DNA from: Shigella phage phi25-307
Sequence record: MG589383
Length of the DNA: 64,000 nucleotides
Strand: one strand, 5' to 3'
Part shown: one piece after another, positions 1 to 64,000 of the stretch
How positions within the stretch are numbered: position 1 is the stretch's first letter
Layout: each line of letters starts with the position of its first letter
Made by a program: the position numbers and the translations under genes
Notes under the pieces: generated by a model
Told to the model about the DNA's origin: nothing
Database searches by the model: none
What the model saw: the letters and a program-made list of their open reading frames with translations, nothing else

Positions 1-356
1 TTCAAAGGCATTTTACACTGTTCACGACCGAACAAATCAGTACGTCCTAGATTACGCAGGATGTTGTTAGAGTTAATCATCGACAGAACGTTAAGTTTAT
101 TCAGCGCGCTGAAGATTCCATCGGCCATTGATTTTCCGTAACCTTTACACGCTTTAATAAGCGCTCGCGGTAGATTAGTATAGATTTCAGACGGCATATG
201 AAAATCAAATTTACTAGTCAGTAATTGATGAACTTGGATAGCAATTTGCTCATAATTAAGTGCTCTGCGATCATTATGGTCTTTAAACCACACTTTAATC
301 TGTGAAGCACATAAACCGTTAATTTCATGTTTTACCGCATCAGATGTAATGCTCAT
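1..356 (-). CDS. hypothetical protein (partial; C-terminus lies beyond left window edge)
   Basis: Minus-strand frame opens at ATG 354-356 (GAGGAAA RBS upstream) and stays open to position 1; N-term MSITSDAVKHEINGL; no motif recognised. Confidence 0.4.
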   Translation of the reverse strand, partial: MSITSDAVKHEINGLCASQIKVWFKDHNDRRALNYEQIAIQVHQLLTSKFDFHMPSEIYTNLPRALIKACKGYGKSMADGIFSALNKLNVLSMINSNNILRNLGRTDLFGREQCKMPL

Positions 357-418
357 AACTATTTCCTCAGATTGAATTGGAACTCAAAACCATTATAACC
401 CGTCCTTGGGTAAAGCGT

Positions 419-946
419 TTATGCGTGAACCGTCTTTAAACGTTCTTCAAATTTCCGAAGAGTACTAATACGTTCTGCTTTCTGTTTTGTATAGTTTGCA
501 ATACGTTCTGAAGTGAGAGCGTATCGTTCGTTTACTGTTTCTTTCATGAAGTCAGGGATTTCACGAGAAGCTTTAATTTCATCAAACTTATCGAGTACTG
601 CCTGGTCTTCAGCGATTAAATTTTCGTACATCTCGATATCTTTCTTGATAAACTCGATATCTTCCTGGGTTACTTTGGATAAACGAGATGCTTTATCCTT
701 TTTGTACTGCTCGTTAGTTTCACGAGACCAGAATAATGTACGTTTTTTGTTAGTGTTTTTGTAGACTTCCACAATTCCAACTGAATCGATGATAACAATC
801 CAATTCCAGCGAGATTTGAAAATCTGACCTCCGTCCACGGTAATCTCGTTACCATAAGCAATGTCATTAAAGAACTTGCTTTGTGCTTCAGATTTAAATT
901 TACCGTCGTTATAATTTACCAGGTTGAAAATATCTTTAGCGTTCAT
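419..946 (-). CDS. hypothetical early protein, 175 aa
   Basis: ORF track; ATG at 944-946 preceded by GGAGG RBS and early promoter at 974-1002. Confidence 0.6.
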   Translation of the reverse strand: MNAKDIFNLVNYNDGKFKSEAQSKFFNDIAYGNEITVDGGQIFKSRWNWIVIIDSVGIVEVYKNTNKKRTLFWSRETNEQYKKDKASRLSKVTQEDIEFIKKDIEMYENLIAEDQAVLDKFDEIKASREIPDFMKETVNERYALTSERIANYTKQKAERISTLRKFEERLKTVHA

Positions 947-973
947 GTTTTACCTCCAGTAGTTGATAGGTCT

Positions 974-1002
974 ATAATAACATAACCATAGACCTTGTAA
1001 AC
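974..1002 (-). promoter_or_regulatory. early sigma70-type promoter (-35 GTTTAC, -10 TATTAT, 17-nt spacer)
   Basis: Plus strand shows gtaaac at 997-1002 and ataata at 974-979; -10 flanked by inverted repeat ggtctat/atagacc. Confidence 0.6.
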
Positions 1003-1004
1003 AA

Positions 1005-1292
1005 CTAAAAGAAACTTTTTTCGGTATTTTTTCCACTGAACCAAACCGATTTCGGAATTTTCTGTAATTTTTCAGATTTAAGTTTCTCTTCCTGTTCTTT
1101 CTTATATGCATCCTTGTCGTACTGGAACAACTCTAGGGCATTCTTTTGTAGACGGTCTAAGGTAATTAAGGCTTTAGTTTTTCCTTTCAAGGAAGAGTCC
1201 TGGCGAACCTCCTCGCTATATTGCATCGTAGAACTAACTATACGATGAGCATAGAGTTCGACTGCTGCTTTAATTTTTTGCATAAAATCCAT
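1005..1292 (-). CDS. hypothetical protein, 95 aa
   Basis: ORF track; ATG at 1290-1292 with AGAGGA RBS. Confidence 0.55.
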   Translation of the reverse strand: MDFMQKIKAAVELYAHRIVSSTMQYSEEVRQDSSLKGKTKALITLDRLQKNALELFQYDKDAYKKEQEEKLKSEKLQKIPKSVWFSGKNTEKSFF

Positions 1293-1430
1293 AACATATC
1301 CTCTTTGATTTGTACATCATTATTTTTAAATATTTCTATGCCCTCAGTAGGTTCCTGGTGTCCTTCTTTGAGGTAAGCCATATGATTATTCATCTTTATG
1401 GCTTTTGTTACCTCAGAACTTCCTATAAGC

Positions 1431-2432
1431 TTATTTCAGTAAAGTTACTTCAGAGATTTCCTCCCAACCATCTTTATCAGTTGAAATAAAATCTGCTACG
1501 TAAAGAGCCGTACGTAATGATACATTGCGAAGACGAGATACGTTAGCCTTCATCCAGGACAATGCTTTATACGTTTCTGCATCCGTCAGACCACGTTTCT
1601 GCATCATGTCAGTAGATAATATTACATCTTCAACTCGAACCATAATCTCTTCATTAGAGTGTACTCCAAGGTCGAGATACACTGAACGAGATACTAAAGC
1701 TTGAAGGTGTGGGGCAAGTTTCGAACCGCGTTCTAACTCTTTATCGATATCAACGTTAGTAATGAAAACGATAGTACCTTCAAACTCAAATTCTTTATCA
1801 ATACCCTTATCATCGAGATAAGATGACGCAGTGCTCCAACAAACTTTGCGTTTATCTCCGGTATCTAATGCTGCTTTAAGAAGGTTCAAGATGTCCATAT
1901 CTGAGAATACGTCAACGTCGTCGATTAAGAGAACGCTGTCTGCATCACGGTTGAGCCAAAGTTGTTCGTAAAGGCCAATACCAGAGATTTTACCATTAAT
2001 GCTTTTGTATTTGATGAAACCGTTATCATTAGCATTATTAAGTGCTTTATCCAGAGAATACGTCTTACCAATACCAGCTGCACCTGAAATAATGAGTGAA
2101 CGAATTTTACCATCGATAATGCCATTCGTCATCATGTTCATTACTTTAAAGCGTTTGTTGATACGAGTTTTCATATCTTCAGTGCTTTCAACAACTGCAA
2201 CTGGTGACGTCTCAACTCTTTCCATTACGATGTCTGATTTGAAGACCCATACTCCACGTTCAGAACCATCAATCATAACGAAAATTTTACCATCACCTAA
2301 GTGGGAACATTCAGGATTAAGCTTTGCCGGGAACCAGGTCTTTGTGGCAACATAAGAACCAGAGATTTCGTTATTACGATAGATACCTTTTTTGATTTGA
2401 ACGTTGAACATTTTATTCTCCAATTTACTCAT
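1431..2432 (-). CDS. P-loop NTPase (AAA+-like) with N-terminal domain of unknown function
   Basis: Walker A GAAGIGKT, Walker B-like VLLIDDVD, sensor-like TIVFITN in translation; ATG 2430-2432; early promoter 2450-2478. Confidence 0.7.
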   Translation of the reverse strand: MSKLENKMFNVQIKKGIYRNNEISGSYVATKTWFPAKLNPECSHLGDGKIFVMIDGSERGVWVFKSDIVMERVETSPVAVVESTEDMKTRINKRFKVMNMMTNGIIDGKIRSLIISGAAGIGKTYSLDKALNNANDNGFIKYKSINGKISGIGLYEQLWLNRDADSVLLIDDVDVFSDMDILNLLKAALDTGDKRKVCWSTASSYLDDKGIDKEFEFEGTIVFITNVDIDKELERGSKLAPHLQALVSRSVYLDLGVHSNEEIMVRVEDVILSTDMMQKRGLTDAETYKALSWMKANVSRLRNVSLRTALYVADFISTDKDGWEEISEVTLLK

Positions 2433-2449
2433 TTCGTTTCGATAGGTCT

Positions 2450-2478
2450 ATAATAACATGTTTAAAGCAAAAGTAAAC
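2450..2478 (-). promoter_or_regulatory. early sigma70-type promoter
   Basis: gtaaac 2473-2478, ataata 2450-2455 on plus strand; 17-nt spacer. Confidence 0.6.
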
Positions 2479-2480
2479 AA

Positions 2481-2699
2481 TTATTTGCGACGAGATTTTT
2501 TGGTAAGAGGTTGAAAGAACACTGCTTTACCGGCTGGGGTTAAGGTGACTCGTAATGCATTACCGATTCCTAAGGATGCTTTAACTAAACCTTTAGCTTT
2601 CAGTTCACCGAATGCTTGACGTTGTTCTGCATCACGAGTGTTAACCATAAGACCTTTATCACCTGCTTCACGAATCATTTCTAACATTTTGGTTTTCAT
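2481..2699 (-). CDS. small basic protein, 72 aa
   Basis: ORF track frame; start refined to ATG 2697-2699 with GAGGAG RBS (track start at 2756 is a GTG inside the promoter); early promoter 2728-2756. Confidence 0.5.
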   Translation of the reverse strand: MKTKMLEMIREAGDKGLMVNTRDAEQRQAFGELKAKGLVKASLGIGNALRVTLTPAGKAVFFQPLTKKSRRK

Positions 2700-2727
2700 T
2701 TTGTTCTCCTCTTGTTTTGATAGGTCT

Positions 2728-2756
2728 ATAGTATCATATCCTAAAAGCATGTACAC
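2728..2756 (-). promoter_or_regulatory. early sigma70-type promoter
   Basis: gtacac 2751-2756 and atagta 2728-2733 on plus strand (GTGTAC/TACTAT on minus). Confidence 0.5.
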
Positions 2757-2774
2757 TACTTTTTAAAAATATTT

Positions 2775-2803
2775 TAACCCCCTAAAGGGACCCGAAGGTC
2801 CCC
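2775..2803 (-). terminator. intrinsic terminator-like hairpin
   Basis: gggacc-cgaa-ggtccc stem-loop after the stop of 2808-3089, followed by U-rich run on minus strand. Confidence 0.4.
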
Positions 2804-2807
2804 ACAT

Positions 2808-3089
2808 TTACTTATCGCACTTAGCAACATAATTAGGCATATCACAGAATACGGAGCGAGTAACTACTCGGCCCTTTGACCATGCTTCAGTTGCTTGTCC
2901 GGCCGTGCTATTAATATAGCTTGATCTAATGTTCTCAATACCCTGAGAATGTGATGCATTTACCGAACCATTAGAAGGCCCAGAAGACTGGTTACCACCA
3001 GCTCCTGCACTACCGCCAGCAGCACCCGTGGTAGCACCAACAGAGAATGCCATCATTACTGCGAATAAACCAATTACTAATTTTTTCAT
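2808..3089 (-). CDS. secreted Gly/Ser-rich small protein (N-terminal signal peptide, C-terminal Cys pair)
   Basis: MKKLVIGLFAVMMAFSVGA hydrophobic leader, GAAGGSAGAGG tract, CDMPNYVAKC; GAGGT RBS. Confidence 0.55.
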   Translation of the reverse strand: MKKLVIGLFAVMMAFSVGATTGAAGGSAGAGGNQSSGPSNGSVNASHSQGIENIRSSYINSTAGQATEAWSKGRVVTRSVFCDMPNYVAKCDK

Positions 3090-3120
3090 ATTTACCTCAA
3101 GTTAATGGTTATTTATCTAC

Positions 3121-4110
3121 TTATTTATAGTAAGAATTATGATTTTCGAGATAGACTTGTTCAAGGAAGTCATCCCAGAAACTCATATCTACTTTTTGTT
3201 GCATGCCGTTCTTGGCAGCTTGTTCTGATGCTTGTTCAACTTGGTCAACGATATCTTCTAGGAATTCTTGTACAGTTTTAAATGTATGTTTACCAAGCTT
3301 AACATCGAGAATAAATGGAGCATCCTGAAGTGGGTAAACCAGGTCGCCTGTTTTGTAAATTTCCAATAATTGAAGTCCACCACGACATGCATGACTCAAT
3401 GCTTTCCAGTCAATACCTTCGTTAGCTTCTGCCTTACGAGCACGTTCACCATAGTTCTCTTCCAGTTTAACCAGGATGGCATTGAACTCTTTATTGGTTA
3501 ACGTGTCTTGGAATTTACGGTCTAACAGATTATAGAATGTTTGCTTACCTGTTTTCTCGTTTTCAGTTTCAATCCACGAAGCAAATTCACCTACGGGCAG
3601 AACATTCTTCATATGTGATAAACGAATTACTGCACCATTATCAAAGTATTGTCCCCATTCATTAGAACGTTTAAGGGCTTGACGAAGAACAGCCAGTCGA
3701 GAACCCTTGACGCCGTATTTAGAAGCTTGCTTACGAACATACCCTAAATAAGATTTCATGTTAGTAGTATAGAAACGAGACCTGTTGTCTTGAATATACT
3801 TCCACACGTCAGGCAAATCAGATTTAACTACTAAACTTGGTGGAGTGTGAAGCATATCTAATGCGACGGTTTCACCATCCGCAGCTAGTTTAAAGAAATA
3901 TTTGAGACTATACAACTCATGGTCCACGTCGTCTTTTGTGTTCTTAGAAGATGTGTTATTCGTGTTCTTGCTCATATGTTCTTTAACGTTACCGGTCAAG
4001 ATGTCACGAGCATGAGGGACGTAAATTTCTTTAAAATCAACGTCAGATTCAGGAGTAGACGTTCCATAAAGGTGGCTACCAAAGTAGCCTTTCATAATTG
4101 TTTTCATCAT
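3121..4110 (-). CDS. Pol-beta superfamily nucleotidyltransferase-like protein, 329 aa
   Basis: GSHLYGTSTPESDVDF matches the hG[GS]x9-13Dh[DE]h nucleotidyltransferase signature; ATGATGA overlap with upstream membrane-protein gene. Confidence 0.7.
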   Translation of the reverse strand: MMKTIMKGYFGSHLYGTSTPESDVDFKEIYVPHARDILTGNVKEHMSKNTNNTSSKNTKDDVDHELYSLKYFFKLAADGETVALDMLHTPPSLVVKSDLPDVWKYIQDNRSRFYTTNMKSYLGYVRKQASKYGVKGSRLAVLRQALKRSNEWGQYFDNGAVIRLSHMKNVLPVGEFASWIETENEKTGKQTFYNLLDRKFQDTLTNKEFNAILVKLEENYGERARKAEANEGIDWKALSHACRGGLQLLEIYKTGDLVYPLQDAPFILDVKLGKHTFKTVQEFLEDIVDQVEQASEQAAKNGMQQKVDMSFWDDFLEQVYLENHNSYYK

Positions 4111-4580
4111 TTAGCCTTATATTCAAGAGTAGGACAGACTTTTTCTTTACGAGCTTTAAGGTATTCGCCTATTAATGATTTCTTACGTTCAATAGGCTCA
4201 AGTCCATTTTTAATTCGTTCTTGGTTTTGCGCAATGAACTCAATTTCTTTATAATATTTTCTGTCGTTATATTTGTCTAACAACCAAGATGGACCAATTA
4301 TCAACCCGGCAGAAATAAAAGCCATGACTGATACCATTAAAATGCCTACGCCAATTGAGGCCGGAACTAATGTCCATAGACTGCTAAAAACAAAGAATCT
4401 AGTTAAAATTTCCTGGCCAATGATTACGACTGCTGCTAAAATCGCAAATCCAATAATTGAAACAGACAATACTGGGATTAACGTTTTCCAAAAATAAGCA
4501 CACAACGTTTTAGGGCGATTCCATGTACTATTGAACGCGGCATAAATTTTAAAGTGCCAAGAGTTTTCATTGATAATCAT
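4107..4580 (-). CDS. membrane protein, 157 aa
   Basis: Two long hydrophobic segments (LIPVLSVSIIGFAILAAVVIIG; GVGILMVSVMAFISAGLIIG); AAGGAA RBS; stop overlaps downstream start. Confidence 0.6.
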   Translation of the reverse strand: MIINENSWHFKIYAAFNSTWNRPKTLCAYFWKTLIPVLSVSIIGFAILAAVVIIGQEILTRFFVFSSLWTLVPASIGVGILMVSVMAFISAGLIIGPSWLLDKYNDRKYYKEIEFIAQNQERIKNGLEPIERKKSLIGEYLKARKEKVCPTLEYKAK

Positions 4581-4589
4581 AATAATTCC

Positions 4590-5120
4590 TTATTTCAAAG
4601 TCGGGATAATAGAATCAAGATAAGCTTTAAGAGCAACTGCTTCATCTTTGTCTAATGTAATGATATGCTGACGAAGGTCATCAATTTGACGAATAACTAC
4701 GACATCACCATCTTCATACGAAGGATTAACGCCTAGGACTGTTGTATAGTCAGGGCGGTCCTGATTTGTAATAAAAGCATTACGGCATTTAGCCCATTGA
4801 AGTTTGGCCTTTTTGGCTGTTTCAGATTCCACGAATTCTTTCACCTTAGTGACGAATGTTTTCCAATTATTAATAGAAAAACATTCGTCTTCAGTTTCGA
4901 TATTAACCCCACTATAAAGTCCATGATAAAAACGAACTTGGAGGTCTTCACCAATGTTAATTACAGATGCATGTCCCGGTGGATTGAGTTTCAAAATCTT
5001 GTCCAGTTCCATAGGAAGAATAGTAGCAGCATCATCTTCTTGTGTCAGAACATACACATAACCACGTTTTTCGATACATAAATCACCAAACAACTCGGTT
5101 GTTTCAATTACAGTTTTCAT
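4590..5120 (-). CDS. hypothetical protein, 176 aa
   Basis: ORF track frame; first ATG is at 5118-5120 (track start is TTG), 1 nt after upstream stop. Confidence 0.55.
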   Translation of the reverse strand: MKTVIETTELFGDLCIEKRGYVYVLTQEDDAATILPMELDKILKLNPPGHASVINIGEDLQVRFYHGLYSGVNIETEDECFSINNWKTFVTKVKEFVESETAKKAKLQWAKCRNAFITNQDRPDYTTVLGVNPSYEDGDVVVIRQIDDLRQHIITLDKDEAVALKAYLDSIIPTLK

Positions 5121-5121
5121 A

Positions 5122-5301
5122 TTATTCACCAATTAAAGTTTCAACAAAATTCACCAAAGCATTCTGGCAAGCATCAACCTGATTTTCATAAAAGTCTTCG
5201 TTATCATTTACCGCATGATAAGCTACATCATTCAAATCTGAATCAGCTTCACGTAAGTCACGGATAAGGTCCATCAATTTATTAGCTTGTTCACGGGTCA
5301 T
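5122..5301 (-). CDS. hypothetical small protein, 59 aa
   Basis: Hand-translated MTREQANKLMDLIRDLREADSDL...; ATGA overlap with upstream small ORF; below ORF-track size cutoff. Confidence 0.4.
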   Translation of the reverse strand: MTREQANKLMDLIRDLREADSDLNDVAYHAVNDNEDFYENQVDACQNALVNFVETLIGE

Positions 5302-5408
5302 TTTACCATACTCGTTTCAATAAGATTCACTATGCCGTTTACCATGTTATAAGTAAACATCGGATAATTGTATTGTACTACAACATAAGCGATAAGCAAA
5401 AGTTTCAT
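5298..5408 (-). CDS. hypothetical small hydrophobic protein, 36 aa
   Basis: Hand-translated MKLLLIAYVVVQYNYPMFTYNMVNGIVNLIETSMVK; GGAG RBS; sits between early promoter 5437-5466 and next gene. Confidence 0.25.
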   Translation of the reverse strand: MKLLLIAYVVVQYNYPMFTYNMVNGIVNLIETSMVK

Positions 5409-5436
5409 TTTGTTCTCCATTTGTTTTGGTAGGATT

Positions 5437-5466
5437 ACTATATCATAGTCCTACCAAGACGTAAAC
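5437..5466 (-). promoter_or_regulatory. early promoter with flanking inverted repeat
   Basis: gtaaac 5461-5466, actata 5437-5442; -10 flanked by ggtagga/tcctacc. Confidence 0.5.
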
Positions 5467-5672
5467 TACCGATTGTGTTTTAAATGTTGATAAAGTTCTT
5501 CAACTTGTTTAGGGTCCAAAACAATTAAGTCATTTTCTTGGCGAAGATAAATCCATCCCTTATCCCCACGGCCATTTTTACAAAACATCACCACCATATC
5601 ATCATCTTCAGCGCTTTCAGGTAAAAGTTCAAGTACACCGTCTTCAGATTTTCCAGTATAATCGTAAAGCAT
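5466..5672 (-). CDS. hypothetical small acidic protein, 68 aa
   Basis: ORF track frame; start refined to ATG 5670-5672 with GAGGA RBS. Confidence 0.5.
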   Translation of the reverse strand: MLYDYTGKSEDGVLELLPESAEDDDMVVMFCKNGRGDKGWIYLRQENDLIVLDPKQVEELYQHLKHNR

Positions 5673-5679
5673 AATGTCC

Positions 5680-5859
5680 TCACATAATCTCGTTAACATA
5701 CATTTGCAATTCGGTGTGGGCATCTGCCATCTTTTTCATAGCTCTGTTAATGTCGATGTCTCCATCTTCGCAACCATGAGCATTTTCCCAATCAGATACC
5801 GCATTAGCGTACTCTTCAATCAAAAACATCAACTTAGAAATCTTTTCTTTACGTGTCAT
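5680..5859 (-). CDS. hypothetical small protein, 59 aa (T4 rI.-1 position)
   Basis: ORF track frame; start refined to ATG 5857-5859 with GAGGAG RBS; early promoter 5887-5915. Confidence 0.5.
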   Translation of the reverse strand: MTRKEKISKLMFLIEEYANAVSDWENAHGCEDGDIDINRAMKKMADAHTELQMYVNEIM

Positions 5860-5886
5860 AACGTTCTCCTCTAGTAAGTAAGGACT

Positions 5887-5915
5887 ACTATAACACAACC
5901 TGAGGAAAAGTAAAC
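5887..5915 (-). promoter_or_regulatory. early sigma70-type promoter
   Basis: gtaaac 5910-5915, actata 5887-5892; follows the terminator at 5924-5954. Confidence 0.55.
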
Positions 5916-5923
5916 TGATAGAT

Positions 5924-5954
5924 GCCAAAAAGCCCCAACCATAAGGAAGGGGCT
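5924..5954 (-). terminator. intrinsic terminator after rI
   Basis: gcccc...ggggc hairpin followed by TTTTTGG on minus strand. Confidence 0.55.
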
Positions 5955-5960
5955 AGTAAA

Positions 5961-6263
5961 TTAGATAGATGTAGGCTCTAATTTTATTTTCATGAACTCG
6001 GCAAATTGTCTGGCAGTTTTTATGCCTTGTTCATGACATTCAAATGCATCATCACAGGGGCTATTTTTGTAATGCTTTGCCATATACTTATAGAATTTTT
6101 CAGAATTCTCGACATTTTGAATTTCAAACAAAGTATATACGTTTTTAATCCCTGATTCCATAAAGTTATCAAAATATGGGTCAGTGTACGCAGTACCAAC
6201 GATAGGAGTTGTTGCTGCAAAAAACCCCAGCATCGCCATGACAGCTATCGCTCTTAAGGCCAT
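5961..6263 (-). CDS. rI: lysis inhibition regulator rI (periplasmic antiholin-binding protein)
   Basis: Translation MALRAIAVMAMLGFF...DPYFDNFMESGIKNVYTLFE...CHEQG matches T4 RI as recalled; signal-anchor N-terminus. Confidence 0.85.
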   Translation of the reverse strand: MALRAIAVMAMLGFFAATTPIVGTAYTDPYFDNFMESGIKNVYTLFEIQNVENSEKFYKYMAKHYKNSPCDDAFECHEQGIKTARQFAEFMKIKLEPTSI

Positions 6264-6281
6264 ATAGGCCTCCTGTTAATT

Positions 6282-6488
6282 TTAGCCAGTATTTATTTTT
6301 CGCCTTTGGACGGCCTTAACATCTGTGAGGTATTTTTCCAGCTTGCGCTTGCGTGTATAATCAGCTTTAGAACCAGTTTGACGGATATCCTCGTTTAAAT
6401 GAGAAATAGAATGTCCTAATTCTCTTCGGATTTCATCCAATTGGGTTACAGTAAGATTACGAAGTTGTTTTTCGTTTAATTGCTGCAT
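6282..6488 (-). CDS. hypothetical small protein, 68 aa (T4 rI.1 position)
   Basis: ORF track; ATG 6486-6488, AGAGGT RBS; late-promoter-like TATAAATA on minus strand at 6513-6520. Confidence 0.5.
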
Positions 6489-6512
6489 ATATACCTCTTG
6501 GTTAGATATTAG

Positions 6513-6520
6513 TATTTATA
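6513..6520 (-). promoter_or_regulatory. late promoter motif TATAAATA (minus strand)
   Basis: Plus strand tatttata; ~25 nt upstream of the ORF starting at 6488. Confidence 0.35.
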
Positions 6521-7097
6521 ACAACCCTGTCAAATCATTCCAATGCTTCCGGCATAATGACACATATCTATCAGTATCACCAATTTCAATTTGACTGCCA
6601 TCTGTAATTGGAAGTCCGTCTTCAGTGACTCTAGCTACCATTGTGGCCTTTTTACCACAATGACAGACACCTTTAAGTTCAACAAGCTTATCGGCAATAG
6701 CCATTAATGCTTGAGAACCTTCAAATAGATTACCTTTAAAATCTGTTCGTAGTCCATATGCCATTACCGGCACATTGTATACGTCAACAATACGACTAAG
6801 TTGATACACCTTTTCAGTAGTTAAGAACTGAGCTTCGTCAACAAATACACAATGAATATCCTTTTGTGCTGTAGCCCATTTATAGAATTCAAAGATATCC
6901 ATGTCTTTTGTAATTATATTGGCGTCCTGACGAATACCAATACGAGAGACTATTTCACCTTTTGAATCGCGAGTATCAATAGCCGGTTTAAGAACTAATA
7001 CACCCATGCCACGTTCTTTATAGTTATGGGCGGCAGTCAAAAGAGAAGCAGATTTTCCAGCATTCATTGCTGCATAAGTAAAAATTAAACTCGCCAT
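6516..7097 (-). CDS. tk: thymidine kinase
   Basis: P-loop AMNAGKS, VDEAQF, Zn-ribbon CxxC...CRKH; 193 aa as in T4 Tk. Confidence 0.9.
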   Translation of the reverse strand: MASLIFTYAAMNAGKSASLLTAAHNYKERGMGVLVLKPAIDTRDSKGEIVSRIGIRQDANIITKDMDIFEFYKWATAQKDIHCVFVDEAQFLTTEKVYQLSRIVDVYNVPVMAYGLRTDFKGNLFEGSQALMAIADKLVELKGVCHCGKKATMVARVTEDGLPITDGSQIEIGDTDRYVSLCRKHWNDLTGLL

Positions 7098-7098
7098 C

Positions 7099-7287
7099 TT
7101 AGTCCTTAGTTAAATTTTCTAAATATGTTTCTAAATCATTTTCAGCTTTATCGATAGATTTTACTAATTCGTAGTATGTTTCAGCATCTCCATAATCCGA
7201 AGCCAATTCAAAAGATAAATCTCGTTCTAAACTAATAATTTCACTGATTAAAAATCGTATTTCATTCTTTTGTTCGCGAGTAATCAT
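7099..7287 (-). CDS. hypothetical small acidic protein, 62 aa
   Basis: ORF track; ATGA overlap with upstream gene. Confidence 0.5.
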   Translation of the reverse strand: MITREQKNEIRFLISEIISLERDLSFELASDYGDAETYYELVKSIDKAENDLETYLENLTKD

Positions 7288-7475
7288 AAGGAATTTATAT
7301 AATCAATAAGTTCTTGTTCTTTATCGTCGAAATCTTTACACAGTTCTTCGTATTCGTCGGTATTAAAAGGACCGCATTCATCGCAAACTTTTTCCAATTC
7401 ACTATTTTTATCAATAACTTCGTGAATAAGAGAAAACAGTCTGTCTTTTTGTTCTTTACTTAAACTCATAACCAT
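7284..7475 (-). CDS. hypothetical small protein, ~63 aa
   Basis: ORF track frame; first ATG at 7473-7475 (track start is TTG); alternative ATG at 7469. Confidence 0.5.
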   Translation of the reverse strand: MVMSLSKEQKDRLFSLIHEVIDKNSELEKVCDECGPFNTDEYEELCKDFDDKEQELIDYINSL

Positions 7476-7678
7476 GTAACCTTTAAGCAATATTCTTCTA
7501 CATGTTGTTTACGACCTTTCTTATCAATAAAGGTATATTCAACGAATGTTCCAATATAGTCTTTATCTACATCATGTGGACTATTAATTGGGCATTTAGT
7601 ACGGCAAATGCGTTCCCATTGACGAATAATTACTGCCTTATTCTTTGGGTCATATGGATGTGGATAATGTATATTCAT
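7466..7678 (-). CDS. hypothetical small Cys-containing protein, 70 aa
   Basis: ORF track frame; start refined to ATG 7676-7678 overlapping upstream stop (ATGA). Confidence 0.5.
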   Translation of the reverse strand: MNIHYPHPYDPKNKAVIIRQWERICRTKCPINSPHDVDKDYIGTFVEYTFIDKKGRKQHVEEYCLKVTWL

Positions 7679-8172
7679 AATAATGGTTCCCAATCAACAA
7701 TCACAATTTCTAGTTTAGTGGAATACGTATCTAAAATCTCTTCGATGACGTCCCAGTTTCCACCACCAATACCTGCACCAATTCTTGGCATATAAATTAC
7801 AGGCTTTGTTATCTTATTCTTTCCGAATTCATTTAATTCTATTATACAATTCATTAAAGCATAGTACTCAAAATTAGGTCCCGGCTCAAACTGCGTATAA
7901 AGATTAAAGCAATAAGCTTTATGGGTCTTAAAATATTTTTCATAAACCGAATAAGTCCCGAGTTTAGACTCGTCTCCGAATTCGGTTTGAAGTTTATCGG
8001 CTTCCAGAATTTTTGGATAAGCCTTTGCTAATTGTCCTGCCACACCGGCGCCCATTGTATGAAAACAATTACACCCGTGAGCAATATTATTACCTTTAGA
8101 AAACAGGGCGACAATATCGCCCTTGATATAGTTTTTAATCACTTGCTGCAAGTCCTCTAGTATAAGAGTCAA
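7675..8172 (-). CDS. macro-domain (ADP-ribose binding/processing) protein
   Basis: NIAHGCNCFHTMGAGVAGQL resembles the macro-domain glycine-rich ADP-ribose pocket; no in-frame ATG near 5' end (TTG at 8172 or GTG at 8142 after GAGGA). Confidence 0.6.
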   Translation of the reverse strand: MTLILEDLQQVIKNYIKGDIVALFSKGNNIAHGCNCFHTMGAGVAGQLAKAYPKILEADKLQTEFGDESKLGTYSVYEKYFKTHKAYCFNLYTQFEPGPNFEYYALMNCIIELNEFGKNKITKPVIYMPRIGAGIGGGNWDVIEEILDTYSTKLEIVIVDWEPLL

Positions 8173-8482
8173 CTAGACGGTCCACCATAGAATTGCATGC
8201 TGCCTTATCTTTAGGTTCCGCCACCGAGCATTCTAATATTTGCCATTTTTTATAGTATCTTTTAATTAAGGTAGACGCCTTGAACCTACTAGACGCCCCA
8301 TCTTTTTCTCCGTCTTTATACGCATATAACAATTTTTGTGAAAAATCTACTTTACACTCTTGACTTTTACCACAATAATCAGACGCCGTTCTGTTTGTAT
8401 ACTCCGTTACATCAGTATATGTAGTATTAGCAAGAGCGCTAAATGAAACCAAGCCAACTATTAAAGCCAACATTTTGGTCAT
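8135..8482 (-). CDS. secreted Cys-containing protein, 115 aa
   Basis: Signal peptide MTKMLALIVGLVSFSALA; four Cys; ATGA coupling to upstream gene. Confidence 0.55.
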   Translation of the reverse strand: MTKMLALIVGLVSFSALANTTYTDVTEYTNRTASDYCGKSQECKVDFSQKLLYAYKDGEKDGASSRFKASTLIKRYYKKWQILECSVAEPKDKAACNSMVDRLVDSYTRGLAASD

Positions 8483-9021
8483 TCTTTTATTTCCAGTAGT
8501 TTATTTGATTTAAGGTAATTAGCCTTTTCTAGGACTTCAGAAGCATATTTACTTCCAGCACTTGTCTTCCATCCCGCATTATATGAGGATATAGCTTTTC
8601 TTATATCCCCGTTATGTATATTTAACCAATAAGAAAATTCGATATAAGCCCATCTGGCTGAATTAGACCGCTTAGATAGCATTTTCTTAATTTGGGCATC
8701 AGTCATATTATAACCAAGCTGGTTAATTCTTGCCCTCATTGTTGGTAGATAATTTTGGAACATTCCATACGCATGGTGACCTTTCTTATCTTTAAGATTA
8801 ATACCTGCAGATGATTCCTGCCATAGTATTGCGGCCATTATGTATCCAAGTCCTTTCTTATGCATATTTTCATGCGTTTTAAATTTTCCATCCTTAGAAA
8901 ACTGTTCCCCAAACTGATAAGCATAATTCAAGTTATCGAGTTGGACATTACTAAAAGTATGCTCGGAGCTATGTGCTGATAATGAAAGAGCAAATAGACC
9001 AGCGAGTAGTGCTTTTCTCAT
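8479..9021 (-). CDS. secreted lytic transglycosylase-like (SLT-domain) protein
   Basis: Signal peptide MRKALLAGLFALSLSAHS; ILWQESSAG, GMFQ and SYNAGW motifs resemble the SLT catalytic Glu region. Confidence 0.6.
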   Translation of the reverse strand: MRKALLAGLFALSLSAHSSEHTFSNVQLDNLNYAYQFGEQFSKDGKFKTHENMHKKGLGYIMAAILWQESSAGINLKDKKGHHAYGMFQNYLPTMRARINQLGYNMTDAQIKKMLSKRSNSARWAYIEFSYWLNIHNGDIRKAISSYNAGWKTSAGSKYASEVLEKANYLKSNKLLEIKE

Positions 9022-9029
9022 GTTTACCT

Positions 9030-9488
9030 CTAGATTTTAATCACTGCTTTAGAAGCTTTTCCTGGTAGTCGTTTACTGTTAATAATAGCCATTCTGCATT
9101 GAAGAGTCTTCATTTTGAATGCTGGACTTTCGCGACAAACTGTAAGTCCTAACCAAAGATTTCCATCAGTTATTTCTAAACGGCCTGGACGATATTCGAC
9201 ACCTTCGACAAAATCTTCATCAACATCCGGACGTGCCGGCATTGATAAAAATTCTGCAACTTCTTTAACATGATTTTTTACTTTACGAAATAATTCAAAA
9301 ACGTAGTTCTCATCTATTTCTCTCTGTATAGCACGATCTAAGAGATGTTGAGAATACTTGATATGAAAGCCTGGTAGTCCAAGAGACTTTGCAGCATCTT
9401 TTATACCGGCATTTATTTTGCGGAACTCCGTTTCAAAGATTCGACGGAGTTTATTACGGCGGATAAAAACGTCAGAATTGATAGTCAT
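9030..9488 (-). CDS. regB: RegB site-specific endoribonuclease
   Basis: Translation MTINSDVFIRRNKLRR...FHIKYSQHLLDRAIQREIDE...GRLEITDGNLWLG...QCRMAIINSKRLPGKASKAVIK matches T4 RegB as recalled. Confidence 0.9.
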   Translation of the reverse strand: MTINSDVFIRRNKLRRIFETEFRKINAGIKDAAKSLGLPGFHIKYSQHLLDRAIQREIDENYVFELFRKVKNHVKEVAEFLSMPARPDVDEDFVEGVEYRPGRLEITDGNLWLGLTVCRESPAFKMKTLQCRMAIINSKRLPGKASKAVIKI

Positions 9489-9517
9489 TTTTGATTTCTC
9501 CTCTAGTTGACAGTTCT

Positions 9518-9546
9518 ATAGTAACACATCTAGAGGAGAAGTAAAC
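9518..9546 (-). promoter_or_regulatory. early promoter of regB with flanking inverted repeat
   Basis: gtaaac 9541-9546, atagta 9518-9523; flanked by ctcctctag/ctagaggag. Confidence 0.55.
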
Positions 9547-9550
9547 TACT

Positions 9551-9766
9551 TTATTGATAAAATGGAGTTAAAGCCCAAGATTCTTTAGATACCATATCGG
9601 CGAAATGCCTCATCTCTTCGATTTGGCGACGACGCTGGTCAGCATAGTCTTCTTCGCCTTCTTCCTTACAATCTTCAAGGTCTTCTTCAAGATACTTTAA
9701 GTATTCACTACAAATTTTGTTGACCTTTTCTTGAAAGTCCAATAACCCGGTAATAGTAGAAGCCAT
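9551..9766 (-). CDS. hypothetical small acidic protein, 71 aa
   Basis: ORF track; TAATG overlap with upstream gene. Confidence 0.5.
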   Translation of the reverse strand: MASTITGLLDFQEKVNKICSEYLKYLEEDLEDCKEEGEEDYADQRRRQIEEMRHFADMVSKESWALTPFYQ

Positions 9767-10032
9767 TAGTATTTTTCCTCAGGTCGAAATACCGCACGGC
9801 ATGCCCACATGCTGGCTTCTTTTAGATGTTGCTTAGCATACTTAAGAGCCTGCACTGCATCCATATCTTCTTTGGTTTGTTGCTCTGATTCATTTTCTTT
9901 CAAGATATATGCTTCTTCAATCAGAGCATCAAACATCAATCCAAGACGGACTTCTGCGTCTTTAATAGCGTTCACTTTACTGATTTTATCATCGGTATGT
10001 GGCTTGTAGCCTTTGATGTCTTCAATCGACAT
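9766..10032 (-). CDS. hypothetical small protein, 88 aa
   Basis: ORF track frame; start refined to ATG 10030-10032 with GAGGAAA RBS (track start 10200 would overlap the upstream gene by 180 nt). Confidence 0.5.
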   Translation of the reverse strand: MSIEDIKGYKPHTDDKISKVNAIKDAEVRLGLMFDALIEEAYILKENESEQQTKEDMDAVQALKYAKQHLKEASMWACRAVFRPEEKY

Positions 10033-10246
10033 AAGGAATTTCCTCATCGGTGGCAAGGTCATATTCAACCAATTGGATAGGCTCATTAATACCATATCCA
10101 CGTACAGTGATATCGGTTGACGGATATTTTCCAGTAATATCACCCGTTCTAAATGCTTCAATGAATGATTGCTCGCCTGAGCAACTAAACCAGGCGGCAA
10201 AACATTTTAAAACATCTTCAGACCCTTCTATAATCAATTTAGCCAT
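10022..10246 (-). CDS. hypothetical small acidic protein, 74 aa
   Basis: ORF track; start overlaps stop of GrcA-like gene. Confidence 0.5.
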   Translation of the reverse strand: MAKLIIEGSEDVLKCFAAWFSCSGEQSFIEAFRTGDITGKYPSTDITVRGYGINEPIQLVEYDLATDEEIPYVD

Positions 10247-10608
10247 TATAGACTCTCAGTAAAGGTACGAGCGATAACATCGCGCTGCTGTTCCGGAGTC
10301 AGAGAGTTAAAGCGAACTGCATAACCGGATACACGGATGGTCAGCTGTGGATATTTTTCAGGATGCTTAACTGCATCTTCCAGAGTTTCGCGACGCAGAA
10401 CGTTAACGTTCAGGTGTTGACCACCTTCAATTTTAACTTTAGGTTGATGTTCAATTTCAATTTCACGGGCATTCAAACCGTAGAAAATTTCCGGGTCTAC
10501 AATAGCGTCTTCTTTAAAAGTCTTAGAGACGATAATCCGGGCTTGAGTACCGTCTTCAAAATAAATAGTGCCTTTATGTACACCTTCAAGAATTTGATAT
10601 GCTTTCAT
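10246..10608 (-). CDS. autonomous glycyl-radical cofactor (GrcA/YfiD-like)
   Basis: C-terminal ~60 aa [60 protein letters not shown] is the glycyl-radical domain (RVSGY), near-identical to enterobacterial GrcA as recalled. Confidence 0.85.
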
Positions 10609-10614
10609 ATAACC

Positions 10615-10923
10615 TCAATTAGAAAATAAATTTATCCAAGATTTTTCTTTAATCAAAAATGGGTCGGAATTAAACGCCATTAAACTTTGAGTAATTAATC
10701 CCTTAAATGACCCATCAATAAATTCCATTTTGAAATGTGGAATACTAGTCATCAACCGTGCATTAGGAGCAGTACAAAGAACATGCTGCCCTGCGAACGG
10801 ACCTTTAGTCAAACGATATCGTTTAGGTTTAAAATGGTAAATCTCATAATTTTCTACAAGAGCCCTTTTATTGCATACTGGGCTGTTATAACAATACTCA
10901 AAAACTTCAATAGTGGTCATCAT
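10615..10923 (-). CDS. hypothetical protein, ~102 aa
   Basis: ORF track frame; start refined to ATG 10921-10923 within ATGATGA overlap with upstream stop. Confidence 0.5.
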   Translation of the reverse strand: MMTTIEVFEYCYNSPVCNKRALVENYEIYHFKPKRYRLTKGPFAGQHVLCTAPNARLMTSIPHFKMEFIDGSFKGLITQSLMAFNSDPFLIKEKSWINLFSN

Positions 10924-11459
10924 TGCATTCCAATCACAAAAAATTGAGGACGAGCAATACCGCCGATGCAATATTTGCTTTTGCAGCAGTGCTGTACTGA
11001 TTTAATATGGACATTGTAAATCTTATCCATATCAGGAGCTTTAATAGGCTCGTCAATTATATACAGAATACGAGAAAGCGTTAATCCACGGAATTTAGAA
11101 CCTTCATTGCCAATAAAACTACGGACAGAATCAGTAAATAAACGGAATCGAATATCATCGCTAGAATAACGAGAAAATTCTTTTTTAATGTTGCCAACAG
11201 AAATTTTAGCATAAGCTGAAGTATTAGAAAGAACAATAACTGTTCCACCATCGAGCAGCCAATTAGCGGCAAAATTAGTTACTGCAGTTGATTTACCAGA
11301 TTGTCTGCCACCATCTAAACGAAGTGTACAGTACTGCTTGAGTACGTCTTCAAATGGTGGGGCATAACCGTTCTTACAAATTTCTTCTACTCTAGCATCA
11401 GAATGGTGTGTAAAAGCATTCATCAGGGATAGATAAGGTCCAGTTAAAAATGTTCTCAT
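10920..11459 (-). CDS. P-loop kinase-like protein, 179 aa
   Basis: Walker A GGRQSGKST and hydrophobic strand TVIVLSNTS (cf. T4 polynucleotide kinase GCPGSGKST / VIISDTN); Walker B-like ILYIIDEP. Confidence 0.6.
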   Translation of the reverse strand: MRTFLTGPYLSLMNAFTHHSDARVEEICKNGYAPPFEDVLKQYCTLRLDGGRQSGKSTAVTNFAANWLLDGGTVIVLSNTSAYAKISVGNIKKEFSRYSSDDIRFRLFTDSVRSFIGNEGSKFRGLTLSRILYIIDEPIKAPDMDKIYNVHIKSVQHCCKSKYCIGGIARPQFFVIGMQ

Positions 11460-11632
11460 TTAGTTTCTCTTAAGGTTGGGGCCATTCCGTGGCACATGTT
11501 AGGTCCTTCGACTCGCTATGTAAACCCATTACCGCACTTGGGCTCGACCTTATTACAGGTTGGAAAAGGTACATCACTCAGAGGACTCGACGTTCATAAG
11601 GAGAGGTTGCGTTTCCCTTTATTAGACAAGAA
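11460..11632 (-). other. 173-nt GC-rich untranslated element with internal repeats
   Basis: No ORF on either strand; three copies of a GACTCGAC-like motif; 3' part shares a ~40-nt leader with the region upstream of the 11633-11962 gene. Confidence 0.4.
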
Positions 11633-11962
11633 TTATACTCTAGGCTTTTGAGCTTGTTTGGTATTGGATTCCCATGCGGCTTTGGTAATTTTGTTAGCGG
11701 CATAACCAAAGGCACTAGATAGAACACCTTTAGAGTTGAATACATCCAATCCAATAAGTACACCTGCTGTGTTAAATTTAGGAGCAAAGTACGCATTAGT
11801 TTTAGAAAGAGCTTTTTTCAATTCAGGGTCTTGAACCAAGCCATCAAAAACGCCTTTACCATTTACTTTATATGTTACTTTGGGATTTTTAGCTTCTTCG
11901 ATAGCAGCTTTCTGTTCCGCAGATAATGTAACTTCAGTGATAAACTCTTGATATGTTTTCAT
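11633..11962 (-). CDS. internal-protein-like protein with capsid targeting sequence, 109 aa
   Basis: Starts MKTYQEFITEV (T4 internal-protein CTS); start refined to ATG 11960-11962; long leader carrying promoter 12044-12073. Confidence 0.7.
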   Translation of the reverse strand: MKTYQEFITEVTLSAEQKAAIEEAKNPKVTYKVNGKGVFDGLVQDPELKKALSKTNAYFAPKFNTAGVLIGLDVFNSKGVLSSAFGYAANKITKAAWESNTKQAQKPRV

Positions 11963-12043
11963 TTTGTTCTCTCTAGGTTTAGACCATTCCATGGCCCATG
12001 AATTGTCCATTTTCCGTATTTACCACTCCAAGTAATTATGAAT

Positions 12044-12073
12044 ATACTATCACAATTCTAGGAGAAAGTAAAC
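12044..12073 (-). promoter_or_regulatory. early sigma70-type promoter
   Basis: gtaaac 12068-12073, atacta 12044-12049. Confidence 0.45.
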
Positions 12074-12075
12074 TG

Positions 12076-12378
12076 TTATTTACCTTTAATTACTTTAGCT
12101 GCTTCGATAGCCGCTTGCTGAAGGTCGTCCATAGACATACCGAATTTAGAAGCAAAGTTATCAATTTTCTTTTCGACCGCATTCAAAGGCTTGGCCTGTT
12201 TACCTTCATTAGCGCCTGGAAGAGCGAGAATACGCTCTTTGTCAATATAAAGGCTTACAAGTTTCTTACGGTCTTTATCGGACAAATCATGAAATGAATG
12301 GGCCTTTTTATTTATAGCGGCTTCTAATTTACCTGCACTCACTCGAGCTTCAGTAATAAATTCTTGATATGTTTTCAT
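12076..12378 (-). CDS. ipII: internal protein II-like
   Basis: CTS MKTYQEFITEA; 100 aa; adjacent to ipIII as in T4. Confidence 0.75.
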   Translation of the reverse strand: MKTYQEFITEARVSAGKLEAAINKKAHSFHDLSDKDRKKLVSLYIDKERILALPGANEGKQAKPLNAVEKKIDNFASKFGMSMDDLQQAAIEAAKVIKGK

Positions 12379-12419
12379 ATGTTTCCTTTAAATGTAAATA
12401 GGCCTAAGTACAGGCCTTA

Positions 12420-12998
12420 TTAATTACCACGGGCTGCATTAGCAACGGCATAAGCGTACTGAACATTAGCGTCTTTAAACGTACCTTTAGAGGTATCTAT
12501 TTCTGCCTTAAAGCCGCCTTTAGCCATAACATCAGCAAATTCTTTACGGAAAGCCATTGCGTCAAGACCTTTCCATGATGATTTGTGCTTGGCGAATTCA
12601 AGACCAGCGTAGTTGACAGCCTTAGCTAATTTATTATCAATAACCCATTTACCGGCTTTAGGCACAAACTTCGGTCCTTTTTGTTTAGAGAACAGTTTTA
12701 AATTCCAGCGACGAAGATCACTGTCGGCTTTAACAAAAGCTGCATCTAAGTTACTAGCAACAACATCTTCAATATGAGCAAATTTAAGTCCGTCAACTTC
12801 AATATTTAGGTCGGTACGCCAGCGAAGTCCTTCCCAAGCGAAAGCTTTAAAGTCGGAAGCTTTTGTAGCTAAGTATCGTTCAAGTGGAGCAGTTTTAGGG
12901 TCAAAGCCGTTTCCACCACGATAAGTCCACTCGTCCTTATTAATGCCTTGAGCTTTTCCTGCAAAGGCCTCGGCGATAAATTCTTTATATGTTTTCAT
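12420..12998 (-). CDS. ipIII: internal protein III
   Basis: CTS MKTYKEFIAEA; 192 aa; GINKDEWTYRGGNGFDPKTAP...KAEIDTSKG matches T4 IPIII as recalled. Confidence 0.85.
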   Translation of the reverse strand: MKTYKEFIAEAFAGKAQGINKDEWTYRGGNGFDPKTAPLERYLATKASDFKAFAWEGLRWRTDLNIEVDGLKFAHIEDVVASNLDAAFVKADSDLRRWNLKLFSKQKGPKFVPKAGKWVIDNKLAKAVNYAGLEFAKHKSSWKGLDAMAFRKEFADVMAKGGFKAEIDTSKGTFKDANVQYAYAVANAARGN

Positions 12999-13024
12999 TT
13001 TTGTTCCTATTGTTTTAATTCATG

Positions 13025-13339
13025 TTATTCTTTAGGGAAGTTTTTAGAGTATGCGTCATAAAGTTTATTGCCGATGCGACGGAAGACTCTAGCTGCAAAA
13101 CGGTTTTCAGGGTTTTTAATCATGATTTGCATCATGTAAGTTCCTGCATCCGAAAGAGCTTCTTCATAGTACCCATTAATTTCTTTAAGAGTCCTACGTT
13201 TACCACCAGGACCATCAACAGTAATTTTCCATTTACCTGTAGAAGTGCGGCTCGGTGGCTCAACTTGTTCAATCCAAATATAACCACCTTCAACGCGTTG
13301 ATTGGCGGATTCTGCAATAAATTCTTTATACGTTTTCAT
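13025..13339 (-). CDS. internal-protein-like protein with CTS, 104 aa
   Basis: Starts MKTYKEFIAES; no match to IPI/II/III recognised. Confidence 0.7.
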   Translation of the reverse strand: MKTYKEFIAESANQRVEGGYIWIEQVEPPSRTSTGKWKITVDGPGGKRRTLKEINGYYEEALSDAGTYMMQIMIKNPENRFAARVFRRIGNKLYDAYSKNFPKE

Positions 13340-13369
13340 TTTTGTTTCCTTGTTTGTTTTGATAGAGTA

Positions 13370-13399
13370 ATTATACCATATTAATACTTAAGCGTAAAC
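13370..13399 (-). promoter_or_regulatory. early sigma70-type promoter (-10 TATAAT)
   Basis: gtaaac 13394-13399, attata 13370-13375. Confidence 0.5.
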
Positions 13400-13402
13400 T
13401 GT

Positions 13403-13663
13403 TTAAGCTTTACCGCCAGAAATAATTCCGAAGTTGTTAAAATCATATCCAATATCGTCAACATCTACTTTAGGGCTTGCTACAACATAAGCAATTTCAC
13501 CACGTTTTGCATAGGTGTTGATTTCTTTACCATCGCCGCCTAGGAAAGAATACCCATTACGTTTTAATGAGCCAAAGTCTTCCGCATCACCAATGAAAGC
13601 TTTAACTTTAAATTTATGACCTTCGGCATCTGCTTCAGCGATAAATTCTTGATACATTTTCAT
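13403..13663 (-). CDS. internal-protein-like protein with CTS, 86 aa
   Basis: Starts MKMYQEFIAEA; early promoter 13370-13399 just downstream. Confidence 0.7.
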   Translation of the reverse strand: MKMYQEFIAEADAEGHKFKVKAFIGDAEDFGSLKRNGYSFLGGDGKEINTYAKRGEIAYVVASPKVDVDDIGYDFNNFGIISGGKA

Positions 13664-13669
13664 TTTTCC

Positions 13670-14083
13670 TTAGTAAATTGATTTACCATAGTATTTGTAC
13701 CAAGTAGGACGCTGAGCAATTTTTTCATCTAAGCGTGCTTGACTTATCGCAATGGACGCTTCGGACGGGACATAATTATTACGAAATTCGGCAGGGATGT
13801 CGGAAATATCCTGGACAGTCGTGTCCTTGATTTTGAAACCACGTTTCAAGCATTCAGCGATTAACTCGATTTGACGTAAACGTAAAAATTCGAGTTTGTC
13901 GTAAAAGAATGTTACATGACCTGTGCCTAAGATAAATGTTGGAGAGATTTTAAAATCCTTTACACGTTTACCGTTTTGAACATGTTTACGGACTGCACCA
14001 AATACACGTGGTAATTCACGATACTCGGCCATAAGATGTTGGTCGGTCAGTTCAGAAACAAGTGTTAAATTGATACGGGTCAT
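13670..14083 (-). CDS. denV: endonuclease V (pyrimidine-dimer DNA glycosylase/AP lyase)
   Basis: [12 protein letters not shown]...[18 protein letters not shown]...TWYKYYGK matches T4 DenV as recalled; start refined to ATG 14081-14083 with GGAGG RBS. Confidence 0.9.
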
Positions 14084-14110
14084 AATTTCCTCCAAGTAGT
14101 TGATGAATGT

Positions 14111-14140
14111 ATAGTATCAAAACCCTTGGAGGAAGTAAAC
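14111..14140 (-). promoter_or_regulatory. early promoter of denV with flanking inverted repeat
   Basis: gtaaac 14135-14140, atagta 14111-14116; flanked by cctccaag/cttggagg. Confidence 0.55.
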
Positions 14141-14141
14141 A

Positions 14142-14423
14142 CTATTTTTCTGAAGCGCCTGAAATATATTTTTCAAGACGTTGTTTCATCAACGAGCCGT
14201 TCTTAGCGATTTCTTCTGGTTTATCGCACATACGCAACAAGGCTTCAAGCTTAACGATATCACTGGTGCGCTCAAATTTGCGAGTATCTATCTTACTAGC
14301 AAGTTCAGAAATACGTGCTAATAGACTTTCAGCTTCAACCAAAGCTGCACCTAGCTTAGTTGCAAATGTGTCAGTAGCTTCGTTAAGAATAGATTCTGAT
14401 AAAAATTCACTATATGTTTTCAT
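14142..14423 (-). CDS. internal-protein-like protein with divergent CTS, 93 aa
   Basis: Starts [11 protein letters not shown] from ATG 14421-14423 (ATGA overlap with e stop); lies between e and denV. Confidence 0.65.
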
Positions 14424-14908
14424 ATATACGCTTTCCAAGTTCCTGTTTTAAATGTCGAGATTACGCGTTTCGCGCGATTAGGTGTCTGACGATACCATTT
14501 AGATTGGGCTAGATTTACTGCCGCTTCGTCCCAACGTTTCTGTTGAAGCATACGAAGAGAATTAGTAAAACCAGCGACGCCTGCTACACCCATTTGGAAG
14601 ACCATATTGACCAATGCACATCGACGAACTGCATCTAAAGAATCATATACCGGTTTAAGTTTAGCATTACCCAAGATTCCGCGAACAGCTTTATCAACGT
14701 CTTCATTAAATAACTTTTCAGCCTCATCAAGGGTAATTGTACCGTTGCATTTACGTCCGATCATTCTGTCAAGTTCAGCTTTAGCTACGGCTAAAGACGG
14801 GTTCTTTGTTACTAAATGACCTATGCCAATCGTCCAAAAGCCTTCAGTGTCTTTGTATAAAGTCAGTCTAAGACCTTCGTCATTACGAAGCATTTCAAAT
14901 ATATTCAT
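14420..14908 (-). CDS. e: lysozyme (endolysin)
   Basis: [29 protein letters not shown]...[27 protein letters not shown] matches T4 lysozyme; start ATG 14906-14908 with GGGAGG RBS inside a hairpin. Confidence 0.9.
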
Positions 14909-14910
14909 AA

Positions 14911-14934
14911 TACCTCCCACGTTTATAGGAGGTA
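14911..14934 (-). promoter_or_regulatory. RBS-sequestering hairpin in the lysozyme e leader
   Basis: Inverted repeat tacctcc / ggaggta with a 10-nt loop; the GGAGG RBS of e lies in one arm; TATAAAC late-promoter-like motif in the loop. Confidence 0.5.
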
Positions 14935-14942
14935 TTTATTAC

Positions 14943-15401
14943 TTATAGGATGGTAGTGAGCACCTTATATAATGATTTGCCCATTACATATTCCCATTGA
15001 GAAGGTTTAATTAAAGCGAATGCATCAAATTCAGGAATCTGTCGTCCGTCTGGGAATGTATGATAGGAATTACAAACACTGTTTCTGAATTGCTCGTGCT
15101 CTACAGGGATGGTATATAGGAACAGATGAATATTCTTATTGTCTGAGTAACGATGTTCACCTAGGTCTTTCAGGAAGGCAGGGTCATATTGTGTAAACCC
15201 AGTTTCTTCTTCGCATTCACGAATAGCTGCTTCAATAGGAGATTCACCGGGCTCGACACGACCTTTAGGAATATCCCACCGATGAGCTAAAGAACCTTTA
15301 GGACGAGAACCAGTTACACGCCCCATGAATAATTCTTTATCTTCGGTAAGGAAAATAATACCAGCTGATAGTTCTTTCACTTTATTTTTCTTACTCATCA
15401 T
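14943..15401 (-). CDS. nudE: Nudix hydrolase NudE
   Basis: Nudix box GRVEPGESPIEAAIRECEEETG; start chosen at ATG 15399-15401 (AGGAA RBS; ATGATGA overlap with upstream stop). Confidence 0.85.
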   Translation of the reverse strand: MMSKKNKVKELSAGIIFLTEDKELFMGRVTGSRPKGSLAHRWDIPKGRVEPGESPIEAAIRECEEETGFTQYDPAFLKDLGEHRYSDNKNIHLFLYTIPVEHEQFRNSVCNSYHTFPDGRQIPEFDAFALIKPSQWEYVMGKSLYKVLTTIL

Positions 15402-15796
15402 CTCAAATTCCTGCATTCGGTAATAAAACGTTCAACTTCATTATTCTTGGCCTTTATCTTGTCTTTACGTTCCTGTAAACTACTTTTAACAAGATTAATA
15501 ATGATGCCTACAGTACCTCCACCAATTATACCACCAATAATACTTACGATAGTAGATGCTAATAAGATGGCGATAATATCTAGTACAGCAAAGGCACTTA
15601 CTTTAGTACTAAAAAACCATATAGACGGTACAAATATAATCCATCCTGTTATCCATTGGCACTTATTGAAAAACCTTTCAAGCTCAGCTTGAGTTGTTCG
15701 TATTACTTCATCAATAGGTTGATATCCATTAATGTATCTGTTCACGATAATACCTGCTGGCTGGTCGATTTTAAATTCTTGGCAAATATGTTTCAC
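15398..15796 (-). CDS. membrane protein with C-terminal ERFITECR motif, 132 aa
   Basis: Hydrophobic segments incl. GGIIGGGTVGIIINL; only a GTG start at 15796 with no obvious RBS, so 5' end uncertain. Confidence 0.45.
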   Translation of the reverse strand: MKHICQEFKIDQPAGIIVNRYINGYQPIDEVIRTTQAELERFFNKCQWITGWIIFVPSIWFFSTKVSAFAVLDIIAILLASTIVSIIGGIIGGGTVGIIINLVKSSLQERKDKIKAKNNEVERFITECRNLR

Positions 15797-15867
15797 TAAG
15801 TAGGATGGACAGGATGTCCAATCTACTGAATAGTATGAAATACCTTCATTGCCATCAACTATTCATA

Positions 15868-16173
15868 TTATTTTCCTCGACATTCTTTAATGAAATTTTC
15901 TAGATTGGTAGATTCAATAGCTTTTTTACGAGCTTCTGCGTGTTCTTCTTCAGACAATTTACATTTATAATTGACCCAGACATTATGGTCGAAACTAGTC
16001 GTGGCATATAATAACAATGCTCCAACGAATAGCAAAAACGGTGATAAGAATACAAAACCAGGAACACCATCCATATCGTAAGCCTTTTGTAATACTGCAA
16101 CAGAAAGAGCTGCGTAAAAAGGTGATGCAAATATTGTTAAAAGACCAATTCGGTTGGTTTCGCCTAATTTCAT
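15868..16173 (-). CDS. membrane protein with C-terminal ENFIKECR motif, 101 aa
   Basis: Two hydrophobic segments; ATG 16171-16173, GAGGAG RBS; early promoter 16202-16231. Confidence 0.6.
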   Translation of the reverse strand: MKLGETNRIGLLTIFASPFYAALSVAVLQKAYDMDGVPGFVFLSPFLLFVGALLLYATTSFDHNVWVNYKCKLSEEEHAEARKKAIESTNLENFIKECRGK

Positions 16174-16201
16174 AATATTCTCCTCATGTTTTAATAGGAC
16201 T

Positions 16202-16231
16202 ACTATAACATAGTCCTATCATGTTGTAAAC
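16202..16231 (-). promoter_or_regulatory. early promoter with flanking inverted repeat
   Basis: gtaaac 16226-16231, actata 16202-16207; flanked by ataggact/agtcctat. Confidence 0.55.
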
Positions 16232-16243
16232 AGTTTTGCGAAA

Positions 16244-17200
16244 CTATTTGAAAGGTTTTACCATATGGAAATTTTGTTTGAAACGTTTGACATAATCATC
16301 ATGTCCTAAGCTTTGGTACATACTTACTACTTTGCTGTAGTTTTCCCAGGCATACTCACGGAACCAACCAGAGGTGATGCTTGTACAGACTTTTTCTAAT
16401 GCCATCATAAAACTGGCTTCAGGGTTAATTTTAAAGTCATTAGGAATCTGAGAACGTTCTAATGCTAGTACACATGATTCTTCGTATACACCGGCCAATT
16501 TGACCATTTCTGGTAATGATTCGAACTTCTCACGTGAGGTCATGACTTCAGAACCGTCTTTCATATAAAATGTATACGCTGGACGGTCTGTTAGTGCAAT
16601 GGCTTCATGAATAGTATCATGGTCATATGTATAGATATCATCTTTAAAGAACGCACTTTTAGAAGTGTCAAGAACCGGGTGAGCATAGTTCAAGGTTTCT
16701 TTCTGGCGTTTCAGCATAATTTCAGTAAGTTCATCGTTCAGTGTAACACCTTTACCACGAAGATACTGAATATGGTTCATAGTCTTTAAAAAGAACGGAT
16801 TATTTTTCTTGAAACGATGAGACATCTTAATTGCAAGACATATCTCAGGAGTTGCCCAGTAAAACCCATTCAAACAGTCTTTAGACAAATGTTTCTTGGC
16901 GTATTTTAAAAGGTCATAAGAAGACGTGAAATCTTCAGGAGTGAGTTCACCGACTAATTCACGGACATTAGTGATTGCCGGAACAATATACGCTTCAAAA
17001 TGAGTTTCGCGTCCATTATGGAAGCATTTGAAAACTTGGACATCAGGGTTATCTTGATGAACATATACACCCATCATTTGATTTTTGAATGTATTCCAAG
17101 AACCTTGGTCTGCAATAAAGTCCCAGTCACTATTTTTGATAGCGTTAGAATCAATAAGACCATGATAGTGAAGTGCACGAGAACCAATAACTAACATCAT
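16244..17200 (-). CDS. nucleotidyltransferase-like protein, 318 aa
   Basis: N-terminal IGSRALHYHGL...NSDWDF resembles the GS...DxD Pol-beta nucleotidyltransferase signature; GAGGAAA RBS. Confidence 0.55.
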   Translation of the reverse strand: MMLVIGSRALHYHGLIDSNAIKNSDWDFIADQGSWNTFKNQMMGVYVHQDNPDVQVFKCFHNGRETHFEAYIVPAITNVRELVGELTPEDFTSSYDLLKYAKKHLSKDCLNGFYWATPEICLAIKMSHRFKKNNPFFLKTMNHIQYLRGKGVTLNDELTEIMLKRQKETLNYAHPVLDTSKSAFFKDDIYTYDHDTIHEAIALTDRPAYTFYMKDGSEVMTSREKFESLPEMVKLAGVYEESCVLALERSQIPNDFKINPEASFMMALEKVCTSITSGWFREYAWENYSKVVSMYQSLGHDDYVKRFKQNFHMVKPFK

Positions 17201-17228
17201 AATATTTTCCTCGGATTAATTCATTAAC

Positions 17229-17468
17229 TTAAATTTCACGACATGCGATATCATATTCATCCCAGAGGTCATCGTGTGAAGCCTCTACCAATGGAACGAT
17301 TGTACCATTTATGTCTTCATTATAAGGGCAAATTGTACAGTGTGCATCTTCGAATCGAATGCCTTTGTGTTCAGATTTTTTATAACGCATATCGAATATC
17401 TTTGCAAACTTTTCACGAGTAATGGTTTTACCAACCACTTTGGTTCCGATACTTTCGTAATAAATCAT
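17229..17468 (-). CDS. hypothetical small Cys-rich protein, 79 aa
   Basis: ORF track; GGAG RBS; early promoter 17497-17526. Confidence 0.55.
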   Translation of the reverse strand: MIYYESIGTKVVGKTITREKFAKIFDMRYKKSEHKGIRFEDAHCTICPYNEDINGTIVPLVEASHDDLWDEYDIACREI

Positions 17469-17496
17469 TGTGGACTCCGTTTAATTTGATAGGACT

Positions 17497-17526
17497 ACTA
17501 TAACATAGCCCTATCTTGTTGTAAAC
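17497..17526 (-). promoter_or_regulatory. early promoter with flanking inverted repeat
   Basis: gtaaac 17521-17526, actata 17497-17502. Confidence 0.55.
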
Positions 17527-17554
17527 TGTTTTAGCAAGAATAACTAGATGATAC

Positions 17555-17728
17555 TCAGCCTTGAACAGTAATACTATTATTTGATACCGAGATTGCGTTC
17601 TGGAGATTCAGTCCTGCGGTATCTTCAATCCATAATGTAACTTCTTCGCGTTCTTCTGTTGCAATTTGGAACAGGTTTTCCAGGGCAGCTACTGCCGTAC
17701 GTACAGCACAATCTAATTCACGAGACAT
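17555..17728 (-). CDS. hypothetical small acidic protein, 57 aa
   Basis: Hand-translated MSRELDCAVRTAVAALENLF...; AAGGAAATCAT-ATG RBS; below ORF-track cutoff. Confidence 0.4.
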   Translation of the reverse strand: MSRELDCAVRTAVAALENLFQIATEEREEVTLWIEDTAGLNLQNAISVSNNSITVQG

Positions 17729-17737
17729 ATGATTTCC

Positions 17738-18010
17738 TTAGCAAGTGTGAGAAGACGCAATCCAACCGCCAGTTTCGAGGCTCAGATTGTAGTCGTATTG
17801 GTAAACGTCAGCCCATTCAGCATAGCCGTTTTTTGTACAACGTTCAAGATCGGCTTTAAGCTGTCCGGGTGAATGATAGGTTCCACCCATACCATAAGCT
17901 GGATACAAGTCGAATGTTGTGTTTTGTTTATCAGCAATTTCTTTGGCAGCATCAATAGCTGCATAGATTTTTGCTACAGCTTCAGCCAATTCGGTTTGTT
18001 CTTTAGACAT
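17738..18010 (-). CDS. small protein ending GGWIASSHTC (paralog of 18020-18325)
   Basis: ORF track; shares N-terminal MSK and C-terminal G-W-x-x-SS-x-x-C with the adjacent gene. Confidence 0.6.
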   Translation of the reverse strand: MSKEQTELAEAVAKIYAAIDAAKEIADKQNTTFDLYPAYGMGGTYHSPGQLKADLERCTKNGYAEWADVYQYDYNLSLETGGWIASSHTC

Positions 18011-18019
18011 AGTGATTCC

Positions 18020-18325
18020 TTAGCACAACGCAGAAGACGAAACCCAAGCACCTTCAGTAATAACGTAACCGTTACCTTCACGCTTAACATCGCCACCATT
18101 ATTTTCAATTTCATCTTTCATCCACTGGGATACGATTTCACCCTTAGGATAATAAGTACGACCGCTACCATAATCACCTACAGAAAATGATACGGCATAT
18201 TGGTCTGCGATCTTTGTTGCTTCTTCTTCGATACGTTCAGCTTGATTCAGAAGTTTATAAATTGCATCTGAAGCGGATTCGGCATCATTAAACTCTGGTA
18301 CTTTAATTTCAATAATCTTACTCAT
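18020..18325 (-). CDS. small protein ending GAWVSSSALC (paralog of 17738-18010)
   Basis: ORF track; tandem paralog. Confidence 0.6.
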   Translation of the reverse strand: MSKIIEIKVPEFNDAESASDAIYKLLNQAERIEEEATKIADQYAVSFSVGDYGSGRTYYPKGEIVSQWMKDEIENNGGDVKREGNGYVITEGAWVSSSALC

Positions 18326-18681
18326 TTTCTACATTCCTTAATAAAGTTTTCGATTGTTTCATTTTCACGTCTAGCTAGGAGTTCATTATAACTAATCATT
18401 TGAGAAGCGTAAATCTTTTTATTTTTCTTGTTATGGTTTATAAAATCGTAGTAAAAATAGACTACAGTACAAAATGATGCGATGGATGCAAAGGCTTGGG
18501 TATACCGTAAGTCCTGCCATTGGTCTGTGAATCCACCAGTGTTCCCTATAAATCCTAACACAACGCCGTCAATAAGAAATCCGACTAATCCAAAGGCAAA
18601 TCCCATGCCAATACTCATAATAAAAATTAGAATGTTCTCGCCAAGAGAAGGCCATACGGTTAAGAGTTGAGGCTTTTGCAT
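18322..18681 (-). CDS. membrane protein with C-terminal ENFIKECR motif, 119 aa
   Basis: Hydrophobic N-terminal two-thirds; AAGGAG RBS. Confidence 0.6.
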   Translation of the reverse strand: MQKPQLLTVWPSLGENILIFIMSIGMGFAFGLVGFLIDGVVLGFIGNTGGFTDQWQDLRYTQAFASIASFCTVVYFYYDFINHNKKNKKIYASQMISYNELLARRENETIENFIKECRK

Positions 18682-19055
18682 CTTATCTCCTTAACGAATT
18701 CCATAGCTTCTTCATATTCATACTTTTTAACAGCTTCATCATACTGAGCTTGGGCTTTTGCGCACTGAACTTTCCATTCTCTTAATCGGGCTCTGTGATG
18801 ACGTCCTTGGTACCAATATCCCACCCAGTTAATAGGCATTAATAAAAATGGTACAATAAACGACCCGGCTATAATAAGTAAAAACACTGCATCAGACGAT
18901 ATAACTTCACTAGAATCTAAAACAGCTCCTATAATCATAAAGATTAAAAATGCTAAAGCTAAAATAGGGCCAAATAGTACTTCGTTTGGGATTAATTTAC
19001 GCTTGTATTCATACGCCCAGGGCTTACTTGGCATGTATAGGGTTGGCTTTGACAT
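18660..19055 (-). CDS. membrane protein with C-terminal EFVKEIRCK motif
   Basis: ORF track frame; track start is TTG; first ATG at 19053-19055 used, 5' end uncertain. Confidence 0.5.
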   Translation of the reverse strand: MSKPTLYMPSKPWAYEYKRKLIPNEVLFGPILALAFLIFMIIGAVLDSSEVISSDAVFLLIIAGSFIVPFLLMPINWVGYWYQGRHHRARLREWKVQCAKAQAQYDEAVKKYEYEEAMEFVKEIRCKSLNS

Positions 19056-19620
19056 ATTCTCTACATTCCATAATAAATTGCTCAAGGATTAAATTGTTAG
19101 TGAAATTAGGACTAACAACCATGGTTTCATAAAGCGCATCAATAGCACTTAAAGCATCAGCTCTTTTAAGCAAAGGCTTGCCTTCATACATAGTTTCAGA
19201 ATCGACGATTAACGTAAAGTAATATTTTTTATTATCGACTAGAACTTCAGTATCGATATAAAACATGTTAGACCTTAAGAGCTTATCTCTAAAACCATAA
19301 TAATCTTCAGAGCGTTCGCTGATATAGTCCCGTTCAGTGTTTAAACAACAAACAGACCATGTAGGAGCAATGAAATCAGTGAATCTAATATCATGGTCTG
19401 CAACTAGTTTAGCAATAGCTCTGATATCATGAATCATAATACCTGGGGCTAATAAAGATTTTCGGTTATTTGCATATTCAGTTGTCTCATAAGAAGACGA
19501 CCAGTACCATTTACGTCCAGTTGCAACATATCGTAATGAATCAACTAAAGACGTAGGTGGATTTACCTTATTTCGGAACTCTTCGAACATTGAGTCAATA
19601 TCATTATTTTGGTTTCGCAT
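19024..19620 (-). CDS. hypothetical protein with C-terminal EQFIMECREY motif, 198 aa
   Basis: ORF track frame; start refined to ATG 19618-19620 with AAGGAG RBS. Confidence 0.55.
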   Translation of the reverse strand: MRNQNNDIDSMFEEFRNKVNPPTSLVDSLRYVATGRKWYWSSSYETTEYANNRKSLLAPGIMIHDIRAIAKLVADHDIRFTDFIAPTWSVCCLNTERDYISERSEDYYGFRDKLLRSNMFYIDTEVLVDNKKYYFTLIVDSETMYEGKPLLKRADALSAIDALYETMVVSPNFTNNLILEQFIMECREYVKANPIHAK

Positions 19621-19637
19621 GTTAACTCCTTTATTAT

Positions 19638-19661
19638 CCAAAAGGAGGACCGGAGTCCTCC
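19638..19661 (-). terminator. intrinsic terminator
   Basis: ggaggac-cgga-gtcctcc hairpin followed by TTTTGG on minus strand. Confidence 0.55.
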
Positions 19662-19669
19662 GTATTATT

Positions 19670-20263
19670 TTATTTCAAAGAGTTAATATATTCTTGTACA
19701 TCAGCAGAAGTGGTTTCGACACCAGCTGGAGTGCCATTGAACGTTTCAACACGAGTCAGAGTGTCTTCGATATCAACCTTAGTCAGTGCAGCGATTTCAA
19801 TTACATCATCAGCCGTAGAGATACCAAGGGCATTGGCTGCTCGAGTTTCACGAATGTATTCGAGTTTGATTGCCAGATTCTGACGAGCATCGTCAAGTTC
19901 AACCACCTTACGAGCAATTTCAATTCGCATAGCGGCATACCCGTCAGCTTTTGTATTAAGTTGTTCGGCAGTTCGACGATACAGAAGACCAAGCTTGGCA
20001 TGCATGGTAACATCTTGTCCTTCAGCCAGGAGCTTACGAATTTCACGTTCCTTAGAAGCGGCTTGCTTGTTCTTTTCATTAACAAGTTCGCGAATACGTT
20101 TTTCTTCATTAATAGATTTAACAGAAGCCGTTTTTAGTTCTTTGATTTGGGTAATCAACTTATCTGCAGCTGCGTTATACTGTTCTTCGACAGTCAGATT
20201 TTTAGCCATAGCAGTACTCAGTTTAGTGCGGATGAATTCAACAAGTTTCTTCAGTGTGTTCAT
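19670..20263 (-). CDS. coiled-coil protein, 197 aa
   Basis: Heptad-rich K/E/A/L composition; start refined to ATG 20261-20263; promoter 20305-20334 upstream, terminator 19638-19661 downstream. Confidence 0.55.
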
Positions 20264-20304
20264 ATTATTACCTTTCAATTGGTGGTTTATTATCCAATGA
20301 GAGC

Positions 20305-20334
20305 ATTATACTCTGCTCTCAAGAGTTTGTAAAT
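20305..20334 (-). promoter_or_regulatory. early promoter with flanking inverted repeat
   Basis: gtaaat 20329-20334, attata 20305-20310; flanked by gagagc/gctctc. Confidence 0.45.
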
Positions 20335-20561
20335 TATTTTTTAATCAAATTGACATAAAACTCGGCGTCTTCCGGGTGCATGCCTTCACAGTATTCTTCA
20401 ACCATGAACTTCTTAACAGCTTCATAAGGACCACTCAGATTAAGCTCAGTTGTCCAGAACTTGGAATCTTGGGCTGAATCGATACGAACTTCAGGGTGAC
20501 GGTTGCGAATAACTTCTTCGGTGTATTCATAATCAACGACATCAATACTAACTTTAGCCAT
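20334..20561 (-). CDS. hypothetical small acidic protein, 75 aa
   Basis: ORF track; AGAGGAAAAC RBS; early promoter 20590-20619. Confidence 0.55.
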   Translation of the reverse strand: MAKVSIDVVDYEYTEEVIRNRHPEVRIDSAQDSKFWTTELNLSGPYEAVKKFMVEEYCEGMHPEDAEFYVNLIKK

Positions 20562-20589
20562 TTTGTTTTCCTCTTGATTTGATGTGATT

Positions 20590-20619
20590 ACTATAACATA
20601 AACTTACTTAGATGTAAAT
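20590..20619 (-). promoter_or_regulatory. early sigma70-type promoter
   Basis: gtaaat 20614-20619, actata 20590-20595. Confidence 0.45.
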
Positions 20620-20772
20620 TATTTCAACGTCACCTTTAGCTGCTTTATAACCTTCAGCCCAAGATACAACAGAGTTTTTATCTGAGGATTCAAATTCAGG
20701 CATTGGACTTTCACCAATATTCACACAATATGTTTCTTCATTTTCATCGAACCAAATAATTAAAGTAATCAT
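20608..20772 (-). CDS. hypothetical small protein, 54 aa
   Basis: Hand-translated MITLIIWFDENEETYCVNIGESPMPEF...; GAGGAG RBS; early promoter 20803-20832. Confidence 0.4.
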   Translation of the reverse strand: MITLIIWFDENEETYCVNIGESPMPEFESSDKNSVVSWAEGYKAAKGDVEIIYI

Positions 20773-20802
20773 TTTGTTTACTCCTCTGTAGTTGATAAGT
20801 CT

Positions 20803-20832
20803 ATAGTATCACCATCCTTGGTGCTTGTACAT
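20803..20832 (-). promoter_or_regulatory. early sigma70-type promoter
   Basis: gtacat 20827-20832, atagta 20803-20808; conserved leader gttgataagtctatagtatcac. Confidence 0.5.
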
Positions 20833-20840
20833 CATTATTT

Positions 20841-21146
20841 TTAATTTTTCCAACTTAACAACTTGTAGTGTCCTTCATTAACACGTGGTTTATCCCAAGA
20901 AATACTAATATATGATTCACTGTCAATAGAAGTCGCCGGGTTTTTCTCTACCGTAAGACCTTCACTTTCTAGCCATTCAATAGTATTTGCGCATAAATCG
21001 GAAGAACACCTAATCGGAAACTGGCAAGATTTTTCACCTTTAGATGCAGCGTTATACATCTTTTCTAAAATACGCTTTTGCACGTTTTTAAAAATAGTTT
21101 CAGCGGATTCTTCAGATTTTTTATTCAGTTCAGTATAAAGATTCAT
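20841..21146 (-). CDS. hypothetical protein, 101 aa
   Basis: ORF track frame; start refined to ATG 21144-21146 directly after GAGGAG RBS; early promoter 21172-21201. Confidence 0.55.
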   Translation of the reverse strand: MNLYTELNKKSEESAETIFKNVQKRILEKMYNAASKGEKSCQFPIRCSSDLCANTIEWLESEGLTVEKNPATSIDSESYISISWDKPRVNEGHYKLLSWKN

Positions 21147-21171
21147 AATATTCTCCTCATTAATAGGGCTC

Positions 21172-21201
21172 ATAATATCTCAATCATAAGCCCGTGTAAA
21201 C
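21172..21201 (-). promoter_or_regulatory. early sigma70-type promoter
   Basis: gtaaac 21196-21201, ataata 21172-21177. Confidence 0.5.
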
Positions 21202-21203
21202 AA

Positions 21204-21467
21204 TTATTTCATATTATTGAAATAATCTTCCGCATCAAAATCGTTATCATGGTAAACTTTGGTAGACGATTTGGCGTAACCTTCAGCTGAGAACATATTA
21301 ATCACAACTTTAATTGTATACCACTGTCCGTCTTCATTACCCATTACTGCATAGGTTTCATACACCGGGTGTTCGGGTCCAATAACTTTAATATCATTCA
21401 CCGTACGTCCGAAATCTTCTGGAACGCATTTCATAAAGAAGTTGAACAGTTCACCGTAATTATCCAT
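21204..21467 (-). CDS. hypothetical small acidic protein, 87 aa
   Basis: ORF track frame; start refined to ATG 21465-21467 with GGAGA RBS; early promoter 21511-21540. Confidence 0.55.
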   Translation of the reverse strand: MDNYGELFNFFMKCVPEDFGRTVNDIKVIGPEHPVYETYAVMGNEDGQWYTIKVVINMFSAEGYAKSSTKVYHDNDFDAEDYFNNMK

Positions 21468-21510
21468 TTCATTCTCCAAGTTATTTTCTGTATCGGTAGT
21501 TGATAGTTGT

Positions 21511-21540
21511 ATAGTACCACGGAAGAACAGGGATGTAAAC
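21511..21540 (-). promoter_or_regulatory. early sigma70-type promoter
   Basis: gtaaac 21535-21540, atagta 21511-21516. Confidence 0.5.
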
Positions 21541-21666
21541 AGTTTTGTGAAAAAAAAAGTTTTTGTGGAATTCTAGGGCAGGGAGAGGAAATTAAAAAGT
21601 AGGATAATATATTATAAAGGGTATAAACTAAATGATGTGCCTAGAGAGGTCCAGAAAGGCCTAGAT

Positions 21667-21697
21667 ACCAAAAAGCCCCAACCTTTCGGAAGGGGCT
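21667..21697 (-). terminator. intrinsic terminator closing the tRNA/small-RNA transcription unit
   Basis: gcccc...ggggc hairpin plus TTTTTGG on minus strand; near-duplicate of the 5924-5954 terminator. Confidence 0.55.
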
Positions 21698-21748
21698 ATG
21701 CCTTGCGGCAACCTTGTCGGGGTTCCACCTGCTAAGGCAAGTGTTTGT

Positions 21749-21840
21749 ACGAAACGCCGGGATTCGAACCCGGTTATTAAGCAGTTGACGCTACTCAATA
21801 TTTTTAAAAGGCCATATCTCGACCATATCCGAACGTTCCG
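21749..21840 (-). ncRNA. tRNA-like element (possible degenerate tRNA or small stable RNA)
   Basis: Canonical T-arm CCGGGTTCGAATCCCGG followed by 7-nt strand CGTTTCG that pairs with upstream CGGAACG; no convincing D or anticodon arm found by eye; in untranslated stretch downstream of the tRNAs. Confidence 0.3.
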
Positions 21841-22008
21841 TCAAAAACGCTACTCGGCTTACGGCAAAGATATTTCCTCGAATCGATAATTCTGTGCGCC
21901 GTTTCTGCTGTGATGTAAGGGGATATTAACGAATCATAAAGATTTATTAAGACCAGTCCTTACTCAGGGAACATCAGTCCGACGACTTGCCGGTAGCGAC
22001 CCGGCTTC

Positions 22009-22353
22009 TTATTTTGGCATATCATCAATTTGTTCTCGACGCCGACGCCATAGATTAATCGCTTCATAAACACATTCTGCGTTTGGTATATGACGGCAAT
22101 AATATAATGATTCGCGTTTCTGGAACCGATGTTGTAATGGAATTTCGTTTAAAAGGTCTTTACGATCAAAGTATTCAAAACTAGTTAACCCAGAACGATT
22201 TTTAAGGAACTTCCAATGGCCAAATTCATTTTGGAAATAAACGTAATCAGCGTGTTGATATAACGAATTAATCAACCGGTCAGAAATAACTGTATCCTGT
22301 TCATTAAAATAAAACGTTAAATCATGAACTACCAGATAAATATTACCTTTCAT
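22009..22353 (-). CDS. hypothetical protein, 114 aa
   Basis: ORF track frame; start refined to ATG 22351-22353 with GAGGAAAAT RBS so it does not overlap tRNA-Arg. Confidence 0.5.
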   Translation of the reverse strand: MKGNIYLVVHDLTFYFNEQDTVISDRLINSLYQHADYVYFQNEFGHWKFLKNRSGLTSFEYFDRKDLLNEIPLQHRFQKRESLYYCRHIPNAECVYEAINLWRRRREQIDDMPK

Positions 22354-22371
22354 ATTTTCCTCACTTAAAGT

Positions 22372-22448
<77 letters not shown>

Positions 22449-22454
22449 AATATA

Positions 22455-22528
22455 TGACCCAGACCAGATTCGAACTGGTAACCTTTCCCTTATGAGGGGA
22501 CTGCTGCTAACCGTTGAGCTACAGGGCC
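22455..22528 (-). tRNA. tRNA with CAT anticodon (Met or lysidine-Ile type)
   Basis: Acceptor GGCCCTG/CTGGGTC (one mismatch), D-loop with GG, anticodon loop CTCATAA, T-arm ACCAG-TTCGAAT-CTGGT; D and anticodon stems imperfect. Confidence 0.55.
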
Positions 22529-22607
22529 TAAATAACTTTCTATTATGAAAGGCACTTTAGAGCACCTTTGGTAATAGAGTGTATGAATTAATAATAACAC
22601 ATAATTC

Positions 22608-23123
22608 TTAAAGCAAATCAATCATTTTAACGGTTGGCAAAACGATTTCTTCTTCAATATAAGCAAATTCGACACGTTCAACTACACGCAAGAAATCATA
22701 ATCATAATATTCAGAAGCATGGCCAAGAATATCAGTGAGACCTTCTGATACCAAATATCCGTTCTCACGGAACAGGTCAAATACACGTGATTCGTCTTCT
22801 TCAGATTTATTACCGAGGTCGACTTCAATATCAAAGACCTTTTTAATGAATTCTGGATAAAGCTGGTCTGAGAACAGTCCTTCAACCAAGTATTCATAGA
22901 TTAAAAGCGAGCAATCACTGAATAGTGTATTACCACAGTAACGTTCAGCTTTAGTACTAGAATGACGACTCTTAAATTTCTTCAAGAGATATTTAAACTG
23001 TTGGAGCTCATGCTCTTCTACACCAAATAATGTTTTGGTTTTATAGTTGTCACCGTCATTTTCCCAAGTAGTGACATCAATTACATAACCTTTAGGAATT
23101 GTACTGCCTAAACAAATATTCAT
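22608..23123 (-). CDS. hypothetical protein, 171 aa
   Basis: ORF track; immediately upstream of the tRNA pair. Confidence 0.55.
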   Translation of the reverse strand: MNICLGSTIPKGYVIDVTTWENDGDNYKTKTLFGVEEHELQQFKYLLKKFKSRHSSTKAERYCGNTLFSDCSLLIYEYLVEGLFSDQLYPEFIKKVFDIEVDLGNKSEEDESRVFDLFRENGYLVSEGLTDILGHASEYYDYDFLRVVERVEFAYIEEEIVLPTVKMIDLL

Positions 23124-23127
23124 TTAC

Positions 23128-23418
23128 TCACCGTACCATATTAATGTAATTATATTCAATGCAACGTAATTTCAAAGGATTCTTGAAAATATCATATTCA
23201 AGAGGACCTTTTTCTGTTTCAATAAAGAAATCAAAGTTAACTGTGTTAAATTTATCATCTTCACAGAGTAATTTAACCTGTGAAGACGAACGGTCGATGT
23301 AAACCTTTTCAACTTCAAAACATGTTAAAATGCCATAATCATCAATCAAGGCTTTAGCTGCTTCTTGATCATATTTATATCCATTTTCAATGGATGATAC
23401 TTTCGCATAAAGAATCAT
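23128..23418 (-). CDS. hypothetical protein, 96 aa
   Basis: ORF track; tightly packed in operon. Confidence 0.55.
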   Translation of the reverse strand: MILYAKVSSIENGYKYDQEAAKALIDDYGILTCFEVEKVYIDRSSSQVKLLCEDDKFNTVNFDFFIETEKGPLEYDIFKNPLKLRCIEYNYINMVR

Positions 23419-23420
23419 TA

Positions 23421-23795
23421 TTAACCTTTATCAACAATAGTATGTGTATGGGCATTTACGATTTGCCACCAGTCAAAACTATCGCCAAATCGTTTTGATT
23501 TATTGTCTTCAATAATTTGGCGTAATTCATCTTCAGTAGCGGCTTTCGCGATTAAATCAGCATATCCACCACGAGGATAATAATTATCACCTGCAAAAAG
23601 TAAAAAGTTTGGTTTAATATTATTAAACTCTTCAAGAGTAATAACTGTTCCACCAGGTTGAACAATATCTACATAACTATATCCTAATTTTTGAGCAGCA
23701 TCTACTGCTTCAAGCAGGGTATCATGAGCCCATCCAATTTGGCAATCTGGCTTTTCAGATGGATTAGCCTGATAATCCGCGTACACTTTATACAT
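23421..23795 (-). CDS. hypothetical protein, 124 aa
   Basis: ORF track frame; start refined to ATG 23793-23795 with AAAGGTGA RBS, 1 nt after upstream TAG. Confidence 0.55.
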   Translation of the reverse strand: MYKVYADYQANPSEKPDCQIGWAHDTLLEAVDAAQKLGYSYVDIVQPGGTVITLEEFNNIKPNFLLFAGDNYYPRGGYADLIAKAATEDELRQIIEDNKSKRFGDSFDWWQIVNAHTHTIVDKG

Positions 23796-23796
23796 T

Positions 23797-23982
23797 CTAT
23801 TCACCTTTTGCAATTTTATCCATAACGATAGCGATTAAGCCGATTAGAAATGCTACTACCAATGAGATAGAATTTTCTGTTGTTGTCAGTAGTCCACAAA
23901 TGAATCCTACAAACATCGAAAAACTAAAAGCCATTGAAGCAATTACTACAGCAACATTACGAATCAGTTCAGCACGTTTCAT
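23797..23982 (-). CDS. small membrane protein, 61 aa
   Basis: Two hydrophobic helices; GAGGAG RBS; early promoter 24011-24040. Confidence 0.5.
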   Translation of the reverse strand: MKRAELIRNVAVVIASMAFSFSMFVGFICGLLTTTENSISLVVAFLIGLIAIVMDKIAKGE

Positions 23983-24010
23983 TTTATTCTCCTCAGTAGT
24001 TGATAGGGTA

Positions 24011-24040
24011 ATAGTATCACTACCCTATCTAAAAGTAAAC
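24011..24040 (-). promoter_or_regulatory. early promoter with flanking inverted repeat
   Basis: gtaaac 24035-24040, atagta 24011-24016; flanked by gatagggta/taccctatc. Confidence 0.55.
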
Positions 24041-24051
24041 GGTTTTATAAA

Positions 24052-24360
24052 CTATTTTATTCCGCGTGATGCAATCGTATTCTGCCGTTTAACGCCAGTT
24101 TGTTTAAAGTTATGATTGTCGAGTTGATCGGTACGAGCAACTCCAAACGATGATTTAATCTTAGCTTTAGATCCTTTAGTTATAGAAATAAACATCTCGG
24201 GAGCCCCTTTCTTAAAGTCCGAAGCAATTACTTCAACACCGTTCTTAGCAAGTGACCTCAGAATTGCTTCCGCATACTCATCATCAAGACCCGCTTGAGT
24301 ATGAATAACGAATGTCTTTGGTGCAGCTGCTTCACAGATAAATTCTTTGAAAGTTTTCAT
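24052..24360 (-). CDS. internal-protein-like protein with CTS at the ipI locus, 102 aa
   Basis: Starts MKTFKEFICEA; directly upstream of 57B where T4 carries ipI; early promoter 24391-24420. Confidence 0.7.
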   Translation of the reverse strand: MKTFKEFICEAAAPKTFVIHTQAGLDDEYAEAILRSLAKNGVEVIASDFKKGAPEMFISITKGSKAKIKSSFGVARTDQLDNHNFKQTGVKRQNTIASRGIK

Positions 24361-24390
24361 TTTATTTTCCTAATTAATTTTGATAGGACT

Positions 24391-24420
24391 ACTATAACAT
24401 AGTCCTATCAGCATGTAAAC
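24391..24420 (-). promoter_or_regulatory. early promoter with flanking inverted repeat
   Basis: gtaaac 24415-24420, actata 24391-24396; flanked by ataggact/agtcctat. Confidence 0.55.
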
Positions 24421-24433
24421 TGTTTTGTGAAAA

Positions 24434-25119
<686 letters not shown>

Positions 25120-25123
25120 TTTA

Positions 25124-25858
25124 TTACCTTAAGATTGTTTCAATTTTAGAATAAAGCTCTTCTAAAGAGCCGTCGTTTGTAATAACTAAATCGCCTTCTT
25201 CAATAGGCAACCCAGCTTCTGTAATATGTTTATCAACGGATTCCGTACCAGAGCGAACCACATGAATAACTGTAGCACCCATCGCTCTAGCGGTTTCCAT
25301 TTCATGGACTTGACGTGTATCGGTTACAACATAGTAATCGAAATCACTTCCAATATAATCCATATAGTTTAATGCAAAAAGTTTAACCCAATACATACGG
25401 TCAAATAAATTAACGACAACATCCGTACCGAGGGCTTGCATAAGACGGCGGATTGACCATGTGTCGTTGATATTATTTATAGCTTCACGCAGGGCTTCAT
25501 ATGGTTTAATATCTAGATATGAATACCCACCTTCTAATGATGATAATACTTTAACATTATTAATTGGTAAATATTGACTTTGTAAATAAATTAGCGCTTC
25601 TTCTATTAATTCAATAACATCCAACTTATTGATATTTAATGGTGTTTCACGGTCATATCCAACACCTTCAAAGTATTCATATTTCAACTCAGTGAATACA
25701 TCAGGATTTTCAGCATGCCTACGTCCCCAGGCTATTGCTAGAGCGTCTTTAATCGGATATGCCAATTGGTATTTTACGGATTTAAAGTTTGAATTGATGT
25801 AATCGGCAGTAGTGTCTTTACCACTACGTTTGATGCCGCTTAAAAAGATTAGCTCCAT
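25124..25858 (-). CDS. 1: deoxynucleoside monophosphate kinase (gene 1)
   Basis: MELIFLSGIKRSGKDTTADYI P-loop; 244 aa; matches T4 gp1 as recalled. Confidence 0.9.
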   Translation of the reverse strand: MELIFLSGIKRSGKDTTADYINSNFKSVKYQLAYPIKDALAIAWGRRHAENPDVFTELKYEYFEGVGYDRETPLNINKLDVIELIEEALIYLQSQYLPINNVKVLSSLEGGYSYLDIKPYEALREAINNINDTWSIRRLMQALGTDVVVNLFDRMYWVKLFALNYMDYIGSDFDYYVVTDTRQVHEMETARAMGATVIHVVRSGTESVDKHITEAGLPIEEGDLVITNDGSLEELYSKIETILR

Positions 25859-25911
25859 AGGTTTTCCTCATATAATTTATGAATGATTATAACATACGGA
25901 GCTAGAAGCGA

Positions 25912-26496
25912 TTAACGCAAGGAAGGGTGTCTAGAAATGGATTTAGATTCGACCGCTTGACGTGGCTGTTGAGATACAATGACTTCACCATCCTTTTCTA
26001 TCGTCATATACGCGTAGTGAATAGTTGCTACGCACGTAACGGCAGGGTCAGAGTCTTCGGTGTAACTAAATTCAATTTCACTCAAATCAGAAATCCATGG
26101 TTTATAGAAATTTGCCGTCAAAACTACTTCGGTCTTATTGTTGTTTAAAATGTGCAAAGTAACAAACTCGGGACCATCTGAGTGGGCCGTATTATGTCCG
26201 GTTATATAGTTATTAGTGCTGAGCATCCATTTATACATGTTCATCCAGGACGTCATGTCTTCATCAACTATAAATCGTACAACAAAAGGGTCATATTCAA
26301 ATGTGGTGCCTGCACGCATTGCACGTCCTAACCCCATTGTGCCTGTCACAGTTTCAACAACAGGAATTCTCACACCTGGTAATGGAGCCGTTTGGGCATT
26401 GAGCACAAAACCTGAAGTTCGTGTACTATCTGGGATATCCACAACAAAGTTTGTTATATTTGTTTGGTTAAAAATCTGTCTCGCTGGACGAGTCAT
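25912..26496 (-). CDS. 3: gp3 tail completion / sheath stabiliser
   Basis: MTRPARQIFNQTNITNFVVDIPDSTRTSGF matches T4 gp3 N-terminus as recalled; start refined to ATG 26494-26496 (track start is GTG). Confidence 0.8.
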   Translation of the reverse strand: MTRPARQIFNQTNITNFVVDIPDSTRTSGFVLNAQTAPLPGVRIPVVETVTGTMGLGRAMRAGTTFEYDPFVVRFIVDEDMTSWMNMYKWMLSTNNYITGHNTAHSDGPEFVTLHILNNNKTEVVLTANFYKPWISDLSEIEFSYTEDSDPAVTCVATIHYAYMTIEKDGEVIVSQQPRQAVESKSISRHPSLR

Positions 26497-26598
26497 AAGC
26501 ACCTCAAAAACGCTTTAATAAAAATGCAGTATAATGGTTTTAGGTCTCTTCCATTAATCCGGTTCAACAGAATATCAGAAGAACGGAAGAGAATAGAA

Positions 26599-27420
26599 TT
26601 AAGATTTCCAAACAGTATTCGCAGAGAAACGTTTTCCTTTTGACATAAACTGCTGAGTAGGTAACATGATTATGTTAGCCCAGTCTTTAGGAGCTATTTC
26701 TGTTATTGTTCCTCTAATGTGGCCTGGCAGGTATGCTTTAATCATTTTGTCAGCACCTTGAAATCCTTTCACCTTGCTCCAGTCTATCTTCAACTTTGTG
26801 TTATTAGTAATAGTAGTTGTGCTAGCATATTGCTTCAGCAATTCTTCAAGAAACTGTTGTCGTGCTTTAGGTGGGATATAGTGCAAGTTTAACCCATACA
26901 TCAAATTATGTTTACCTAATCCTAAATAAATAATCAAAGGATATCGGTCCCAGTACGGCAGAGTATCTTTATGTTTAGCATCATACACGTAAGTATAAAT
27001 TTTGCCTGGCGTAGGCTTGACTACTTTATGACCTTTTACACTTTTCTTAATTGTTTCAACAAACCACTTAGATGATTTGTTGTTTACTGCTGCGCCTTCA
27101 TTTCTAATCTTTTCTCGTATTGAACTGCGAAACGAGTTTATCATCAGAAGTTGACGTTCTTGCTTATTGAGTTTATTTTTAGGTTTAGATTCAAGCGTTT
27201 CAATTTTCTGTTCAGTTTTAATAGCTGATGCATATTTAGACATTGCAGACTTAAACGTCGAGTATTTTATTCCTTTTGATTCTGCAAATGCTTTTGCAGT
27301 GATTCCTTTCTCTTTAGCTTTCTTGTATTCTAATCCTACCTTAATCCATTTTCTTTCGTTAATAGACCTTGCGATCTTAACGACTTGTACCCCTTCAGAT
27401 ATAACTTGGAATATGCTCAT
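26599..27420 (-). CDS. 2: gp2 DNA end-protector protein
   Basis: 273 aa; synteny 1-3-2-4; AAGGGG RBS. Confidence 0.8.
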
Positions 27421-27422
27421 AA

Positions 27423-27872
27423 TTACCCCTTGTATCCGAGTTTTCTAAGACCATCTTCGGTTAGAACTCGGAATTTTATATTTCTCTTTTCAGCAACAGC
27501 TGAGGCAGCTTTCCATTTGTCACAGTTCACAGACCAGGTATATATTTCATTCATATAACGTTTCTTTGCTGCGGTAGTAAGATTTGCAGGCTTAATAGGT
27601 GGTTGAGTTTCTTTCTTTGGTTTTATTTCTACAAAGAACTCTTGACCTGATGCATCTTTCATCCATATGTCCATATAGTACCGACGTTTTTTACCTTCAG
27701 CATTACAAAAATATGGAATTACTGCTGTTTCACTACCCCATGCAATAATTTCTGGATTTTTATCTAACCATTCGAAAAAGAATTTTTCCCAGTTTGAACG
27801 ATACGTTATTTTGGTATGGTCTCCACGGTATTTTTTTAAATTTTTTGGGACCCATTTACCAGAGTAGGCCAT
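27423..27872 (-). CDS. 4: gp4 head completion protein
   Basis: [11 protein letters not shown]...[27 protein letters not shown] matches T4 gp4 as recalled; start refined to ATG 27870-27872 with AAGGAGG RBS. Confidence 0.9.
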
Positions 27873-27883
27873 GTTGTCCTCCT

Positions 27884-27891
27884 TATAAATA
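27884..27891 (+). promoter_or_regulatory. late promoter TATAAATA for gene 53
   Basis: Exact TATAAATA 43 nt upstream of the gp53 start. Confidence 0.6.
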
Positions 27892-27898
27892 GTATTAT

Positions 27899-27906
27899 TA
27901 TTTATA
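27899..27906 (-). promoter_or_regulatory. late promoter TATAAATA for gene 4 (divergent)
   Basis: Plus strand tatttata, 27 nt upstream of the gp4 ATG on minus strand. Confidence 0.6.
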
Positions 27907-27933
27907 CCAATTTCATATTGGAAGGAGACTATC

Positions 27934-28509
27934 TTGTTATTTACATTCTTCGACCCAATAGGATATAGTGCTAAAACAGTTAATAAGAACGCACCTACTA
28001 TTCCTATGACAGACATATTTCGTAACTATAAAGAGTACTTTAAGCGTGTTGCTGCCAATTATAGATTACGTTCTTATTACATTAAAGGCTCTCCGCGTCC
28101 TGAAGAACTAGCAAACATAATTTATGGCAACCCTCAATTATACTGGGTCCTTTTGATGTGTAATGACAACTATGATCCGTATTATGGTTGGATTACATCT
28201 CAGGAAGCAGCGTATCAAGCTTCTATTCAGAAATATGCTAATGCTGGCGGTGACCAAGTTCTTTATCATATTAATGAAAATCGTGAGAAATTTTACAATT
28301 TGGTTTCATATCCGGACGAGCCTTTAGTGTGGTACGATAAAGGTGATGAAGCTCGTAAGTATCCGCAATATAAAGGACCTTTAGCTGCAGTAGATACTTA
28401 TGAAGCGGCAGTATTAGATAATGAAAAACTTCGTAAAATAAAAATTGTTGCAAAAGAAGATATAAACTCGTTTATCACAGATTTGATTCGTGAGATGGAG
28501 ATTGCATAA
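27934..28509 (+). CDS. 53: gp53 baseplate wedge subunit
   Basis: MLFTFFDPIGYSAKTVNKNAPTIPMTDIFRNYK matches T4 gp53 as recalled; initiation codon is TTG at 27934 after GGAAGGAGA RBS, no in-frame ATG. Confidence 0.9.
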   Translation: MLFTFFDPIGYSAKTVNKNAPTIPMTDIFRNYKEYFKRVAANYRLRSYYIKGSPRPEELANIIYGNPQLYWVLLMCNDNYDPYYGWITSQEAAYQASIQKYANAGGDQVLYHINENREKFYNLVSYPDEPLVWYDKGDEARKYPQYKGPLAAVDTYEAAVLDNEKLRKIKIVAKEDINSFITDLIREMEIA

Positions 28510-30242
28510 TGGAAATGATTAGCAGTAGCCTTAATTGGTTCGTGGGTGTTGTCGAGGACAGAATGGACCCATTAAAACAAGGGCGAGTTCGAGTTCGAGT
28601 CGTTGGTCTTCATCCGGCGCAGAGAACACAAGGTGATGTACAAGGTATTCCTACAGAAAAACTTCCATGGATGACTGTTATTCAACCTATTACGTCTGCA
28701 TCAATGTCAGGTATTGGTGGTTCTGTTACAGGACCTGTTGAAGGAACTCGAGTATATGGTCATTTCTTAGACAAATGGAAAACAAACGGGATTGTACTTG
28801 GTACATACGGCGGAATAGTACGTGAAAAGCCTAATAGACTTGAAGGTTTTTCAGACCCGACAGGCCAATATCCGCGACGTTTAGGTAGTGATACGAACGT
28901 ATTAAACCAAGGTGGTGAAGCTGGTTATTATTCGAACTCTAACGTAATTCAAGATAACAACTTGGATTATGGTATAAACCCAGATGATACAGATTTAGCA
29001 AATATTCCAGAAGATGATGACCCTAATTTTACAATAACAGAAATGTTACGTCGTGACGAAGGTCTTCGTGATAAAGTGTATTGGGACCATCTCGGGTATC
29101 CTACAGTAGGTATTGGACACCTTATAGTAATGGAAAAAACCCGAGATATGTCTCGAATTAATAAATTATTATCTGATCAAGTAGGGCGTGAAGTAACAGG
29201 AAATCCGGGAACTATTACATTAGAAGAAGCAACAGCGTTATTTGAGAAGGACCTTGCTAAGATGCAGAAAGACATTCGTTCTAATTCTAAAGTAGGTCCT
29301 GTTTATGCTAAAATGAACAGATCTCGCCAAATGGCATTAGAAAACATGTGCTTCCAGATGGGCGTAGGCGGTGTAGCAAAATTCAATACTATGCTTAAAG
29401 CAATGGCCACAGGTGATTGGAAAACCGCATACAAATCTGGACGCGATTCGTTATGGTTCCAACAGACTAAAGGACGCGCTTCACGTGTAACAACAATTAT
29501 TTTAACCGGTAACATGGAATCATACGGTGTTCCTGTTAAAACACCACCTTCACCAGGAGTTGGTGCCGATTTAGTTACTAGAAATACCGATCCAGAAGAC
29601 CCAGCTGGTCCTCCTGTTCCGTTAGATTCACGTATCCTTTTTAAAGAACCTGAATCAAGTTATCGTGGTGAGTATCCATATGTTCATGCTATGGAAACAG
29701 AAAGCGGTCACATCCAAGAATTTGACGATACTCCAGGTAATGAACGTTATCGCTTAGTTCATCCAACAGGGTCATATGAGGAAGTTTCTCCGTCTGGGCG
29801 TCGTACTCGTAAAACTGTAGAAGACCTTTTTGACATCACTAATGGCGATGGGAACTTCTTGATTTCTGGTGATAAGCTTGTTAACGTTGGTGCTAATGAA
29901 ATATATTATAACATGGCAGACCGCCTCCATCAAATAGACGGCAATGACACAATCTTTATTCGTGGTAACCAATCTAAAACTGTTGAAGGCGATGGAACTC
30001 TTTACGTTAAGGGTAATATCAAAATAGTTGTTGACGGAAATGCAGATATTCTTGTTAAAGGTGATGCTAAAACTCAGGTCGAAGGGAATCATGATTACAC
30101 CGTCAACGGAAACGTTAAATGGACTGTTAATGGTAATGTTGATATGACTGTTGCCGGGGATTGGGCAGAAACAATGTCTACAATGAGCTCAGTAGCTTCA
30201 GGACAATACACTGTTGACGGATCTCGTATTGATATTGGGTAA
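28509..30242 (+). CDS. 5: gp5 baseplate hub subunit and tail lysozyme
   Basis: T4-lysozyme-like domain (GLRDKVYWDHLGYPTVGIGHL) plus C-terminal VxGxxxxxV beta-helix repeats; 577 aa. Confidence 0.95.
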   Translation: MEMISSSLNWFVGVVEDRMDPLKQGRVRVRVVGLHPAQRTQGDVQGIPTEKLPWMTVIQPITSASMSGIGGSVTGPVEGTRVYGHFLDKWKTNGIVLGTYGGIVREKPNRLEGFSDPTGQYPRRLGSDTNVLNQGGEAGYYSNSNVIQDNNLDYGINPDDTDLANIPEDDDPNFTITEMLRRDEGLRDKVYWDHLGYPTVGIGHLIVMEKTRDMSRINKLLSDQVGREVTGNPGTITLEEATALFEKDLAKMQKDIRSNSKVGPVYAKMNRSRQMALENMCFQMGVGGVAKFNTMLKAMATGDWKTAYKSGRDSLWFQQTKGRASRVTTIILTGNMESYGVPVKTPPSPGVGADLVTRNTDPEDPAGPPVPLDSRILFKEPESSYRGEYPYVHAMETESGHIQEFDDTPGNERYRLVHPTGSYEEVSPSGRRTRKTVEDLFDITNGDGNFLISGDKLVNVGANEIYYNMADRLHQIDGNDTIFIRGNQSKTVEGDGTLYVKGNIKIVVDGNADILVKGDAKTQVEGNHDYTVNGNVKWTVNGNVDMTVAGDWAETMSTMSSVASGQYTVDGSRIDIG

Positions 30243-30245
30243 TAT

Positions 30246-30761
30246 ATGGCACAAATACTTCCTTTAAATACCGACTTAGGAGAAGACATGGAAGGGGCGT
30301 CTATTGACGTCCTTTTTACTCCACAGTTAGAAACAACCGAAACTTTAGTGTCAATAAATATAACAGATTATGAACCGACACAAGGCATTACGGTAGATGG
30401 TAATCGTTTATATGGAACATATGAAAGTGTGTTTAGCTTTTCTTCGGATGCATTGAAATACCGATTAAATGACGATTTTGAAACCGCATCTTCATGGGAT
30501 GATTTACCAAAAGATGAATCCGCACAGTTATATTTGTGGAGAGCTCCTCAGAATCTTCGTAAAGTGTTTAGTTATACGGTTGAAATGATTTATAACTACC
30601 AAGAAGAAAGTTCATCAGGCGGTTCTAGAAGTGACTCTGGTACAGAACCTCCACCGGCTCCAGTACAAAAAACTCTTACTAAGGTTTATACAAAAACTAT
30701 AGTAGGAAATTGGAGCAAATGGGCTCAACAATTACGAAACTATGTTTATGTGAGGCCGTGA
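30246..30761 (+). CDS. 5.1: gp5.1-like protein
   Basis: ORF track; position between 5 and 5.4. Confidence 0.7.
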
Positions 30762-30763
30762 AA

Positions 30764-31057
30764 ATGTCTGGTTTAAGTTACGACAAGTGCGTTACAACAG
30801 GTCATGAAGCATGGCCTCCTACTGTAATAAATGCTTCCCAATCTAAAGTGTTCACCGGCGGTATTCCTGTTCTTGTGGCAGGAGACCAAATAACACCTCA
30901 TACAGAAATTAAAAAACCATACGAGACTCATGGAGGTGTTACTGAACCTCGTACATCTAAAGTATACGTCACTGGTAAAAAGGCTGTTCAAATGGCTGAC
31001 CCAATTTCATGCGGGGATACTGTTTCTCAGGCCTCGTCAAAAGTCTTTATAAAATAG
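30764..31057 (+). CDS. 5.4: gp5.4 PAAR-repeat spike-tip protein
   Basis: [19 protein letters not shown]...PISCGDTV matches T4 gp5.4 as recalled; start refined to ATG 30764. Confidence 0.85.
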
Positions 31058-31065
31058 GAATTAAA

Positions 31066-33039
31066 ATGGCAAACACTCCTGTAAATTATCAATTAACACG
31101 AACAGCGAATGCTATTCCCGAGATTTTTATCGGGGGCACATTTGCCGAAATCAAACAGAACATTATCGAATGGCTCAACGGGCAGAATGAATTTCTTGAT
31201 TATGATTTTGAAGGTTCGCGTTTAAACGTATTGTGTGACCTTTTAGCATATAACACTCTTTACATCCAACAGTTCAGTAATAGTGCAGTGTATGAAAGTT
31301 TTATGCGTACTGCAAACTTGCGTAGTTCTGTTGTACAAGCGGCTCAAGATAACGGATATCTGCCTTCATCTAAATCAGCAGCACAAACAGAAATTATGCT
31401 CACATGTACGGATGCATTAAATAGAAACTATATCACCATTCCACGTGGCACTCGTTTCTTAGCATACGCTAAAGATACTTCTGTTAACCCGTATAACTTT
31501 GTTTCTACTGAAGATGTCATTGTAGTTAAAGACAAAAATAACCAATATTTTCCACGTCTTCGATTAGCTCAAGGACGTATTGTTCGCACTGAATTAACAT
31601 TTGATAGATTAAAACCTATCATTATTCGTGATAAGAATATTGACCGTAATTTGGTTAAGTTGTATGTTGACGGAGCAGAATGGATTAACTGGACTCGTAA
31701 GTCGATGGTTCACGCTGGTTCTACGTCAACAATCTATTATATGCGTGAAACAGTTGATGGGAACACTGAATTTTATTTTGGTGAAGGTGAAATCTCTATT
31801 AACACATCAGAAGGCGCGTTAACATCTAACTATATTGGTGGCCTTAAACCTGTTCAGGGTTCTAAAATCGTAATTGAGTATATTTCTACTAATGGCGCAG
31901 ATGCTAACGGTGCTGTAGGATTTTCTTATGCTGATACATTAGCTAATATCACGGTAATCGGTATTAACGAGAACCCTAGCAATAACCCAGACTTTGTTGG
32001 GGCCGATGGTGGTGGTGACCCTGAAGATATTGAACGTATCCGCGAATTAGGCACAATTAAACGCGAAACTCAACAACGTTGTGTAACCGCTTCCGATTAT
32101 GACACATTCGTCTCTGAGCGGTTTGGTTCTATTATTCAAGCGGTTCAAACATTCACGGATTCATCTAAACCAGGGTACGCATATATTGCTGCTAAGCCTA
32201 AATCTGGATTGTATTTGACTTCTGTCCAACGTGATGATATCAAAAACTATTTGAACGATTATAACTTAGGGACTATTACACCTGTTGTTATTTCGCCTGA
32301 TTATTTGTTTATCAAAATGAATATCAAAGTTACATACGCGTTGAATAAACTCCAAGAATCAGAACAATATCTTGAAGGGCAAATTATTAATAAAATTGAC
32401 CGATACTATATTGAAGATGTAGAAATTTTTAACTCATCGTTTGCAAAATCTAAAATGCTAACTTATGTCGATGATGCAGATATTTCTATTATTGGTTCTT
32501 CAGCTACTATTCAAATGGTTCGCGAAGTACAAAACTTCTATAAAACGCCTGAGGCCGGTATTAAATACAATAATCAGATTAAAGATAGATCGATGGAATC
32601 TAATATATTCTCGTTTGATTCGCACAGACCTAATCCAGAAAATGCAAACGAAACTATTAAATACGGTGTTCGCATAGTATCTTCTGACCGTAATGACCGT
32701 GGCATAGGTCAAGTTATTATTGGTCCATTTGCAGACGGTGATGTTGTTGAAAACGAAAATATACAACCTTATACAGGTAATGATTTTAATAAACTTACTG
32801 TTACTGACGGACGAAACAAATACTATTCAATTGGTGAAGTGAATTATCCCGCCGATTCGATTTATTGGAACATTGCTAAAATTGACCTCACTTCAGACCG
32901 TTTTGAAGTTCAAACAATTGAACTTTATTCCGACCCTGCAGATGATATTATTTTTACAAAGGATGGTTCTTTAATCGTATTCGAAAATGACTTACGTCCT
33001 CAGTACTTAACTATAGATTTGGAGCCTATTTCACAATGA
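31066..33039 (+). CDS. 6: gp6 baseplate wedge subunit
   Basis: MANTPVNYQLTRTANAIPEIF matches T4 gp6; start refined to ATG 31066. Confidence 0.9.
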   Translation: MANTPVNYQLTRTANAIPEIFIGGTFAEIKQNIIEWLNGQNEFLDYDFEGSRLNVLCDLLAYNTLYIQQFSNSAVYESFMRTANLRSSVVQAAQDNGYLPSSKSAAQTEIMLTCTDALNRNYITIPRGTRFLAYAKDTSVNPYNFVSTEDVIVVKDKNNQYFPRLRLAQGRIVRTELTFDRLKPIIIRDKNIDRNLVKLYVDGAEWINWTRKSMVHAGSTSTIYYMRETVDGNTEFYFGEGEISINTSEGALTSNYIGGLKPVQGSKIVIEYISTNGADANGAVGFSYADTLANITVIGINENPSNNPDFVGADGGGDPEDIERIRELGTIKRETQQRCVTASDYDTFVSERFGSIIQAVQTFTDSSKPGYAYIAAKPKSGLYLTSVQRDDIKNYLNDYNLGTITPVVISPDYLFIKMNIKVTYALNKLQESEQYLEGQIINKIDRYYIEDVEIFNSSFAKSKMLTYVDDADISIIGSSATIQMVREVQNFYKTPEAGIKYNNQIKDRSMESNIFSFDSHRPNPENANETIKYGVRIVSSDRNDRGIGQVIIGPFADGDVVENENIQPYTGNDFNKLTVTDGRNKYYSIGEVNYPADSIYWNIAKIDLTSDRFEVQTIELYSDPADDIIFTKDGSLIVFENDLRPQYLTIDLEPISQ

Positions 33040-36000
33040 CAGTAAAAGCGCCAGCAGTCACAAGTCTCAGAATATCCAAGTTGTCCGCTAACCAAGTTCA
33101 AATACGCTGGGATGACGTTGGTGCTAATTTCTACTATTTCGTAGAAATTGCTGAGACTAAAACGGCAGACGGGGAAATAATTCCCCCTGCCAGCTACAAA
33201 TGGACAAATTTAGGATATACTCCTAATAGCAACTGGTTCGAAAGTAGCTTAGACCCATTAACTTCTTATATTATTCGTGTATCAACTGCCGCCGAAGGCT
33301 TCGAGAGATCTGATTGGGTATATACCGAAATATTTGAATCATTTCAGACCAACGCGTATACATTTCAACATATGATTGAAATGCAATTGGCTAATACTTT
33401 TATTAGAGAAAAATTTACAAATAACAACACGGCTTATGTCGATTTTAATAACGACACTATAATGGCAGCTCTAATGAATGAATCGTTCCAATTTAGCCCT
33501 GCTTATGCGGATATTTCATCTATTAAAAATTTCATTATTGGTGAAAATGAGTATCATGAAATTCAAGGTTCGATTCAACAGGTGTGTCATGATATAAACC
33601 GTGTTTATTTGATGGAATCCGAAGGAATTCTTTATTTGTTTGAACGGTATCAGCCTGTGGTTAAAGTCTCTAATGATAAGGGACAAACCTGGAAATCGGT
33701 TAAATTGTTTAATGACCGTGTAGGGTACCCTGTATCAAGAACAGTGTATTACCAGACAGATTACACCACGTATGTTCTTGGGTATGATAAATTATTTTAC
33801 GGCCGTAAATCAACAGACGTTCGTTGGTCTGCTGATGATGTGAGATTTAGTTCTCAAGATATAACATTTGCTAAAATTGGTGACCAGTTAAATTTAGGAT
33901 TTGATGTAGAAATATTTGGTAACTACGCATCATTACCTGCTAACGTATCACGTATTGCAGAAGCTATCGTTTGCAATGACGATTATGTATATGTTGCTGC
34001 TCGAGATAAAGTCCGTTTTATTAAAACTAGTAATGCCCCTATTGATTCAGACCCGTTATCTCCGACATATTCCGAACGTTTGTTTGAACAAGAAACATTT
34101 AACATCACAGGTAACCCTAAGGCAGTTTGCTATAAAATGGATTCTGTCGGTGGTAAAATATTTGCACTGATTATCGGTGAAGTTGTTAATCTTAATGACG
34201 ACCCGAGGACCACTCCTATTGTTGATTCTGCTGATAAAGGTGTTTACGTTCTAGACCATGATGCTGGCACATTTAAACGTGTGTTTGGTAATACTGAAGA
34301 AGAACGCCGTCGTATTGAACCTGGGTACACCAGTATGTCTACTGATGGTGTTGAGTTATCTATTTCATCTAGTAATTTTAAATTTTTAGAATCAGATATT
34401 GTTGATGACCAAAAAACACAAGCCAAGTACGGTTTAATCGGTGCTGTTAAATACGAGTATCCTCGCGAATGGTTGGCTGATAAACATTATCATATGATGT
34501 CATTTATTTCAACCGAAGACTCTCAATGGGAATCATTCACTCCTCAACCGATGGAATACTATGCTGAGCCATTCTTTAGTTATTCTAGAAAGTCTGGTAC
34601 TCGTTGTTGGATTGATAACTCAGACAAGGCCGTTGTAATTTATTCTGATTTACTTTACACTAAGGTTATTGAGAGTCGTCCACTTAGTTCTTCAGACCGT
34701 GAAGTTCATGAATATTGGAAGGACGGTGACTGTACAATAGTGATGCCTAACGTAGATTTCACCGGATTTAAAAAATATGCATCCGGCATGATTTTCTATA
34801 AATCATCAGGTGAGATTATTTCTTATTATGATTTTAGTTATCGTGTTAGAGATAATGTTTCTATAATTTGGAAGCCTACTAATATATTCTTAACAGCATC
34901 GTTACAAAACCAAGAAAAAGATACCACATGGTCTCCTGTGGAAGAGAATGGTATTGCGGACCCAGATTTACGACCATTGCTCACTACAATGATGCCGGAG
35001 TCTTATCTTTTAGATAATACAAACTTCGAAGCATTCTGCGAGGCTTATATTCAGTATCTTTCTGACGGCTATGGGACCCATTATAACAACCTTTTAAATC
35101 TTATTAAAAATCAATATCCACGAGAAGAACATGCGTGGGAATATTTATGGTCTGAGATTTATAAACGAAACATTTACTTAAACGCCGAAAAACGCGATTT
35201 AGTGTCTCGTTTCTTTGAATCAAGAAGTTATGACTTCTATTCAACTAAAGGAACTGAAGCATCATATAAATTCTTGTTTAAAGTGCTTTATAATGAAGAT
35301 GTTGAAATTGAAATTGAATCTAGTTCCGGGACCGAATATGATATCATCATTGAATCTGATTCGTTGACAGAAGATTTGGTCGGTCAAACCATATACACCG
35401 CTACAGGACGTTGTAATGTTACGTATATCGAGAGAAGTTACTCTAAAGGTAAATTACAATGGGCTGTAACAATTCACAACCTCTTAGGTCGTTTAATCCA
35501 AGGACAGGAAGTTAAAGCTGAAAGACTCCCTGGTTTTGAAGGTGAAATTGTTCGTGGTATTAAAGGTAAGGAGCTTTCTCAGAACAACATCGATTACATA
35601 AATCGTGGTAGAGCATACTACGTAATGAAGATTAAATCTAAACTTCCATCATCTCGTTGGAAATCAGACGTATTACGTTTTGTTCATCCAGTTGGATTTG
35701 GATTTATCGCAATTACCCTTCTCACAATGTTTATTAACACTGGATTAACACTTAAACATGTTGAAACCATTATTAATAAATACAAAAACTATAAGTGGGA
35801 TTCTGGATTACCGACTAAATATGCAGACCGAGTGGCTAAATTAGACCCACAAGGAAATGTTGAGTTTAACCCTATTACAGGTGAAGCGATATATGAAATA
35901 GGCCCTATGGCTGGTCAAGATTATCCATTGCCTGAAGATTATAACGCTGAAAACAATAACTCCATATTTCAAGGTCAACTTCCATCGGAACGACGTAAAC

Positions 36001-36134
36001 TGATGAGCCCATTATTTGATGCGTCCGGAACAACATTCTCTAGATTTAGAGATTTGGTTGAACAACGGTTAATCGATAATGTAGGAAATCCAAGAGACCC
36101 CGTGAATCCACCACAGGTTAAATTAGATGAATGA
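33036..36134 (+). CDS. 7: gp7 baseplate wedge initiator
   Basis: 1032 aa as in T4 gp7; synteny. Confidence 0.9.
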   Translation: MTVKAPAVTSLRISKLSANQVQIRWDDVGANFYYFVEIAETKTADGEIIPPASYKWTNLGYTPNSNWFESSLDPLTSYIIRVSTAAEGFERSDWVYTEIFESFQTNAYTFQHMIEMQLANTFIREKFTNNNTAYVDFNNDTIMAALMNESFQFSPAYADISSIKNFIIGENEYHEIQGSIQQVCHDINRVYLMESEGILYLFERYQPVVKVSNDKGQTWKSVKLFNDRVGYPVSRTVYYQTDYTTYVLGYDKLFYGRKSTDVRWSADDVRFSSQDITFAKIGDQLNLGFDVEIFGNYASLPANVSRIAEAIVCNDDYVYVAARDKVRFIKTSNAPIDSDPLSPTYSERLFEQETFNITGNPKAVCYKMDSVGGKIFALIIGEVVNLNDDPRTTPIVDSADKGVYVLDHDAGTFKRVFGNTEEERRRIEPGYTSMSTDGVELSISSSNFKFLESDIVDDQKTQAKYGLIGAVKYEYPREWLADKHYHMMSFISTEDSQWESFTPQPMEYYAEPFFSYSRKSGTRCWIDNSDKAVVIYSDLLYTKVIESRPLSSSDREVHEYWKDGDCTIVMPNVDFTGFKKYASGMIFYKSSGEIISYYDFSYRVRDNVSIIWKPTNIFLTASLQNQEKDTTWSPVEENGIADPDLRPLLTTMMPESYLLDNTNFEAFCEAYIQYLSDGYGTHYNNLLNLIKNQYPREEHAWEYLWSEIYKRNIYLNAEKRDLVSRFFESRSYDFYSTKGTEASYKFLFKVLYNEDVEIEIESSSGTEYDIIIESDSLTEDLVGQTIYTATGRCNVTYIERSYSKGKLQWAVTIHNLLGRLIQGQEVKAERLPGFEGEIVRGIKGKELSQNNIDYINRGRAYYVMKIKSKLPSSRWKSDVLRFVHPVGFGFIAITLLTMFINTGLTLKHVETIINKYKNYKWDSGLPTKYADRVAKLDPQGNVEFNPITGEAIYEIGPMAGQDYPLPEDYNAENNNSIFQGQLPSERRKLMSPLFDASGTTFSRFRDLVEQRLIDNVGNPRDPVNPPQVKLDE

Positions 36135-37131
36135 TTCAAGTGTTATCTATCGTGCAATAGTTACATCAAAATTTAGAACAGAGAAAATGCTGAATTTTTA
36201 TAATTCAGTTGGGGATGGAGATGATAAGAACTCCATTTATATTACGTTTGGACGTTCAGAGCCTTGGGCGTCAAATGAAAATGAGGTGGGCTTCGCCCCA
36301 CCTTATCCTACAGATTCTGTTCTTGGTGTTACTGATATGTGGACCCATATGATGGGTACCGTTAAAGTTTTACCTTCAATGTTAGATTCTGTTATTCCTA
36401 GACGTGATTGGGGAGATGTGCGATATCCAGACCCTTACACGTTTAGAATTAACGATATAGTCGCATGTAATACTGCTCCTTACAACGCGACAGAAGTTGG
36501 AGCTGGTTGGTTAATTTACCGTTGTTTAGATGTCCCTGACGTAGGGCTCTGTTCAATAGAATCTTTAGATAATAAAGATGAATGTCTTAAATTAGGTGGT
36601 AAATGGACTCCGTCTGTTCGTTCTATGTCTCCTCCTGAAGGCAGAGGCGATGCTAATGGGGTTATCGAAACCGGTGATGGATATATTTGGGAATACCTTT
36701 ATGAGATTCCTGCCGATGTGTCAATTAACCGTTGCACTAATGAATATCTTGTAGTTCCATGGCCGGAAGAAATTAAAGAAGACCCCGCCCGTTGGGGATA
36801 TGAAAATAACTTAACTTGGCAACAAGATGACTACGGCTTGATTTACCGTGTTAAAGCCAATACGATGCGGTTTAAAGCATATTTTGATTCTGTTTATTTC
36901 CCTGAGGCAGCTTTGCCTGGTAACAAGGGTTTTAGACAGATATCAATTATCACAAACCCGTTAGAAGCTAAGAAAAATCCAAATGACCCTAATGTTAAAG
37001 CAGAAAAGGATTATTACGACCCTAGAGACCTGCAGCGTCATTCCGGTGAAATGATTTATATGGAAAACCGACCACCTGTTATTATGGCAATGGACCAAAC
37101 AGAAGAAATTAACATTTTGTTTATGTTTTAA
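36127..37131 (+). CDS. 8: gp8 baseplate wedge subunit
   Basis: 334 aa; synteny; terminator follows. Confidence 0.9.
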   Translation: MNDSSVIYRAIVTSKFRTEKMLNFYNSVGDGDDKNSIYITFGRSEPWASNENEVGFAPPYPTDSVLGVTDMWTHMMGTVKVLPSMLDSVIPRRDWGDVRYPDPYTFRINDIVACNTAPYNATEVGAGWLIYRCLDVPDVGLCSIESLDNKDECLKLGGKWTPSVRSMSPPEGRGDANGVIETGDGYIWEYLYEIPADVSINRCTNEYLVVPWPEEIKEDPARWGYENNLTWQQDDYGLIYRVKANTMRFKAYFDSVYFPEAALPGNKGFRQISIITNPLEAKKNPNDPNVKAEKDYYDPRDLQRHSGEMIYMENRPPVIMAMDQTEEINILFMF

Positions 37132-37134
37132 TTA

Positions 37135-37160
37135 GGGAGCCTTCGGGCTCCCATTTTTGT
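37135..37160 (+). terminator. intrinsic terminator after gene 8
   Basis: gggagcc-ttcg-ggctccc hairpin followed by atttttgt. Confidence 0.7.
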
Positions 37161-37163
37161 ATC

Positions 37164-37171
37164 TATAAATA
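37164..37171 (+). promoter_or_regulatory. late promoter TATAAATA for gene 9
   Basis: Exact motif after the gp8 terminator, 33 nt before the gp9 ATG. Confidence 0.6.
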
Positions 37172-37203
37172 GAATATAATATCGGACAACAAAAGGCAGA
37201 ATT

Positions 37204-38076
37204 ATGGCATTTTTTAAGCAAACTCCTAAACAATTAATCGATACCGGCGAAATTGGTAATGCCTCAACAGGTGATATCTTATTCGACGGTGGTAATAAAA
37301 TAAATGACGATATCAACGCTATTTACAATGCATTTGGCGATCAACGTAAAATGGCCGTAGCAGATGGAACCGGACCTACAGGTCAAACTATTCATGCCAC
37401 AGGCTATTATCAAAAAGGAAAGGCTGTCGATTATCAAACTCCTATTAAACCTGGCACCATGCATGATATTGATGCTTCTGATGGCGGTGTGATTGTTATT
37501 ATTGACCGTCCTGAATTAGGTGACTCTGTAGAATTCATAAACTCTAATGGGTCTATTTCTGTTAACAATCCTTTAAGTATCCAAGTAACCGATGGTTCAA
37601 TTAAAGGCGTTCTTAATAATCTTGTTATTTCCACCCCTTATACCCATGTTGTTCTTCGTTGTATTGAAATTAATGGGCCAACTTCAGTATGGAATTATTC
37701 TACTGATAGCATGTTTGGGCAGAAAGAATCTCCTGTCGATGGGACTTGGAGTCTTACAGGAAACACAGTTTCTATTCCTCTCTTTTATCGTACAGATTAT
37801 AACATGGCTAAATTGCTTGTTACATGCCAATCCGCTGACGGTAGAAAAATAAAAACATGCGAAATAAATATTCTAATAGATACAATTAACTCAGAAGTTC
37901 TTTCTACCGAATTTGCAGTAATGCGAGTTGGTAATGTAGATGAAACCGACGAGATTGCTAATATTAGCTTTAGTATTATTAACAACTTTGTTACTATGAC
38001 GATTACATCTGATATTATTGGATTACGTTCGGCAGTTAAAATTATCTCAACTCAGAAAATTGGGGTCGCTCAATAA
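37204..38076 (+). CDS. 9: gp9 baseplate wedge / long-tail-fibre socket
   Basis: 290 aa; late promoter 37164-37171; synteny. Confidence 0.9.
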   Translation: MAFFKQTPKQLIDTGEIGNASTGDILFDGGNKINDDINAIYNAFGDQRKMAVADGTGPTGQTIHATGYYQKGKAVDYQTPIKPGTMHDIDASDGGVIVIIDRPELGDSVEFINSNGSISVNNPLSIQVTDGSIKGVLNNLVISTPYTHVVLRCIEINGPTSVWNYSTDSMFGQKESPVDGTWSLTGNTVSIPLFYRTDYNMAKLLVTCQSADGRKIKTCEINILIDTINSEVLSTEFAVMRVGNVDETDEIANISFSIINNFVTMTITSDIIGLRSAVKIISTQKIGVAQ

Positions 38077-39881
38077 TGAAACAAAATATTAAAATTGGTA
38101 ACGTCGTTGATGACGGACAAGGCGATTACCTTCGTCGAGGTGGTGAAAAAATAAATGAGAACTTTGACGAAATCTATTATGAATTAGGTGATGGTGAAGT
38201 TCCTTATTCCGCTGGCGCATGGAAGACTTATGATGCGGCTGATGGTCTTAATCTTAATGCCGCTTGGGGTAAATCTTATGCAATTAATACTACTTCTGGA
38301 CGAGTTTCAGTAAATCTTCCTAAAGGGACAATTGCAGACTATAATAAAGTTATTCGTGCTCGTGACGTATTTGCAACTTGGAACATTAACCCTGTTACTT
38401 TAATTCCGGCAAACGGAGACACGATTAAAGGTTCTTCATCTCCGGTAGAAATTAACGTTCAGTTCTCTGATTTAGAATTAGTTTATTGTGCTCCTGGACG
38501 TTGGGAATACATCAAGAACAAACAAATTGATAAAATAGTTAGCTCTGACATTAGTAATGTCGCTCGTAGAGAATATCTGGTTGAAACCCAAGGTCAGACC
38601 GATTTCATGGATGTTTTTAACGGGACCTCTTATAACGTTAATAACATTCGCGTAAAACATCGTGGCAACGAATTGTATTATGGTGATGTATTCAGTGATA
38701 ATAGTGATTTTGGTTCTCCAGGCGCTAATCCTGGTGAACTGGTTGCACTCGATGGATTTAATATTAGATTACGCCAACCGTGTAATGTTGGGGACACTGT
38801 ACAAATTGAGACATTCCTAGATGGTGTTTCTCAGTGGCGTAGTTCATATACTCGTCGCCAAGTTCGCATTTTAGATAGTAAATTGACTGCTAAAAAGTCT
38901 ATTGATGGAAGTATTTACGTCACTGATTTGAGTACATTCCGGTCTATTCCATTTACAGCATTTGGTATTAATCCTACAGAACCACCTAACCCGAATTCGT
39001 TAGAAGTTCGCTTCAATGGTATTCTCCAAGAATTAGCTGGTACTGTTGGAACTCCTATTTTCCGCTGTGAAGGTGTAGATGCTGATTCTGAAGAGTCATG
39101 TGCTAATCTCGGCGGGACATGGACTCAATCGTATACAGATTATGCGATTGAATATACTGATAATATCCCTAGCGCAATTCTGTTTGACCGTCAATTTGAA
39201 GACCAAGACATTATTACCATCACATGGTTTAATAACGATTTAGGAACTCTTCTTGAAATGGACGAAATCCTTGATGTCGCTGATGAGAAATATGTTTCTC
39301 AAGGGTCTAACATTGAAATTACTGGTGACGTGGCATTAACCGATTTCGATAAAATTGGATGGCCTAATGTAGAACCTGTTCCTAAGTATGAACGTGAATT
39401 CTCGACTATCTCAGCAATATTTGATACAATTTATCCTGTCGGGACTATTTACGAAAATGCGGTTAACCCTAATAATCCGGCCACTTATTTAGGTTTTGGT
39501 TCGTGGAAAATTTGGGGACAAGGCAAAGTATTAGCAGGTTGGAATGATGACGCGTCAGATCCTAATTTTGCATTAAATAATAATGACCTTGACGTCAATG
39601 GTAACCCTACTCATACCGCAGGTGGGACCGTTGGTGTAACAACCATCACATTAGAAAATGCTGATTTACCAGCTACACAAACCGATGAAAAGGTTCTTAT
39701 TTCTGATGATAATGGTACAGTAATTATAGGCGGATGCCAATACGACCCAGATGAAGAAGGTCCTATTTACACTAAATATCGTGAAGACCATGCAAAGACT
39801 AATGGATCTCATGTTCCAGCGCGTTCTATAACTAATATTCAGCCATCTATAACTGTATACCGTTGGGTAAGGATTGCATAA
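38076..39881 (+). CDS. 10: gp10 baseplate wedge subunit and tail pin
   Basis: 601 aa; synteny. Confidence 0.9.
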
Positions 39882-40540
39882 TGACTGTACTTAATACAAA
39901 GGCGGGAGTTATTTCCCGTCATGCTGATTTTTTGAATTACAGAAAAAATCCAGCTCAAATTGATGTTTTAAACAACCAAGCTGTAGGTTCCGTGACTATT
40001 TCTCAGTTAGCTCGTGGTTTTTATGATGCTAACGTAGAATCTGCAATAAATGATGTCCATAATATGGCACGAGCTGATATTGGTACTGTTGTCACAAACA
40101 CTTCAGGCGTATCGCCTGAAGGTACAGCACAAGTTGATTATTGGACTTTTTCTGGCGATGTTCTCGACGATACTTTGGCCCCTGGAACGCCGGTCGTTAT
40201 TAACGTATTTGGACTTGCTGTTAAAGCAACAATCGGTATGACTGATAACGAATTAACGGCACAAGTTCGTATAGCTTTACAAGAAGCCATTGCTAATCAA
40301 ATCGCTATTTCTTCTTATAAAGACCATCCGACCGAAGGTAATAAACTTCAGGTGACATATTTGGATAACCAACGTCATGTGTTGCCAACATATGCTTCGT
40401 TTGGTGTAACAATTTCGCAAGAAATTTTGTCTGAAGCAAAATCCGGATACGGAACATGGAATTTATTGGGTGCCCAAACGGTTACTCTTGATAACCATAG
40501 CACTCCTACCGTTTTCTACCACTTTGTGAGAGCCTCATGA
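39881..40540 (+). CDS. 11: gp11 baseplate wedge subunit and tail pin
   Basis: [18 protein letters not shown] matches T4 gp11; start refined to ATG 39881 in TAATG overlap with gp10. Confidence 0.9.
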
Positions 40541-42120
40541 GTAATAACAATACATACCAACACGTTTCAAACGAATCCATTTACGTTGAATTCGACCCTA
40601 CGGGGTCGAATTTTCCAGATACAGTCACTAATGTCCAAGCCGCATTAGCTGCTATTTCTCCTTCAGGTGTTAACGGCGTACCGGAAGCAACAACTACTAC
40701 ACCAGGAATTATTCAAATAGCTACTCCACAAGAAGTTATTGATGGATTAGATAATAGTAAAGCTGTTACTCCGGCAACACTGAATGCTCGTCTACAATAT
40801 CCTAATGCAACCGAAACTCAATATGGCTTAACTCGTTATGCTACTGAAGACGAAGCAGTAACCGGAGCTATTGACGATGCATCAATTACTCCGCTTAAAT
40901 TGAATCAAAAAATAGACAATGTATTTCAGACAAAAGTGTCAACAGAAGCAACAAATGGTGTAATTAAAATTTCAACTTCTGCCGCGGCATTAGCTGGTTC
41001 TGACGATACAACGGCAATGACTCCGTTAAAAACGCAACAATTAGCAATTAAACTTATTTCGCAAATTGCTCCAAATAATAGTGACGCCACCGAATCTATT
41101 ACAGGTGTTGTTCGTTTGGCTACAGTCGCTCAAGCACAACAAGGCACCCTGCGTGAAGGCTATGCAATTTCACCTTATACCTTTATGAATTCAGTAGCAT
41201 CAGAAACTAATAAAGGCGTCGTTAAACTAGGGACACAGACTGAAGTAAATAGTAACAACTCTTCAGCTGTAGTGACCGGCGCAACATTAAACGGGCGTGG
41301 GGCTACAACTTCTTTACGTGGAGTTGTTCGTTTAACTACACAAGCGGGTAGCCAATCAGGTGGCGATGGTTCTTCTGCCCTTGCTTGGAATGCTGATGTT
41401 ATCCACCAACGAGGTGGGCAAACTATTAATGGCACGCTTCGCATTAATAATACGTTGACGGTTGGTTCTGGTGGAGCTAATATAACTGGTAATGTCAATA
41501 TGACAGGTGGTTATATTCAAGGCAATCGTATTGTGACTCAAAATGAATTAGACCGAATTCTTCCAGTTGGCGCTATTACAATGTGGGCTGCAGATAGTTT
41601 ACCGAGTTCTGACTGGCGCTTCTGTCATGGTGGGACCGTTTCTGCTTCAGAATGTCCAGTATATGCTTCCAGAATTGGGACACGATATGGTGGTAGTTCT
41701 TCTAACCCAGGTTTGCCTGATATGCGTGGACTATTTGTTCGTGGCTCAGGTCGTGGTAATCATTTAACTAACCCTAATGTTAATGGTAATGACCAATTTG
41801 GTAAGCCTCGTCTGGCGGTAGGTTGTACCGGTGGATATGTCGGTGAAGTGCAAAAACAACAGATGTCATATCATAAGCATGCTGGCGGTTTTGGTGAACA
41901 TGACGATTCCGGTGCATTTGGTAATACTCGTCGTTCAAACTTTGTTGGTACTCGTAAAGGACTTGACTGGGATAACCGTTCATATTTTACTAACGAGGGA
42001 TATGAAATTGATCCAGCGTCTCAGCGTAACTCTAAATATACCATGAATCGTCCAGAATTAATTGGAAATGAAACTCGCCCATGGAATATTTCTTTAAACT
42101 ATATCATTAAGGTAAAATAA
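40537..42120 (+). CDS. 12: gp12 short tail fibre
   Basis: 527 aa as in T4 gp12; repetitive beta-rich middle. Confidence 0.9.
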
Positions 42121-43568
42121 TGACTGATATAACTCTGGTAGATTTACCATATGTTGACGGCCCGCCAGACGCGGGTCAGAGTCGTATTGAATGGATTAAA
42201 AACGATGAAGAAATAACAGGTGCTGACACAAAATACGGTTCTGAAGGTGTAATGAACCGTCCTATTGTTGAAGTTCAACGTAACGTAGAAGCGTTAGATG
42301 TTAATATTAAAACTATAGCATCTTCTTTGAATACGGCCAATGAAGATATCAAAGCTATTCAAGGTATTTTAGATGTTTCTGGGGATGTTGATGCTCTTGC
42401 ACAGATAGGCCAGAACACCCAAGATATCGATGTCATTAAAGTCACAGTTCAAACCCATGCTAGTGAATTGAATGATTTGAATGAACATATTGATGCGAAT
42501 ACTGATGATATTGGTGTTTATAATCAGGAAACAGATTCAGTTTATAGAACTGTTCGTAACGACCTGCTTTGGATTAAAAATGAATTAGGACAATATACCG
42601 GTCAAGATATTAACGGGGTTCCTACTCCAGGAAATGATAGCACTGGTATGAAACGCCGTATTATGACTAATAGCTCCGTAATTGTTGACCACGGTGTTCG
42701 ATTAACTGATTTAGAAACTAAATTTGCTGATTCTGACGTCGGCTCTTTAACTAATGAAGTCGAACACTTACGCGAAGAAATGGGGCCTCGCACTTCTTTC
42801 ACTACTCCAGTATTTAGTCGTCTTTCTGGTATTGATTTAACTTTGTCGCGTCAAAATGCTGACTTAGATGGCATTAAACAGTCTATTGGGTATCCTAATA
42901 CGACTTCTATTATTACTACAACTAATGCAAATAGTTCAGCAATAAACGACATTAATCTTGAGCTCAATCAATCAGGTGGTATTAAACCTCGTTTGACTAC
43001 AGTAGAAACTGCCATTGGCGCTGATGATTTGCCTACTACAATCCAAGGACGTATTAAACTCAATACTGATGCTATCGGAGCATTGAACACTGTTGTCGGC
43101 TCTGATTCTTCGTCAGGATTGCGTTTTAATGTGTCATGGTTAAATAACGTAGTCGGTGTTGACGCTTCAGGTGGGAAACCGGAACCAGAAGGCTCTTTGC
43201 TTTATCGTACTAGAGCGCTTGAAGGATCTATCGGTGAGATGAGTAATGACATTCAGAACATTCAAACTGATGTTGGGACTAATAGCACAGGAATTAAGGG
43301 TTCTGTAAACACATTAAATACTCTTATAAATGGCACCAACCCAAATGGTTCGACTGTTGAAGAACGTGGTATATTGCCTACAGTTAAAAGTCATGATACG
43401 ACAATTAATGGTTTAACTTCTAGAATTGCTACTCTTGAAACTGATTTGGCCGCTGCAGAAGCTGAAATCCAAACTCTTAAGGAAGCTGGATATATTGAAG
43501 ATGCTCCTTCAGACGGTAAATTCTATGTTCGCAAAGATGGTGCATGGGTTGAACTTCCTACAGCTTAA
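42120..43568 (+). CDS. wac: fibritin (whisker antigen control) Wac
   Basis: Coiled-coil body and C-terminal foldon GYIEDAPSDGKFYVRKDGAWVELPTA. Confidence 0.9.
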   Translation: MTDITLVDLPYVDGPPDAGQSRIEWIKNDEEITGADTKYGSEGVMNRPIVEVQRNVEALDVNIKTIASSLNTANEDIKAIQGILDVSGDVDALAQIGQNTQDIDVIKVTVQTHASELNDLNEHIDANTDDIGVYNQETDSVYRTVRNDLLWIKNELGQYTGQDINGVPTPGNDSTGMKRRIMTNSSVIVDHGVRLTDLETKFADSDVGSLTNEVEHLREEMGPRTSFTTPVFSRLSGIDLTLSRQNADLDGIKQSIGYPNTTSIITTTNANSSAINDINLELNQSGGIKPRLTTVETAIGADDLPTTIQGRIKLNTDAIGALNTVVGSDSSSGLRFNVSWLNNVVGVDASGGKPEPEGSLLYRTRALEGSIGEMSNDIQNIQTDVGTNSTGIKGSVNTLNTLINGTNPNGSTVEERGILPTVKSHDTTINGLTSRIATLETDLAAAEAEIQTLKEAGYIEDAPSDGKFYVRKDGAWVELPTA

Positions 43569-43600
43569 TGAAAAGGGCCTTCGGGCCCTAAAGGATTTAT

Positions 43601-44527
43601 ATGTCAGGTTATAATGCACAAAACCCTAAAGAATTAAAGGACGTAATATTACGTCGTTTAGGCGCTCCTATTGTAAATGTTGAATTAACTACAGATCAAA
43701 TTTATGATTGTATTTCACGAGCGTTAGAACTTTATGGCGAATACCATTTTGACGGGTTGAATAAAGGTTTCCATGTATTTTTTGTTGATGACGAAGAAAA
43801 ATACCGTCACGGCGTATTTGATATGCGCGGTTCTAACGTATTTGCTGTAACAAGAATTATAAGAACAAATGTTGGCTCTATTACTTCAATGGATGGTAAT
43901 GCAACTTATCCATGGTTCACTGATTTCCTTTTAGGAATGGCCGGTGTTTCAGGTGGTATGGGTAGTAATTGCGGTAAATTCTACGGCCCGAACGCTTTTG
44001 GCGCTGATCTAGGGTATTATTCTCAATTAGTATCTTATATGGGTATGCTTCAAGATATGATTGCTCCTCTTCCAGATTTTTGGTTTAACTCTGCAAACGA
44101 GCAATTAAAAGTAATGGGTAACTTTAGACAGAAAGACGTCATTATCGTTGAATCGTATGTTCGCTCTTATATCGAGACCCATAAGATGGTAGGAAATACA
44201 GTAGGGTACGGTCAAGTAGGTCCTCGTGATTCATGGTCTATTTCTGAACGTTATGATAATCCAGACCATAATTTGGTCGGACGTCGAGTTGGTGAAGATC
44301 CTGCAACTAAACAAGGCGCATATAACAACCGCTGGGTTAAAGATTATGCAACTGCATTAGCTAAAGAGCTTAATGGGCAAATTCTTGCTAAACATCAAGG
44401 TATGATGTTACCGGGTGGCGTCACTGTTGATGGCGTTCGATTAATTGAAGAAGCTCGTTTAGAGAAAGAAGCTTTACGAGAAGAGTTATATTTACTGGAC
44501 CCTCCTGCAGGTATTTTGGTAGGTTAA
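43601..44527 (+). CDS. 13: gp13 neck protein
   Basis: 308 aa; synteny. Confidence 0.9.
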
Positions 44528-44528
44528 T

Positions 44529-45293
44529 ATGGCAACTTATGATAAAAATCTTTTCGCCAAACTAGAAAATCGCGGTGGGTATTCTCAGACAAATGAGACC
44601 GAAATCCTCAATCCATTTGTCAATTTTAATAACTATGAGAATAGTCAGACATTAGCCGATGTTCTAGTGGCAGAAAGCATACAGATGCGCGGTATTGAAT
44701 GTTTTTATGTTCCACGTGAATATGTTGCCGTGGACCTTATCTTTGGTGAGGACCTTAAAAATAAATTTACTAAAGCATGGAAATTTGCTGCATATCTGAA
44801 CTCTTTTGAAGGTTATGAAGGAGCGAAATCGTTCTTCAGCAACTTCGGAATGCAAGTTCAAGACGAAGTTACATTATCTATTAACCCGGGTCTTTTCAAA
44901 CACCAGGTCAACAATCAGGAGCCCAAGGAAGGTGATTTAATATACTTCCCAATGGACAACAGTTTGTTTGAGATTAACTGGGTTGAACCATATGACCCAT
45001 TCTATCAAGTAGGTAAAAATGCGATTCGTAAAATTACTGCAGGCAAGTTTATTTACTCTGGCGAAGAAATCAATCCGGTGCTTCAGAAAAATGAAGGTAT
45101 CAATATACCTGAATTTAGTGACTTGGAACTTAACCCTGTTAGAAATCTTGACGGTATCCATGACATTAATATCGATGAATATTCTGAAGTTGAGCAAATC
45201 AATTCAGAGGCAAGTGAATACGTTGAGCCGTATGTAGTAGTTAACAACCGTGGTAGACAAAATTCACCATTTGACGATGGGTTTATGAATTAA
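44529..45293 (+). CDS. 14: gp14 neck protein
   Basis: 254 aa; synteny. Confidence 0.9.
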
Positions 45294-45345
45294 TAAATAG
45301 ATAAGATAAAGCAAACACCGGTCGAAAGGCCGGTTAGGAGAAATG

Positions 45346-46167
45346 ATGTTTGGTTATTTTTACAACTCGTCGTTCAGGCGATATATCACAATGATGGGCG
45401 ATTTGTTTTCAAATATCCAAGTTATCCGTCAATTGTCTACAGGCAATAAATTAATTAGAGTTCCTATTACGTATGCATCTAAAGAGCACTTTATGATGAA
45501 ACTTAATAAATGGACCTCTATAAACTCACAAGAAGATGTGGCCAAAGTCGAAACTATTCTACCACGTATAAATCTCCAAATGGTAGATTTCGTTTATAAC
45601 CCAACGTTTAAAACGAATATATTGAATAACTCTCTTTTGAGTAAATCGACTAAGGATATTGTAGACCAATACAACCCATCACCAATTAAAATGATTTTTG
45701 AACTGAGCATCTTTACTCGTTATGAAGATGATATGTTCCAAATCGTTGAGCAAATTATTCCATATTTTCAGCCGCATTTTAATACGACTATGATTGAGCA
45801 ATATGGGCAGGATATTCCATTTGAAAGGGATATTAAAGTCGTATGGATGGCAGCATCAATGGATGAACAAATAGACGGTGATAATTTATCTCGTCGACGT
45901 TTAGAGTGGTCATTAACATTTGAAGTAAATGGATGGATGTATCCTCCGGTAGGCGCAGCAGAAGGCCTTATTAAAACGACTTATCTTGATTTTCATGCTA
46001 ATGAACGAGACCTTCAATCAGCCGCCAGCGTTTTTGAATCAGTTGATACAGAAATTAAACCGAGAGACGTTGAAGCACAAGATTGGAATGGCGAAGTTGA
46101 ACAAACTTATACTCACGATATTCCAATCCCGACTCCACCAACCCCTCCTGGTCCTAGAAAACAATAA
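45346..46167 (+). CDS. 15: gp15 tail sheath stabiliser / tail terminator
   Basis: MFGYFYNSSFRRY matches T4 gp15; second ATG chosen for RBS spacing. Confidence 0.9.
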   Translation: MFGYFYNSSFRRYITMMGDLFSNIQVIRQLSTGNKLIRVPITYASKEHFMMKLNKWTSINSQEDVAKVETILPRINLQMVDFVYNPTFKTNILNNSLLSKSTKDIVDQYNPSPIKMIFELSIFTRYEDDMFQIVEQIIPYFQPHFNTTMIEQYGQDIPFERDIKVVWMAASMDEQIDGDNLSRRRLEWSLTFEVNGWMYPPVGAAEGLIKTTYLDFHANERDLQSAASVFESVDTEIKPRDVEAQDWNGEVEQTYTHDIPIPTPPTPPGPRKQ

Positions 46168-48493
<2,326 letters not shown>

Positions 48494-48520
48494 AAATAAA
48501 GCAAATTAAGAGGAATTAAA

Positions 48521-50503
48521 ATGGCACTTCTCTCTCCGGGCGTTGAGCTCAAAGAAACTACCGTACAGAGTACTGTAGTTAATAACTCCACTGGTACTGC
48601 TGCCCTGGCTGGAAAATTCCAATGGGGACCGGCATTCCAGATTAAACAAATCACTGATGAAGTTTCATTAGTTGATATGTTTGGTACTCCTAATACGGAT
48701 ACAGCAGATTATTTCATGTCTGCTATGAACTTCCTTCAATATGGTAATGACCTTCGTGTTGTACGCGCAGTTGATCGTGATACTGCTAAGAACTCATCTC
48801 CTGTAGCAGGCAATATTGAATTCACAATCTCTGCCACTGGTAGTAACTATGCAGTTGGCGATAAAATTATCGTTAAGTATTTGACCGAAACTGTTGAAGC
48901 AGATGGTTATGTCACTTCAGTTGATGTCGATGGTAAAATTCTTAACATTTATATCCCAACCGGTAAAATTATTGCTCGTGCAAAAGAAATTAATGAATAT
49001 CCGGCATTGGGTTCTAATTGGACCGCCGAAGTTGCCAGTTCTTCTTCTGGACTTTCTGGCGTTATTACAATTGGTTCTATCGTAACCGATTCGGGTATTC
49101 TGTTAACTGAAGTTGAAACTTCTGAAGAAGCTATTACTTCTCTAACTTTCCAAGAATCTATTAAAAAATATGGTGTCCCAGGCGTAGTTGCTCTTTATCC
49201 TGGTGAACTTGGCGACCAGCTTGAAATTGAAATCGTATCTAAAGCAGACTATGACAAAGGTGCTTCAGCACAGTTAAAAATTTATCCTGATGGTGGTACT
49301 CGTGCATCTACTGCTAAAGCAGTGTTTGGATATGGCCCACAAACTGATGACCAATATGCAATTATCGTTCGTCGTAACGATGCTGTAGTTCAGAGCGTAA
49401 TTCTTTCTACTAAGCGTGGTGAACGCGATATTTATGGTAGTAATATCTTTATTGATGATTTCTTTGCTAAAGGCGCAAGCAATTATATTTTCGCTACTGC
49501 ACAAGGTTGGCCAAAAGGTTTCTCTGGCGTAATCAAACTGAGTGGTGGCTTATCATCTAATGAAACGGTTGACGCTGGTGATTTAATGGAAGCTTGGGAT
49601 TTGTTTGCTGACCGTGAATCTGTTAATGCGCAGTTGTTTATTGCTGGTTCTTGTGCAGGTGAATCTTTAGAAGTTGCTTCTACAGTTCAGAAACATGTTG
49701 TAGCAATTGGTGATTCTCGCCAAGATTGTTTGGTTCTTTGCTCACCGCCACGTGCAACTATAGTCGGTATTCCTGTTAATCGTGCAGTTGATAATCTGGT
49801 TGATTGGCGTACTGCGTCAGGAACTTACACTGATAATAACTTTAATATAAGTTCTACTTATGCTGCTATTGACGGTAACTATAAATATCAATATGACAAA
49901 TATAATGACGTGAATCGTTGGGTTCCATTAGCTGCTGATATTGCTGGTCTTTGTGCTCGCACAGACAATATTTCTCAGCCTTGGATGTCTCCTGCCGGTT
50001 ATAACCGTGGACAAATTCTTAACGTTATTAAGCTTGCAATTGAAACTCGCCAACCACAGCGTGATCGTTTGTATCAGGAAGCTATTAACCCTGTTACTGG
50101 TACCGGTGGTGATGGGTATGTTCTGTATGGTGATAAAACTGCCACTTCTGTTCCTTCACCATTTGACCGTATTAACGTTCGTCGTTTGTTCAATATGGTT
50201 AAAACGAACATTGGTTCAGCATCTAAATATCGCCTGTTTGAATTGAACAACGCATTTACCCGTTCTTCTTTCCGTACAGAGACTTCTCAATATCTACAGG
50301 GTATTAAAGCTCTCGGTGGTGTATATAACTTTAAAGTTGTTTGTGATACTACCAATAACACACCAGCAGTTATCGACCGTAATGAATTTGTAGCTACTTT
50401 CTACTTACAACCTGCCCGCTCGATAAATTATATTACGTTGAACTTTGTAGCAACAGCAACGGGTGCCGATTTCGACGAACTAATTGGTACTGTAAGTGGC
50501 TAA
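48521..50503 (+). CDS. 18: gp18 tail sheath protein
   Basis: 660 aa; late promoter 48486-48493. Confidence 0.95.
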   Translation: MALLSPGVELKETTVQSTVVNNSTGTAALAGKFQWGPAFQIKQITDEVSLVDMFGTPNTDTADYFMSAMNFLQYGNDLRVVRAVDRDTAKNSSPVAGNIEFTISATGSNYAVGDKIIVKYLTETVEADGYVTSVDVDGKILNIYIPTGKIIARAKEINEYPALGSNWTAEVASSSSGLSGVITIGSIVTDSGILLTEVETSEEAITSLTFQESIKKYGVPGVVALYPGELGDQLEIEIVSKADYDKGASAQLKIYPDGGTRASTAKAVFGYGPQTDDQYAIIVRRNDAVVQSVILSTKRGERDIYGSNIFIDDFFAKGASNYIFATAQGWPKGFSGVIKLSGGLSSNETVDAGDLMEAWDLFADRESVNAQLFIAGSCAGESLEVASTVQKHVVAIGDSRQDCLVLCSPPRATIVGIPVNRAVDNLVDWRTASGTYTDNNFNISSTYAAIDGNYKYQYDKYNDVNRWVPLAADIAGLCARTDNISQPWMSPAGYNRGQILNVIKLAIETRQPQRDRLYQEAINPVTGTGGDGYVLYGDKTATSVPSPFDRINVRRLFNMVKTNIGSASKYRLFELNNAFTRSSFRTETSQYLQGIKALGGVYNFKVVCDTTNNTPAVIDRNEFVATFYLQPARSINYITLNFVATATGADFDELIGTVSG

Positions 50504-50535
50504 TAAGACGCCTGATGGGCTATTTCGGTAGCCCA

Positions 50536-50543
50536 TATAAATA
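50536..50543 (+). promoter_or_regulatory. late promoter TATAAATA for gene 19
   Basis: Exact motif following the hairpin at 50517-50534. Confidence 0.6.
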
Positions 50544-50616
50544 TAACTATATCGTTTAAAAATTAATTCTATGGGCATCCGGTTAATCCTAAGCCCATAT
50601 TACTACAGAGGCTAAT

Positions 50617-51108
50617 ATGTTTGTAGATGACGTAACTCGCGCCTTCGAATCAGGTGATTTCGCTCGCCCTAACCTGTTTGAAGTAGAAATCTCTTATCTT
50701 GGGCAAAACTTTAGCTTCCAGTGTCGTGCTACGGCTCTTCCTGCTGCGATCGTTGAAAAGGTTCCTGTTTCTTATATGAACCGTAAAATTAACGTGGCTG
50801 GTGATCGTACATTCGATGATTGGACTATTACAGTAATGAACGATGATGCTCATAGCATTCGTCAGAAATTTGTTGATTGGCAAGGTATTGCAGCAGGACA
50901 AGGTAATGAAATTACCGGTGGTAAACCTGCTGAATATAAAAAGACTGCTATCGTTCGTCAATTTGCTCGTGATGCTAAAACGGTCACTAAAGAAGTTGAA
51001 ATTGTTGGCTTGTGGCCTACTAACGTTGGTGAAGTATCTCTTGACTGGGACAGCAATAACGAGATTGAAACGTTCGAAGTAACTCTTGCTCTTGATTGGT
51101 GGGAATAA
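50617..51108 (+). CDS. 19: gp19 tail tube protein
   Basis: 163 aa; late promoter 50536-50543. Confidence 0.95.
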   Translation: MFVDDVTRAFESGDFARPNLFEVEISYLGQNFSFQCRATALPAAIVEKVPVSYMNRKINVAGDRTFDDWTITVMNDDAHSIRQKFVDWQGIAAGQGNEITGGKPAEYKKTAIVRQFARDAKTVTKEVEIVGLWPTNVGEVSLDWDSNNEIETFEVTLALDWWE

Positions 51109-51156
51109 TCTGGTTGGGGAGAAATCCCCAGCTTCCCGTGATGACGGAGAAGTCCA

Positions 51157-51164
51157 TATAAATA
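51157..51164 (+). promoter_or_regulatory. late promoter TATAAATA for gene 20
   Basis: Exact motif following the hairpin at 51115-51130. Confidence 0.6.
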
Positions 51165-51192
51165 TAACTATAATTCCCATTCGGAGAATACA

Positions 51193-52764
51193 ATGAAATT
51201 TAATATCTTAAGTTTGTTTGCTCCATGGGCAAAAATGGACGAACGTGATTACAAAGACCAAGAAAAAGAAAATTTAGAATCTATCACCGCACCAAAATTG
51301 GACGACGGCGCTAAAGAATATGAAGTATCTGAAAATGAAGCACAGCAAACATATAATGCTATGTTTCAGAGAATGTTCGGTAGTCAAGAACCAGGGCTCA
51401 AATCAACCCGTGAATTAATCGATACGTATCGAAATTTGATGACGAACTATGAAGTGGATAACGCGGTCTCTGAAATAGTTTCCGATGCTATCGTGTATGA
51501 AGATGATACAGAAGTCGTTTCTATAAATTTAGACAACACAAAATTTAGTCCAAATATCAAATCAATGATGTTGGATGAATTTAATGAAGTGTTAAATCAT
51601 TTATCTTTCCAACGTAAAGGTTCAGATCATTTTAGACGTTGGTATGTGGATTCTCGAATTTTCTTCCATAAAATTATTGACCCTAAACGCCCTAAAGAAG
51701 GTATTAAAGAGCTTCGTCGTTTAGACCCACGTCAAGTTCAATATGTCCGTGAAGTTATTACAACCACTGAAGCCGGTGTTAAAATAGTCAAGGGTTATAA
51801 AGAATATTTCATTTATGACACATCACACGAATCTTATGCTTGTGATGGTCGCATATATGAAGCTGGCACAAAAATAAAAATCCCTAAAGCCGCGATTGTT
51901 TATGCCCATTCTGGTTTAGTTGATTGCTGTGGTAAAAATATCATCGGTTATTTGCATCGGGCTATTAAGCCAGCGAACCAATTAAAACTTCTTGAAGATG
52001 CCGTCGTAATTTATCGTATTACTCGTGCTCCCGATCGTCGTGTATGGTACGTTGATACAGGTAATATGCCTTCAAGAAAAGCAGCAGAACATATGCAACA
52101 TGTTATGAATACGATGAAAAACCGTATTGCATATGATGCTACTACAGGCAAGATTAAAAACCAGCAGCATATTATGTCGATGACCGAAGATTATTGGTTA
52201 CAACGACGTGATGGTAAAGCAGTAACAGAAGTTGACACATTACCAGGTGCAGATAATACCGGAAATATGGAAGATGTACGTTGGTTCCGTAATGCGCTTT
52301 ATATGGCTTTACGTATTCCTATTACCCGTATTCCAAGTGACCAAGGTGGTATACAGTTTGATGCTGGCACTTCTATTACACGAGATGAATTGTCATTTGG
52401 TAAATTTATTCGTGAGCTGCAACATAAATTTGAAGAGATATTCCTAGACCCGCTTAAAACTAATTTAATTCTTAAAGGAATTATTACAGAAGATGAGTGG
52501 AATGATGAAATAAATAATATTAAGATAAAATTTCATCGGGATAGTTATTTCTCGGAATTAAAGGATGCTGAGATTCTGGAGCGTCGCATTAATATGCTTC
52601 AGATGGCCGAACCATTTATTGGTAAATATATTTCTCACAGAACAGCTATGAAAGATATTCTTCAGATGTCTGACGAGGAAATTGAACAAGAGGCTAAGCA
52701 AATTGAAGAAGAGTCGAAAGAGGCTCGTTTCCAAGACCCCGACCAAGAACAAGAGGATTTTTAA
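51193..52764 (+). CDS. 20: gp20 portal vertex protein
   Basis: 523 aa; late promoter 51157-51164. Confidence 0.95.
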
Positions 52765-52994
52765 TGGACGATTTAATTCAAGCTATTAAATCAAACGACC
52801 TCGTTGCTACTCGAAAGTTTTTTGAAAGTGCAATGGCAGAAAAAACGGTTCGTTTGATTGAAGCACGCAAAGCAGAAATCGCTTCTCAATTTTTGATTGA
52901 AGGCGAAGAACCTGAAGAAGAGAAAGCTTCGGAAGACGACGAAGACGAAGATGATGACGATGAAGACGAATATGATGATGAGGACGATGAATAA
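52764..52994 (+). CDS. 67: gp67 prohead core protein
   Basis: 76 aa with acidic D/E tail; synteny. Confidence 0.8.
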
Positions 52995-53419
52995 TGTATC
53001 TTATCCCTGAATCTTATGAATTGGTACTCGAAAATGTCGAAGCACTTATTCCTGAAGCACAGGGCCGAATCGATGCATTGTCTTCTGCTCTCGATATTGA
53101 CGATATAAATACTATTATCGAGAACATGCTTGAAACTGAAACGGATTTAGCTGTTGCAATGGCTTCCATTATTAATGAAGAACAGTTAAATGAGTTTATC
53201 GTTAAACATGTTTCTTCTCGTGGTGAAGTCACTCGCACTAAAGACCGTAAAACTCGTGAACGTAACGCGTTCCAAACAACCGGTCTTTCTAAAGCAAAAC
53301 GTAGACAAATCGCTCGTAAGGTCGTTAAAGCTAAAAAAGCTAACCCTTCAGGCCAAGTTAAAGGCTTGCGTAAGCGTAAAAAAGCTCTTAAACGTCGTAA
53401 AGCATTAGGATTAAGCTAA
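52994..53419 (+). CDS. 68: gp68 prohead core protein
   Basis: 141 aa with basic C-terminus; synteny. Confidence 0.8.
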
Positions 53420-54060
53420 TGAATAAACCCGAGTTACTTATTGAAACTTGGGGTCAACCCGGTGAGATTATTGATGGCGTTCCAATGTTGGAATCTCATG
53501 ATGGAAAAGATTCTGGCTTAAAACCAGGGCTTTATATAGAAGGTATTTTTCTTCAGGCAGAGGTTGTTAACCGAAATAAACGTTTATATCCTAAACGCGT
53601 TTTGGAAAAAGCAGTAAGTGACTATATTAAAGAACAAGTCGCAACCAAACAAGCCCTTGGAGAATTAAACCATCCACCTCGTGCAAATGTTGACCCCATG
53701 CAAGCCGCTATCATTATTGAAGATATGTGGTGGAAAGGAAACGATGTATATGGACGTGCTAGAATTATTGAAGGCGACCATGGTCCCGGCGATAAATTAG
53801 CTGCTAATATACGAGCTGGTTGGATTCCAGGTGTTTCCTCTCGTGGTCTTGGTTCTTTAACCGACACCAATAAAGGGTACCGTATCGTGAACGAAGGATT
53901 TAAATTAACCGTCGGCGTAGATGCCGTATGGGGACCTTCTGCTCCAGATGCTTGGGTTACTCCTAAACAAATATCAGAATCAGAAAATTCGGTGGAAATC
54001 ACCAAAAACAGTGCTGACGAAGCATTTAAAGCTCTCGCAGAGAGTTTAAAAGCATTATAA
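53419..54060 (+). CDS. 21: gp21 prohead core scaffold protein and protease
   Basis: [12 protein letters not shown] matches T4 gp21 as recalled; 213 aa. Confidence 0.9.
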   Translation: MNKPELLIETWGQPGEIIDGVPMLESHDGKDSGLKPGLYIEGIFLQAEVVNRNKRLYPKRVLEKAVSDYIKEQVATKQALGELNHPPRANVDPMQAAIIIEDMWWKGNDVYGRARIIEGDHGPGDKLAANIRAGWIPGVSSRGLGSLTDTNKGYRIVNEGFKLTVGVDAVWGPSAPDAWVTPKQISESENSVEITKNSADEAFKALAESLKAL

Positions 54061-54063
54061 ATA
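54056..54063 (+). promoter_or_regulatory. late promoter TATAAATA for gene 22
   Basis: Exact motif overlapping the gp21 stop. Confidence 0.6.
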
Positions 54064-54093
54064 ATAATGTAATCTAAACCACAGGACACTAAA

Positions 54094-54906
54094 ATGATCA
54101 AAGAACAACTTTTGAAAGAAGCTCAGAACATCGAGACTTCAGTTGCTCTTAATAGTGTTTTCGAATCAGTAGAACTGTCTCCGGACGTTAAAGCTAATTT
54201 CAGCACTGTATTCGAAGCCACCGTTAAGCAGGAAGCAGTCAAACTGGCTGAATCTCATATCAAAGCCATCGCCGAAAAGGCCGAAGAAGAAGTTGAAAAG
54301 GCTAAAGAAGATGCTGAAGAGAAAGCTGATAAAAAATTGGCTGAACAAGCTTCTAAATTCCTAGACCATCTTGCAAAAGAATGGCTCGCAGAAAACCAAA
54401 TCGCAGTTGATAAAGGCATTAAAGCTGATTTGTTCGAATCCATGCTTGGTGGTCTGAAAGAACTGTTTGTTGAACATAACGTTGTTGTTCCAGAAGAATC
54501 TGTAGATGTTGTAGCAGAAATGGAAGAAGAGCTGGCCGAACATAAAGAAGAAACCGCTCGTTTGTTCGAAGAAGTTACCAAACGTGATGCATATATCAAT
54601 TACGTTCAGCGTGAAACCGCTATTATTGAAAGCGTAAAAGACCTGACTGAATCTCAGAAAGAAAAAGTTATTGGCCTGGTTGAAGGTATGGATTATTCTG
54701 ACGCATTTGGTACTAAGTTAACTGCTATTGTAGAAATGGTTAAAGGTTCTACTAAAGAAGAAGCCGCTATTACCGAAGGTATAAATACAGTTGACAATGA
54801 CGCTGCCGGTCTTAATTTTGTTGCCGAAGCAGTTGACACTACCACAACTCAGGTAGAACAGAATTCTAATGTAAGTTTATATGCGAAAGTCGCATCTCGT
54901 TTCTAA
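54094..54906 (+). CDS. 22: gp22 prohead core scaffold protein
   Basis: Acidic coiled-coil 270 aa; late promoter 54056-54063. Confidence 0.9.
   Translation: MIKEQLLKEAQNIETSVALNSVFESVELSPDVKANFSTVFEATVKQEAVKLAESHIKAIAEKAEEEVEKAKEDAEEKADKKLAEQASKFLDHLAKEWLAENQIAVDKGIKADLFESMLGGLKELFVEHNVVVPEESVDVVAEMEEELAEHKEETARLFEEVTKRDAYINYVQRETAIIESVKDLTESQKEKVIGLVEGMDYSDAFGTKLTAIVEMVKGSTKEEAAITEGINTVDNDAAGLNFVAEAVDTTTTQVEQNSNVSLYAKVASRF
54780..54787 (+). promoter_or_regulatory. late promoter TATAAATA for gene 23 (inside gene 22)
   Basis: Exact motif ~140 nt upstream of the gp23 ATG. Confidence 0.5.
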
Positions 54907-54923
54907 TTTAAAGGTTAACACAA

Positions 54924-56492
54924 ATGACTACTATCAAAACTAAAGCTCAGCTCGTAGACAAATGGAAAGAACTGCTGGAAGGTGAAGGCCTGCCGGAAAT
55001 CGCTAATAGCAAGCAGGCTATTATCGCTAAAATCTTCGAAAACCAGGAAAAAGATTTCGAAGTATCCCCTGAATATAAAGACGAGAAAATCGCTCAGGCG
55101 TTTGGTTCTTTCTTGACCGAAGCTGAAATTGGCGGTGACCATGGTTATAATGCTCAGAACATCGCAGCGGGTCAAACCTCTGGTGCAGTAACCCAAATTG
55201 GGCCGGCAGTTATGGGTATGGTTCGACGTGCTATTCCTAATCTGATCGCTTTTGATATTTGTGGTGTTCAGCCTATGAACAGCCCTACCGGTCAGGTATT
55301 TGCTCTCCGTGCAGTATATGGTAAAGACCCTATCGCTGCTGACGCTAAAGAAGCTTTCCATCCGATGTATGCTCCGGAGGCGATGTTCTCTGGTCAGGGT
55401 GCTGCTAAGAAATTCCCAGCTCTGGCTGCTGGCACACAAACCACAGCAGGTGATATCTATACTCACTTCTTCCAGGACACTGGTACTGTGTATTTGCAGG
55501 CTTCTGTTCAAGTAACAATTGATGCTGGCGCTACCGATGCAACTAAATTAGATGCTGAAATTAAGAAACAAATGGAAGCTGGTGCACTGGTAGAAATCGC
55601 TGAAGGTATGGCTACTTCTATCGCTGAACTTCAGGAAGGCTTCAATGGTTCTACCGACAACCCGTGGAACGAAATGGGCTTCCGTATCGACAAACAAGTT
55701 ATTGAAGCTAAATCTCGTCAGCTGAAAGCAGCTTACTCCATCGAATTGGCACAAGACCTCCGTGCAGTACACGGTATGGATGCTGATGCTGAACTGAGTG
55801 GTATTCTTGCTACTGAAATTATGCTGGAAATCAACCGTGAAGTTGTTGACTGGATTAACTACTCCGCTCAGGTTGGTAAATCTGGTATGACTAATATCGT
55901 TGGTTCTAAAGCTGGTGTATTTGACTTCCAGGACCCGATTGATATCCGTGGTGCTCGTTGGGCCGGTGAAAGCTTTAAAGCTCTGTTGTTCCAGATTGAT
56001 AAAGAAGCAGTTGAAATTGCTCGTCAAACCGGTCGTGGTGAAGGTAACTTCATTATCGCTTCCCGTAACGTAGTTAACGTACTGGCTTCAGTTGATACTG
56101 GTATTTCTTACGCTGCACAGGGTCTGGCTTCTGGTTTTAATACCGACACTACTAAATCTGTATTTGCCGGTGTACTTGGTGGTAAATACCGCGTATACAT
56201 CGACCAGTATGCTAAACAGGATTACTTCACCGTTGGTTACAAAGGCGCCAACGAAATGGATGCAGGTATTTACTATGCTCCTTACGTTGCACTTACCCCA
56301 CTGCGTGGTTCCGATCCTAAGAACTTCCAGCCGGTAATGGGCTTTAAAACTCGTTACGGTATCGGTGTTAACCCGTTTGCTGAAAGTTCCCTGCAGGCTC
56401 CAGGTGCTCGCATCCAGTCCGGTATGCCGTCTATCCTGAACAGCCTTGGTAAGAACGCTTACTTCCGCCGTGTATATGTAAAAGGCATCTAA
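54924..56492 (+). CDS. 23: gp23 major capsid protein
   Basis: Near-identical to T4 gp23 along its length as recalled. Confidence 0.97.
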   Translation: MTTIKTKAQLVDKWKELLEGEGLPEIANSKQAIIAKIFENQEKDFEVSPEYKDEKIAQAFGSFLTEAEIGGDHGYNAQNIAAGQTSGAVTQIGPAVMGMVRRAIPNLIAFDICGVQPMNSPTGQVFALRAVYGKDPIAADAKEAFHPMYAPEAMFSGQGAAKKFPALAAGTQTTAGDIYTHFFQDTGTVYLQASVQVTIDAGATDATKLDAEIKKQMEAGALVEIAEGMATSIAELQEGFNGSTDNPWNEMGFRIDKQVIEAKSRQLKAAYSIELAQDLRAVHGMDADAELSGILATEIMLEINREVVDWINYSAQVGKSGMTNIVGSKAGVFDFQDPIDIRGARWAGESFKALLFQIDKEAVEIARQTGRGEGNFIIASRNVVNVLASVDTGISYAAQGLASGFNTDTTKSVFAGVLGGKYRVYIDQYAKQDYFTVGYKGANEMDAGIYYAPYVALTPLRGSDPKNFQPVMGFKTRYGIGVNPFAESSLQAPGARIQSGMPSILNSLGKNAYFRRVYVKGI

Positions 56493-56516
56493 TCTTAATT
56501 GATTAAATCTTATTTT

Positions 56517-56545
56517 GGGAGACTTCGGTCTCCCATTTTTGGTTT
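56517..56545 (+). terminator. intrinsic terminator after gene 23
   Basis: gggagac-ttcg-gtctccc hairpin followed by atttttggtttt. Confidence 0.7.
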
Positions 56546-56814
56546 TATTTCTGTGCAATTTCGATGTAAGTTTTCAAAATATTTTGCCAATTAGGCATAC
56601 CTTCTTGGACATATGCAGGAGAACCGTCTTTGTTTTTGAATGATGCAAGTTTATCAGTGGCCCAATAACCTTTAGCTCGAGCTTCAGAATCAACTTTCAT
56701 CCATACTTTGTTGAAGGCATTACCATTAACTTTTGCACCATATTTTTCTACTAACTTAACTGCTTCAGCTTCCAGAACTTTTAAAGTATCTCGTAAGAAA
56801 CGTGCTTTAGTCAT
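56545..56814 (-). CDS. hypothetical early protein, 89 aa, antisense to the flanking late genes
   Basis: ORF track; ATG 56812-56814, GAGGAG RBS, early promoter 56845-56874. Confidence 0.6.
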   Translation of the reverse strand: MTKARFLRDTLKVLEAEAVKLVEKYGAKVNGNAFNKVWMKVDSEARAKGYWATDKLASFKNKDGSPAYVQEGMPNWQNILKTYIEIAQK

Positions 56815-56844
56815 TTTGTTTACTCCTCTGTAGTTGATAAGTCT

Positions 56845-56874
56845 ATAGTATCACATACCAAATACGTTGTAAAC
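56845..56874 (-). promoter_or_regulatory. early promoter inside the late capsid gene cluster
   Basis: gtaaac 56869-56874, atagta 56845-56850; leader identical in style to the early-region promoters. Confidence 0.55.
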
Positions 56875-56880
56875 AATCTT

Positions 56881-56888
56881 TATAAATA
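56881..56888 (+). promoter_or_regulatory. late promoter TATAAATA for gene 24
   Basis: Exact motif 28 nt before the gp24 ATG. Confidence 0.6.
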
Positions 56889-56915
56889 ATCTATATCACA
56901 TAAGGAAAAAATGCA

Positions 56916-58199
56916 ATGAGTAAAATCCAAAAATTATTGCGTGAATCTACAACGTCTACTAGCAACTCAATTGGTCGCCCAAATCTCGTTGCTTTGACTC
57001 GCGCTACGACTAAATTAATATATTCTGACATTGTAGCAACACAAAGAACTAATCAACCTGTTGCTGCTTTTTATGGTATCAAATATCTTAACCCAGATAA
57101 CGAATTCACATTTAAAACTGGTGCTACTTATGCGGGTGAAGTTGGATATGTAGACCGAGAAAAAATTACTGAGCTCACAGAAGAATCAAAAGTCACACTA
57201 AATAAAGGCGATTTTTTCAAATATAATAATATCGTCTATAAAGTGTTAGAAGATACACCGTTTGCAGATATTCAAGAAAGTGATCTAGAATTAGCTCTTC
57301 AGATTGCAGTCGTTCATTTAAAGGTACGGTTATTTTCAGATGCAGCGGTAACAAGCAAATTTGAAAGCTCTGATAGCGAAATTTCTGATGCAAGATTCCA
57401 GATTAATAAATGGCAAACTTCAGTCAAATCTCGTAAACTTAAAACTGGCCTCACGGTCGAATTAGCGCAAGATTTGGAAGCGAATGGATTTGATGCCCCT
57501 AACTTCTTAGAAGATTTGCTTGCTACTGAAATGGCAGATGAAATTAATAAAGATATTCTTCAGTCTTTAATTACTGTATCGAAACGTTATAAAGTTACTG
57601 GAATTACTGACACTGGATTTATTGACTTGAGCTATGCATCCGCTCCAGAAGCAGGTCGTTCATTATATCGAATGGTGTGTGAAATGGTATCACACATTCA
57701 AAAAGAGACAACTTATACTGCAACGTTTTGTGTAGCCTCAGCTCGTGCAGCTGCTATTCTTGCTGCTTCCGGTTGGTTAAAACATAAGCCAGAAGATGAC
57801 AAGTATCTTTCACAAAATGCTTATGGATTCTTGGCAAATGGATTACCTCTTTACTGCGATACCAACAGCCCGTTAGATTATGTTATTGTGGGTGTTGTAG
57901 AAAATCTCGGCGAAAAAGAAATTGTAGGGTCCATCTTTTATGCTCCATACACTGAAGGAGTAGATTTAGATGACCCGGAACATGTCGGTGCATTTAAAGT
58001 CGTAGTTGATCCAGAAAGCTTGCAACCATCTATCGGATTATTGGTTAGATATGCTTTATCTGCGAATCCTTACACAGTAGCAAAAGATGAAAAAGAAGCG
58101 AGAGTAATTGATGGTGGGGACATGGATAAAATGGCAGGACGTTCAGACTTGTCTGTTTTACTCGGTGTTAAATTGCCTAAAATTATTATAGATGAATAA
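56916..58199 (+). CDS. 24: gp24 capsid vertex protein
   Basis: Matches T4 gp24 as recalled; late promoter 56881-56888. Confidence 0.95.
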   Translation: MSKIQKLLRESTTSTSNSIGRPNLVALTRATTKLIYSDIVATQRTNQPVAAFYGIKYLNPDNEFTFKTGATYAGEVGYVDREKITELTEESKVTLNKGDFFKYNNIVYKVLEDTPFADIQESDLELALQIAVVHLKVRLFSDAAVTSKFESSDSEISDARFQINKWQTSVKSRKLKTGLTVELAQDLEANGFDAPNFLEDLLATEMADEINKDILQSLITVSKRYKVTGITDTGFIDLSYASAPEAGRSLYRMVCEMVSHIQKETTYTATFCVASARAAAILAASGWLKHKPEDDKYLSQNAYGFLANGLPLYCDTNSPLDYVIVGVVENLGEKEIVGSIFYAPYTEGVDLDDPEHVGAFKVVVDPESLQPSIGLLVRYALSANPYTVAKDEKEARVIDGGDMDKMAGRSDLSVLLGVKLPKIIIDE

Positions 58200-58227
58200 A
58201 AAAAGGGACCTTACGGTCCCTTTTTTG
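58199..58227. terminator. bidirectional intrinsic terminator between convergent gene 24 and rnlB
   Basis: aaaaa-gggacc-ttac-ggtccc-tttttt: A-tract and T-tract flank a GC hairpin. Confidence 0.7.
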
Positions 58228-59226
58228 TTATGATACTAATTCAATCCATGCAGGACGCAGAACATCTTGCACCATTCGGACCAATTCTTTCTTAACAAGA
58301 TTCGGATTATCAGATGATGTTAATACAATACCTTCACGAGAAGTTTCTTCCAGAATATCTTGAACAGTCAATCCCATCACTTTGCCAAAATCTTTTGGCG
58401 TTACAGCACCAATCTTAGAAATAACATTATTAACACGGTTTAATGTAACATAACAAGCTAGAACATCAAGCAAGTTTTTGTCAGTTTCTGTTAATGGAAC
58501 CTGAGTTTTAATAGGCTTATCAGACTTTTTCTTTTCACTGAATTTAGAGTTCTTGCACTTAATAGCTACACGAGTACCGTTTGGCAACCATTTAGGGAAA
58601 CAAGGCTTCAGAACATAACCTTCTGCCGTATTATCGCCAATAACATTAGCATCAAATACACAATTATTTGCTTCTACAAGGTCTTCTGACGCAGTAGCAT
58701 TATAAGCGGCTAAGACGGAATCAAGGTCGTTTGGAATCATGATAAGAGCATCAAATGTTCCACGACCAAGCATTGGTGCCATTTTAAAACCGAATTCATT
58801 ACAGAAATCTTGCATTTCGTAATCGGTCAAATACGTATTATCACCACTTTCTGTATTGATAAGGATATCGAACACATAAAAATCTTTTTCACCGTAGTCA
58901 ACACCTTTCTGGATTCCACCACCAGCGAATTCACCAAATACTTGATATGATACTGCTCGAGCTTCGTGCATTAATTCCTGAACGGCTTTAATAGCTTTAT
59001 CATACTTCTTGAGTACGATTTCATAGCCGTAAAAATCTTCTGCTGGAAGAATAGGGCCTGTGCGCTTGGCGCATGTGACGTTGTCACGTTCAATTATTAA
59101 CGAGAAGTTAGTCCCATGGATTTTCTCACGTGCTACCCAAACACCAGTAATCAAACCATTAGTGTAGAGTTTTTCAATAAACTTAGAGTTGTAGTGGTTT
59201 TCAAGACTGCTGTATTTCTTAAACAT
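58228..59226 (-). CDS. rnlB: RNA ligase 2
   Basis: [21 protein letters not shown]...EKIHGTN (KxHGxN motif I) matches T4 Rnl2 as recalled. Confidence 0.9.
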
Positions 59227-59317
59227 AAATCACCATTATAAATAATAATATCAAAATAATTAGCAGAGACTCTATCTCCGGTCCAATGTTTAATTTGAAT
59301 GGATAGAACCTAGATTC

Positions 59318-59343
59318 ATTATACCATCAAAAAATGTAAAGCA
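59318..59343 (-). promoter_or_regulatory. MotA-dependent middle-type promoter candidate upstream of rnlB
   Basis: Minus strand reads TGCTTTA (MotA-box-like) then 13 nt then TATAAT. Confidence 0.35.
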
Positions 59344-59345
59344 TA

Positions 59346-59597
59346 CTAGAACTTGATTTCTATCCAGTGCCCATCACGCTGGTCGTGATTAATTTTGTAC
59401 TGAAAGCCGTTATCACGGAACCACTCCCCGATTTGCTCGGTGATAGTTAAATCGTTCTTTGACGGATAGTACGTAAATTGTGTCTGGCCTTTGTCAGCGG
59501 CTTTCTCTGCCATCACAGAGAAGTTAGTAATAAAATCTTTCAACAAATTGGCTTTAGTGGCCAGCGCCCTTTCTCTTAATTCCTGTGCAAAACTCAT
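59346..59597 (-). CDS. hypothetical protein, 83 aa (T4 24.2 position)
   Basis: ORF track; ATGA overlap with upstream gene. Confidence 0.6.
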   Translation of the reverse strand: MSFAQELRERALATKANLLKDFITNFSVMAEKAADKGQTQFTYYPSKNDLTITEQIGEWFRDNGFQYKINHDQRDGHWIEIKF

Positions 59598-59788
59598 TTC
59601 TTCACCTTTTTGTTAATCAAACGTTTACGGTATACAACTTTTTCTTTTGCTTTAAACTTTGACCGAGCTGTCTCGGCTTTAGTCCATAGTAATCCAACTT
59701 CTTTAGGTTGTAAACCGATTTTTTGAGCAATTTCTACGAATGAAAATCCCGCCTCATGTAATGTATAAACTTCAACTTCAGCTCTCAT
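59594..59788 (-). CDS. small putative helix-turn-helix protein, 64 aa (T4 24.3 position)
   Basis: GFSFVEIAQKIGLQPKEVGLLW HTH-like; start refined to ATG 59786-59788 (track start is TTG). Confidence 0.55.
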   Translation of the reverse strand: MRAEVEVYTLHEAGFSFVEIAQKIGLQPKEVGLLWTKAETARSKFKAKEKVVYRKRLINKKVKK

Positions 59789-59850
59789 AATCAATCCCGT
59801 ATTATTTGGTTTGTGCCATTATATACATCAATCTCAAGATGTGTTTGTAT

Positions 59851-59883
59851 GCTTTAAAAACGAAGAAAGGGGCCGAAGCCCCT
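59851..59883 (-). terminator. intrinsic terminator after hoc
   Basis: aggggc-cgaa-gcccct hairpin followed by U-rich run on minus strand. Confidence 0.55.
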
Positions 59884-59888
59884 TACGA

Positions 59889-61019
59889 TTATGGATATGT
59901 ATAGATGATACCAGTTTCCAAAGCAGTTTTATGGATAATGTATCCATTACGTGATTCTTGAACATCAACTTCTGGATAGTCTTTCAACATCTTCTGAAGA
60001 GTGTAACGATGCAGGTAGTATTTACTATCCGGATCTTCAGTTTTCCAATCTTTACCTTCTTCAGTCATTTTTTGGATTTCATCCATAACCCACCAACCGC
60101 ACCAGATATAAGCTGAAGTACGATGTGGAAGAGGATGAACATAAGGTAGTTCACCTTCTGGTTCTGGAGCAACTTTATCAGTCACTTGAACTTGACCTTC
60201 TGCTGTAATAGTTTTGCTATCGTAATCAGTTGCAGTAATAGTTGCAGTCACTTCAATAGTTTGACTTCCAATAGATGATGTATCAACGGTGTATACATTA
60301 GTTGATCCTTCTACAGGAGAAGAATCTTTCTTCCATGAATACGTAATTTGCGCTTCTTCCGGGGCATCAGTGACATTAGCAGTAAATGTAGCCGAAGCAT
60401 CTTGCTGAACATTAATAGAAGGAGGAGTCAATGTAACCTGTGGATTCATTGTCTTCTTATTAACTGCCAATGATACTTCATTAGAAGTAACTTCTTTTGC
60501 ATCATAATCTGCCGCGGTTACTTGAGCTACGCATTTAATTCTTTTTACTCCACTTGTAGTTGGAGTGTAATTGAATGTAACACTAGTTGCTTCGCTCACA
60601 GGAGAATCATCTACATACCATTGATACGTAGCAGATGCACCTGATGGCTGCGAAGCTAAAGCAGCAGTAAATTCAACAGCTGTTCCGATTACTCCTTCTG
60701 GAGGACTATTAGGAGTTACAGCTAAGGTAGTTGTTTGTGTCTTATTTTGAACTGTGATAGTTGTACTAATTTCAGCTGTTTCAGCTTCAGAATCAGGAAT
60801 AGTATTTGTTGCAACTACCTTAATAGTCTTTTGACCAGCAGGTCCTTTTAACACATAATCAAAAGTTTCTGCTGATCCTACTTGAGGAGCATCGTCTACA
60901 CTCCATGCATAGGTAATAGTTCCACCTCCAGTTTCACCACTGGGAGTAGCAGTAAACTGCTTAGTCTCATCTATAACTCCAGTAGGGGTTTTAGGAGTTA
61001 TATCAACTGTAAAAGTCAT
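59889..61019 (-). CDS. hoc: Hoc highly immunogenic outer capsid protein
   Basis: Three Ig-like repeats plus C-terminal YVHPLPHR...IWCGWWVMDEIQKM capsid-binding domain; matches T4 Hoc as recalled. Confidence 0.9.
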   Translation of the reverse strand: MTFTVDITPKTPTGVIDETKQFTATPSGETGGGTITYAWSVDDAPQVGSAETFDYVLKGPAGQKTIKVVATNTIPDSEAETAEISTTITVQNKTQTTTLAVTPNSPPEGVIGTAVEFTAALASQPSGASATYQWYVDDSPVSEATSVTFNYTPTTSGVKRIKCVAQVTAADYDAKEVTSNEVSLAVNKKTMNPQVTLTPPSINVQQDASATFTANVTDAPEEAQITYSWKKDSSPVEGSTNVYTVDTSSIGSQTIEVTATITATDYDSKTITAEGQVQVTDKVAPEPEGELPYVHPLPHRTSAYIWCGWWVMDEIQKMTEEGKDWKTEDPDSKYYLHRYTLQKMLKDYPEVDVQESRNGYIIHKTALETGIIYTYP

Positions 61020-61028
61020 AAGTTATCC

Positions 61029-61697
61029 TTATTTTAATGTTACGAAAGAAGAATTACGAGATTCACGAATTAGAACTGATCCATCGCGATTAATATAATA
61101 AATTAAGCTAAATAATGTTTGGTGAGCAGAAGCATGCACAAAACTAGTTGGACGAGATTTCCAATCCGGGGTTTCGGCTATCCATTGATAAATCCACCAA
61201 GGAACAGTAACATATCCTGGGGCTTTGCCTAATTTAATGAGTGTAGGACTAAAATTTTCAGGCAGAACAAATTTTACTTCTTTATTTACCTCTGTCTCAG
61301 GCTCTTTTTCAGATTCAACAACCTGAGTAATTGCTTCTTCGAATTTATCATGGTCGAATTCTTTTTCTTGTTCGACAACTTCTAATACTTCAACTTGTTC
61401 TGTTGGAGAATCAAACAACAGAATAGCTTCTTCTTTAACTTCTTCGTTGGTGAAATTAACACCGTCCACATCATCTGCGGCAGTAATTAAATCGGTGATA
61501 GATAATCCATCAGTTTCAGGTAATGGTTCATCAGCCAGTGCGTTAAGAGCTTCTTCGATATCAATAACAATATTATCGAATGATTTTGTTTTCTTAACAC
61601 TAATGCCAAATTGTTCCGCGTATTCAAACAGTTTAGCTTTGGCTTCCTTTTTATCAGAAAGAGCACGTAACTCTTCAATATAGTCTTTATCGATCAT
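61029..61697 (-). CDS. inh: Inh inhibitor of prohead protease
   Basis: 222 aa acidic; position between hoc and uvsW; assigned by synteny. Confidence 0.75.
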   Translation of the reverse strand: MIDKDYIEELRALSDKKEAKAKLFEYAEQFGISVKKTKSFDNIVIDIEEALNALADEPLPETDGLSITDLITAADDVDGVNFTNEEVKEEAILLFDSPTEQVEVLEVVEQEKEFDHDKFEEAITQVVESEKEPETEVNKEVKFVLPENFSPTLIKLGKAPGYVTVPWWIYQWIAETPDWKSRPTSFVHASAHQTLFSLIYYINRDGSVLIRESRNSSFVTLK

Positions 61698-61710
61698 GGT
61701 ATTTCCTCAT

Positions 61711-61718
61711 TATAAATA
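61711..61718 (+). promoter_or_regulatory. late promoter TATAAATA upstream of uvsW
   Basis: Exact motif 30 nt before the uvsW ATG, in the divergent inh/uvsW intergenic. Confidence 0.5.
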
Positions 61719-61747
61719 TAACTATATTTATTACATGGTAATTTGAC

Positions 61748-63262
61748 ATGACTGACATTAAAGTACATTTTTATGATTTTAGTCACGTGCGCATTGAATG
61801 CGACGAAAGTACGTTTTACGAACTTCGTGACTTTTTTAGCTTTGAAGCTGACGGGTATAAATTTAACCCAAAATATCGCTATGGGCAATGGGATGGTAGA
61901 ATTCGACTTTTAGATTACAATCGTTTGTTACCATATGGACTTGTAGGACAAATAAAAAAGTTCTGTAACAATATGAGTTATTCTGTATGGATTGACCCTA
62001 AAATCTTTGAGACTGAAGACCTTACCAGGGAAGATTTTGACGCATGGCTTTCTAAACAAGAAATTTATTCTGGCAACGCCAAAATCGAACCACATTGGTA
62101 TCAAAAAGATGCAGTATATGAAGGACTAGTTAACCGTCGTCGAATTTTAAACCTTCCGACATCAGCAGGTAAATCACTAATCCAAGCACTTTTAGCTCGA
62201 TATTATCTAGAGAACTATGAAGGTAAAATTCTCATTATCGTCCCTACAACAGCATTGACAACCCAGATGGCTAATGATTTTGTTGATTATCGCTTGTTTA
62301 GCCATTCGATGATTAAGAAAATTGGCGGTGGTGCTGATAAAGCAGACAAATCTAAAAACGACGCTCCAATTATTGTTGGCACATGGCAAACTGTAGTTAA
62401 GCAGCCTAAAGAATGGTTCTCTCAGTTCGGTATGATGATGAATGATGAATGTCACTTAGCAACAGGCAAAAGTATTTCTTCAATCATCTCAGGATTAAAT
62501 AATTGCATGTTTAAATTCGGTTTATCTGGCTCATTAAGAGACGGAAAAGCCAATGTAATGCAGTACGTAGGTATGTTCGGTGAAATCTTCCGTCCTGTTA
62601 GCACGTCTAAATTAATGGAAGACGGACAGGTAACTGAGCTTAAGATTAATAGTATTTTCCTTCGTTATCCGGACGAATTCACTGTTAAATTAAAAGGTAA
62701 AACATACCAAGAAGAAGTTAAAATTATTACCGGACTAAAACGACGTACAAAGTGGATTGCTCAACTTTCAGTCAAATTGGCTAAGAAAGACGAGAACGCC
62801 TTTGTAATGTTTAAACACGTTACACACGGTAAAGAAATATTTGAAGCTATTAAAGAGCTTGGATACGAAAAAGTTTATTACGTATCAGGTGAAGTTGATA
62901 CTGAAACACGTAACGCGCTTAAAGTCATGGCAGAAAATGGTAAAGGCATTATTATTGTCGCATCATATGGAGTATTCTCTACTGGTATTTCAGTCAAGAA
63001 TCTTCATCATGTTATTTTCGCCCATGGTGTTAAATCAAAAATTATCGTACTTCAAACCGTAGGTCGCGTGCTTCGTAAGCATGGTTCTAAAGCTGTTGCT
63101 ACAGTTTGGGATCTCATAGATGACGCAGGTGTAAAACCTAAATCATTAAATACTAAAAAGAAGTATACTCATCTTAATTACTTGTTAAAACACGGTATTG
63201 ATCGTATCCAACGTTACGCTGATGAGAAATTTAACTATGTAATGAAAACAATTAATTTATAA
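61748..63262 (+). CDS. uvsW: UvsW DNA/RNA helicase
   Basis: SF2 motifs PTSAGKS, DECH, TVGRVLR; matches T4 UvsW as recalled. Confidence 0.9.
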   Translation: MTDIKVHFYDFSHVRIECDESTFYELRDFFSFEADGYKFNPKYRYGQWDGRIRLLDYNRLLPYGLVGQIKKFCNNMSYSVWIDPKIFETEDLTREDFDAWLSKQEIYSGNAKIEPHWYQKDAVYEGLVNRRRILNLPTSAGKSLIQALLARYYLENYEGKILIIVPTTALTTQMANDFVDYRLFSHSMIKKIGGGADKADKSKNDAPIIVGTWQTVVKQPKEWFSQFGMMMNDECHLATGKSISSIISGLNNCMFKFGLSGSLRDGKANVMQYVGMFGEIFRPVSTSKLMEDGQVTELKINSIFLRYPDEFTVKLKGKTYQEEVKIITGLKRRTKWIAQLSVKLAKKDENAFVMFKHVTHGKEIFEAIKELGYEKVYYVSGEVDTETRNALKVMAENGKGIIIVASYGVFSTGISVKNLHHVIFAHGVKSKIIVLQTVGRVLRKHGSKAVATVWDLIDDAGVKPKSLNTKKKYTHLNYLLKHGIDRIQRYADEKFNYVMKTINL

Positions 63263-63287
63263 GGGCTTCGGCCCTTAGGAGATAAAA

Positions 63288-63521
63288 ATGGTACTTGAAT
63301 TTAAACAATTTTTATACGAAGCATCTATTGACGAATTCATGGGTAAAATTGCTAGTTGTCATACCTTAGAAGGGCTTGAAGAATTGGAAGCTTATTATAA
63401 GAAACGTATAAAAGAAACGGAATTAAAAGATACAGATGATATTTCTGTCAGGGATGCCTTAGCAGGTAAGCGTGCCGAACTTGAAGGCGACGATGATGAG
63501 GATGAGGAAGAAGACTTCTAA
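63288..63521 (+). CDS. uvsW.1: UvsW.1
   Basis: 77 aa with acidic tail; follows uvsW as in T4. Confidence 0.8.
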   Translation: MVLEFKQFLYEASIDEFMGKIASCHTLEGLEELEAYYKKRIKETELKDTDDISVRDALAGKRAELEGDDDEDEEEDF

Positions 63522-63577
63522 TTAAAAAAGGCCCGACCTTTTTGGAAGGGCCAAAACCATAGGCAAAAAAGGTAACA

Positions 63578-63745
63578 CTATAGTAAAAGTTGGGTTTCAT
63601 TCAATTGCTCTTCTGAACTTTCTGAAACCGGCATTTGTTGGACATAATTATAACAAGGACCAGGATGTGCTGGTCCTTTGTCTGTTTCAACAACCAATGC
63701 AGAATCGATTGGAGTTTTACAGACAACACAAATCTTATCTGACAT
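63578..63745 (-). CDS. UvsY.-2-like small Cys-containing protein, 55 aa
   Basis: Hand-translated MSDKICVVCKTPIDSALVVETDKGPAHPGPCYNY...; AGGAGG RBS; TATAAATA on minus strand at 63775-63782. Confidence 0.55.
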   Translation of the reverse strand: MSDKICVVCKTPIDSALVVETDKGPAHPGPCYNYVQQMPVSESSEEQLNETQLLL

Positions 63746-63774
63746 GATTGCCTCCTAAGTTGAAATTACATATC

Positions 63775-63782
63775 TATTTATA
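63775..63782 (-). promoter_or_regulatory. late promoter motif TATAAATA (minus strand) upstream of uvsY.-2
   Basis: Plus strand tatttata, ~30 nt upstream of the ATG at 63745. Confidence 0.4.
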
Positions 63783-64000
63783 CTATTCGCATACACATAT
63801 CGATACCCATATCTTTTGTATAAAAATACTCGTCGATATACCCAGCAAACTTCCCTTTAATATAAAGGACGTCTTCGCCACAAGGATGGTCCGCCAGAAT
63901 AAGAATATCCTGGCAACGTAGACGATACTTTTCCATTAAGAATTTAATTTCGGTTTCAAATTCTTCATCGTTATTAAAGGCATCTTCAATTGAATAACGC
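63778..64000 (-). CDS. hypothetical protein (partial; N-terminus beyond right window edge)
   Basis: Open minus-strand frame from window edge to TAA at 63778-63780; ...DHPCGEDVLYIKGKFAGYIDEYFY... Confidence 0.45.
   Translation of the reverse strand, partial: RYSIEDAFNNDEEFETEIKFLMEKYRLRCQDILILADHPCGEDVLYIKGKFAGYIDEYFYTKDMGIDMCMRIV

Follow-up and report, generated by a model that had tools for sequence, protein, structure and literature searches.

The 64,000-nt stretch of Shigella phage phi25-307 analysed here (MG589383; the window) comes from an RB69-like Mosigvirus of the T4 type. Its early promoters often overlap inverted repeats whose arms differ between copies but remain complementary. 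We wondered if these repeats represent a selected stem-loop and what role such a structure might have.

Early-promoter cassettes of the window

The repeated unit proposed in the initial annotation, GTTTAC followed after 17-18 nt by a TA(C/T)TAT-like -10, was confirmed by motif scan. Exact matches to GTTTAC-N16-19-TAYTAT number nine in the window versus 0.11 expected, all of them on the minus strand, which is the coding strand of the early region; relaxing the -10 to TANNAT gives 12 matches versus 1.2 expected. Using looser criteria (at most one mismatch in the -35, Shine-Dalgarno sequence and ATG required), 17 cassettes were detected in 974-24420 and one at 56845-56874, the latter being the copy that had been assigned to the late capsid cluster and indeed falls between genes 23 and 24. 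Since two further promoter-like sites occur within coding sequence (18385-18414 and 59686-59715), the original figure of about nineteen early promoters is fair. In RB69, 57 such promoters were predicted (Nolan et al. 2006). Detected elements are as follows.

944..1002, minus: nrdC.8-homologue cassette (-35 997-1002, -10 974-979, ATG 946); tight hairpin, arms 987-995 / 968-976, MFE -13.6 kcal/mol, z -1.8, kept in 131-nt context fold
2409..2478, minus: nrdC.10-homologue cassette; no promoter-spanning hairpin, z +1.0
2697..2756, minus: cassette of 72-aa ORF (RB69ORF102c homologue), -35 GTGTAC; no hairpin; canonical terminator directly upstream (2776-2792)
5406..5466, minus: cassette of 36-aa ORF; tight hairpin, arms 5445-5460 / 5423-5438, core ttggtagga/tcctaccaa, z -3.6
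5857..5915, minus: cassette of 59-aa ORF; weak spacer-to-Shine-Dalgarno pairing ttttcctc/gaggagaa, z -0.5, absent from 131-nt context fold; terminator-like hairpin directly upstream
9486..9546, minus: regB early-promoter cassette; spacer 9523-9540 pairs with Shine-Dalgarno region 9496-9515 (ttctcctctag/ctagaggagaa), z -3.8
12008..12073, minus: cassette of ORF123c-like gene; nested helix, arms 12050-12073 / 12018-12041, leader pairing with the -35, a CTCC and aattgtga, z -3.6
13337..13399, minus: cassette of 104-aa ORF (internal-head-protein-like); no hairpin, z -0.6
14081..14140, minus: denV early-promoter cassette; Shine-Dalgarno-masking helix, arms 14117-14134 / 14087-14106 (ttcctccaag/cttggaggaa), z -5.0 (-4.9 in 131-nt context fold)
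16171..16231, minus: cassette of 101-aa ORF; tight 12-bp hairpin, arms 16210-16221 / 16192-16203, z -4.0
17466..17526, minus: cassette of 79-aa ORF; tight hairpin, core arms 17505-17515 / 17488-17498 (gatagggctat/gtagtcctatc, one G.U pair included), z -4.1
18385..18414, minus: promoter-like site ATTTAC-N18-TATAAT within e.3 coding sequence, outside the 18 cassettes; RB69 has GTTTAC in place of this ATTTAC
20261..20334, minus: e.6-homologue cassette, -35 ATTTAC; tight hairpin, arms 20314-20325 / 20294-20305 (tgagagca/tgctctca), z -2.9
20559..20619, minus: cassette of 75-aa frd.3-like ORF, -35 ATTTAC; no hairpin
21144..21201, minus: cassette of 101-aa ORF (RB69ORF146c-like); tight hairpin, arms 21185-21193 / 21166-21174 (gggcttatg/tatgagccc), z -3.8
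21465..21540, minus: e.8-homologue cassette; no hairpin, z +0.6
23980..24040, minus: tRNA.4-homologue cassette; tight 12-bp hairpin, arms 24018-24029 / 24002-24013, z -2.9
24358..24420, minus: ipI cassette; tight 12-bp hairpin, arms 24399-24410 / 24381-24392, z -4.9
56812..56874, minus: cassette of 89-aa ORF inserted between genes 23 and 24, which are encoded on the other strand, no same-strand gene upstream; sole pairing -35 with GTAAAC, z -1.6
59686..59715, minus: promoter-like site GTTTAC-N18-TACTAT within gp24.3-like ORF, 82 nt upstream of gp24.2-like start codon

Cassette spacers are 17 or 18 nt long, and A+T content of the 25 nt upstream reaches 74% versus 62% window-wide. A conserved leader element exists, but it is not the claimed GAGGAG ending: this is found in only 7 of 18 leaders (the rest carry GGAG, GGAGG or AGGA), and (C)CTATCAA at about -3 to +5 is better conserved.

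Inverted repeats and compensatory pairing

All seven inverted-repeat pairs listed in the initial annotation were found at their cassettes: ggtctat/atagacc (974), ataggact/agtcctat (16202 and 24391), cctccaag/cttggagg (14111), gatagggta/taccctatc (24011), ggtagga/tcctacc (5437), ctcctctag/ctagaggag (9518) and gagagc/gctctc (20305). Their description as 7-9-bp repeats bracketing the -10 needs correction, since helices consist of 9-13 contiguous pairs and often extend into the 3' end of the -10 hexamer; at 9518 and 14111, moreover, the Shine-Dalgarno sequence serves as 3' arm, and the -10 is therefore not simply bracketed. In total, a hairpin is present in about 11 of 18 cassettes (about 60%) and marginal in two (5887, 56845); five (2450, 2728, 13370, 20590, 21511) lack a promoter-spanning hairpin. 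Folding of window cassettes gave z <= -2.9 against dinucleotide shuffles in 10 of 18, and 11 of 12 hairpins persist in 131-nt read-through contexts.

Chimeras were constructed from the 5' half of one cassette and the 3' half of another. Native window cassettes have a mean of -12.8 kcal/mol versus -9.3 for chimeras, and the native value was reached by none of 5000 permutations. Because half-swapping destroys the folds, complementarity is specific to each cassette. The comparison was extended to 181 distinct cassettes from T4-like contigs, with native mean -10.8 versus -7.9 for chimeras (z = -17). In this set, helices of at least 10 bp straddling the -10/start site number 45 versus 3.8 expected, and those wholly inside the leader are not enriched (1 versus 0.4 expected). 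Loop size has a median of 12 nt (quartiles 8-23), and the long loops fit RNA rather than cruciforms. Two main forms are distinguished: some hairpins sit tightly around the -10, others are long and pair spacer with Shine-Dalgarno sequence (regB, denV). The initial annotation had treated all repeats as a single class bracketing the -10. Spacer-to-Shine-Dalgarno helices of at least 9 bp are a minority feature (8.8% of cassettes versus 2.5% of chimeras).

Folding favours the sense over the antisense strand in 51 versus 20 cases, and in 28 of 31 tight hairpins. As the G.U excess comes mainly from conserved TGn/-10 elements (16 versus 2), with 21 G.T versus 14 A.C in the variable zone of stems, strand asymmetry is an equivocal test of RNA pairing.

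Cassettes preceded by an upstream hairpin tend not to have a spanning one, and vice versa (odds ratio 0.44, p = 0.10). Cassettes without a same-strand gene upstream (56845) or right after a canonical terminator (2728) both lack a hairpin.

At orthologous promoters of T4, Dhakavirus, Karamvirus and others, pairing is kept with different arms. This is in particular true for ipI, where T4 gatgaggta/tacctcatc differs from the window by five double changes, and for the 5437 cassette, whose T4 orthologue (gacaaga/tcttgtc) shows three. The regB helix has different arms in T4, Dhakavirus, PG7, EcS1 and Roth77, T4 and Dhakavirus carry ctcctgtag/ctacaggag at the denV position, and Shine-Dalgarno helices of both genes are kept with different arms across five genera. 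The 21144..21201 cassette was compared with the T4 e.7 promoter (ataggctcat/atgagcctat), and the 12008..12073 cassette is akin to T4 ipII/ipIII promoter regions. At tRNA.4, the T4 5' arm atagggt occupies another spacer position and Dhakavirus has gggct/agccc. At e.6, Dhakavirus has gaggac/gtcctc and no hairpin is found at the T4 promoter position; given also the five window cassettes without one, the hairpin is not obligatory. G.U pairs occur in variable stem parts (e.g. 17497, GRNsp7 ipI, T4 regB), and G.U intermediates between orthologous arms were found. Some orthologues even switch form: T4 and QL01 nrdC.8 carry a Shine-Dalgarno-masking helix in place of the tight hairpin, and regB switches in PG7 and Roth77, which argues for one shared RNA-level role. 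Some arm differences could reflect wholesale cassette replacement and not stepwise compensation.

Homologous promoters of related phages thus show the covariation on which the initial annotation had staked its proposal of a selected stem-loop, in agreement with the chimera comparison.

Possible role of the hairpins

We consider it probable that these elements are T4-type sigma-70 early-promoter cassettes of the promoter early stem-loop (PeSL) type, in which the hairpin is confined to read-through RNA and insulates the individual genes. Each cassette comprises an A/T-rich UP-like tract, GTTTAC -35, 17-18-nt spacer, TAnnnT -10 and a start site predicted at the A of CCTATCAA, followed by short leader, Shine-Dalgarno sequence and ATG. 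In about 60% of cassettes, selection has maintained an inverted repeat whose 5' arm is in the spacer and precedes the start site of that cassette, the 3' arm being at or past this site. Since the hairpin straddles the promoter, it could form only in RNA reading through from upstream, which would contain both arms and fold; own-promoter RNA would lack the 5' arm and remain open. In the regB and denV subset, spacer-to-Shine-Dalgarno pairing points to translational masking: the fold would bury the GGAG ribosome-binding site, and read-through copies would be poorly translated and possibly shielded from RegB. Tight hairpins follow the stop codon of the upstream gene, ahead of the next ribosome-binding site, and most likely act as attenuators and/or 3'-end stability barriers; this is the weakest step of the explanation.

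Alternatively, tight palindromes at the -10 might act in DNA, as cruciforms or hairpins in the melted non-template strand, modulating promoter opening or shut-off or serving as targets of a structure-specific nuclease (e.g. endonuclease VII). The tight class does consist of perfect or near-perfect 9-13-bp palindromes with 4-8-nt A/T-rich loops centred near -13, enrichment straddling the -10/start site suits DNA action centred on the promoter no less than action as RNA, the 21 versus 14 ratio of G.U to A.C in the variable zone is compatible with symmetric, duplex-level selection, and the mechanism of T4 early-promoter shut-off is stated as unknown (PMC2988021). However, roughly one selected helix in two has a loop of 12-30 nt and extends to the Shine-Dalgarno sequence, so that cruciform extrusion is implausible. 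Interchange of the two forms at orthologous promoters, G.U pairs in variable stem parts, better folding of the sense strand and lack of the repeat at 5 of 18 promoters also speak against a DNA-level element, which we regard as rather unlikely.

Slightly more doubtful is that the stem-loops serve solely as terminators of upstream genes, stopping read-through as proposed for PeSLs. No hairpin of the window is followed by a 3' T-run and none was flagged as a canonical terminator by terminator scan, so classical intrinsic termination is unlikely; moreover, stems are A/U-rich, and the 20-30-nt loops of Shine-Dalgarno-masking helices do not resemble those of terminators. On the other hand, the RB49 PeSL211/210 stem-loop is reported to have reduced downstream lacZ to the same extent as rrnB T1 (Arbiol et al. 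2010, PMC2839356), and the hairpins studied here are intergenic, enriched only where read-through RNA would include them, and missing after a canonical terminator or without a same-strand gene upstream.

It is hardly credible that the complementarity is functionless, a by-product of promoter consensus or of whole-cassette copying around the genome. Near-identical arms are indeed common to several cassettes (16202, 24391, RB69 cassettes), the 3' arm shares sequence with the conserved CCTATC around the start site, and in the commonest fixed register native arms average 5.73 pairs versus 5.49 for permuted partners. Nevertheless, chimeras of the 181 cassettes fold much worse than natives, widely differing arms remain complementary, including orthologous sites with single-step G.U intermediates, and the T4 tRNA.4 promoter retains a complementary heptamer despite its shift within the spacer. 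A function as operators, through which a dimeric DNA-binding protein would regulate early transcription, is suggested by dyad symmetry overlapping the -10 (a classical repressor-site position) but can practically be dismissed, since arms are almost completely different between cassettes (ggtctat, gatagggta, gagagc, gggctta), registers vary and the Shine-Dalgarno sequence itself forms some of the arms, so that no single protein could read all palindromes.

Gene exchange and known systems

The cassettes had further been proposed to drive modular gene shuffling, and individual events support this. Repeated cassettes of ~60-100 bp would offer homology for recombination deleting or swapping genes between them. 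Where the window has two cassettes (2450, 2728) flanking the 72-aa ORF, phiEC1 and ChristianSchoenbein lack this ORF and have one chimeric cassette apiece; the crossover points differ, and the two chimeras arose independently. In GRNsp7, the 75-aa frd.3-like ORF is absent, with breakpoints at cassettes 20305 and 20590, and replacement of ipI between two cassettes represents a further exchange. Statistics do not support the proposal: 16 of 48 gene-content breakpoints coincide with cassettes versus 24% expected under a gene-boundary null (p = 0.085, not significant), and clear evidence is confined to single cases.

The window cassettes belong to an already known kind, PeSL, which the initial annotation had correctly invoked for T4-type phages (Arbiol et al. 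2010, PMC2839356). In RB49 and phi1, the PeSL stem-loop lies mostly between -35 and -10 or overlaps the -10 (PMC2839356). Stems of RB49 PeSLs are G/C-rich, in contrast to those described here, and Shine-Dalgarno masking on read-through RNA, as predicted here, is not mentioned in PeSL papers. Our literature search turned up no transcript 3'-end mapping for T4. In T4 e, soc, 49 and I-TevI, the ribosome-binding site is masked on long transcripts and the promoter lies inside the 5' arm (PMC3014915); RegB cleavage at GGAG is blocked by RNA structure (PMC3014915). Similarly, anti-Shine-Dalgarno motifs of sigma-54 promoters silence read-through translation (bioRxiv 10.1101/086108).

Early-promoter cassettes and their hairpins

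Positions 1-24500 of the window are 95-97% identical to RB69-like coliphages (Mosigvirus) over about 90% of their length, with phage S143_2 as the best match and RB69 at 96.3% identity. By RB69 annotation, these positions correspond to the early region on the minus strand, which extends from nrdC.6 to ipI via nrdC.8, tk, vs, regB, denV, e and the tRNAs. Its counterpart in T4-like phages has been called hyperplastic (PMC4122927). Two tRNA genes, Arg (tct) and Met (cat), are located at 22372-22448 and 22455-22528 (minus strand) and match the RB69 pair; the equivalent T4 site holds eight tRNA genes and the segB homing endonuclease gene.

The early-promoter motif GTTTAC-N16-19-TAYTAT has nine matches in the window, all on the minus strand, against 0.11 expected from shuffles. 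Relaxing the -10 element to TANNAT raises the count to 12, with 1.2 expected. A generic sigma-70 scan yielded no enrichment (37 versus 43 and 51 versus 47 expected); the signal is carried by the phage-specific GTTTAC form only. Cassettes were counted with one mismatch tolerated in the -35 element and with a Shine-Dalgarno sequence and ATG required downstream. Seventeen cassettes at 974-24420 and one at 56845-56874 were obtained, having the promoter form GTTTAC-N17/18-TAYWRT and the consensus aaAataGTTTACat - N - TaTG.TAttaTAg.CcTATCaAat. Each cassette is designated here by the low coordinate of its -35/-10 motif. The 25 nt located 5' of the -35 element are 74% A+T (62% window-wide), and A content in the 12 nt upstream is 45% versus 31%. 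In all 18 cassettes a site of GGAG, GAGG or AGGA type is present, and an ATG follows the -10 at 25-45 nt. The predicted transcription start is the A of CCTATCAA, in agreement with the C-rich positions -3 to -1 in the logos of Nolan et al. 2006 (PMC1524935).

Seventeen cassettes lie in the nrdC-tk-vs-regB-denV-e-tRNA-ipI region, many of them preceding ORFs annotated as hypothetical in RB69, and the remaining one (56845) occupies the gene 23/24 insertion site. Nolan et al. predicted 57 early promoters genome-wide in RB69, many before novel ORFs. The promoter set is identical to ours: the -35 is GTTTAC, positions -40 to -44 are A-rich and C residues occupy -3 to -1; hairpins, stem-loops and palindromes do not occur in that paper (PMC1524935). 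Besides the 18 cassettes, two promoter-like sites were found within coding sequence, and these may be internal promoters for the next gene:

18385-18414, minus strand: site in the e.3 homologue; ATTTAC in the window, GTTTAC in RB69
59686-59715, minus strand: site in a gp24.3-like ORF

Each cassette was folded from the -35 through the ATG, with z-scores derived from dinucleotide shuffles. Eleven of the 18 fold at -13.6 to -20.3 kcal/mol (z <= -2.9 in ten), and seven have no convincing stem-loop. Eleven of 12 hairpins survive in 131-nt read-through contexts, in both minimum-energy and centroid structures. All seven arm pairs quoted in the initial annotation were recovered at window cassettes; the helices it described as 7-9 bp long are indeed present, but comprise 9-13 contiguous pairs. 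A search of the whole window against Rfam 15 at gathering threshold returned the two tRNAs only, and the hairpins match no curated family.

Hairpin classes at the window cassettes (all minus strand)
Tight hairpins: cassettes 974 (nrdC.8), 5437 (36-aa ORF), 16202, 17497, 20305 (e.6), 21172, 24011 (tRNA.4) and 24391 (ipI); one arm in the spacer, the other at about -8 to +4; loops of 4-10 nt hold the first half of the -10
Long hairpin, cassette 9518 (regB): ttctcctctag/ctagaggagaa; beginning of the spacer paired to the Shine-Dalgarno sequence; 11 contiguous pairs including GGAG
Long hairpin, cassette 14111 (denV): ttcctccaag/cttggaggaa; beginning of the spacer paired to the Shine-Dalgarno sequence; 10 contiguous pairs including GGAG
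Variants of the long hairpin: cassette 12044, nested version; cassette 5887, weak
No hairpin: cassettes 2450 (nrdC.10), 2728 (72-aa ORF), 13370, 20590 and 21511

At regB and denV, the Shine-Dalgarno sequence is covered by the 3' arm, whose partner is located 5' of the proximal start site; T4, Dhakavirus and others preserve the pairing through compensatory changes. This description does not extend to the tight class. Cassette 12044 (12008-12073, minus strand) forms a three-part nested helix, in which the -35 hexamer itself, a CTCC and aattgtga pair with the leader. Related sequences occur at the T4 ipII and ipIII promoters. The true start codon of this cassette is apparently at 12010, with the GGAG unusually distant.

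Cassette-specific pairing and its covariation

As a control for cassette-specific pairing, chimeras were constructed by joining the 5' half of one cassette to the 3' half of another. When each 5' half of the window cassettes was combined with all other 3' halves, the mean was -12.8 kcal/mol for natives and -9.3 for chimeras; 0 of 5000 permutations attained the native mean. A wider sample, assembled from an IMG/VR motif scan and from the loci of eleven annotated phages, consisted of 225 distinct cassettes, reduced to 181 by removal of near-duplicates. Here natives averaged -10.8 and chimeras -7.9 kcal/mol (z = -17), while folds of -16 kcal/mol or better were reached by 21.5% of natives versus 3.6% of chimeras. 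The pairing is thus cassette-specific and general among phages with GTTTAC-type early promoters. One fixed-register structure for every cassette was rejected: at least 9 of 11 pairs formed in only 13 of the 181 cassettes, and permuted partners did nearly equally well (mean 5.73 pairs for natives versus 5.49). Since the registers vary, the register-free chimera test was used instead.

The initial annotation had named missing covariation of the arms at homologous positions in relatives as a refutation of its interpretation. Orthologous promoters of T4 do pair as well, with different arms.

Pairing at orthologous promoters
ipI: window gataggact/agtcctatc; T4 gatgaggta/tacctcatc, double changes at five pairs; GRNsp7, a G.U intermediate
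36-aa ORF (5437): window ggtagga/tcctacc; T4 gacaaga/tcttgtc, three double changes
regB: window ctcctctag/ctagaggag; T4 cctcttgactg/cagttaagagg; Dhakavirus ctcctgtag/ctacaggag; PG7 and Roth77, shorter CTCC/GGAG helices plus a nested tight hairpin
denV: window cctccaag/cttggagg; T4 and Dhakavirus ctcctgtag/ctacaggag
tRNA.4: window, tight 12-bp hairpin; T4, complementary heptamer atagggt kept, shifted within the spacer
nrdC.8: window, tight hairpin; T4 and QL01, Shine-Dalgarno-masking helix

The e.6 promoter of T4 has no hairpin, which is thus not universal. In an alignment of 15 hand-picked tight-class cassettes (A2), double changes occur at 8 of 11 pairs, 93.9% of cells are paired versus 81% in shuffles, and none of 500 shuffles attains the observed covariation score; because these sequences were chosen for having hairpins, the alignment documents diversity of the arms and is not an unbiased test. 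The MAFFT alignment of regB promoters is partly misaligned, and its pair counts understate the helix seen sequence by sequence.

Upstream of denV in PG7, EcS1 and fHe-Yen9-01, the Shine-Dalgarno sequence is masked by another hairpin (ATGTCCTCC...GGAGGACAT), whose 5' arm begins at the end of the -10, so that transcripts from the promoter itself would carry it too. The regulatory logic at denV is different here. Salmonella phage GRNsp7, filed under Tequatrovirus, is mosaic in the early region: its regB protein resembles that of T4 (76% identity to the window), and its denV protein and promoter are 99% identical to the window.

Helix position and the proposed role in read-through

The position of helices of at least 10 bp was determined in the 181 cassettes taken with 60 nt of upstream flank, with expectations from shuffles. 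Helices straddling the -10 and start site were observed 45 times versus 3.8 expected. Those wholly upstream of the promoter, representing terminator-like hairpins of the upstream gene, numbered 19 (3.4 expected), and a single one was located wholly in the leader (0.4 expected). The excess of straddling helices, set beside the leader count, indicates that selection favours helices which the promoter's own transcript cannot form. At least seven Watson-Crick pairs across the -10 are present in 67 cassettes: 32 with tight helices, 19 with helices ending in the leader and 16 with helices covering the Shine-Dalgarno sequence. The median loop is 12 nt (quartiles 8-23). Helices of at least 10 bp joining spacer and Shine-Dalgarno sequence occur in 7.7% of the 181 cassettes versus 1.1% of chimeras. 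Because the loops are long and the 3' arms coincide with the Shine-Dalgarno sequence, about half of the helices can sensibly be read only as acting at the RNA level. Orthologues swap tight and Shine-Dalgarno-masking forms, which suggests a shared role.

The tight palindromes centred on the -10 might act on DNA, with a cruciform or a hairpin in the melted non-template strand switching off very strong promoters; the Shine-Dalgarno-masking helices would then be a separate RNA-level device. Switch-off would follow a change in template topology or phage proteins, and could help to account for the way T4-type early promoters fall silent 2-3 minutes after infection, a shut-off as yet unexplained. Among 71 cassettes whose sense or antisense strand forms a strong hairpin, folding favours the sense strand in 51; among tight hairpins it does so in 28 of 31. 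A first count gave 12 G.U against 3 A.C, the excess residing mostly in conserved TGn/-10 pairs (16 versus 2); in the variable zone there are 21 G.T and 14 A.C, so that the strand test of RNA versus DNA is equivocal. We consider such a switch-off at the DNA level very improbable, and a DNA-level role of the tight palindromes in general improbable. Operators for one protein were rejected because the arm sequences differ too much. Canonical Rho-independent terminators, i.e. G/C-rich hairpins followed by a U-tract, were dismissed since no promoter hairpin of the window is followed by a 3' T-run (the sequences that follow are ATCAAAA, ATCAACTAC or AATCAAAA); a terminator scan of the window likewise placed none of these hairpins among terminator-like sites.

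In the RNA-level reading that we prefer, the hairpin would be specific to transcript origin. Read-through RNA started upstream would hold both arms, and RNA from the cassette's own promoter would not have them together. At regB and denV the predicted fold buries GGAG and, by analogy with T4 e, soc, 49 and I-TevI, should block 30S binding. It should also block RegB cleavage, because RNA structure protects GGAG from RegB (PMC3014915). For the tight class, the likely effect would be attenuation of read-through and/or a barrier stabilising the 3' end of the upstream message. The sole relevant experiment that we found concerns phage RB49, in which the stem-loop of a promoter-early stem-loop (PeSL) cassette reduced expression of downstream lacZ to the same extent as rrnB T1 (Arbiol et al. 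2010, PMC2839356). Our literature search retrieved neither 3'-end maps of T4 nor an earlier description of -10-spanning hairpins at T4 early promoters.

Several cassettes differ in what lies upstream of them:

2776-2792, minus strand: canonical terminator-like hairpin with T-run, directly 5' of cassette 2728, which has no promoter-spanning hairpin
about 5925-5950, minus strand: canonical terminator-like hairpin with T-run, directly 5' of cassette 5887, which has only a weak promoter-spanning hairpin
56845-56874, minus strand: cassette with no same-strand gene upstream and no hairpin

Cassettes 2728 and 56845 fit the read-through reading, as anecdotes. In general, cassettes with a spanning hairpin tend not to have an upstream one, and vice versa (odds ratio 0.44, p = 0.10).

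Cassette 56845 belongs to an 89-aa ORF (56545-56874 with the cassette, minus strand), which is inserted on the opposite strand in the late head-gene cluster, between gene 23 (54924-56492, plus strand) and gene 24 (56916-58199, plus strand). The ORF is followed by a terminator-like hairpin, GGGAGACCGAAGTCTCCC, just past the end of the convergent gene 23 on the other strand. At this site, RB69 has two tiny ORFs only.

Taken together, motif, repeats, pairing and covariation confirm what the initial annotation had observed and support its interpretation. Since the promoters were predicted before in RB69 and the PeSL concept is published, this is mainly a rediscovery in a phage group without described stem-loops. 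Our analysis adds direct statistical and comparative evidence of selected pairing across several T4-like genera, T4 included. It further adds that the selected helices are specifically those absent from the promoter's own transcript, and that a subset, at regB and denV, is predicted to bury the ribosome-binding site. If the cassettes do insulate against read-through, each small early gene would be an expression unit insulated against its neighbours. Free shuffling of such genes with no disturbance of dosage would then be understandable, and the annotation and engineering of T4-like genomes would benefit.

Gene shuffling and comparison with known systems

The 72-aa ORF, a homologue of RB69ORF102c, is situated between tandem cassettes 2728 and 2450 (2481-2756 for the ORF with its cassette, and 2409-2478). 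It is missing in phiEC1 and ChristianSchoenbein, each of which has one chimeric cassette at this site. One crossover lies in the shared TTATTATAGACCTATC of the -10/+1 segment, the other in the Shine-Dalgarno/ATG segment; these different crossover points indicate two independent events. In phiEC1, ChristianSchoenbein, T4, GRNsp7 and QL01, the place of the ipI ORF (24052-24360, flanked by cassettes 24391 and 24011) is taken by non-homologous DNA of similar length (about 300-490 nt), with homology breaking 2-76 nt from the two cassettes. GRNsp7 also does not contain the ORF bounded by cassettes 20305 and 20590.

Breakpoints at most 100 nt from a cassette amount to 22-39%, versus 14% for random positions (P = 0.002-0.25, significant for some comparators). 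Against a gene-junction null, 16 of 48 breakpoints compare with 24% expected (p = 0.085; Fisher p = 0.34), an excess that is not significant. The modular shuffling envisaged in the initial annotation is therefore visible as single recombination events that left chimeric cassettes, but not as significant enrichment over gene junctions. A PeSL-type recombination signature is present; a special role of the cassettes beyond breaks between genes is unsupported by the statistics.

PeSL cassettes have been described in RB49/phi1, T4/PST and KVP40/nt-1 (Arbiol et al. 2010, PMC2839356; Comeau et al. 2014, PMC4122927), and the RB69 group is mentioned in neither paper. The proposed match to them holds at the level of sequence definition. 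Like PeSLs, the window cassettes are composite repeated units of A/T-rich tract, early promoter of sigma-70 type (predicted here), stem-loop, Shine-Dalgarno sequence and start codon. They are likewise intergenic, located in hyperplastic early regions beside small ORFs, and have chimeric counterparts where the ORF between two tandem cassettes is lost. The RB49/phi1 stem-loop is mostly found between -35 and -10 or over the -10, as in the window. On the contrary, window promoters are of the T4-type GTTTAC / TAYWRT form and PeSL promoters of the TTGACA / TATAAT form, and window stems are A/U-rich and varied, in contrast to the G(n)-loop-C(n) stems of PeSLs. The subset pairing spacer with Shine-Dalgarno sequence falls outside the five published PeSL positional subclasses. 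T4/PST stem-loops were placed just upstream of the promoter (PMC4122927), whereas the T4 locus analysed here also has hairpins straddling the start site.

In T4 e, soc, 49 and I-TevI, the ribosome-binding site is known to be sequestered on long transcripts (reviewed in PMC3014915). In these genes, as in the window, the promoter lies in or beside the 5' arm, and the 3' arm is the Shine-Dalgarno sequence or AUG. Their upstream-started transcripts fold and are untranslated, while transcripts from the embedded promoter lack the 5' arm and are translated. The embedded T4 promoters are, however, late and serve temporal delay, whereas those of the window are early, with upstream transcription early too. 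A further difference is that the feature recurs here at several genes (regB and denV, and nrdC.8 in T4 and QL01).

Similar logic applies to the anti-Shine-Dalgarno insulators at sigma-54 promoters of E. coli (Levy et al., bioRxiv 10.1101/086108). These are short CT-rich motifs inside a promoter, 5' of its own start site; only on read-through RNA do they pair with the downstream ribosome-binding site, whose translation they silence. The predicted window arrangement resembles them in this respect. The sigma-54 motifs measure 3-5 nt and belong to another promoter class in a bacterial genome, in contrast to the 9-15 bp helices at sigma-70-type phage promoters of the window. In addition, the window differs from the sigma-54 case in possessing a second class of tight hairpins, not involving the Shine-Dalgarno sequence, beside the masking helices.

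Follow-up and report, generated by a model that had tools for sequence, protein, structure and literature searches.

A NrdC.11-type nucleotidyltransferase of Shigella phage phi25-307: a divergent RlaP-family protein with a proposed role in RNA repair

Close to one end of a 64-kb stretch of the Shigella phage phi25-307 genome (the window, which is the whole of the DNA analysed here), a gene for a small membrane protein runs without a gap into a gene for a putative nucleotidyltransferase (NTase), and a gene for a Gly-rich protein follows. Such an arrangement raises the question of whether the first two products act together at the membrane, and of what the NTase modifies. A sequence-only reading of the locus had proposed a coupled, membrane-tethered module that might make or modify a nucleotide signal or modify a host envelope target. 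Here we describe the family to which the NTase belongs, the genes that accompany it in phages and in bacteria, and the role that these point to.

Layout of the locus

The three ORFs are all on the minus strand (Table 1). Many Mosigvirus genomes (RB69/JS09-like T4-type coliphages) match a 2.8-kb stretch around the locus at 95-98% identity, and in the annotated records of GADS24 and ST0 the genes follow one another as here: tk, rI.1, rI, several small ORFs, a MobD.1 homolog, the membrane protein, the nucleotidyltransferase, small ORFs and an ATP-binding protein. The locus is the counterpart of the non-essential early region of T4 between tk and nrdC, which agrees with the early-region location proposed from the sequence.

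Table 1. Features of the locus and of the window, with their coordinates
Feature	Coordinates	Strand	Basis or remark
NrdC.11-type Pol-beta-fold nucleotidyltransferase, 329 aa	3121..4110	minus	RlaP PF10127, phrog_388
Likely catalytic residues of the nucleotidyltransferase	G11-S12 4080-4075; D23 4044-4042; D25 4038-4036; D63 3924-3922	minus	conservation
Small inner-membrane protein, 157 aa, phrog_944	4107..4580	minus	hydrophobicity, AlphaFold model
ATGA stop/start overlap of the membrane and nucleotidyltransferase genes	4107..4110	minus	sequence
Predicted secreted Gly/Ser-rich protein, 93 aa, phrog_2243	2808..3089	minus	sequence reading
GGGGACC-UUCG-GGUCCC hairpin and U-run	2776..2805	minus	sequence, fold energy
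T4 MobD.1 (y05I-like) homolog, immediately upstream of the membrane gene	4590..5132	minus	marks the syntenic block
T4 NrdC.10 homolog (P-loop ATPase), downstream syntenic neighbour	1431..2432	minus	homology, synteny
T4 RNA ligase 2 (rnlB) homolog	58228..59226	minus	candidate downstream RNA-repair partner, unlinked to the nucleotidyltransferase

The arrangement is best explained by a single early transcription unit shared by the membrane, NTase and secreted-protein genes, in which the membrane and secreted-protein genes are separate accessory genes. Promoter-like sites near 5465-5437 and 5914-5887 are possible starts of this unit. The 93-aa gene's stop codon is immediately followed by a hairpin, which probably ends the unit or stabilises the 3' end of the transcript; its fold energy (-13.9 kcal/mol) does not differ significantly from that of shuffled sequences (z=-1.08). 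The scan for promoters and terminators gave counts no higher than in shuffled sequence, and the boundaries of the transcription unit are only suggestive.

The 93-aa protein begins with MKKLVIGLFAVMMAFSVGA, in which MKK, a hydrophobic segment and SVGA have the arrangement of a signal peptide; a Gly/Ser/Ala/Asn-rich stretch and two C-terminal Cys residues follow. From a reading of the sequence it is predicted to be secreted, and on that basis its earlier description as a Gly/Ser-rich protein with a signal peptide was borne out. A functional link with the NTase is not supported: the protein occurs in only 101 phage records, all from Escherichia, Shigella or Mosigvirus-type phages, and at 2 of 79 viral-contig loci that were chosen by the presence of the NTase. 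At the corresponding position T4 has only a 114-bp gap, and the gene is a Mosigvirus-specific insert between nrdC.11 and nrdC.10. Homology to YbgS-like proteins (PF13985) was considered and rejected; the match scored 17.1 bits against a cutoff of 27 and spanned just the signal peptide and the low-complexity region.

Family of the nucleotidyltransferase

The 329-aa protein contains the string FGSHLYGTSTPESDVDF, in which F10-G11-S12 is followed, after 10 residues, by D23-V-D25-F; its first ATG (4110-4108) is followed in frame by a second, which some GenBank records use as the start. In a structural model (pLDDT 94) D63, which would supply the third catalytic carboxylate, lies on a later beta-strand (residues 62-68), and structure comparison gave NTase folds as the best PDB matches. 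A three-stranded beta insert (residues 177-201) is found in the C-terminal half of the phage-type protein. A sequence search of the PDB with the NTase returned nothing significant, and no hydrophobic segment was found in it. Judged by its sequence, the protein is a soluble nucleotidyltransferase of the Pol-beta superfamily, in keeping with the motif-based assignment made earlier. The closest solved structures are those of Hailong HalB, kanamycin nucleotidyltransferase and 3c18, which share 9-16% identity with the phage protein, have no sequence-level relationship to it, and differ from one another in their acceptors. The best structural match among them, HalB, is a DNA-oligonucleotide synthase and not an RNA-end modifier, a counterpoint to the RNA-repair model presented below.

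The protein is widespread. By tblastn it was found in 1,534 phage records, with hosts that include Escherichia, Klebsiella, Aeromonas, Acinetobacter and Vibrio; the KVP40 copy is labelled nrdC.11. Word-index protein searches gave almost only near-identical phage proteins, and the sequence diversity described here comes from a representative search: an exhaustive, profile-free comparison yielded 3,228 clusters at 50% identity (E<=1e-3), mostly full-length and of about 320 aa. When 93 representatives sharing no more than 50% identity with each other were aligned, G11, S12, S22, D23, D25, N57, D63, Y132, K236, R243 and G273 were invariant. Among phage orthologs (30-99% identity), 88 of 89 keep G11, S12, D23, D25 and D63; the sole exception is the reference sequence of Salmonella phage S16, whose NTase gene is interrupted by an in-frame stop (codon 53). 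Had related phages lost the catalytic Asp residues, this would have spoken against the sequence-only reading; they have not.

Two profile matches, both far beyond chance, place the protein more closely. It matches the Pfam RlaP family (PF10127) with E=1.1e-12 and 48.6 bits against a cutoff of 23, over a region limited to NTase residues 7-138 (profile positions 23-145 of 249), and it matches phrog_388, 'nucleotidyltransferase', over its full length (E=4.6e-126). RlaP-like enzymes were among the groups that had been suggested for profile searches; no CD-NTase profile matched, and MntA scored below its cutoff. The protein shares 77.7% identity over 337 aligned positions with T4 NrdC.11, and its gene is flanked by the MobD.1 and NrdC.10 homologs, arranged as in T4. 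From these comparisons it is the Mosigvirus ortholog of T4 NrdC.11 (NP_049709, also annotated as 'nucleotidyltransferase' and a member of phrog_388), with which it shares strand, location in the early region and catalytic residues. The loci differ in that nrdC.11 of T4 is directly preceded by the HNH homing endonuclease gene mobD, which overlaps its start, whereas phi25-307 has the membrane gene there; T4 also lacks the 93-aa secreted-protein gene and a 91-aa gene between nrdC.11 and nrdC.10. The sequence-only reading had allowed that the protein might be a known T4 ORF of non-enzymatic function; it is a known T4 ORF, but one annotated as an enzyme. Databases already contain an identical protein under the name 'DNA polymerase beta superfamily protein', and the deposited copy of Shigella phage phi25-307, which lacks one N-terminal residue, is named 'nucleotidyltransferase'. 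The gene is thus already known and annotated, with a published functional prediction, and the locus does not hold a new kind of system.

RlaP was reportedly defined by Burroughs and Aravind in 2016. One canonical RlaP covers profile positions 2-248 of PF10127 with 246 bits. When a profile of NrdC.11-like proteins was aligned by hhalign with 13 canonical RlaP sequences, 84 N-terminal columns aligned (probability 45%, E=2e-4), and within this stretch G11-S12, D23, D25 and D63 coincided with the invariant GS, D43, D45 and D82 of canonical RlaP. The GS...DxD...D core is thus shared residue for residue with bacterial enzymes such as those of P. fluorescens and P. aeruginosa, whereas the phage-type NTase is about 60 residues longer and differs in its C-terminal half. 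Full-length homology to canonical RlaP, including the C-terminal helical domain, was not found; about 85-130 N-terminal residues can be aligned. In RlaP the RNA-binding cleft is formed by the C-terminal half, and that half of the phage type may bind another substrate. Because only the N-terminal part aligns and because both types coexist in bacteria, we assign the NTase on sequence grounds to a divergent clade within PF10127 and not to canonical RlaP. Since the two types are often encoded side by side as separate bacterial genes, they represent paralogous clades that are probably not interchangeable.

RNA-repair genes near cellular relatives

Two canonical Pseudomonas RlaP enzymes have been shown to extend RNA 3'-OH ends by one or two NMPs (PMC12776372, a preprint of December 2025). 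In the same work DNA and protein were not substrates and E. coli proteins remained unlabelled; the enzymes preferred mimics of cleaved or damaged tRNA, worked best with Mn2+, and partly restored the aminoacylation of a tRNA lacking one anticodon-loop nucleotide. Its authors placed T4 NrdC.11 in cluster 5 of a PF10127 similarity network, noted an end-incompatibility for RtcB, and proposed that RlaP counters nucleases like RloC, which cut tRNA and then remove a nucleotide (PMC12776372). The same role had been predicted for phage RlaP in an earlier comparative study (PMC7824862). Under laboratory conditions T4 tolerates deletion of nrdC.11 (PMC9825161).

We examined the neighbourhoods of cellular relatives of the phage NTase. 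From a scan of 185,579 species genomes the best 80 of 156 relatives were kept (33-52% identity, mostly full length), many of them on megabase-scale bacterial contigs, and the 71 loci with an intact ORF were used for the counts. Pnkp, Hen1, RtcB or Ro60/TROVE was encoded within 5 kb of the NrdC.11-like gene at 11 of these 71 loci, and RtcA was also among the RNA-repair genes found nearby. At 18 loci a canonical, full-profile RlaP lay beside the NrdC.11-like gene, usually directly downstream and on the same strand; 13-18 of the 71 loci have the two types in tandem on one strand. Taken together, 26 loci had any of Pnkp/Hen1, RtcB, Ro60 or canonical RlaP as a neighbour, and 45 had no RNA-repair neighbour within 5 kb. 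As genes of this kind are rare, these counts suggest a strong enrichment near the NrdC.11-like clade, although the 45 other loci have none of them. In this phage no RNA ligase or Pnkp gene adjoins the NTase. The nearest ligase gene in the 64-kb window is that of the Rnl2 homolog, about 54 kb away; the T4 genome encodes pseT, rnlA and rnlB.

Our analysis leads us to think that the phage NTase probably restores nucleotides to nuclease-damaged tRNA before the phage RNA ligases reseal it. D23, D25 and D63 would hold two divalent metal ions and an NTP, and the enzyme would attach one or two NMPs at the 3'-OH of an RNA; that the substrate is RNA, how many nucleotides are added and that RloC-like nucleases are countered in this way are all inferred. 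In the infected cell the substrates would likely be tRNA halves made by host RloC-type anticodon nucleases, which also remove a nucleotide. Phage Pnkp would first turn the 2',3'-cyclic phosphate into a 3'-OH; next the NTase would put back the lost nucleotide, and a 5'-phosphate RNA ligase (Rnl1 or Rnl2) would reseal the tRNA last. The phage end chemistry appears to suit this order of events, in that RlaP needs the 3'-OH that Pnkp leaves, and a 3'-OH and a 5'-phosphate are the ends that Rnl1 and Rnl2 join. Given this chemistry, the RtcB-type end-incompatibility would therefore be avoided in the phage.

The membrane gene and other readings of the locus

The description of the 157-aa protein as a two-helix membrane protein was confirmed. 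Approximately residues 29-66 and 67-101 are strongly hydrophobic. In the AlphaFold model of the protein (mean pLDDT 83.6) two helices (H26-65 and H68-124) make a hairpin, and a short strand is predicted at each end of the chain, consistent with pairing of the two; both termini are predicted to be cytoplasmic. The family (phrog_944) occurs in 1,000 phage records, and H9, P23, C27, Y29, K147 and C149 are invariant in it. All six fall in the predicted cytoplasmic N- and C-terminal segments, which suggests a metal site. The sequence had no match in Pfam, NCBIfam or PADLOC, and Foldseek found no PDB match to the model with E<4.

The overlap that had drawn attention to the pair is present: the TGA stop of the membrane gene (4109-4107) overlaps the ATG of the NTase gene in ATGATGA, with a Shine-Dalgarno-like AAGG 5 nt upstream. 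A translationally coupled, membrane-tethered module with an envelope target or a nucleotide signal would account for this overlap, which recurs in Tequatrovirus and related phages, and could make use of the conserved cytoplasmic H/C/C motif as a docking or metal-binding site. It might also account for the membrane gene being syntenic with the NTase more often than any other gene (45 of the 79 viral loci). However, NrdC.10, MobD.1 and NrdC.9 are syntenic at similar rates (35, 32 and 31 of 79, with p91 at 38), and the membrane gene directly abuts the NTase gene at only 11 of the 79 loci, limited to a few genera. At 34 loci it lies 0.3-2.6 kb upstream with 1-4 unrelated genes between, and at the other 34 we found no member of its family in the 4 kb upstream. 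When the complete T4 genome was scanned in six frames, the NTase was found (E=3e-125) but no member of the membrane family (best E=0.04, against positive controls of 5e-47 and 2e-34). Single cases of the membrane gene apart from an intact NTase gene are Aeromonas phage avDM3, where it lies elsewhere, between gene 32 and frd, and Salmonella phage S16, which keeps it while the NTase gene has the premature stop. The NTase itself offers no hydrophobic segment for insertion into a membrane. Its start also overlaps genes of other kinds, namely unrelated soluble-protein genes at about two dozen loci (ATGA or similar) and, in Aeh1-like phages, an unrelated single-pass membrane ORF. This last ORF was considered as a distant relative of the membrane family and rejected; it lacks the SWH, C-x-Y and K-x-C motifs. 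Because the genes abut at only 11 of 79 loci, because T4 has no member of the membrane family, and because the NTase start overlaps unrelated genes as well, the evidence says that the adjacency is a conserved gene order in some genera and not a functional module; the ATGA overlap is ordinary tight packing of T4-type genes. The membrane-tethered module is consequently highly improbable.

The NTase might instead make or manipulate an oligonucleotide or cyclic-nucleotide signal in the manner of HalB or a CD-NTase, for counter-defence or superinfection control, possibly by gating the membrane protein. In Hailong, HalB gates HalA, and a gene for a two-helix membrane protein next to an NTase gene bears a superficial likeness to that system. 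Neither protein matches any PADLOC model, however, and RlaP was the sole Pfam/NCBIfam match above cutoff, so that a CD-NTase or CBASS-like synthase was rejected as an assignment; moreover, many phages lack the membrane partner or can dispense with it, and both the sequence family and the cellular neighbourhoods favour RNA 3'-end repair. We therefore regard a signal synthase as very unlikely. Nucleotidylation of a protein or small molecule, as by ANT/KNTase enzymes or an MntA-like antitoxin that would, for example, inactivate a host HEPN-type toxin, finds some encouragement in a faint match to MntA (E=0.076). This match scored only 12.9 bits against a cutoff of 60, no HEPN-like gene lay next to the NTase at the phage or cellular loci examined, and the assignment as an MntA antitoxin was rejected on both counts; the failure of canonical RlaP to label E. 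coli proteins (PMC12776372) also speaks against a protein target, and we hold a target of this kind to be quite unlikely. The tandem loci would also fit a further reading, in which the NrdC.11-type NTase is a functionally distinct partner of canonical RlaP rather than a mere variant. The two might form a two-enzyme unit for restoring nucleotides, for instance with differing specificities for the nucleotide or RNA end, or as a heterodimer; if so, T4-type phages would have kept the NrdC.11-type half only. Separately, the membrane protein, with its invariant cytoplasmic His and Cys residues, might be a metal-binding host-takeover factor that recruits the NTase in those genera where the genes abut. 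Both ideas strike us as unlikely.

We return, then, to restoration of nucleotides on damaged tRNA as the preferred role of the phage NTase. The points added here are modest: the cellular loci at which NrdC.11-like and canonical RlaP genes stand in tandem, and evidence for the independence of the NTase from the membrane gene. What value remains in the locus lies in the biochemistry of the phage clade, in the cellular RlaP tandems and in the membrane family with its invariant His/Cys/Cys residues. If the NTase does restore the nucleotides that RloC-like nucleases remove, it would complete the classic tRNA-repair pathway of T4 Pnkp and Rnl1, and would explain how T-even phages answer nucleases that were thought to make repair futile.

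Small membrane proteins upstream of the nucleotidyltransferase

The membrane protein encoded directly upstream of the NrdC.11-type nucleotidyltransferase (window 4107-4580, minus strand) and its homologs in viral contigs share six invariant residues (H9, P23, C27, Y29, K147 and C149). These fall in the predicted cytoplasmic N- and C-terminal segments and possibly form a metal site. Two contigs (L058 and L071) carry two paralogs each, and in three others (L043, L044 and L081) the protein is a form of about 240 aa with an N-terminal extension of 85 aa. In Aeh1-like phages, an unrelated ORF with one N-terminal transmembrane segment overlaps the nucleotidyltransferase start at an ATGA; it is a second, independent instance of a small membrane protein encoded just upstream of the nucleotidyltransferase. 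In Salmonella phage S16, the NrdC.11 ortholog is interrupted and annotated as two CDS fragments; some 1.2 kb upstream of it lies an intact gene of the membrane family.

Features of the window and of loci (L-numbers) gathered around relatives of the nucleotidyltransferase
Feature	Location	Strand	Remarks
91-aa ORF	window 2481-2756	-	phrog_6001; faint winged-helix match
165-aa ORF	window 7675-8172	-	position of T4 tk.4, upstream of tk
318-aa protein	window 16244-17200	-	domains DUF7277 and DUF7275
Two adjacent tRNA genes	window 22375-22528	-	Rfam tRNA, 71 and 52 bits
T4 RNA ligase 2 (rnlB) homolog	window 58228-59226	-	Pfam RNA_ligase and T4_Rnl2_C domains; EKIHGTN ligase motif
115-119-aa ORF, Aeh1-like phages (220-233 kb)	L067:3657-4004, L069:3657-4004, L072:3645-4004		
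NrdC.11 ortholog, Salmonella phage S16 (NC_020416)	L008:4445-5455		in-frame stop at codon 53
Nucleotidyltransferase and canonical RlaP in tandem	L096, L099, L106, L108, L117, L129, L139, L143, L145, L150, L157, L160, L162		at about 5.9-6.8 kb in most of the 13 listed bacterial loci

Other genes of the window

The presence of the 91-aa ORF varies among close Mosigvirus relatives; it is absent in ST0 and in many records with only 91% query coverage. At the tk.4 position, the annotation in T4 and GADS24 is an A1pp/macro-type 'phosphatase'. The 318-aa protein has at its N-terminus the string VIGSRAL...NSDWDF, which, judged by sequence, resembles a second hGS...DxD nucleotidyltransferase-like string in the window.

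Tandem nucleotidyltransferases and RNA ligase 2

In the tabulated bacterial genomes, a canonical full-length RlaP (PF10127 match, E down to 1e-81) lies directly 3' of the NrdC.11-like nucleotidyltransferase, on the same strand. This tandem of two paralogous nucleotidyltransferases adjoins Pnkp/Hen1 in some bacterial loci. Within the window, the RNA ligase 2 homolog is a possible downstream partner for the nucleotidyltransferase in RNA repair.

Follow-up and report, generated by a model that had tools for sequence, protein, structure and literature searches.

The gene on the minus strand at positions 7675-8142 of the window, the 64,000-nucleotide stretch of Shigella phage phi25-307 DNA (MG589383) analyzed here, was identified from its sequence and gene order as the Mosigvirus ortholog of T4 tk.4 (adfM, anti-DarT factor macrodomain). 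Its product is probably the Mosigvirus AdfM, a stand-alone macrodomain that counters the DarTG2 defence by removing ADP-ribose. In this protein, an invariant glutamine, Gln84, stands where DarG has its catalytic lysine, so the chemistry of ADP-ribose removal may differ from that of DarG. Earlier publications already cover the gene, the fold, the part that it plays against defence in T4, and the joint occurrence of Macro and Nudix domains in phages; the point concerning Gln84 may be new relative to the literature. Beyond this active-site question, the gene is a real but ordinary RB69-group copy of a known gene and adds nothing new biologically.

The adfM locus and its start codon

The source of the window is a Mosigvirus, a T4-like phage. 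A 1.1-kb query around adfM matched 651 phage records, the top DNA matches being Escherichia phages of Mosigvirus (the RB69 group) and further phages of the T4 type, with identities of 96-99%. The T4 gene order tk, tk.1, tk.2, tk.3, tk.4, vs, vs.1, regB is also found in the window. Since this order is identical to that of T4, the ORF at 7675-8142 corresponds to tk.4. The upstream gene is vs, encoding the valyl-tRNA synthetase modifier (8135-8482, minus strand), which was assigned from its ORF and the annotation in relatives. The downstream gene is tk.3 (7466-7678, minus strand), assigned from a match of residues 6-75 of the ORF to Pfam DUF7202 (E = 2e-38); its CDS is 213 nt in relatives. Further out, tk (6516-7097) and regB (9030-9488) were assigned using the Pfam families TK and REGB_T4, respectively, and vs.1 (8479-9021) using a weak SLT match. 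The predicted protein is identical to T4 Tk.4 at 130 of 155 residues (84%), over its full length and without gaps, and has 99% amino-acid identity to RB69 Tk.4. High identity over the full length and the position between tk.3 and vs are what is expected of a T4 Tk.4 ortholog.

The longest reading of the frame is an ORF of 165 amino acids (7675-8172, minus strand) that opens at a TTG. The in-frame start-like codons are TTG at 8172-8170, TTG at 8151-8149, GTG at 8142-8140, and an internal ATG, encoding Met30, at 8055-8053. An earlier note on this DNA, made from the sequence alone, had admitted only TTG 8172 and GTG 8142. It overlooked TTG 8151 and the internal ATG, and TTG 8172 did not hold up; the GTG did, together with its spacing of 10 nt from GAGGA. 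Based on sequence comparison, the start of adfM is GTG 8142, which gives a CDS for a single macrodomain of 155 amino acids, ending in TGA. The GTG (8140-8142, minus strand) lies within GTGATTAA and overlaps the 3′ end of vs. The Shine-Dalgarno-like GAGGA (8153-8157, minus strand) lies inside the 3′ end of vs; the corresponding spacing before the ATG in T4 is 11 nt.

Evidence for the GTG came from T4, RB69, and more distant relatives. The window sequence GTGATTAAAAACTATATCAAGGGC corresponds to T4 ATGATTGTAAAATATATCAAGGGC, which aligns GTG 8142 with the ATG of T4 tk.4; in T4, a TAG closes the frame directly 5′ of this ATG. RB69 has the same GTG in the same context. Among the 38 IMG/VR relatives, 24 have an M-I-x-x N-terminus at the aligned position, encoded from ATG (n = 20) or GTG (n = 4). 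In the GenBank records of moskry and Mizar, a 468-nt CDS is annotated from the GTG, and the latter record also annotates a ribosome-binding site.

The other start codons were rejected. TTG 8172 comes first among the start-like codons that follow an in-frame TAG in vs; the N-terminal extension that it would add is unconserved, and the T4 frame is shut there. TTG 8151 lies 1 nt past GAGGA and is without a counterpart in relatives. A start at the ATG of Met30, as in NC_055749 (381 nt), would leave out the invariant H22-N25 motif as well as strand 1. Some RefSeq records, such as this one, shorten the gene to Met30 because there is no 5′ ATG, and this start is a mis-annotation. For annotation purposes, the gene should be called from GTG 8142 and named adfM/tk.4 (macrodomain, anti-DarTG2 factor), and both the Met30 truncation and the "phosphatase" label found in some RefSeq records should be dropped.

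The last 8 nt of vs overlap the start of adfM. Because the GTG overlaps the vs stop in GTGATTAA, translation of adfM is likely coupled to that of vs. The overlap takes a different form in T4, where the ATG of tk.4 overlaps the vs stop as ATGA, whereas the window and RB69 have the GTG arrangement. At the other end of the gene, the ATG of tk.3 overlaps the adfM stop as ATGA. A hairpin followed by a T-run was also detected inside the 5′ end of adfM, at codons 7-13 (8105-8123, minus strand); it was flagged as terminator-like and has a folding energy of -13 kcal/mol (z = -3.2). The hairpin is conserved in T4, and a two-sided change preserves it in loci L018 and L020. It is possibly a terminator or an RNA 3′-end structure.

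Fold, conservation, and proposed activity against DarTG2

Residues 32-146 of the protein matched the Pfam Macro family (PF01661) at 27.4 bits (gathering score, 22; E = 3.4e-6), and the whole matched PHROG 335 (E = 2e-66). Structure searches returned macrodomains, and the macro-domain assignment made in the earlier note was borne out. The AlphaFold2 model, built using 70 homologs, had a mean pLDDT of 95.2 and a pTM of 0.90 and displayed the three-layer α/β/α macro fold. In a fold comparison, the closest solved relatives were Bacteroides BT1257 and yeast Poa1p, with other macrodomains at 13.7 and below; Foldseek and PDB sequence searches returned the same relatives. As judged from the sequence and the model, the protein falls within the TARG1/DarG/Poa1p-like macrodomains, on the BT1257/Poa1p-like side and not with DarG proper.

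The ADP-ribose cleft is predicted to lie between two loops, H22-G-C-N25-C-F-H-T-M-G-A-G33 and P119-R-I-G-A-G-I-G-G-G-N-W130. The first is contained in NIAHGCNCFHTMGAGVAGQL (residues 19-38; 8029-8088, minus strand), the macro-type glycine-rich loop that had been recognized earlier, and comprises H22, C24, N25, C26, and G31-x-G33. The second is PRIGAGIGGGNW (residues 119-130; 7753-7788, minus strand). In the 70 homologs, G23, N25, and G33 of loop 1 are invariant and H22, C24, C26, F27, M30, and G31 are conserved in at least 90%; in loop 2, P119, I121, G122, G124, and W130 are invariant. A conserved Asn and a G-x-G in loop 1, followed by a second glycine-rich loop, are features of the macro superfamily. 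The conserved polar residues among the homologs are H22, C24, N25, C26, D49, K60, and Q84.

The adfM gene is under strong purifying selection. It shares 80% DNA identity with T4 tk.4; of the 92 differences, third codon positions account for 63, and the dN/dS value is 0.066. Using tblastn, homologs were found in 2840 of 50,697 phage records, mostly those of large lytic myoviruses that infect enterobacteria, Pseudomonas, Vibrio, Acinetobacter, and Aeromonas. At least 468 bacterial genomes also contain a relative of the window protein.

A role of the T4 ortholog against DarTG2 was shown genetically. In a HIDEN-SEQ transposon screen of T4, tk.4 was the sole significant gene when the host expressed DarTG2; its clean knock-out yielded DarTG2-sensitive T4, upon which the gene was renamed adfM (bioRxiv 10.1101/2025.11.20.689424). 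DarTG2 ADP-ribosylates thymidine in DNA, and the same preprint describes enzymatic removal of the ADP-ribose from DNA with the words "seems likely" (bioRxiv 10.1101/2025.11.20.689424). A further factor had been predicted from the finding that T4 without adfA and adfN is still DarTG2-resistant (PMC11825919). PhiKZ gp104, also named AdfM, strips DarT2-made ADP-ribose from a TNTC oligonucleotide in vitro, and its N23A variant has reduced activity (PMC13309987). More generally, thymidine- and uracil-linked ADP-ribose are hydrolysed by the TARG1-like macrodomains TARG1, DarG, and SCO6735 (PMC12879935, PMC13036486).

Thymidine in single-stranded phage DNA is the target that the DarT2 toxin ADP-ribosylates, which blocks replication. 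In the proposed mechanism, AdfM, as a stand-alone macrodomain of 155 residues, would take the ADP-ribose off thymidine, releasing free ADP-ribose and protecting the replicating DNA. By orthology, we infer that the allele in the window acts like T4 AdfM and that it does so by hydrolysis. The sensitivity of the T4 knock-out to DarTG2 agrees with the earlier suggestion that the protein could reverse host ADP-ribosylation. For the companion suggestion, degradation of nucleotide-derived immune signals, no support was found.

The macrodomain had also been paired with NudE. Indeed, the ORF at 14943-15401 (minus strand) is nudE and encodes a Nudix hydrolase: it matched the NUDIX profile at 60.6 bits versus 21.1 and PHROG 1185 at E = 2.7e-74, and its product has 63% identity to T4 NudE over 147 residues. 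The RefSeq note on T4 NudE gives it as [quoted passage not shown]. Chemically, a relay is plausible, with NudE splitting the ADP-ribose that the macrodomain has freed. However, nudE and adfM are 6.8 kb apart, and no coupling between them was seen. In T4, about 14 unrelated genes lie between tk.4 and nudE (vs, vs.1, regB, vs.3-vs.8, denV, ipII, ipIII, and e). Across phages, Macro domains occur in 41% of myoviruses, and the co-occurrence of Macro and Nudix domains is beyond chance (PMC9503650).

Gln84 and the nature of the proposed reaction

In an hhalign alignment with a set of DarG sequences, Q84 falls opposite the invariant lysine of F-P-T-K. This lysine is K80 in the T. aquaticus protein, the numbering being counted with a 10-residue tag offset, and mutation of its catalytic lysine inactivates DarG (PMC8120803). 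In a profile search of the PDB using hmmsearch, Q84 falls opposite K84 of TARG1 in a gap-free alignment, and Gly126 of loop 2 falls opposite D125. The TARG1 sequence used agrees with the PDB chain alignment from this search. Profile alignments were used instead of a MAFFT alignment, in which the T-Q and T-K motifs are one register off. The Gln84 codon (7891-7893, minus strand) is part of the motif N-L-Y-T-Q, and the residue lies at the end of strand 75-84 in the AlphaFold2 model. Q84 is invariant in the 70 homologs. The motif NxYTQ, which was absent from the search patterns used, occurs in 79 of the 80 bacterial relatives and 33 of the 38 phage relatives.

We also evaluated whether the family could consist of orphaned DarG antitoxins. 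The protein scored 30.4 bits against the DarG equivalog model NCBIfam NF048014, the cutoff of which is 250, and does not have the DarG catalytic lysine (K80 in F-P-T-K). A tblastn search of limited sensitivity, using one P. aeruginosa DarT2 query, covered the window and 118 related loci and detected no darT. The same single-query search detected no darT within 4 kb of the relatives in 80 of the at least 468 bacterial genomes. Flanking genes of the bacterial relatives were surveyed using crude ORF picks of about 450 amino acids or less; the 107 flanking ORFs matched 69 Pfam families, and no DarT family was among the 25 most frequent of these. These 25 of the 69 families are heterogeneous and mostly housekeeping. 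Membership in DarG was rejected on the equivalog score and the catalytic lysine, and because neither the C-terminal domain that binds DarT nor, in these searches, a neighbouring darT was found. Similarly, an origin as an orphan DarG antitoxin was without support, there being no darT found within 4 kb of the 80 bacterial relatives in the single-query search and the ORF survey. Based on Gln84, the DarG score, and the absence of darT from the flanks searched, the family therefore appears unlike an orphaned DarG antitoxin.

The substitution at position 84 suggests that catalysis may occur by a route other than the lysine mechanism of DarG and TARG1. Alternatively, the active site might be served by a lysine elsewhere in the protein, for example K60, which is nearly invariant. 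With somewhat less than even confidence, we propose that the T4-type AdfM family (HGCNC...NxYTQ...IGAGxxGGxW) forms a lysine-less branch of its own among the TARG1/DarG-like macrodomains, not derived from DarTG operons. Such a branch would nonetheless neutralise DarT2. It would remove thymidine-linked ADP-ribose through a new catalytic mechanism, with H22, C24, C26, D49, K60, and Q84 as candidate residues, or else have another primary substrate. The family is widespread and does not have the lysine found in every enzyme shown so far to remove thymidine ADP-ribose, and yet the T4 member of the family is required against DarT2.

The absence of the catalytic lysine of known thymidine-ADP-ribose hydrolases would also be consistent with a Poa1p-type small-molecule phosphatase or esterase, which would clean up ADP-ribose-1″-phosphate or O-acetyl-ADP-ribose and for which the DarTG2 phenotype would be a side activity or indirect. 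We consider this unlikely. Poa1p has the same H-x-C-N-C motif and Asp49 position and is one of the best matches in both sequence and fold, and the bacterial relatives are stand-alone genes with housekeeping neighbours. However, the transposon screen and the clean knock-out agree in tying tk.4 to DarTG2, and DarT2 targets DNA and does not act via ADP-ribose-1″-phosphate. RefSeq labels tk.4 "phosphatase; contains A1pp phosphatase motif" and PHROGs use a label of the same type, but this label was transferred from Poa1p and is not based on an assay; some GenBank records have "macro domain protein". The usual source of ADP-ribose-1″-phosphate is RNA repair of the Tpt1/KptA type. No gene of this type is annotated in this region of T4, and T4 RNA repair is not known to make the compound.

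Slightly less probable again is that the enzyme reverses the ADP-ribosylation of protein or RNA and not of DNA, removing the Alt, ModA, and ModB marks or acting on host defences whose ADP-ribosyltransferases target RNA or protein. T-even phages are reportedly blocked by CmdTAC, an mRNA ADP-ribosyltransferase system, despite having tk.4 (PMC11618068). Moreover, the sole recorded phenotype of Tk.4 concerns DarTG2. What speaks for such an activity is that macrodomains, including those of eukaryotic viruses, often de-modify proteins (PMC9503650), that TARG1-like enzymes also cleave uracil-linked ADP-ribose in RNA (PMC13036486), and that T4-like phages carry their own ADP-ribosyltransferases, as cited in PMC8120803.

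A non-catalytic shield or sponge, binding ADP-ribosylated DNA, free ADP-ribose, or NAD-derived signals, possibly feeding NudE, and blunting defence signalling, would fit the missing lysine of the nearest characterised hydrolases, the existence of macrodomains that only bind and the co-occurrence of Macro and Nudix domains above expectation in DNA viruses (both PMC9503650), and the presence of nudE in the window, but it is very improbable: the conserved H22, C24, N25, C26, D49, K60, and Q84 and the low dN/dS resemble an enzyme active site, nudE is distant with unrelated genes between, and a small early protein could not plausibly shield many modified thymidines stoichiometrically. Enzymatic removal of ADP-ribose from DNA by AdfM remains the preferred reading.

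Comparison with known systems

T4 Tk.4 (NP_049723) and RB69 Tk.4 (NP_861803) have the same length as the window protein, the same overlap with vs, and the same place between tk.3 and vs. RB69 is without tk.1 and tk.3 at the locus, whereas the window has both. T4 AdfN (gp30.3) follows the same logic as AdfM in being a stand-alone ADP-ribose remover that undoes a DarT modification of DNA (PMC11825919). In contrast to AdfM, it has the unrelated NADAR fold, acts on guanosine-linked ADP-ribose, and counters DarTG1, not DarTG2; it is encoded outside this region of the window.

Among the structurally characterized macrodomains, DarG (PDB 5M31, 5M3E, 5M3I) is described by a 338-position model with a C-terminal DarT-binding domain, whereas the window protein is a single domain of 155 residues. 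In single-sequence searches, the window protein matched DarG with E = 1e-3 to 5e-3. The catalytic pair of human TARG1/OARD1 (PDB 4J5R and others), K84 and D125, is replaced by Gln84 and Gly126. Yeast Poa1p (PDB 6LFQ-6LFU), an ADP-ribose-1″-phosphate phosphatase, shares the H-x-C-N-C loop, with AHGCNCFHTMGAG paired with IHSCNCNGSWGGG, and loop 1 of the window protein is accordingly of the Poa1p type; Poa1p mutants H23A and S30A are named in the PDB titles. The two proteins also share the Asp49 position, but Poa1p has Ser at the position of Gln84. Bacteroides BT1257 (PDB 2FG1, 2AFC) has H-x-C-N only, shares the Gln of T-Q with the window protein, and has no assigned function. Neither Poa1p nor BT1257 has been linked to phage defence.

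Finally, PhiKZ gp104 resembles the window protein in being a stand-alone anti-DarTG2 phage macrodomain, and its N23 aligns with N25. The two are only distantly related, however, with BLASTP aligning 23 residues. PhiKZ gp104 is a true DarG-type protein, matching M. tuberculosis DarG with E = 9e-25 and having F-P-T-K, whereas the window protein has N-L-Y-T-Q. The activity of PhiKZ gp104 was shown in vitro, whereas Tk.4 is known from T4 genetics. If the T4-type family is indeed a separate lysine-less branch, T4 Tk.4 and PhiKZ gp104, both named AdfM, would represent independent recruitments with different chemistry.

Start codon and apparent translational coupling of adfM

The macrodomain gene adfM (tk.4; 7675-8142, minus strand) begins with GTG at 8142, inside the end of the upstream gene vs (8135-8482, minus strand), and appears to be translationally coupled to it. 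In T4, vs was the most strongly depleted gene in minimal medium relative to LB in the HIDEN-SEQ transposon screen (bioRxiv 10.1101/2025.11.20.689424). Because of the apparent coupling, polar effects between vs and adfM may be relevant to the reading of mutants. The GTG start is also probably the reason why some RefSeq records annotate adfM as a 381-nt 'phosphatase' from the internal ATG of Met30, an annotation that costs the protein its N-terminal strand as well as the invariant HGCNC motif. In NC_055749 this shortened gene lies at 1771-2151, the counterpart of window positions 7675-8055.

A hairpin in the 5' coding region

A terminator scan of the window flagged as terminator-like a G+C-rich 8-bp hairpin at 8105-8123 (minus strand), within adfM codons 7-13. 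Its sequence, GGGCGAT ATT GTCGCCC, is followed by GTTTTCT, and its folding energy is -13 kcal/mol (z = -3.2 versus shuffles). The hairpin could be a terminator or an RNA 3'-end structure downstream of vs; alternatively, it could be a by-product of coding for G-D-I-V-A. The same hairpin was found in T4, and in two distant relatives (L018 and L020) the stem is kept through a two-sided change, GGC..GCC to GGA..TCC. Comparison of the relatives revealed that the hairpin is absent from other lineages (L008-L015).

Genomic neighbourhood

Between tk and tk.4 (7099-7693 compared), the window contains tk.1, tk.2, and tk.3, as does T4, whereas RB69 has tk.2 alone. The window phage, a Mosigvirus, is therefore distinct from RB69; at the DNA level, phage HY126 matched the 1.1-kb query around the gene best, at 99.2%.

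In the 80 bacterial loci, 107 ORFs flanking the macro gene were surveyed and the 25 most frequent Pfam families listed, none of which was a consistent partner gene. Aspartate-semialdehyde-dehydrogenase-like ORFs accounted for nine of the 107, chiefly in Desulfobacter-type genomes, ADP-ribosylglycohydrolases (PF03747) for three, and nicotinate phosphoribosyltransferase for one.

Motif variation and the two AdfM proteins

Among the 38 IMG/VR phage relatives, one carries N-L-Y-T-K in place of the near-universal N-x-Y-T-Q, its Lys falling at the position of the catalytic residue of DarG and TARG1. The name AdfM was assigned independently in two papers of 2025-2026, to T4 Tk.4 (bioRxiv 10.1101/2025.11.20.689424) and to PhiKZ gp104 (PMC13309987), macrodomains with only distant kinship. 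PhiKZ gp104 is DarG-like and carries the F-P-T-K motif, whereas T4 Tk.4 is Poa1p/BT1257-like and carries Y-T-Q.

Follow-up and report, generated by a model that had tools for sequence, protein, structure and literature searches.

vs.6 of an RB69-like T-even phage: a probable pyruvate formate-lyase repair cofactor gene with a host-like 3' tract

The vs.6 locus and its neighbours

On the minus strand of the window, by which we mean the whole 64-kb stretch of DNA that was analysed, there is an intact open reading frame of 120 codons with an ATG start and a TAA end, which is the vs.6 gene of the T-even phages (Table 1). The first 25 kb of the window are ~96-97% identical to Mosigvirus genomes, and the window is that of an RB69-like (Mosigvirus) T-even phage. 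The vs.6 DNA is 98% identical to RB69 vs.6 (annotated as GrcA) and to the gene in many further Mosigvirus isolates; matches to it occur in 781 phage records. The gene order vs.8-vs.7-vs.6-vs.5-vs.4-regB is common to the window, RB69 and T4, with vs.1 lying beyond, and the encoded protein is identical to T4 Vs.6 (Y06I) at 112/120 amino acids (93%); the identity to T4 and RB69 and the place between vs.7 and vs.5 put it in the T-even Vs.6/Y06I ortholog group. Nolan et al. (2006, PMC1524935) found vs.6 in 6/6 T4-like genomes, and by itself the gene is nothing new, being annotated in hundreds of phage genomes.

Table 1. Features of the vs.6 locus, in positions of the window
Feature	Position	Strand	Basis
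vs.6 coding sequence, 120 aa + TAA	10246..10608	minus	ORF list, profile and PDB matches, orthology with RB69 and T4
vs.6 codons 1-60, phage-lineage N-terminal half	10429..10608	minus	divergence from E. coli grcA
vs.6 codons 61-117, host-like tract, encodes structured glycyl radical domain	10258..10428	minus	near-identity to grcA
RVSGY motif, codons 92-96	10321..10335	minus	sequence reading; alignment to 6OWR and PFL 1H16
Gly95 codon, predicted radical site	10324-10326	minus	equivalent to GrcA G102 and PFL G734
Shine-Dalgarno GAGG, putative	10613..10616	minus	4 nt 5' of the vs.6 ATG; sequence reading
TAATG, overlap of vs.6 stop and vs.5 start	10244..10248	minus	sequence reading
vs.7, upstream neighbour in the same gene string	10615..10923	minus	ORF list; synteny with RB69 and T4
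vs.5, downstream neighbour	10022..10246	minus	ORF list; synteny with RB69 and T4

The putative Shine-Dalgarno sequence of vs.6 shares bases with the vs.7 stop codon TGA (10615-10617). At the other end of the gene, the TAATG overlap suggests translational coupling of vs.6 and vs.5, and the same 1-nt stop/start overlap is also present in RB69 and T4. The final three vs.6 codons are GAG AGT CTA, where the E. coli counterpart has GAA AGC CTG, and these phage codons may form a putative ribosome-binding site for vs.5. Directly past the stop, at 10238-10248, the phage reads TAATGGCTAAAT and E. coli (L002, 1728-1740) reads TAAGGCTTAAGT, the extra T of the phage relative to E. coli producing the ATG of vs.5. 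Some megablast alignments reach 10238 with one gap included, and the homology may continue for a few bases in the host 3' UTR. In a scan for promoters and terminators around vs.6, the counts were not above those in shuffles.

Several other loci of the window were recorded on the way. The vs.1 homolog (8479-9021, minus) has a signal-peptide-like N-terminus, MRKALLAGLFALSLSAHS, and vs.1 is reported to be weakly similar to SLT lytic transglycosylases (PMC1524935). Three neighbouring minus-strand ORFs (11633-12010, 12076-12378 and 12420-12998) each have KTYQEFI(T/A)EA at the beginning (in the first ORF, as listed, at residues 17-27) and are otherwise unlike in length and sequence. This motif looks like the one by which T-even internal head proteins are targeted to the capsid, and the RB69 annotation has internal head proteins in the same region. 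A tRNA-Arg(TCT) and a tRNA-Met(CAT) lie next to each other at 22372-22528 (minus), a cluster which is presumably much smaller than that of T4.

The protein and its predicted role in the infected cell

The vs.6 protein matched the Pfam family Gly_radical (PF01228) over residues 60-101 with 67.4 bits (cut-off 22.2), and its best NCBIfam match was GrcA, TIGR04365 (IPR011140), with 159.1 bits; this score falls short of the equivalog cut-off of 170 bits because the N-terminal half is divergent. The best PDB match was 6OWR (E. coli GrcA, E=2e-42), aligned over GrcA 27-127, and the next was the C-terminus of pyruvate formate-lyase (PFL; 1H16, 2PFL) over PFL residues 696-759 with E=3e-26. Residues 61-120 correspond to GrcA 68-127 and are identical at 60/60 positions, RVSGY included, while 48-49/60 are shared with the PflB C-terminus; the sequence surrounding RVSGY is the same as in 6OWR and 1H16, and its radical glycine is aligned with those of GrcA and PFL. 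The product is a small stand-alone protein (~14 kDa) with a PFL-type glycyl radical domain in its C-terminal ~65 residues and with N-terminal ~60 residues that are weakly but clearly homologous to those of GrcA. It is not a full-length formate C-acetyltransferase (PflB/TdcE, with a ~760-residue barrel and a Cys-Cys pair), as only profile positions 679-744 of TIGR01255 were matched, with 89.7 bits against a cut-off of 994. The original prediction of a GrcA/YfiD-like gene at this place agrees with the Pfam, NCBIfam and PDB matches and with RefSeq, where the entry with the identical protein is named GrcA of Shigella phage phi25-307, and its judgement that the C-terminal 60 residues with RVSGY are those of enterobacterial GrcA proved exact in the comparison with GrcA and PflB C-termini which it had proposed.

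The biochemistry of such proteins has been described. According to Wagner et al. (2001, PMID 11444864), as related in PMC8683613, PFL-AE activates both YfiD and T4 Y06I with a glycyl radical, and both form a complex with oxygen-cleaved PFL, by which activity is restored. YfiD and Y06I, both of ~14 kDa, are the sole validated spare-part proteins; residues 1-60 of YfiD, though disordered, are required for it to bind cPFL and to receive the radical efficiently, residues 61-127 repeat the strand, radical loop and helix of the PFL C-terminus, and a spare part has to supply the strand, loop and helix that its own target has lost (PMC8683613). The gene and its biochemical role are thus already known, vs.6 being the T-even spare part and the second example after YfiD.

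In the mechanism that we propose, the infected cell would make the vs.6 protein, which would bind host PFL cleaved by oxygen at Gly734, with the N-terminal half assisting in the binding. The C-terminal domain (residues ~54-120) would stand in for the lost glycyl-radical loop and helix, and the host activase PflA would put the radical on Gly95 of RVSGY, so that the conversion of pyruvate to acetyl-CoA and formate would be restored. The binding, radical and repair steps were reported in vitro for T4 Y06I (Wagner 2001, via PMC8683613), and because of the 93% identity to Y06I we infer them, that is, the activase-installed radical and the reconstitution of oxygen-cleaved PFL, for the vs.6 protein. 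The GrcA-type repair of oxygen-damaged PFL that had been predicted for this gene is in line with what the same source relates of the T4 ortholog.

Once a T-even phage has infected, transcription of host genes ceases and the host DNA is broken down. An infected cell whose PFL is hit by oxygen is then without new PflB or GrcA, and the phage copy may sustain the fermentative ATP supply in microaerobic infection. Formate is reportedly the reductant of class III ribonucleotide reductase (a finding attributed to Mulliez et al. in 1995), and the formate supply of the phage class III enzyme, NrdD, might also be kept up in this way; the RB69-type nrdD/nrdG genes lie ~5 kb upstream of the window start, outside the window. 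Kinetics or regulation may differ from those of YfiD, because the cPFL-binding N-terminal half is only 28% identical.

It could be argued that the vs.6 protein supplies a glycyl-radical domain to the phage NrdD and not to host PFL as a spare part, since RB69-type phages encode nrdD and nrdG, since NrdD is likewise cleaved by oxygen at its radical glycine, and since a role of vs.6 in nucleotide metabolism was speculated on by Nolan et al. (2006, PMC1524935). However, BLASTP against RB69 NrdD gave a best E of 11, away from the C-terminus, so that no homology to the NrdD C-terminal glycyl radical domain was found, whereas the phage domain is 100% identical to GrcA and close to the PflB C-terminus. 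A spare part has to reproduce whatever strand, loop and helix its target lacks (PMC8683613), and without detectable similarity to NrdD a direct role of this kind is unsupported; we consider it highly improbable. The further suggestion in the original prediction, that the gene may serve the phage's own glycyl-radical enzymes, is unlikely on the same comparison.

A decoy or inhibitor, which would titrate PflA or block PFL and so redirect host metabolism, would suit the strong divergence of the N-terminal half, the part that governs cPFL recognition in YfiD, and mimics are often encoded by phages. Such a blocker, however, would have no need of a catalytic domain that is perfectly host-like, and T4 Y06I is reported to reconstitute PFL activity (via PMC8683613), so that we find a decoy very unlikely and retain PFL repair as the role of the protein.

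Comparison of the two halves of vs.6 with bacterial grcA

Over codons 61-120, vs.6 is identical to E. coli K-12 grcA at 174/180 bases and the 6 differences are all synonymous; within codons 61-117 there are 3/171 differences, all synonymous and all G/C-to-A/T. Codons 1-60 differ from the same gene at about half of their bases in codon-by-codon comparison (48% nucleotide identity), with 17/60 amino acids identical (28%). The maximum chi-square breakpoint lies at nt 178, with 94/178 differences to its left and 6/182 to its right (permutation p<=1e-4), and where both genes encode the same amino acid, the codon itself has changed in 8/17 cases before the breakpoint and in 6/60 cases after it (Fisher p=0.0016). 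As a yardstick, E. coli and Salmonella grcA are 89% identical in the 5' half and 91% in the 3' half (164/180, i.e., 16/180 differ), and their dS equals 0.48 in both halves, which means that both grcA halves evolve together in bacteria. For the phage 3' half against E. coli, dS comes to 0.07-0.15, and by this measure the phage 3' tract is younger than the Escherichia-Salmonella split.

Base composition and codon choice differ in the same manner, with a GC content of 0.475 in the tract, 0.35 in the vs.6 5' half and 0.379 in the window, and with CTG for 5/6 Leu codons in the tract against 9% in the window ORFs (P=3e-5). Codons 61-117 are matched at 95-99% (best 98.2%) in 5,426/5,426 complete E. 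coli genomes, and when the 64-kb window was compared with these genomes by megablast, this tract was the sole match, the alignments spanning 10238/10241-10430. The gene pflB was also considered as a donor of the tract and rejected (pflB-type sequences 136-141/180, grcA 174/180).

The same 60 residues are unchanged in Pectobacterium, Serratia, Citrobacter, Xenorhabdus, Trabulsiella, Edwardsiella and Pantoea, and because they occur in so many genera, amino-acid identity cannot prove host origin. A protein that is 100% identical to that of the host is no proof of recent transfer, as the synonymous sites alone decide. The original prediction had concluded from amino-acid identity that the gene was acquired from the host; the identity is insufficient for this, but the DNA shows the origin of the 3' half, for which acquisition from the host stands (174/180 bases, host-like codons, the latter found by the codon-usage comparison it had called for), while for the 5' half it has to be given up in favour of an old phage lineage.

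The evidence for that lineage is as follows. An N-terminal motif of 15 residues (23 in its longer form) is common to the phage homologs and was found in no sampled bacterial GrcA; other T4-like genera have it too, as do jumbo-phage contigs of ~350 kb and contigs of ~105-121 kb. Nine positions (M1, R24, K29, E33, D34, R48, E49, P56 and V58) are invariant among the phage proteins and 18 bacterial GrcAs, from which it follows that the phage and bacterial N-terminal halves are homologous, and dN/dS values of 0.14-0.18 among phages mean that the N-terminal half is under purifying selection. With this half as a query, a search of 5.8 billion proteins returned 5 near-identical fragments and nothing else. 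Judged from these comparisons, the 5' half is an old phage-specific lineage, the whole gene having been acquired long ago and the 3' tract replaced later, and vs.6 is a mosaic of an old phage 5' half and a host-overwritten 3' tract.

A recent capture of the entire E. coli grcA, after which the N-terminal half diverged fast under relaxed constraint, would also leave a C-terminal stretch of 60 identical amino acids and an N-terminal half still homologous to GrcA at nine invariant positions. It is scarcely credible, as the synonymous sites of the 5' half are saturated relative to E. coli (the 8/17 against 6/60 changed codons given above, p=0.0016), the 5' half falls in a phage-only clade together with those of distant T4-likes and of other phage families, purifying selection acts on it, and the breakpoint is sharp. 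We therefore continue with the mosaic.

GrcA-like genes were also seen in phages of other kinds. In the jumbo-phage contigs L108, L110 and L111 (345-357 kb) and L125 (235 kb), a long ORF (476-629 aa as extracted) with an NrdD-type C-terminus (RRVSGY or RRVCGY and then a zinc-ribbon-like CxxC) lies ~400-1400 nt upstream of the GrcA-like gene, and from this adjacency there could be a functional link between spare part and anaerobic reductase in jumbo phages. Contigs L126-L152 and L163 (104-121 kb, about T5-like size) carry a 122-aa GrcA-like gene starting with MKAYQNLKSG, its C-terminal domain being 48/60 identical to GrcA, with no host-like DNA tract; several families of virulent enterobacterial phages thus have spare-part genes. 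Another record, L053 (NZ_JBQPOM010000029, 253 kb), is labelled Vagococcus sp. WN89Y, a Firmicute, and contains an enterobacterial grcA of the Klebsiella/Enterobacter-type variant; this assembly is probably contaminated or mislabelled.

Host matching of the 3' tract and its probable origin

Jiaodavirus phages are close relatives of T4 and RB69, and two of them, KPV15 and KP1079, have a T4-type N-terminal half with 76% nucleotide identity to the window. Their 3' tracts were compared with those of nine E. coli phages and with the grcA of several hosts, K. pneumoniae and K. variicola included, over codons 61-113 (159 nt; Table 2). By these counts, the tracts of E. coli phages and of Klebsiella phages are each far closer to the gene of their own host than to the tract of their sister phages. 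Some bases are allele-specific, as KPV15 goes with the K. pneumoniae allele L172 and KP1079 with the allele L171, which suggests more than one event within Jiaodavirus, on the basis of 3-5 SNPs. Matches of 95-99% to the Klebsiella tract were found in 106 phage records. The groups also differ in where the patch ends on the right, which is ~codon 113 in Jiaodavirus and ~codon 117 or further on in E. coli phages.

Table 2. Nucleotide differences in codons 61-113
Comparison	Differences
Nine E. coli phage genes vs E. coli K-12	1-3/159
Nine E. coli phage genes vs Salmonella or Citrobacter	12-18/159
Nine E. coli phage genes vs Klebsiella	18-25/159
KPV15 vs K. pneumoniae (L172/L170)	2-3/159
KPV15 vs E. 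coli	19-22/159
KP1079 vs one K. pneumoniae allele (L171)	5/159
KP1079 vs E. coli	23/159
E. coli vs Klebsiella, hosts themselves	19-22/159
E. coli phages vs Klebsiella phages	18-26/159

The residues vary with the host as well, LEDAVKH being the Escherichia form and LLDAVEH the Klebsiella form. Slopekvirus KP15 has the Klebsiella-type LLDAVEH and yet differs from every host tested at ~30/159 bases, and the host-like patch was likewise not found in RB16/RB43-like, CC31-like and other T4-likes (~30/159 from each host). The patch was therefore seen in phages of two host genera only, E. coli and Klebsiella. When the Salmonella grcA tract was compared with 50,697 phage records, the top identity was 92.5%, and there was no Salmonella-type tract in this collection.

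Two records deserve a separate mention. Salmonella phage PSE-D1 (ON550260; recorded host Salmonella sp.) has a Klebsiella-type tract at 59561-59733 with 97.1% identity, and the Salmonella T-even phages retrieved with the Salmonella query showed E. coli-type similarity only, of about 91%; the tract may be more telling of the evolutionary host than of the host of isolation. In the KPV15 record (KY000080 / NC_055715; L109, 2501-2859), the frame of the vs.6 homolog is broken, with 701 nt against 702 nt in relatives, and the lost base is probably a sequencing error, otherwise a recent frameshift.

The near-identity to the host gene might be explained without any exchange after one ancient acquisition, through extreme purifying selection and shared codon bias. 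The 60-residue domain is indeed invariant across many bacterial genera, and KP15 and the RB16-like L095 keep 58-60/60 amino acids at just 80-84% nucleotide identity. Selection on the protein, however, cannot yield 1-3/159 differences to the own host genus and 18-25 to the other, with the reverse in Klebsiella phages, and bacteria under the same constraint differ from one another at 14-22/159 sites, which makes a single acquisition a highly improbable explanation and leaves overwriting by host DNA as the preferred one.

The sequence of events would be as follows. As an old resident of T4-like genomes, vs.6 would have had its codons 61-117 overwritten by E. coli grcA DNA in the Tequatrovirus/Mosigvirus lineage, through homologous recombination leaving a gene-conversion patch, and Klebsiella grcA would have overwritten the same tract in the Klebsiella-infecting Jiaodavirus; the patch would be limited to the stretch in which the phage gene and host grcA align as DNA. 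From the existence of both E. coli-type and Klebsiella-type tracts, overwriting by host grcA took place at least twice, and the direction would be from host to phage, because the bacterial grcA halves follow the species tree and because the tract has host-type codons and GC content. T-even phages recombine very actively (UvsX/UvsY), and they can rescue markers from short homologies. Since the glycyl-radical domain is so conserved, the identity between phage and host DNA would be adequate for the T4 recombination machinery, and each conversion would restore identity, so that the next one would become easier.

Taken together, the window very probably carries vs.6 of an RB69-like T-even phage, encoding a PFL-repair glycyl radical cofactor and having a host-overwritten 3' tract. 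With less assurance, though in our opinion as the likelier case, vs.6 is a standing target of repeated host-to-phage gene conversion, by which ~160-190 nt of the current host's grcA are taken up. If this is true, the tract is a DNA record of the genus, perhaps even the allele, in which a virulent phage lineage recently replicated, and conversion supplies host-matched residue variants after a host switch. In isolates of Tequatrovirus, Mosigvirus and Jiaodavirus, the mosaic is a simple sequence marker of the genus that was recently the host, and it shows that even strictly virulent phages of the T-even type, in spite of destroying the DNA of the host, acquire host sequence by homologous recombination given adequate identity. 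We found no report of the mosaic or of the host-tracking pattern in the searchable literature, the primary T4 papers being outside its reach.

Among known systems, T4 Y06I is the nearest: it too has 120 aa, its gene occupies the corresponding place in the string, and its stop overlaps the vs.5 start by 1 nt as well. An E. coli-like 3' tract is also there (T4 and E. coli differ at 4/180 bases), and of the eight substitutions between T4 and the window, seven are N-terminal and the other is R73H in T4; the tract has three phage-specific synonymous changes in the window and one changed codon in T4. With E. coli GrcA (6OWR), the protein shares the two-part architecture and the identical structured domain, the DNA of codons 61-117 being 98% identical, and its N-terminal half corresponds to the disordered cPFL-binding half of YfiD. 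However, that half is 7 residues shorter than in E. coli GrcA, 28% identical and without LLNSFWLLD, and E. coli grcA adjoins ung, whereas vs.6 sits in the phage early-region gene string. Of PflB (1H16, 2PFL), vs.6 matches the part that is lost or displaced on oxygen cleavage; just 64/759 residues are represented, with neither the catalytic barrel nor Cys418/Cys419.

For the recombination, a parallel is cyanophage psbA/psbD, for which intragenic recombination between host and phage is reportedly known (Zeidner in 2005 and Sullivan in 2006 are the names attached to it). There, too, a host metabolic gene in the genome of a virulent phage sustains a damage-prone host enzyme during infection, and patches of the gene are swapped with host alleles. 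Here the enzyme system and the hosts are different, the patch is of ~170 nt and bounded by the limits of DNA homology, and it occurs in T-even coliphages, which degrade host DNA.
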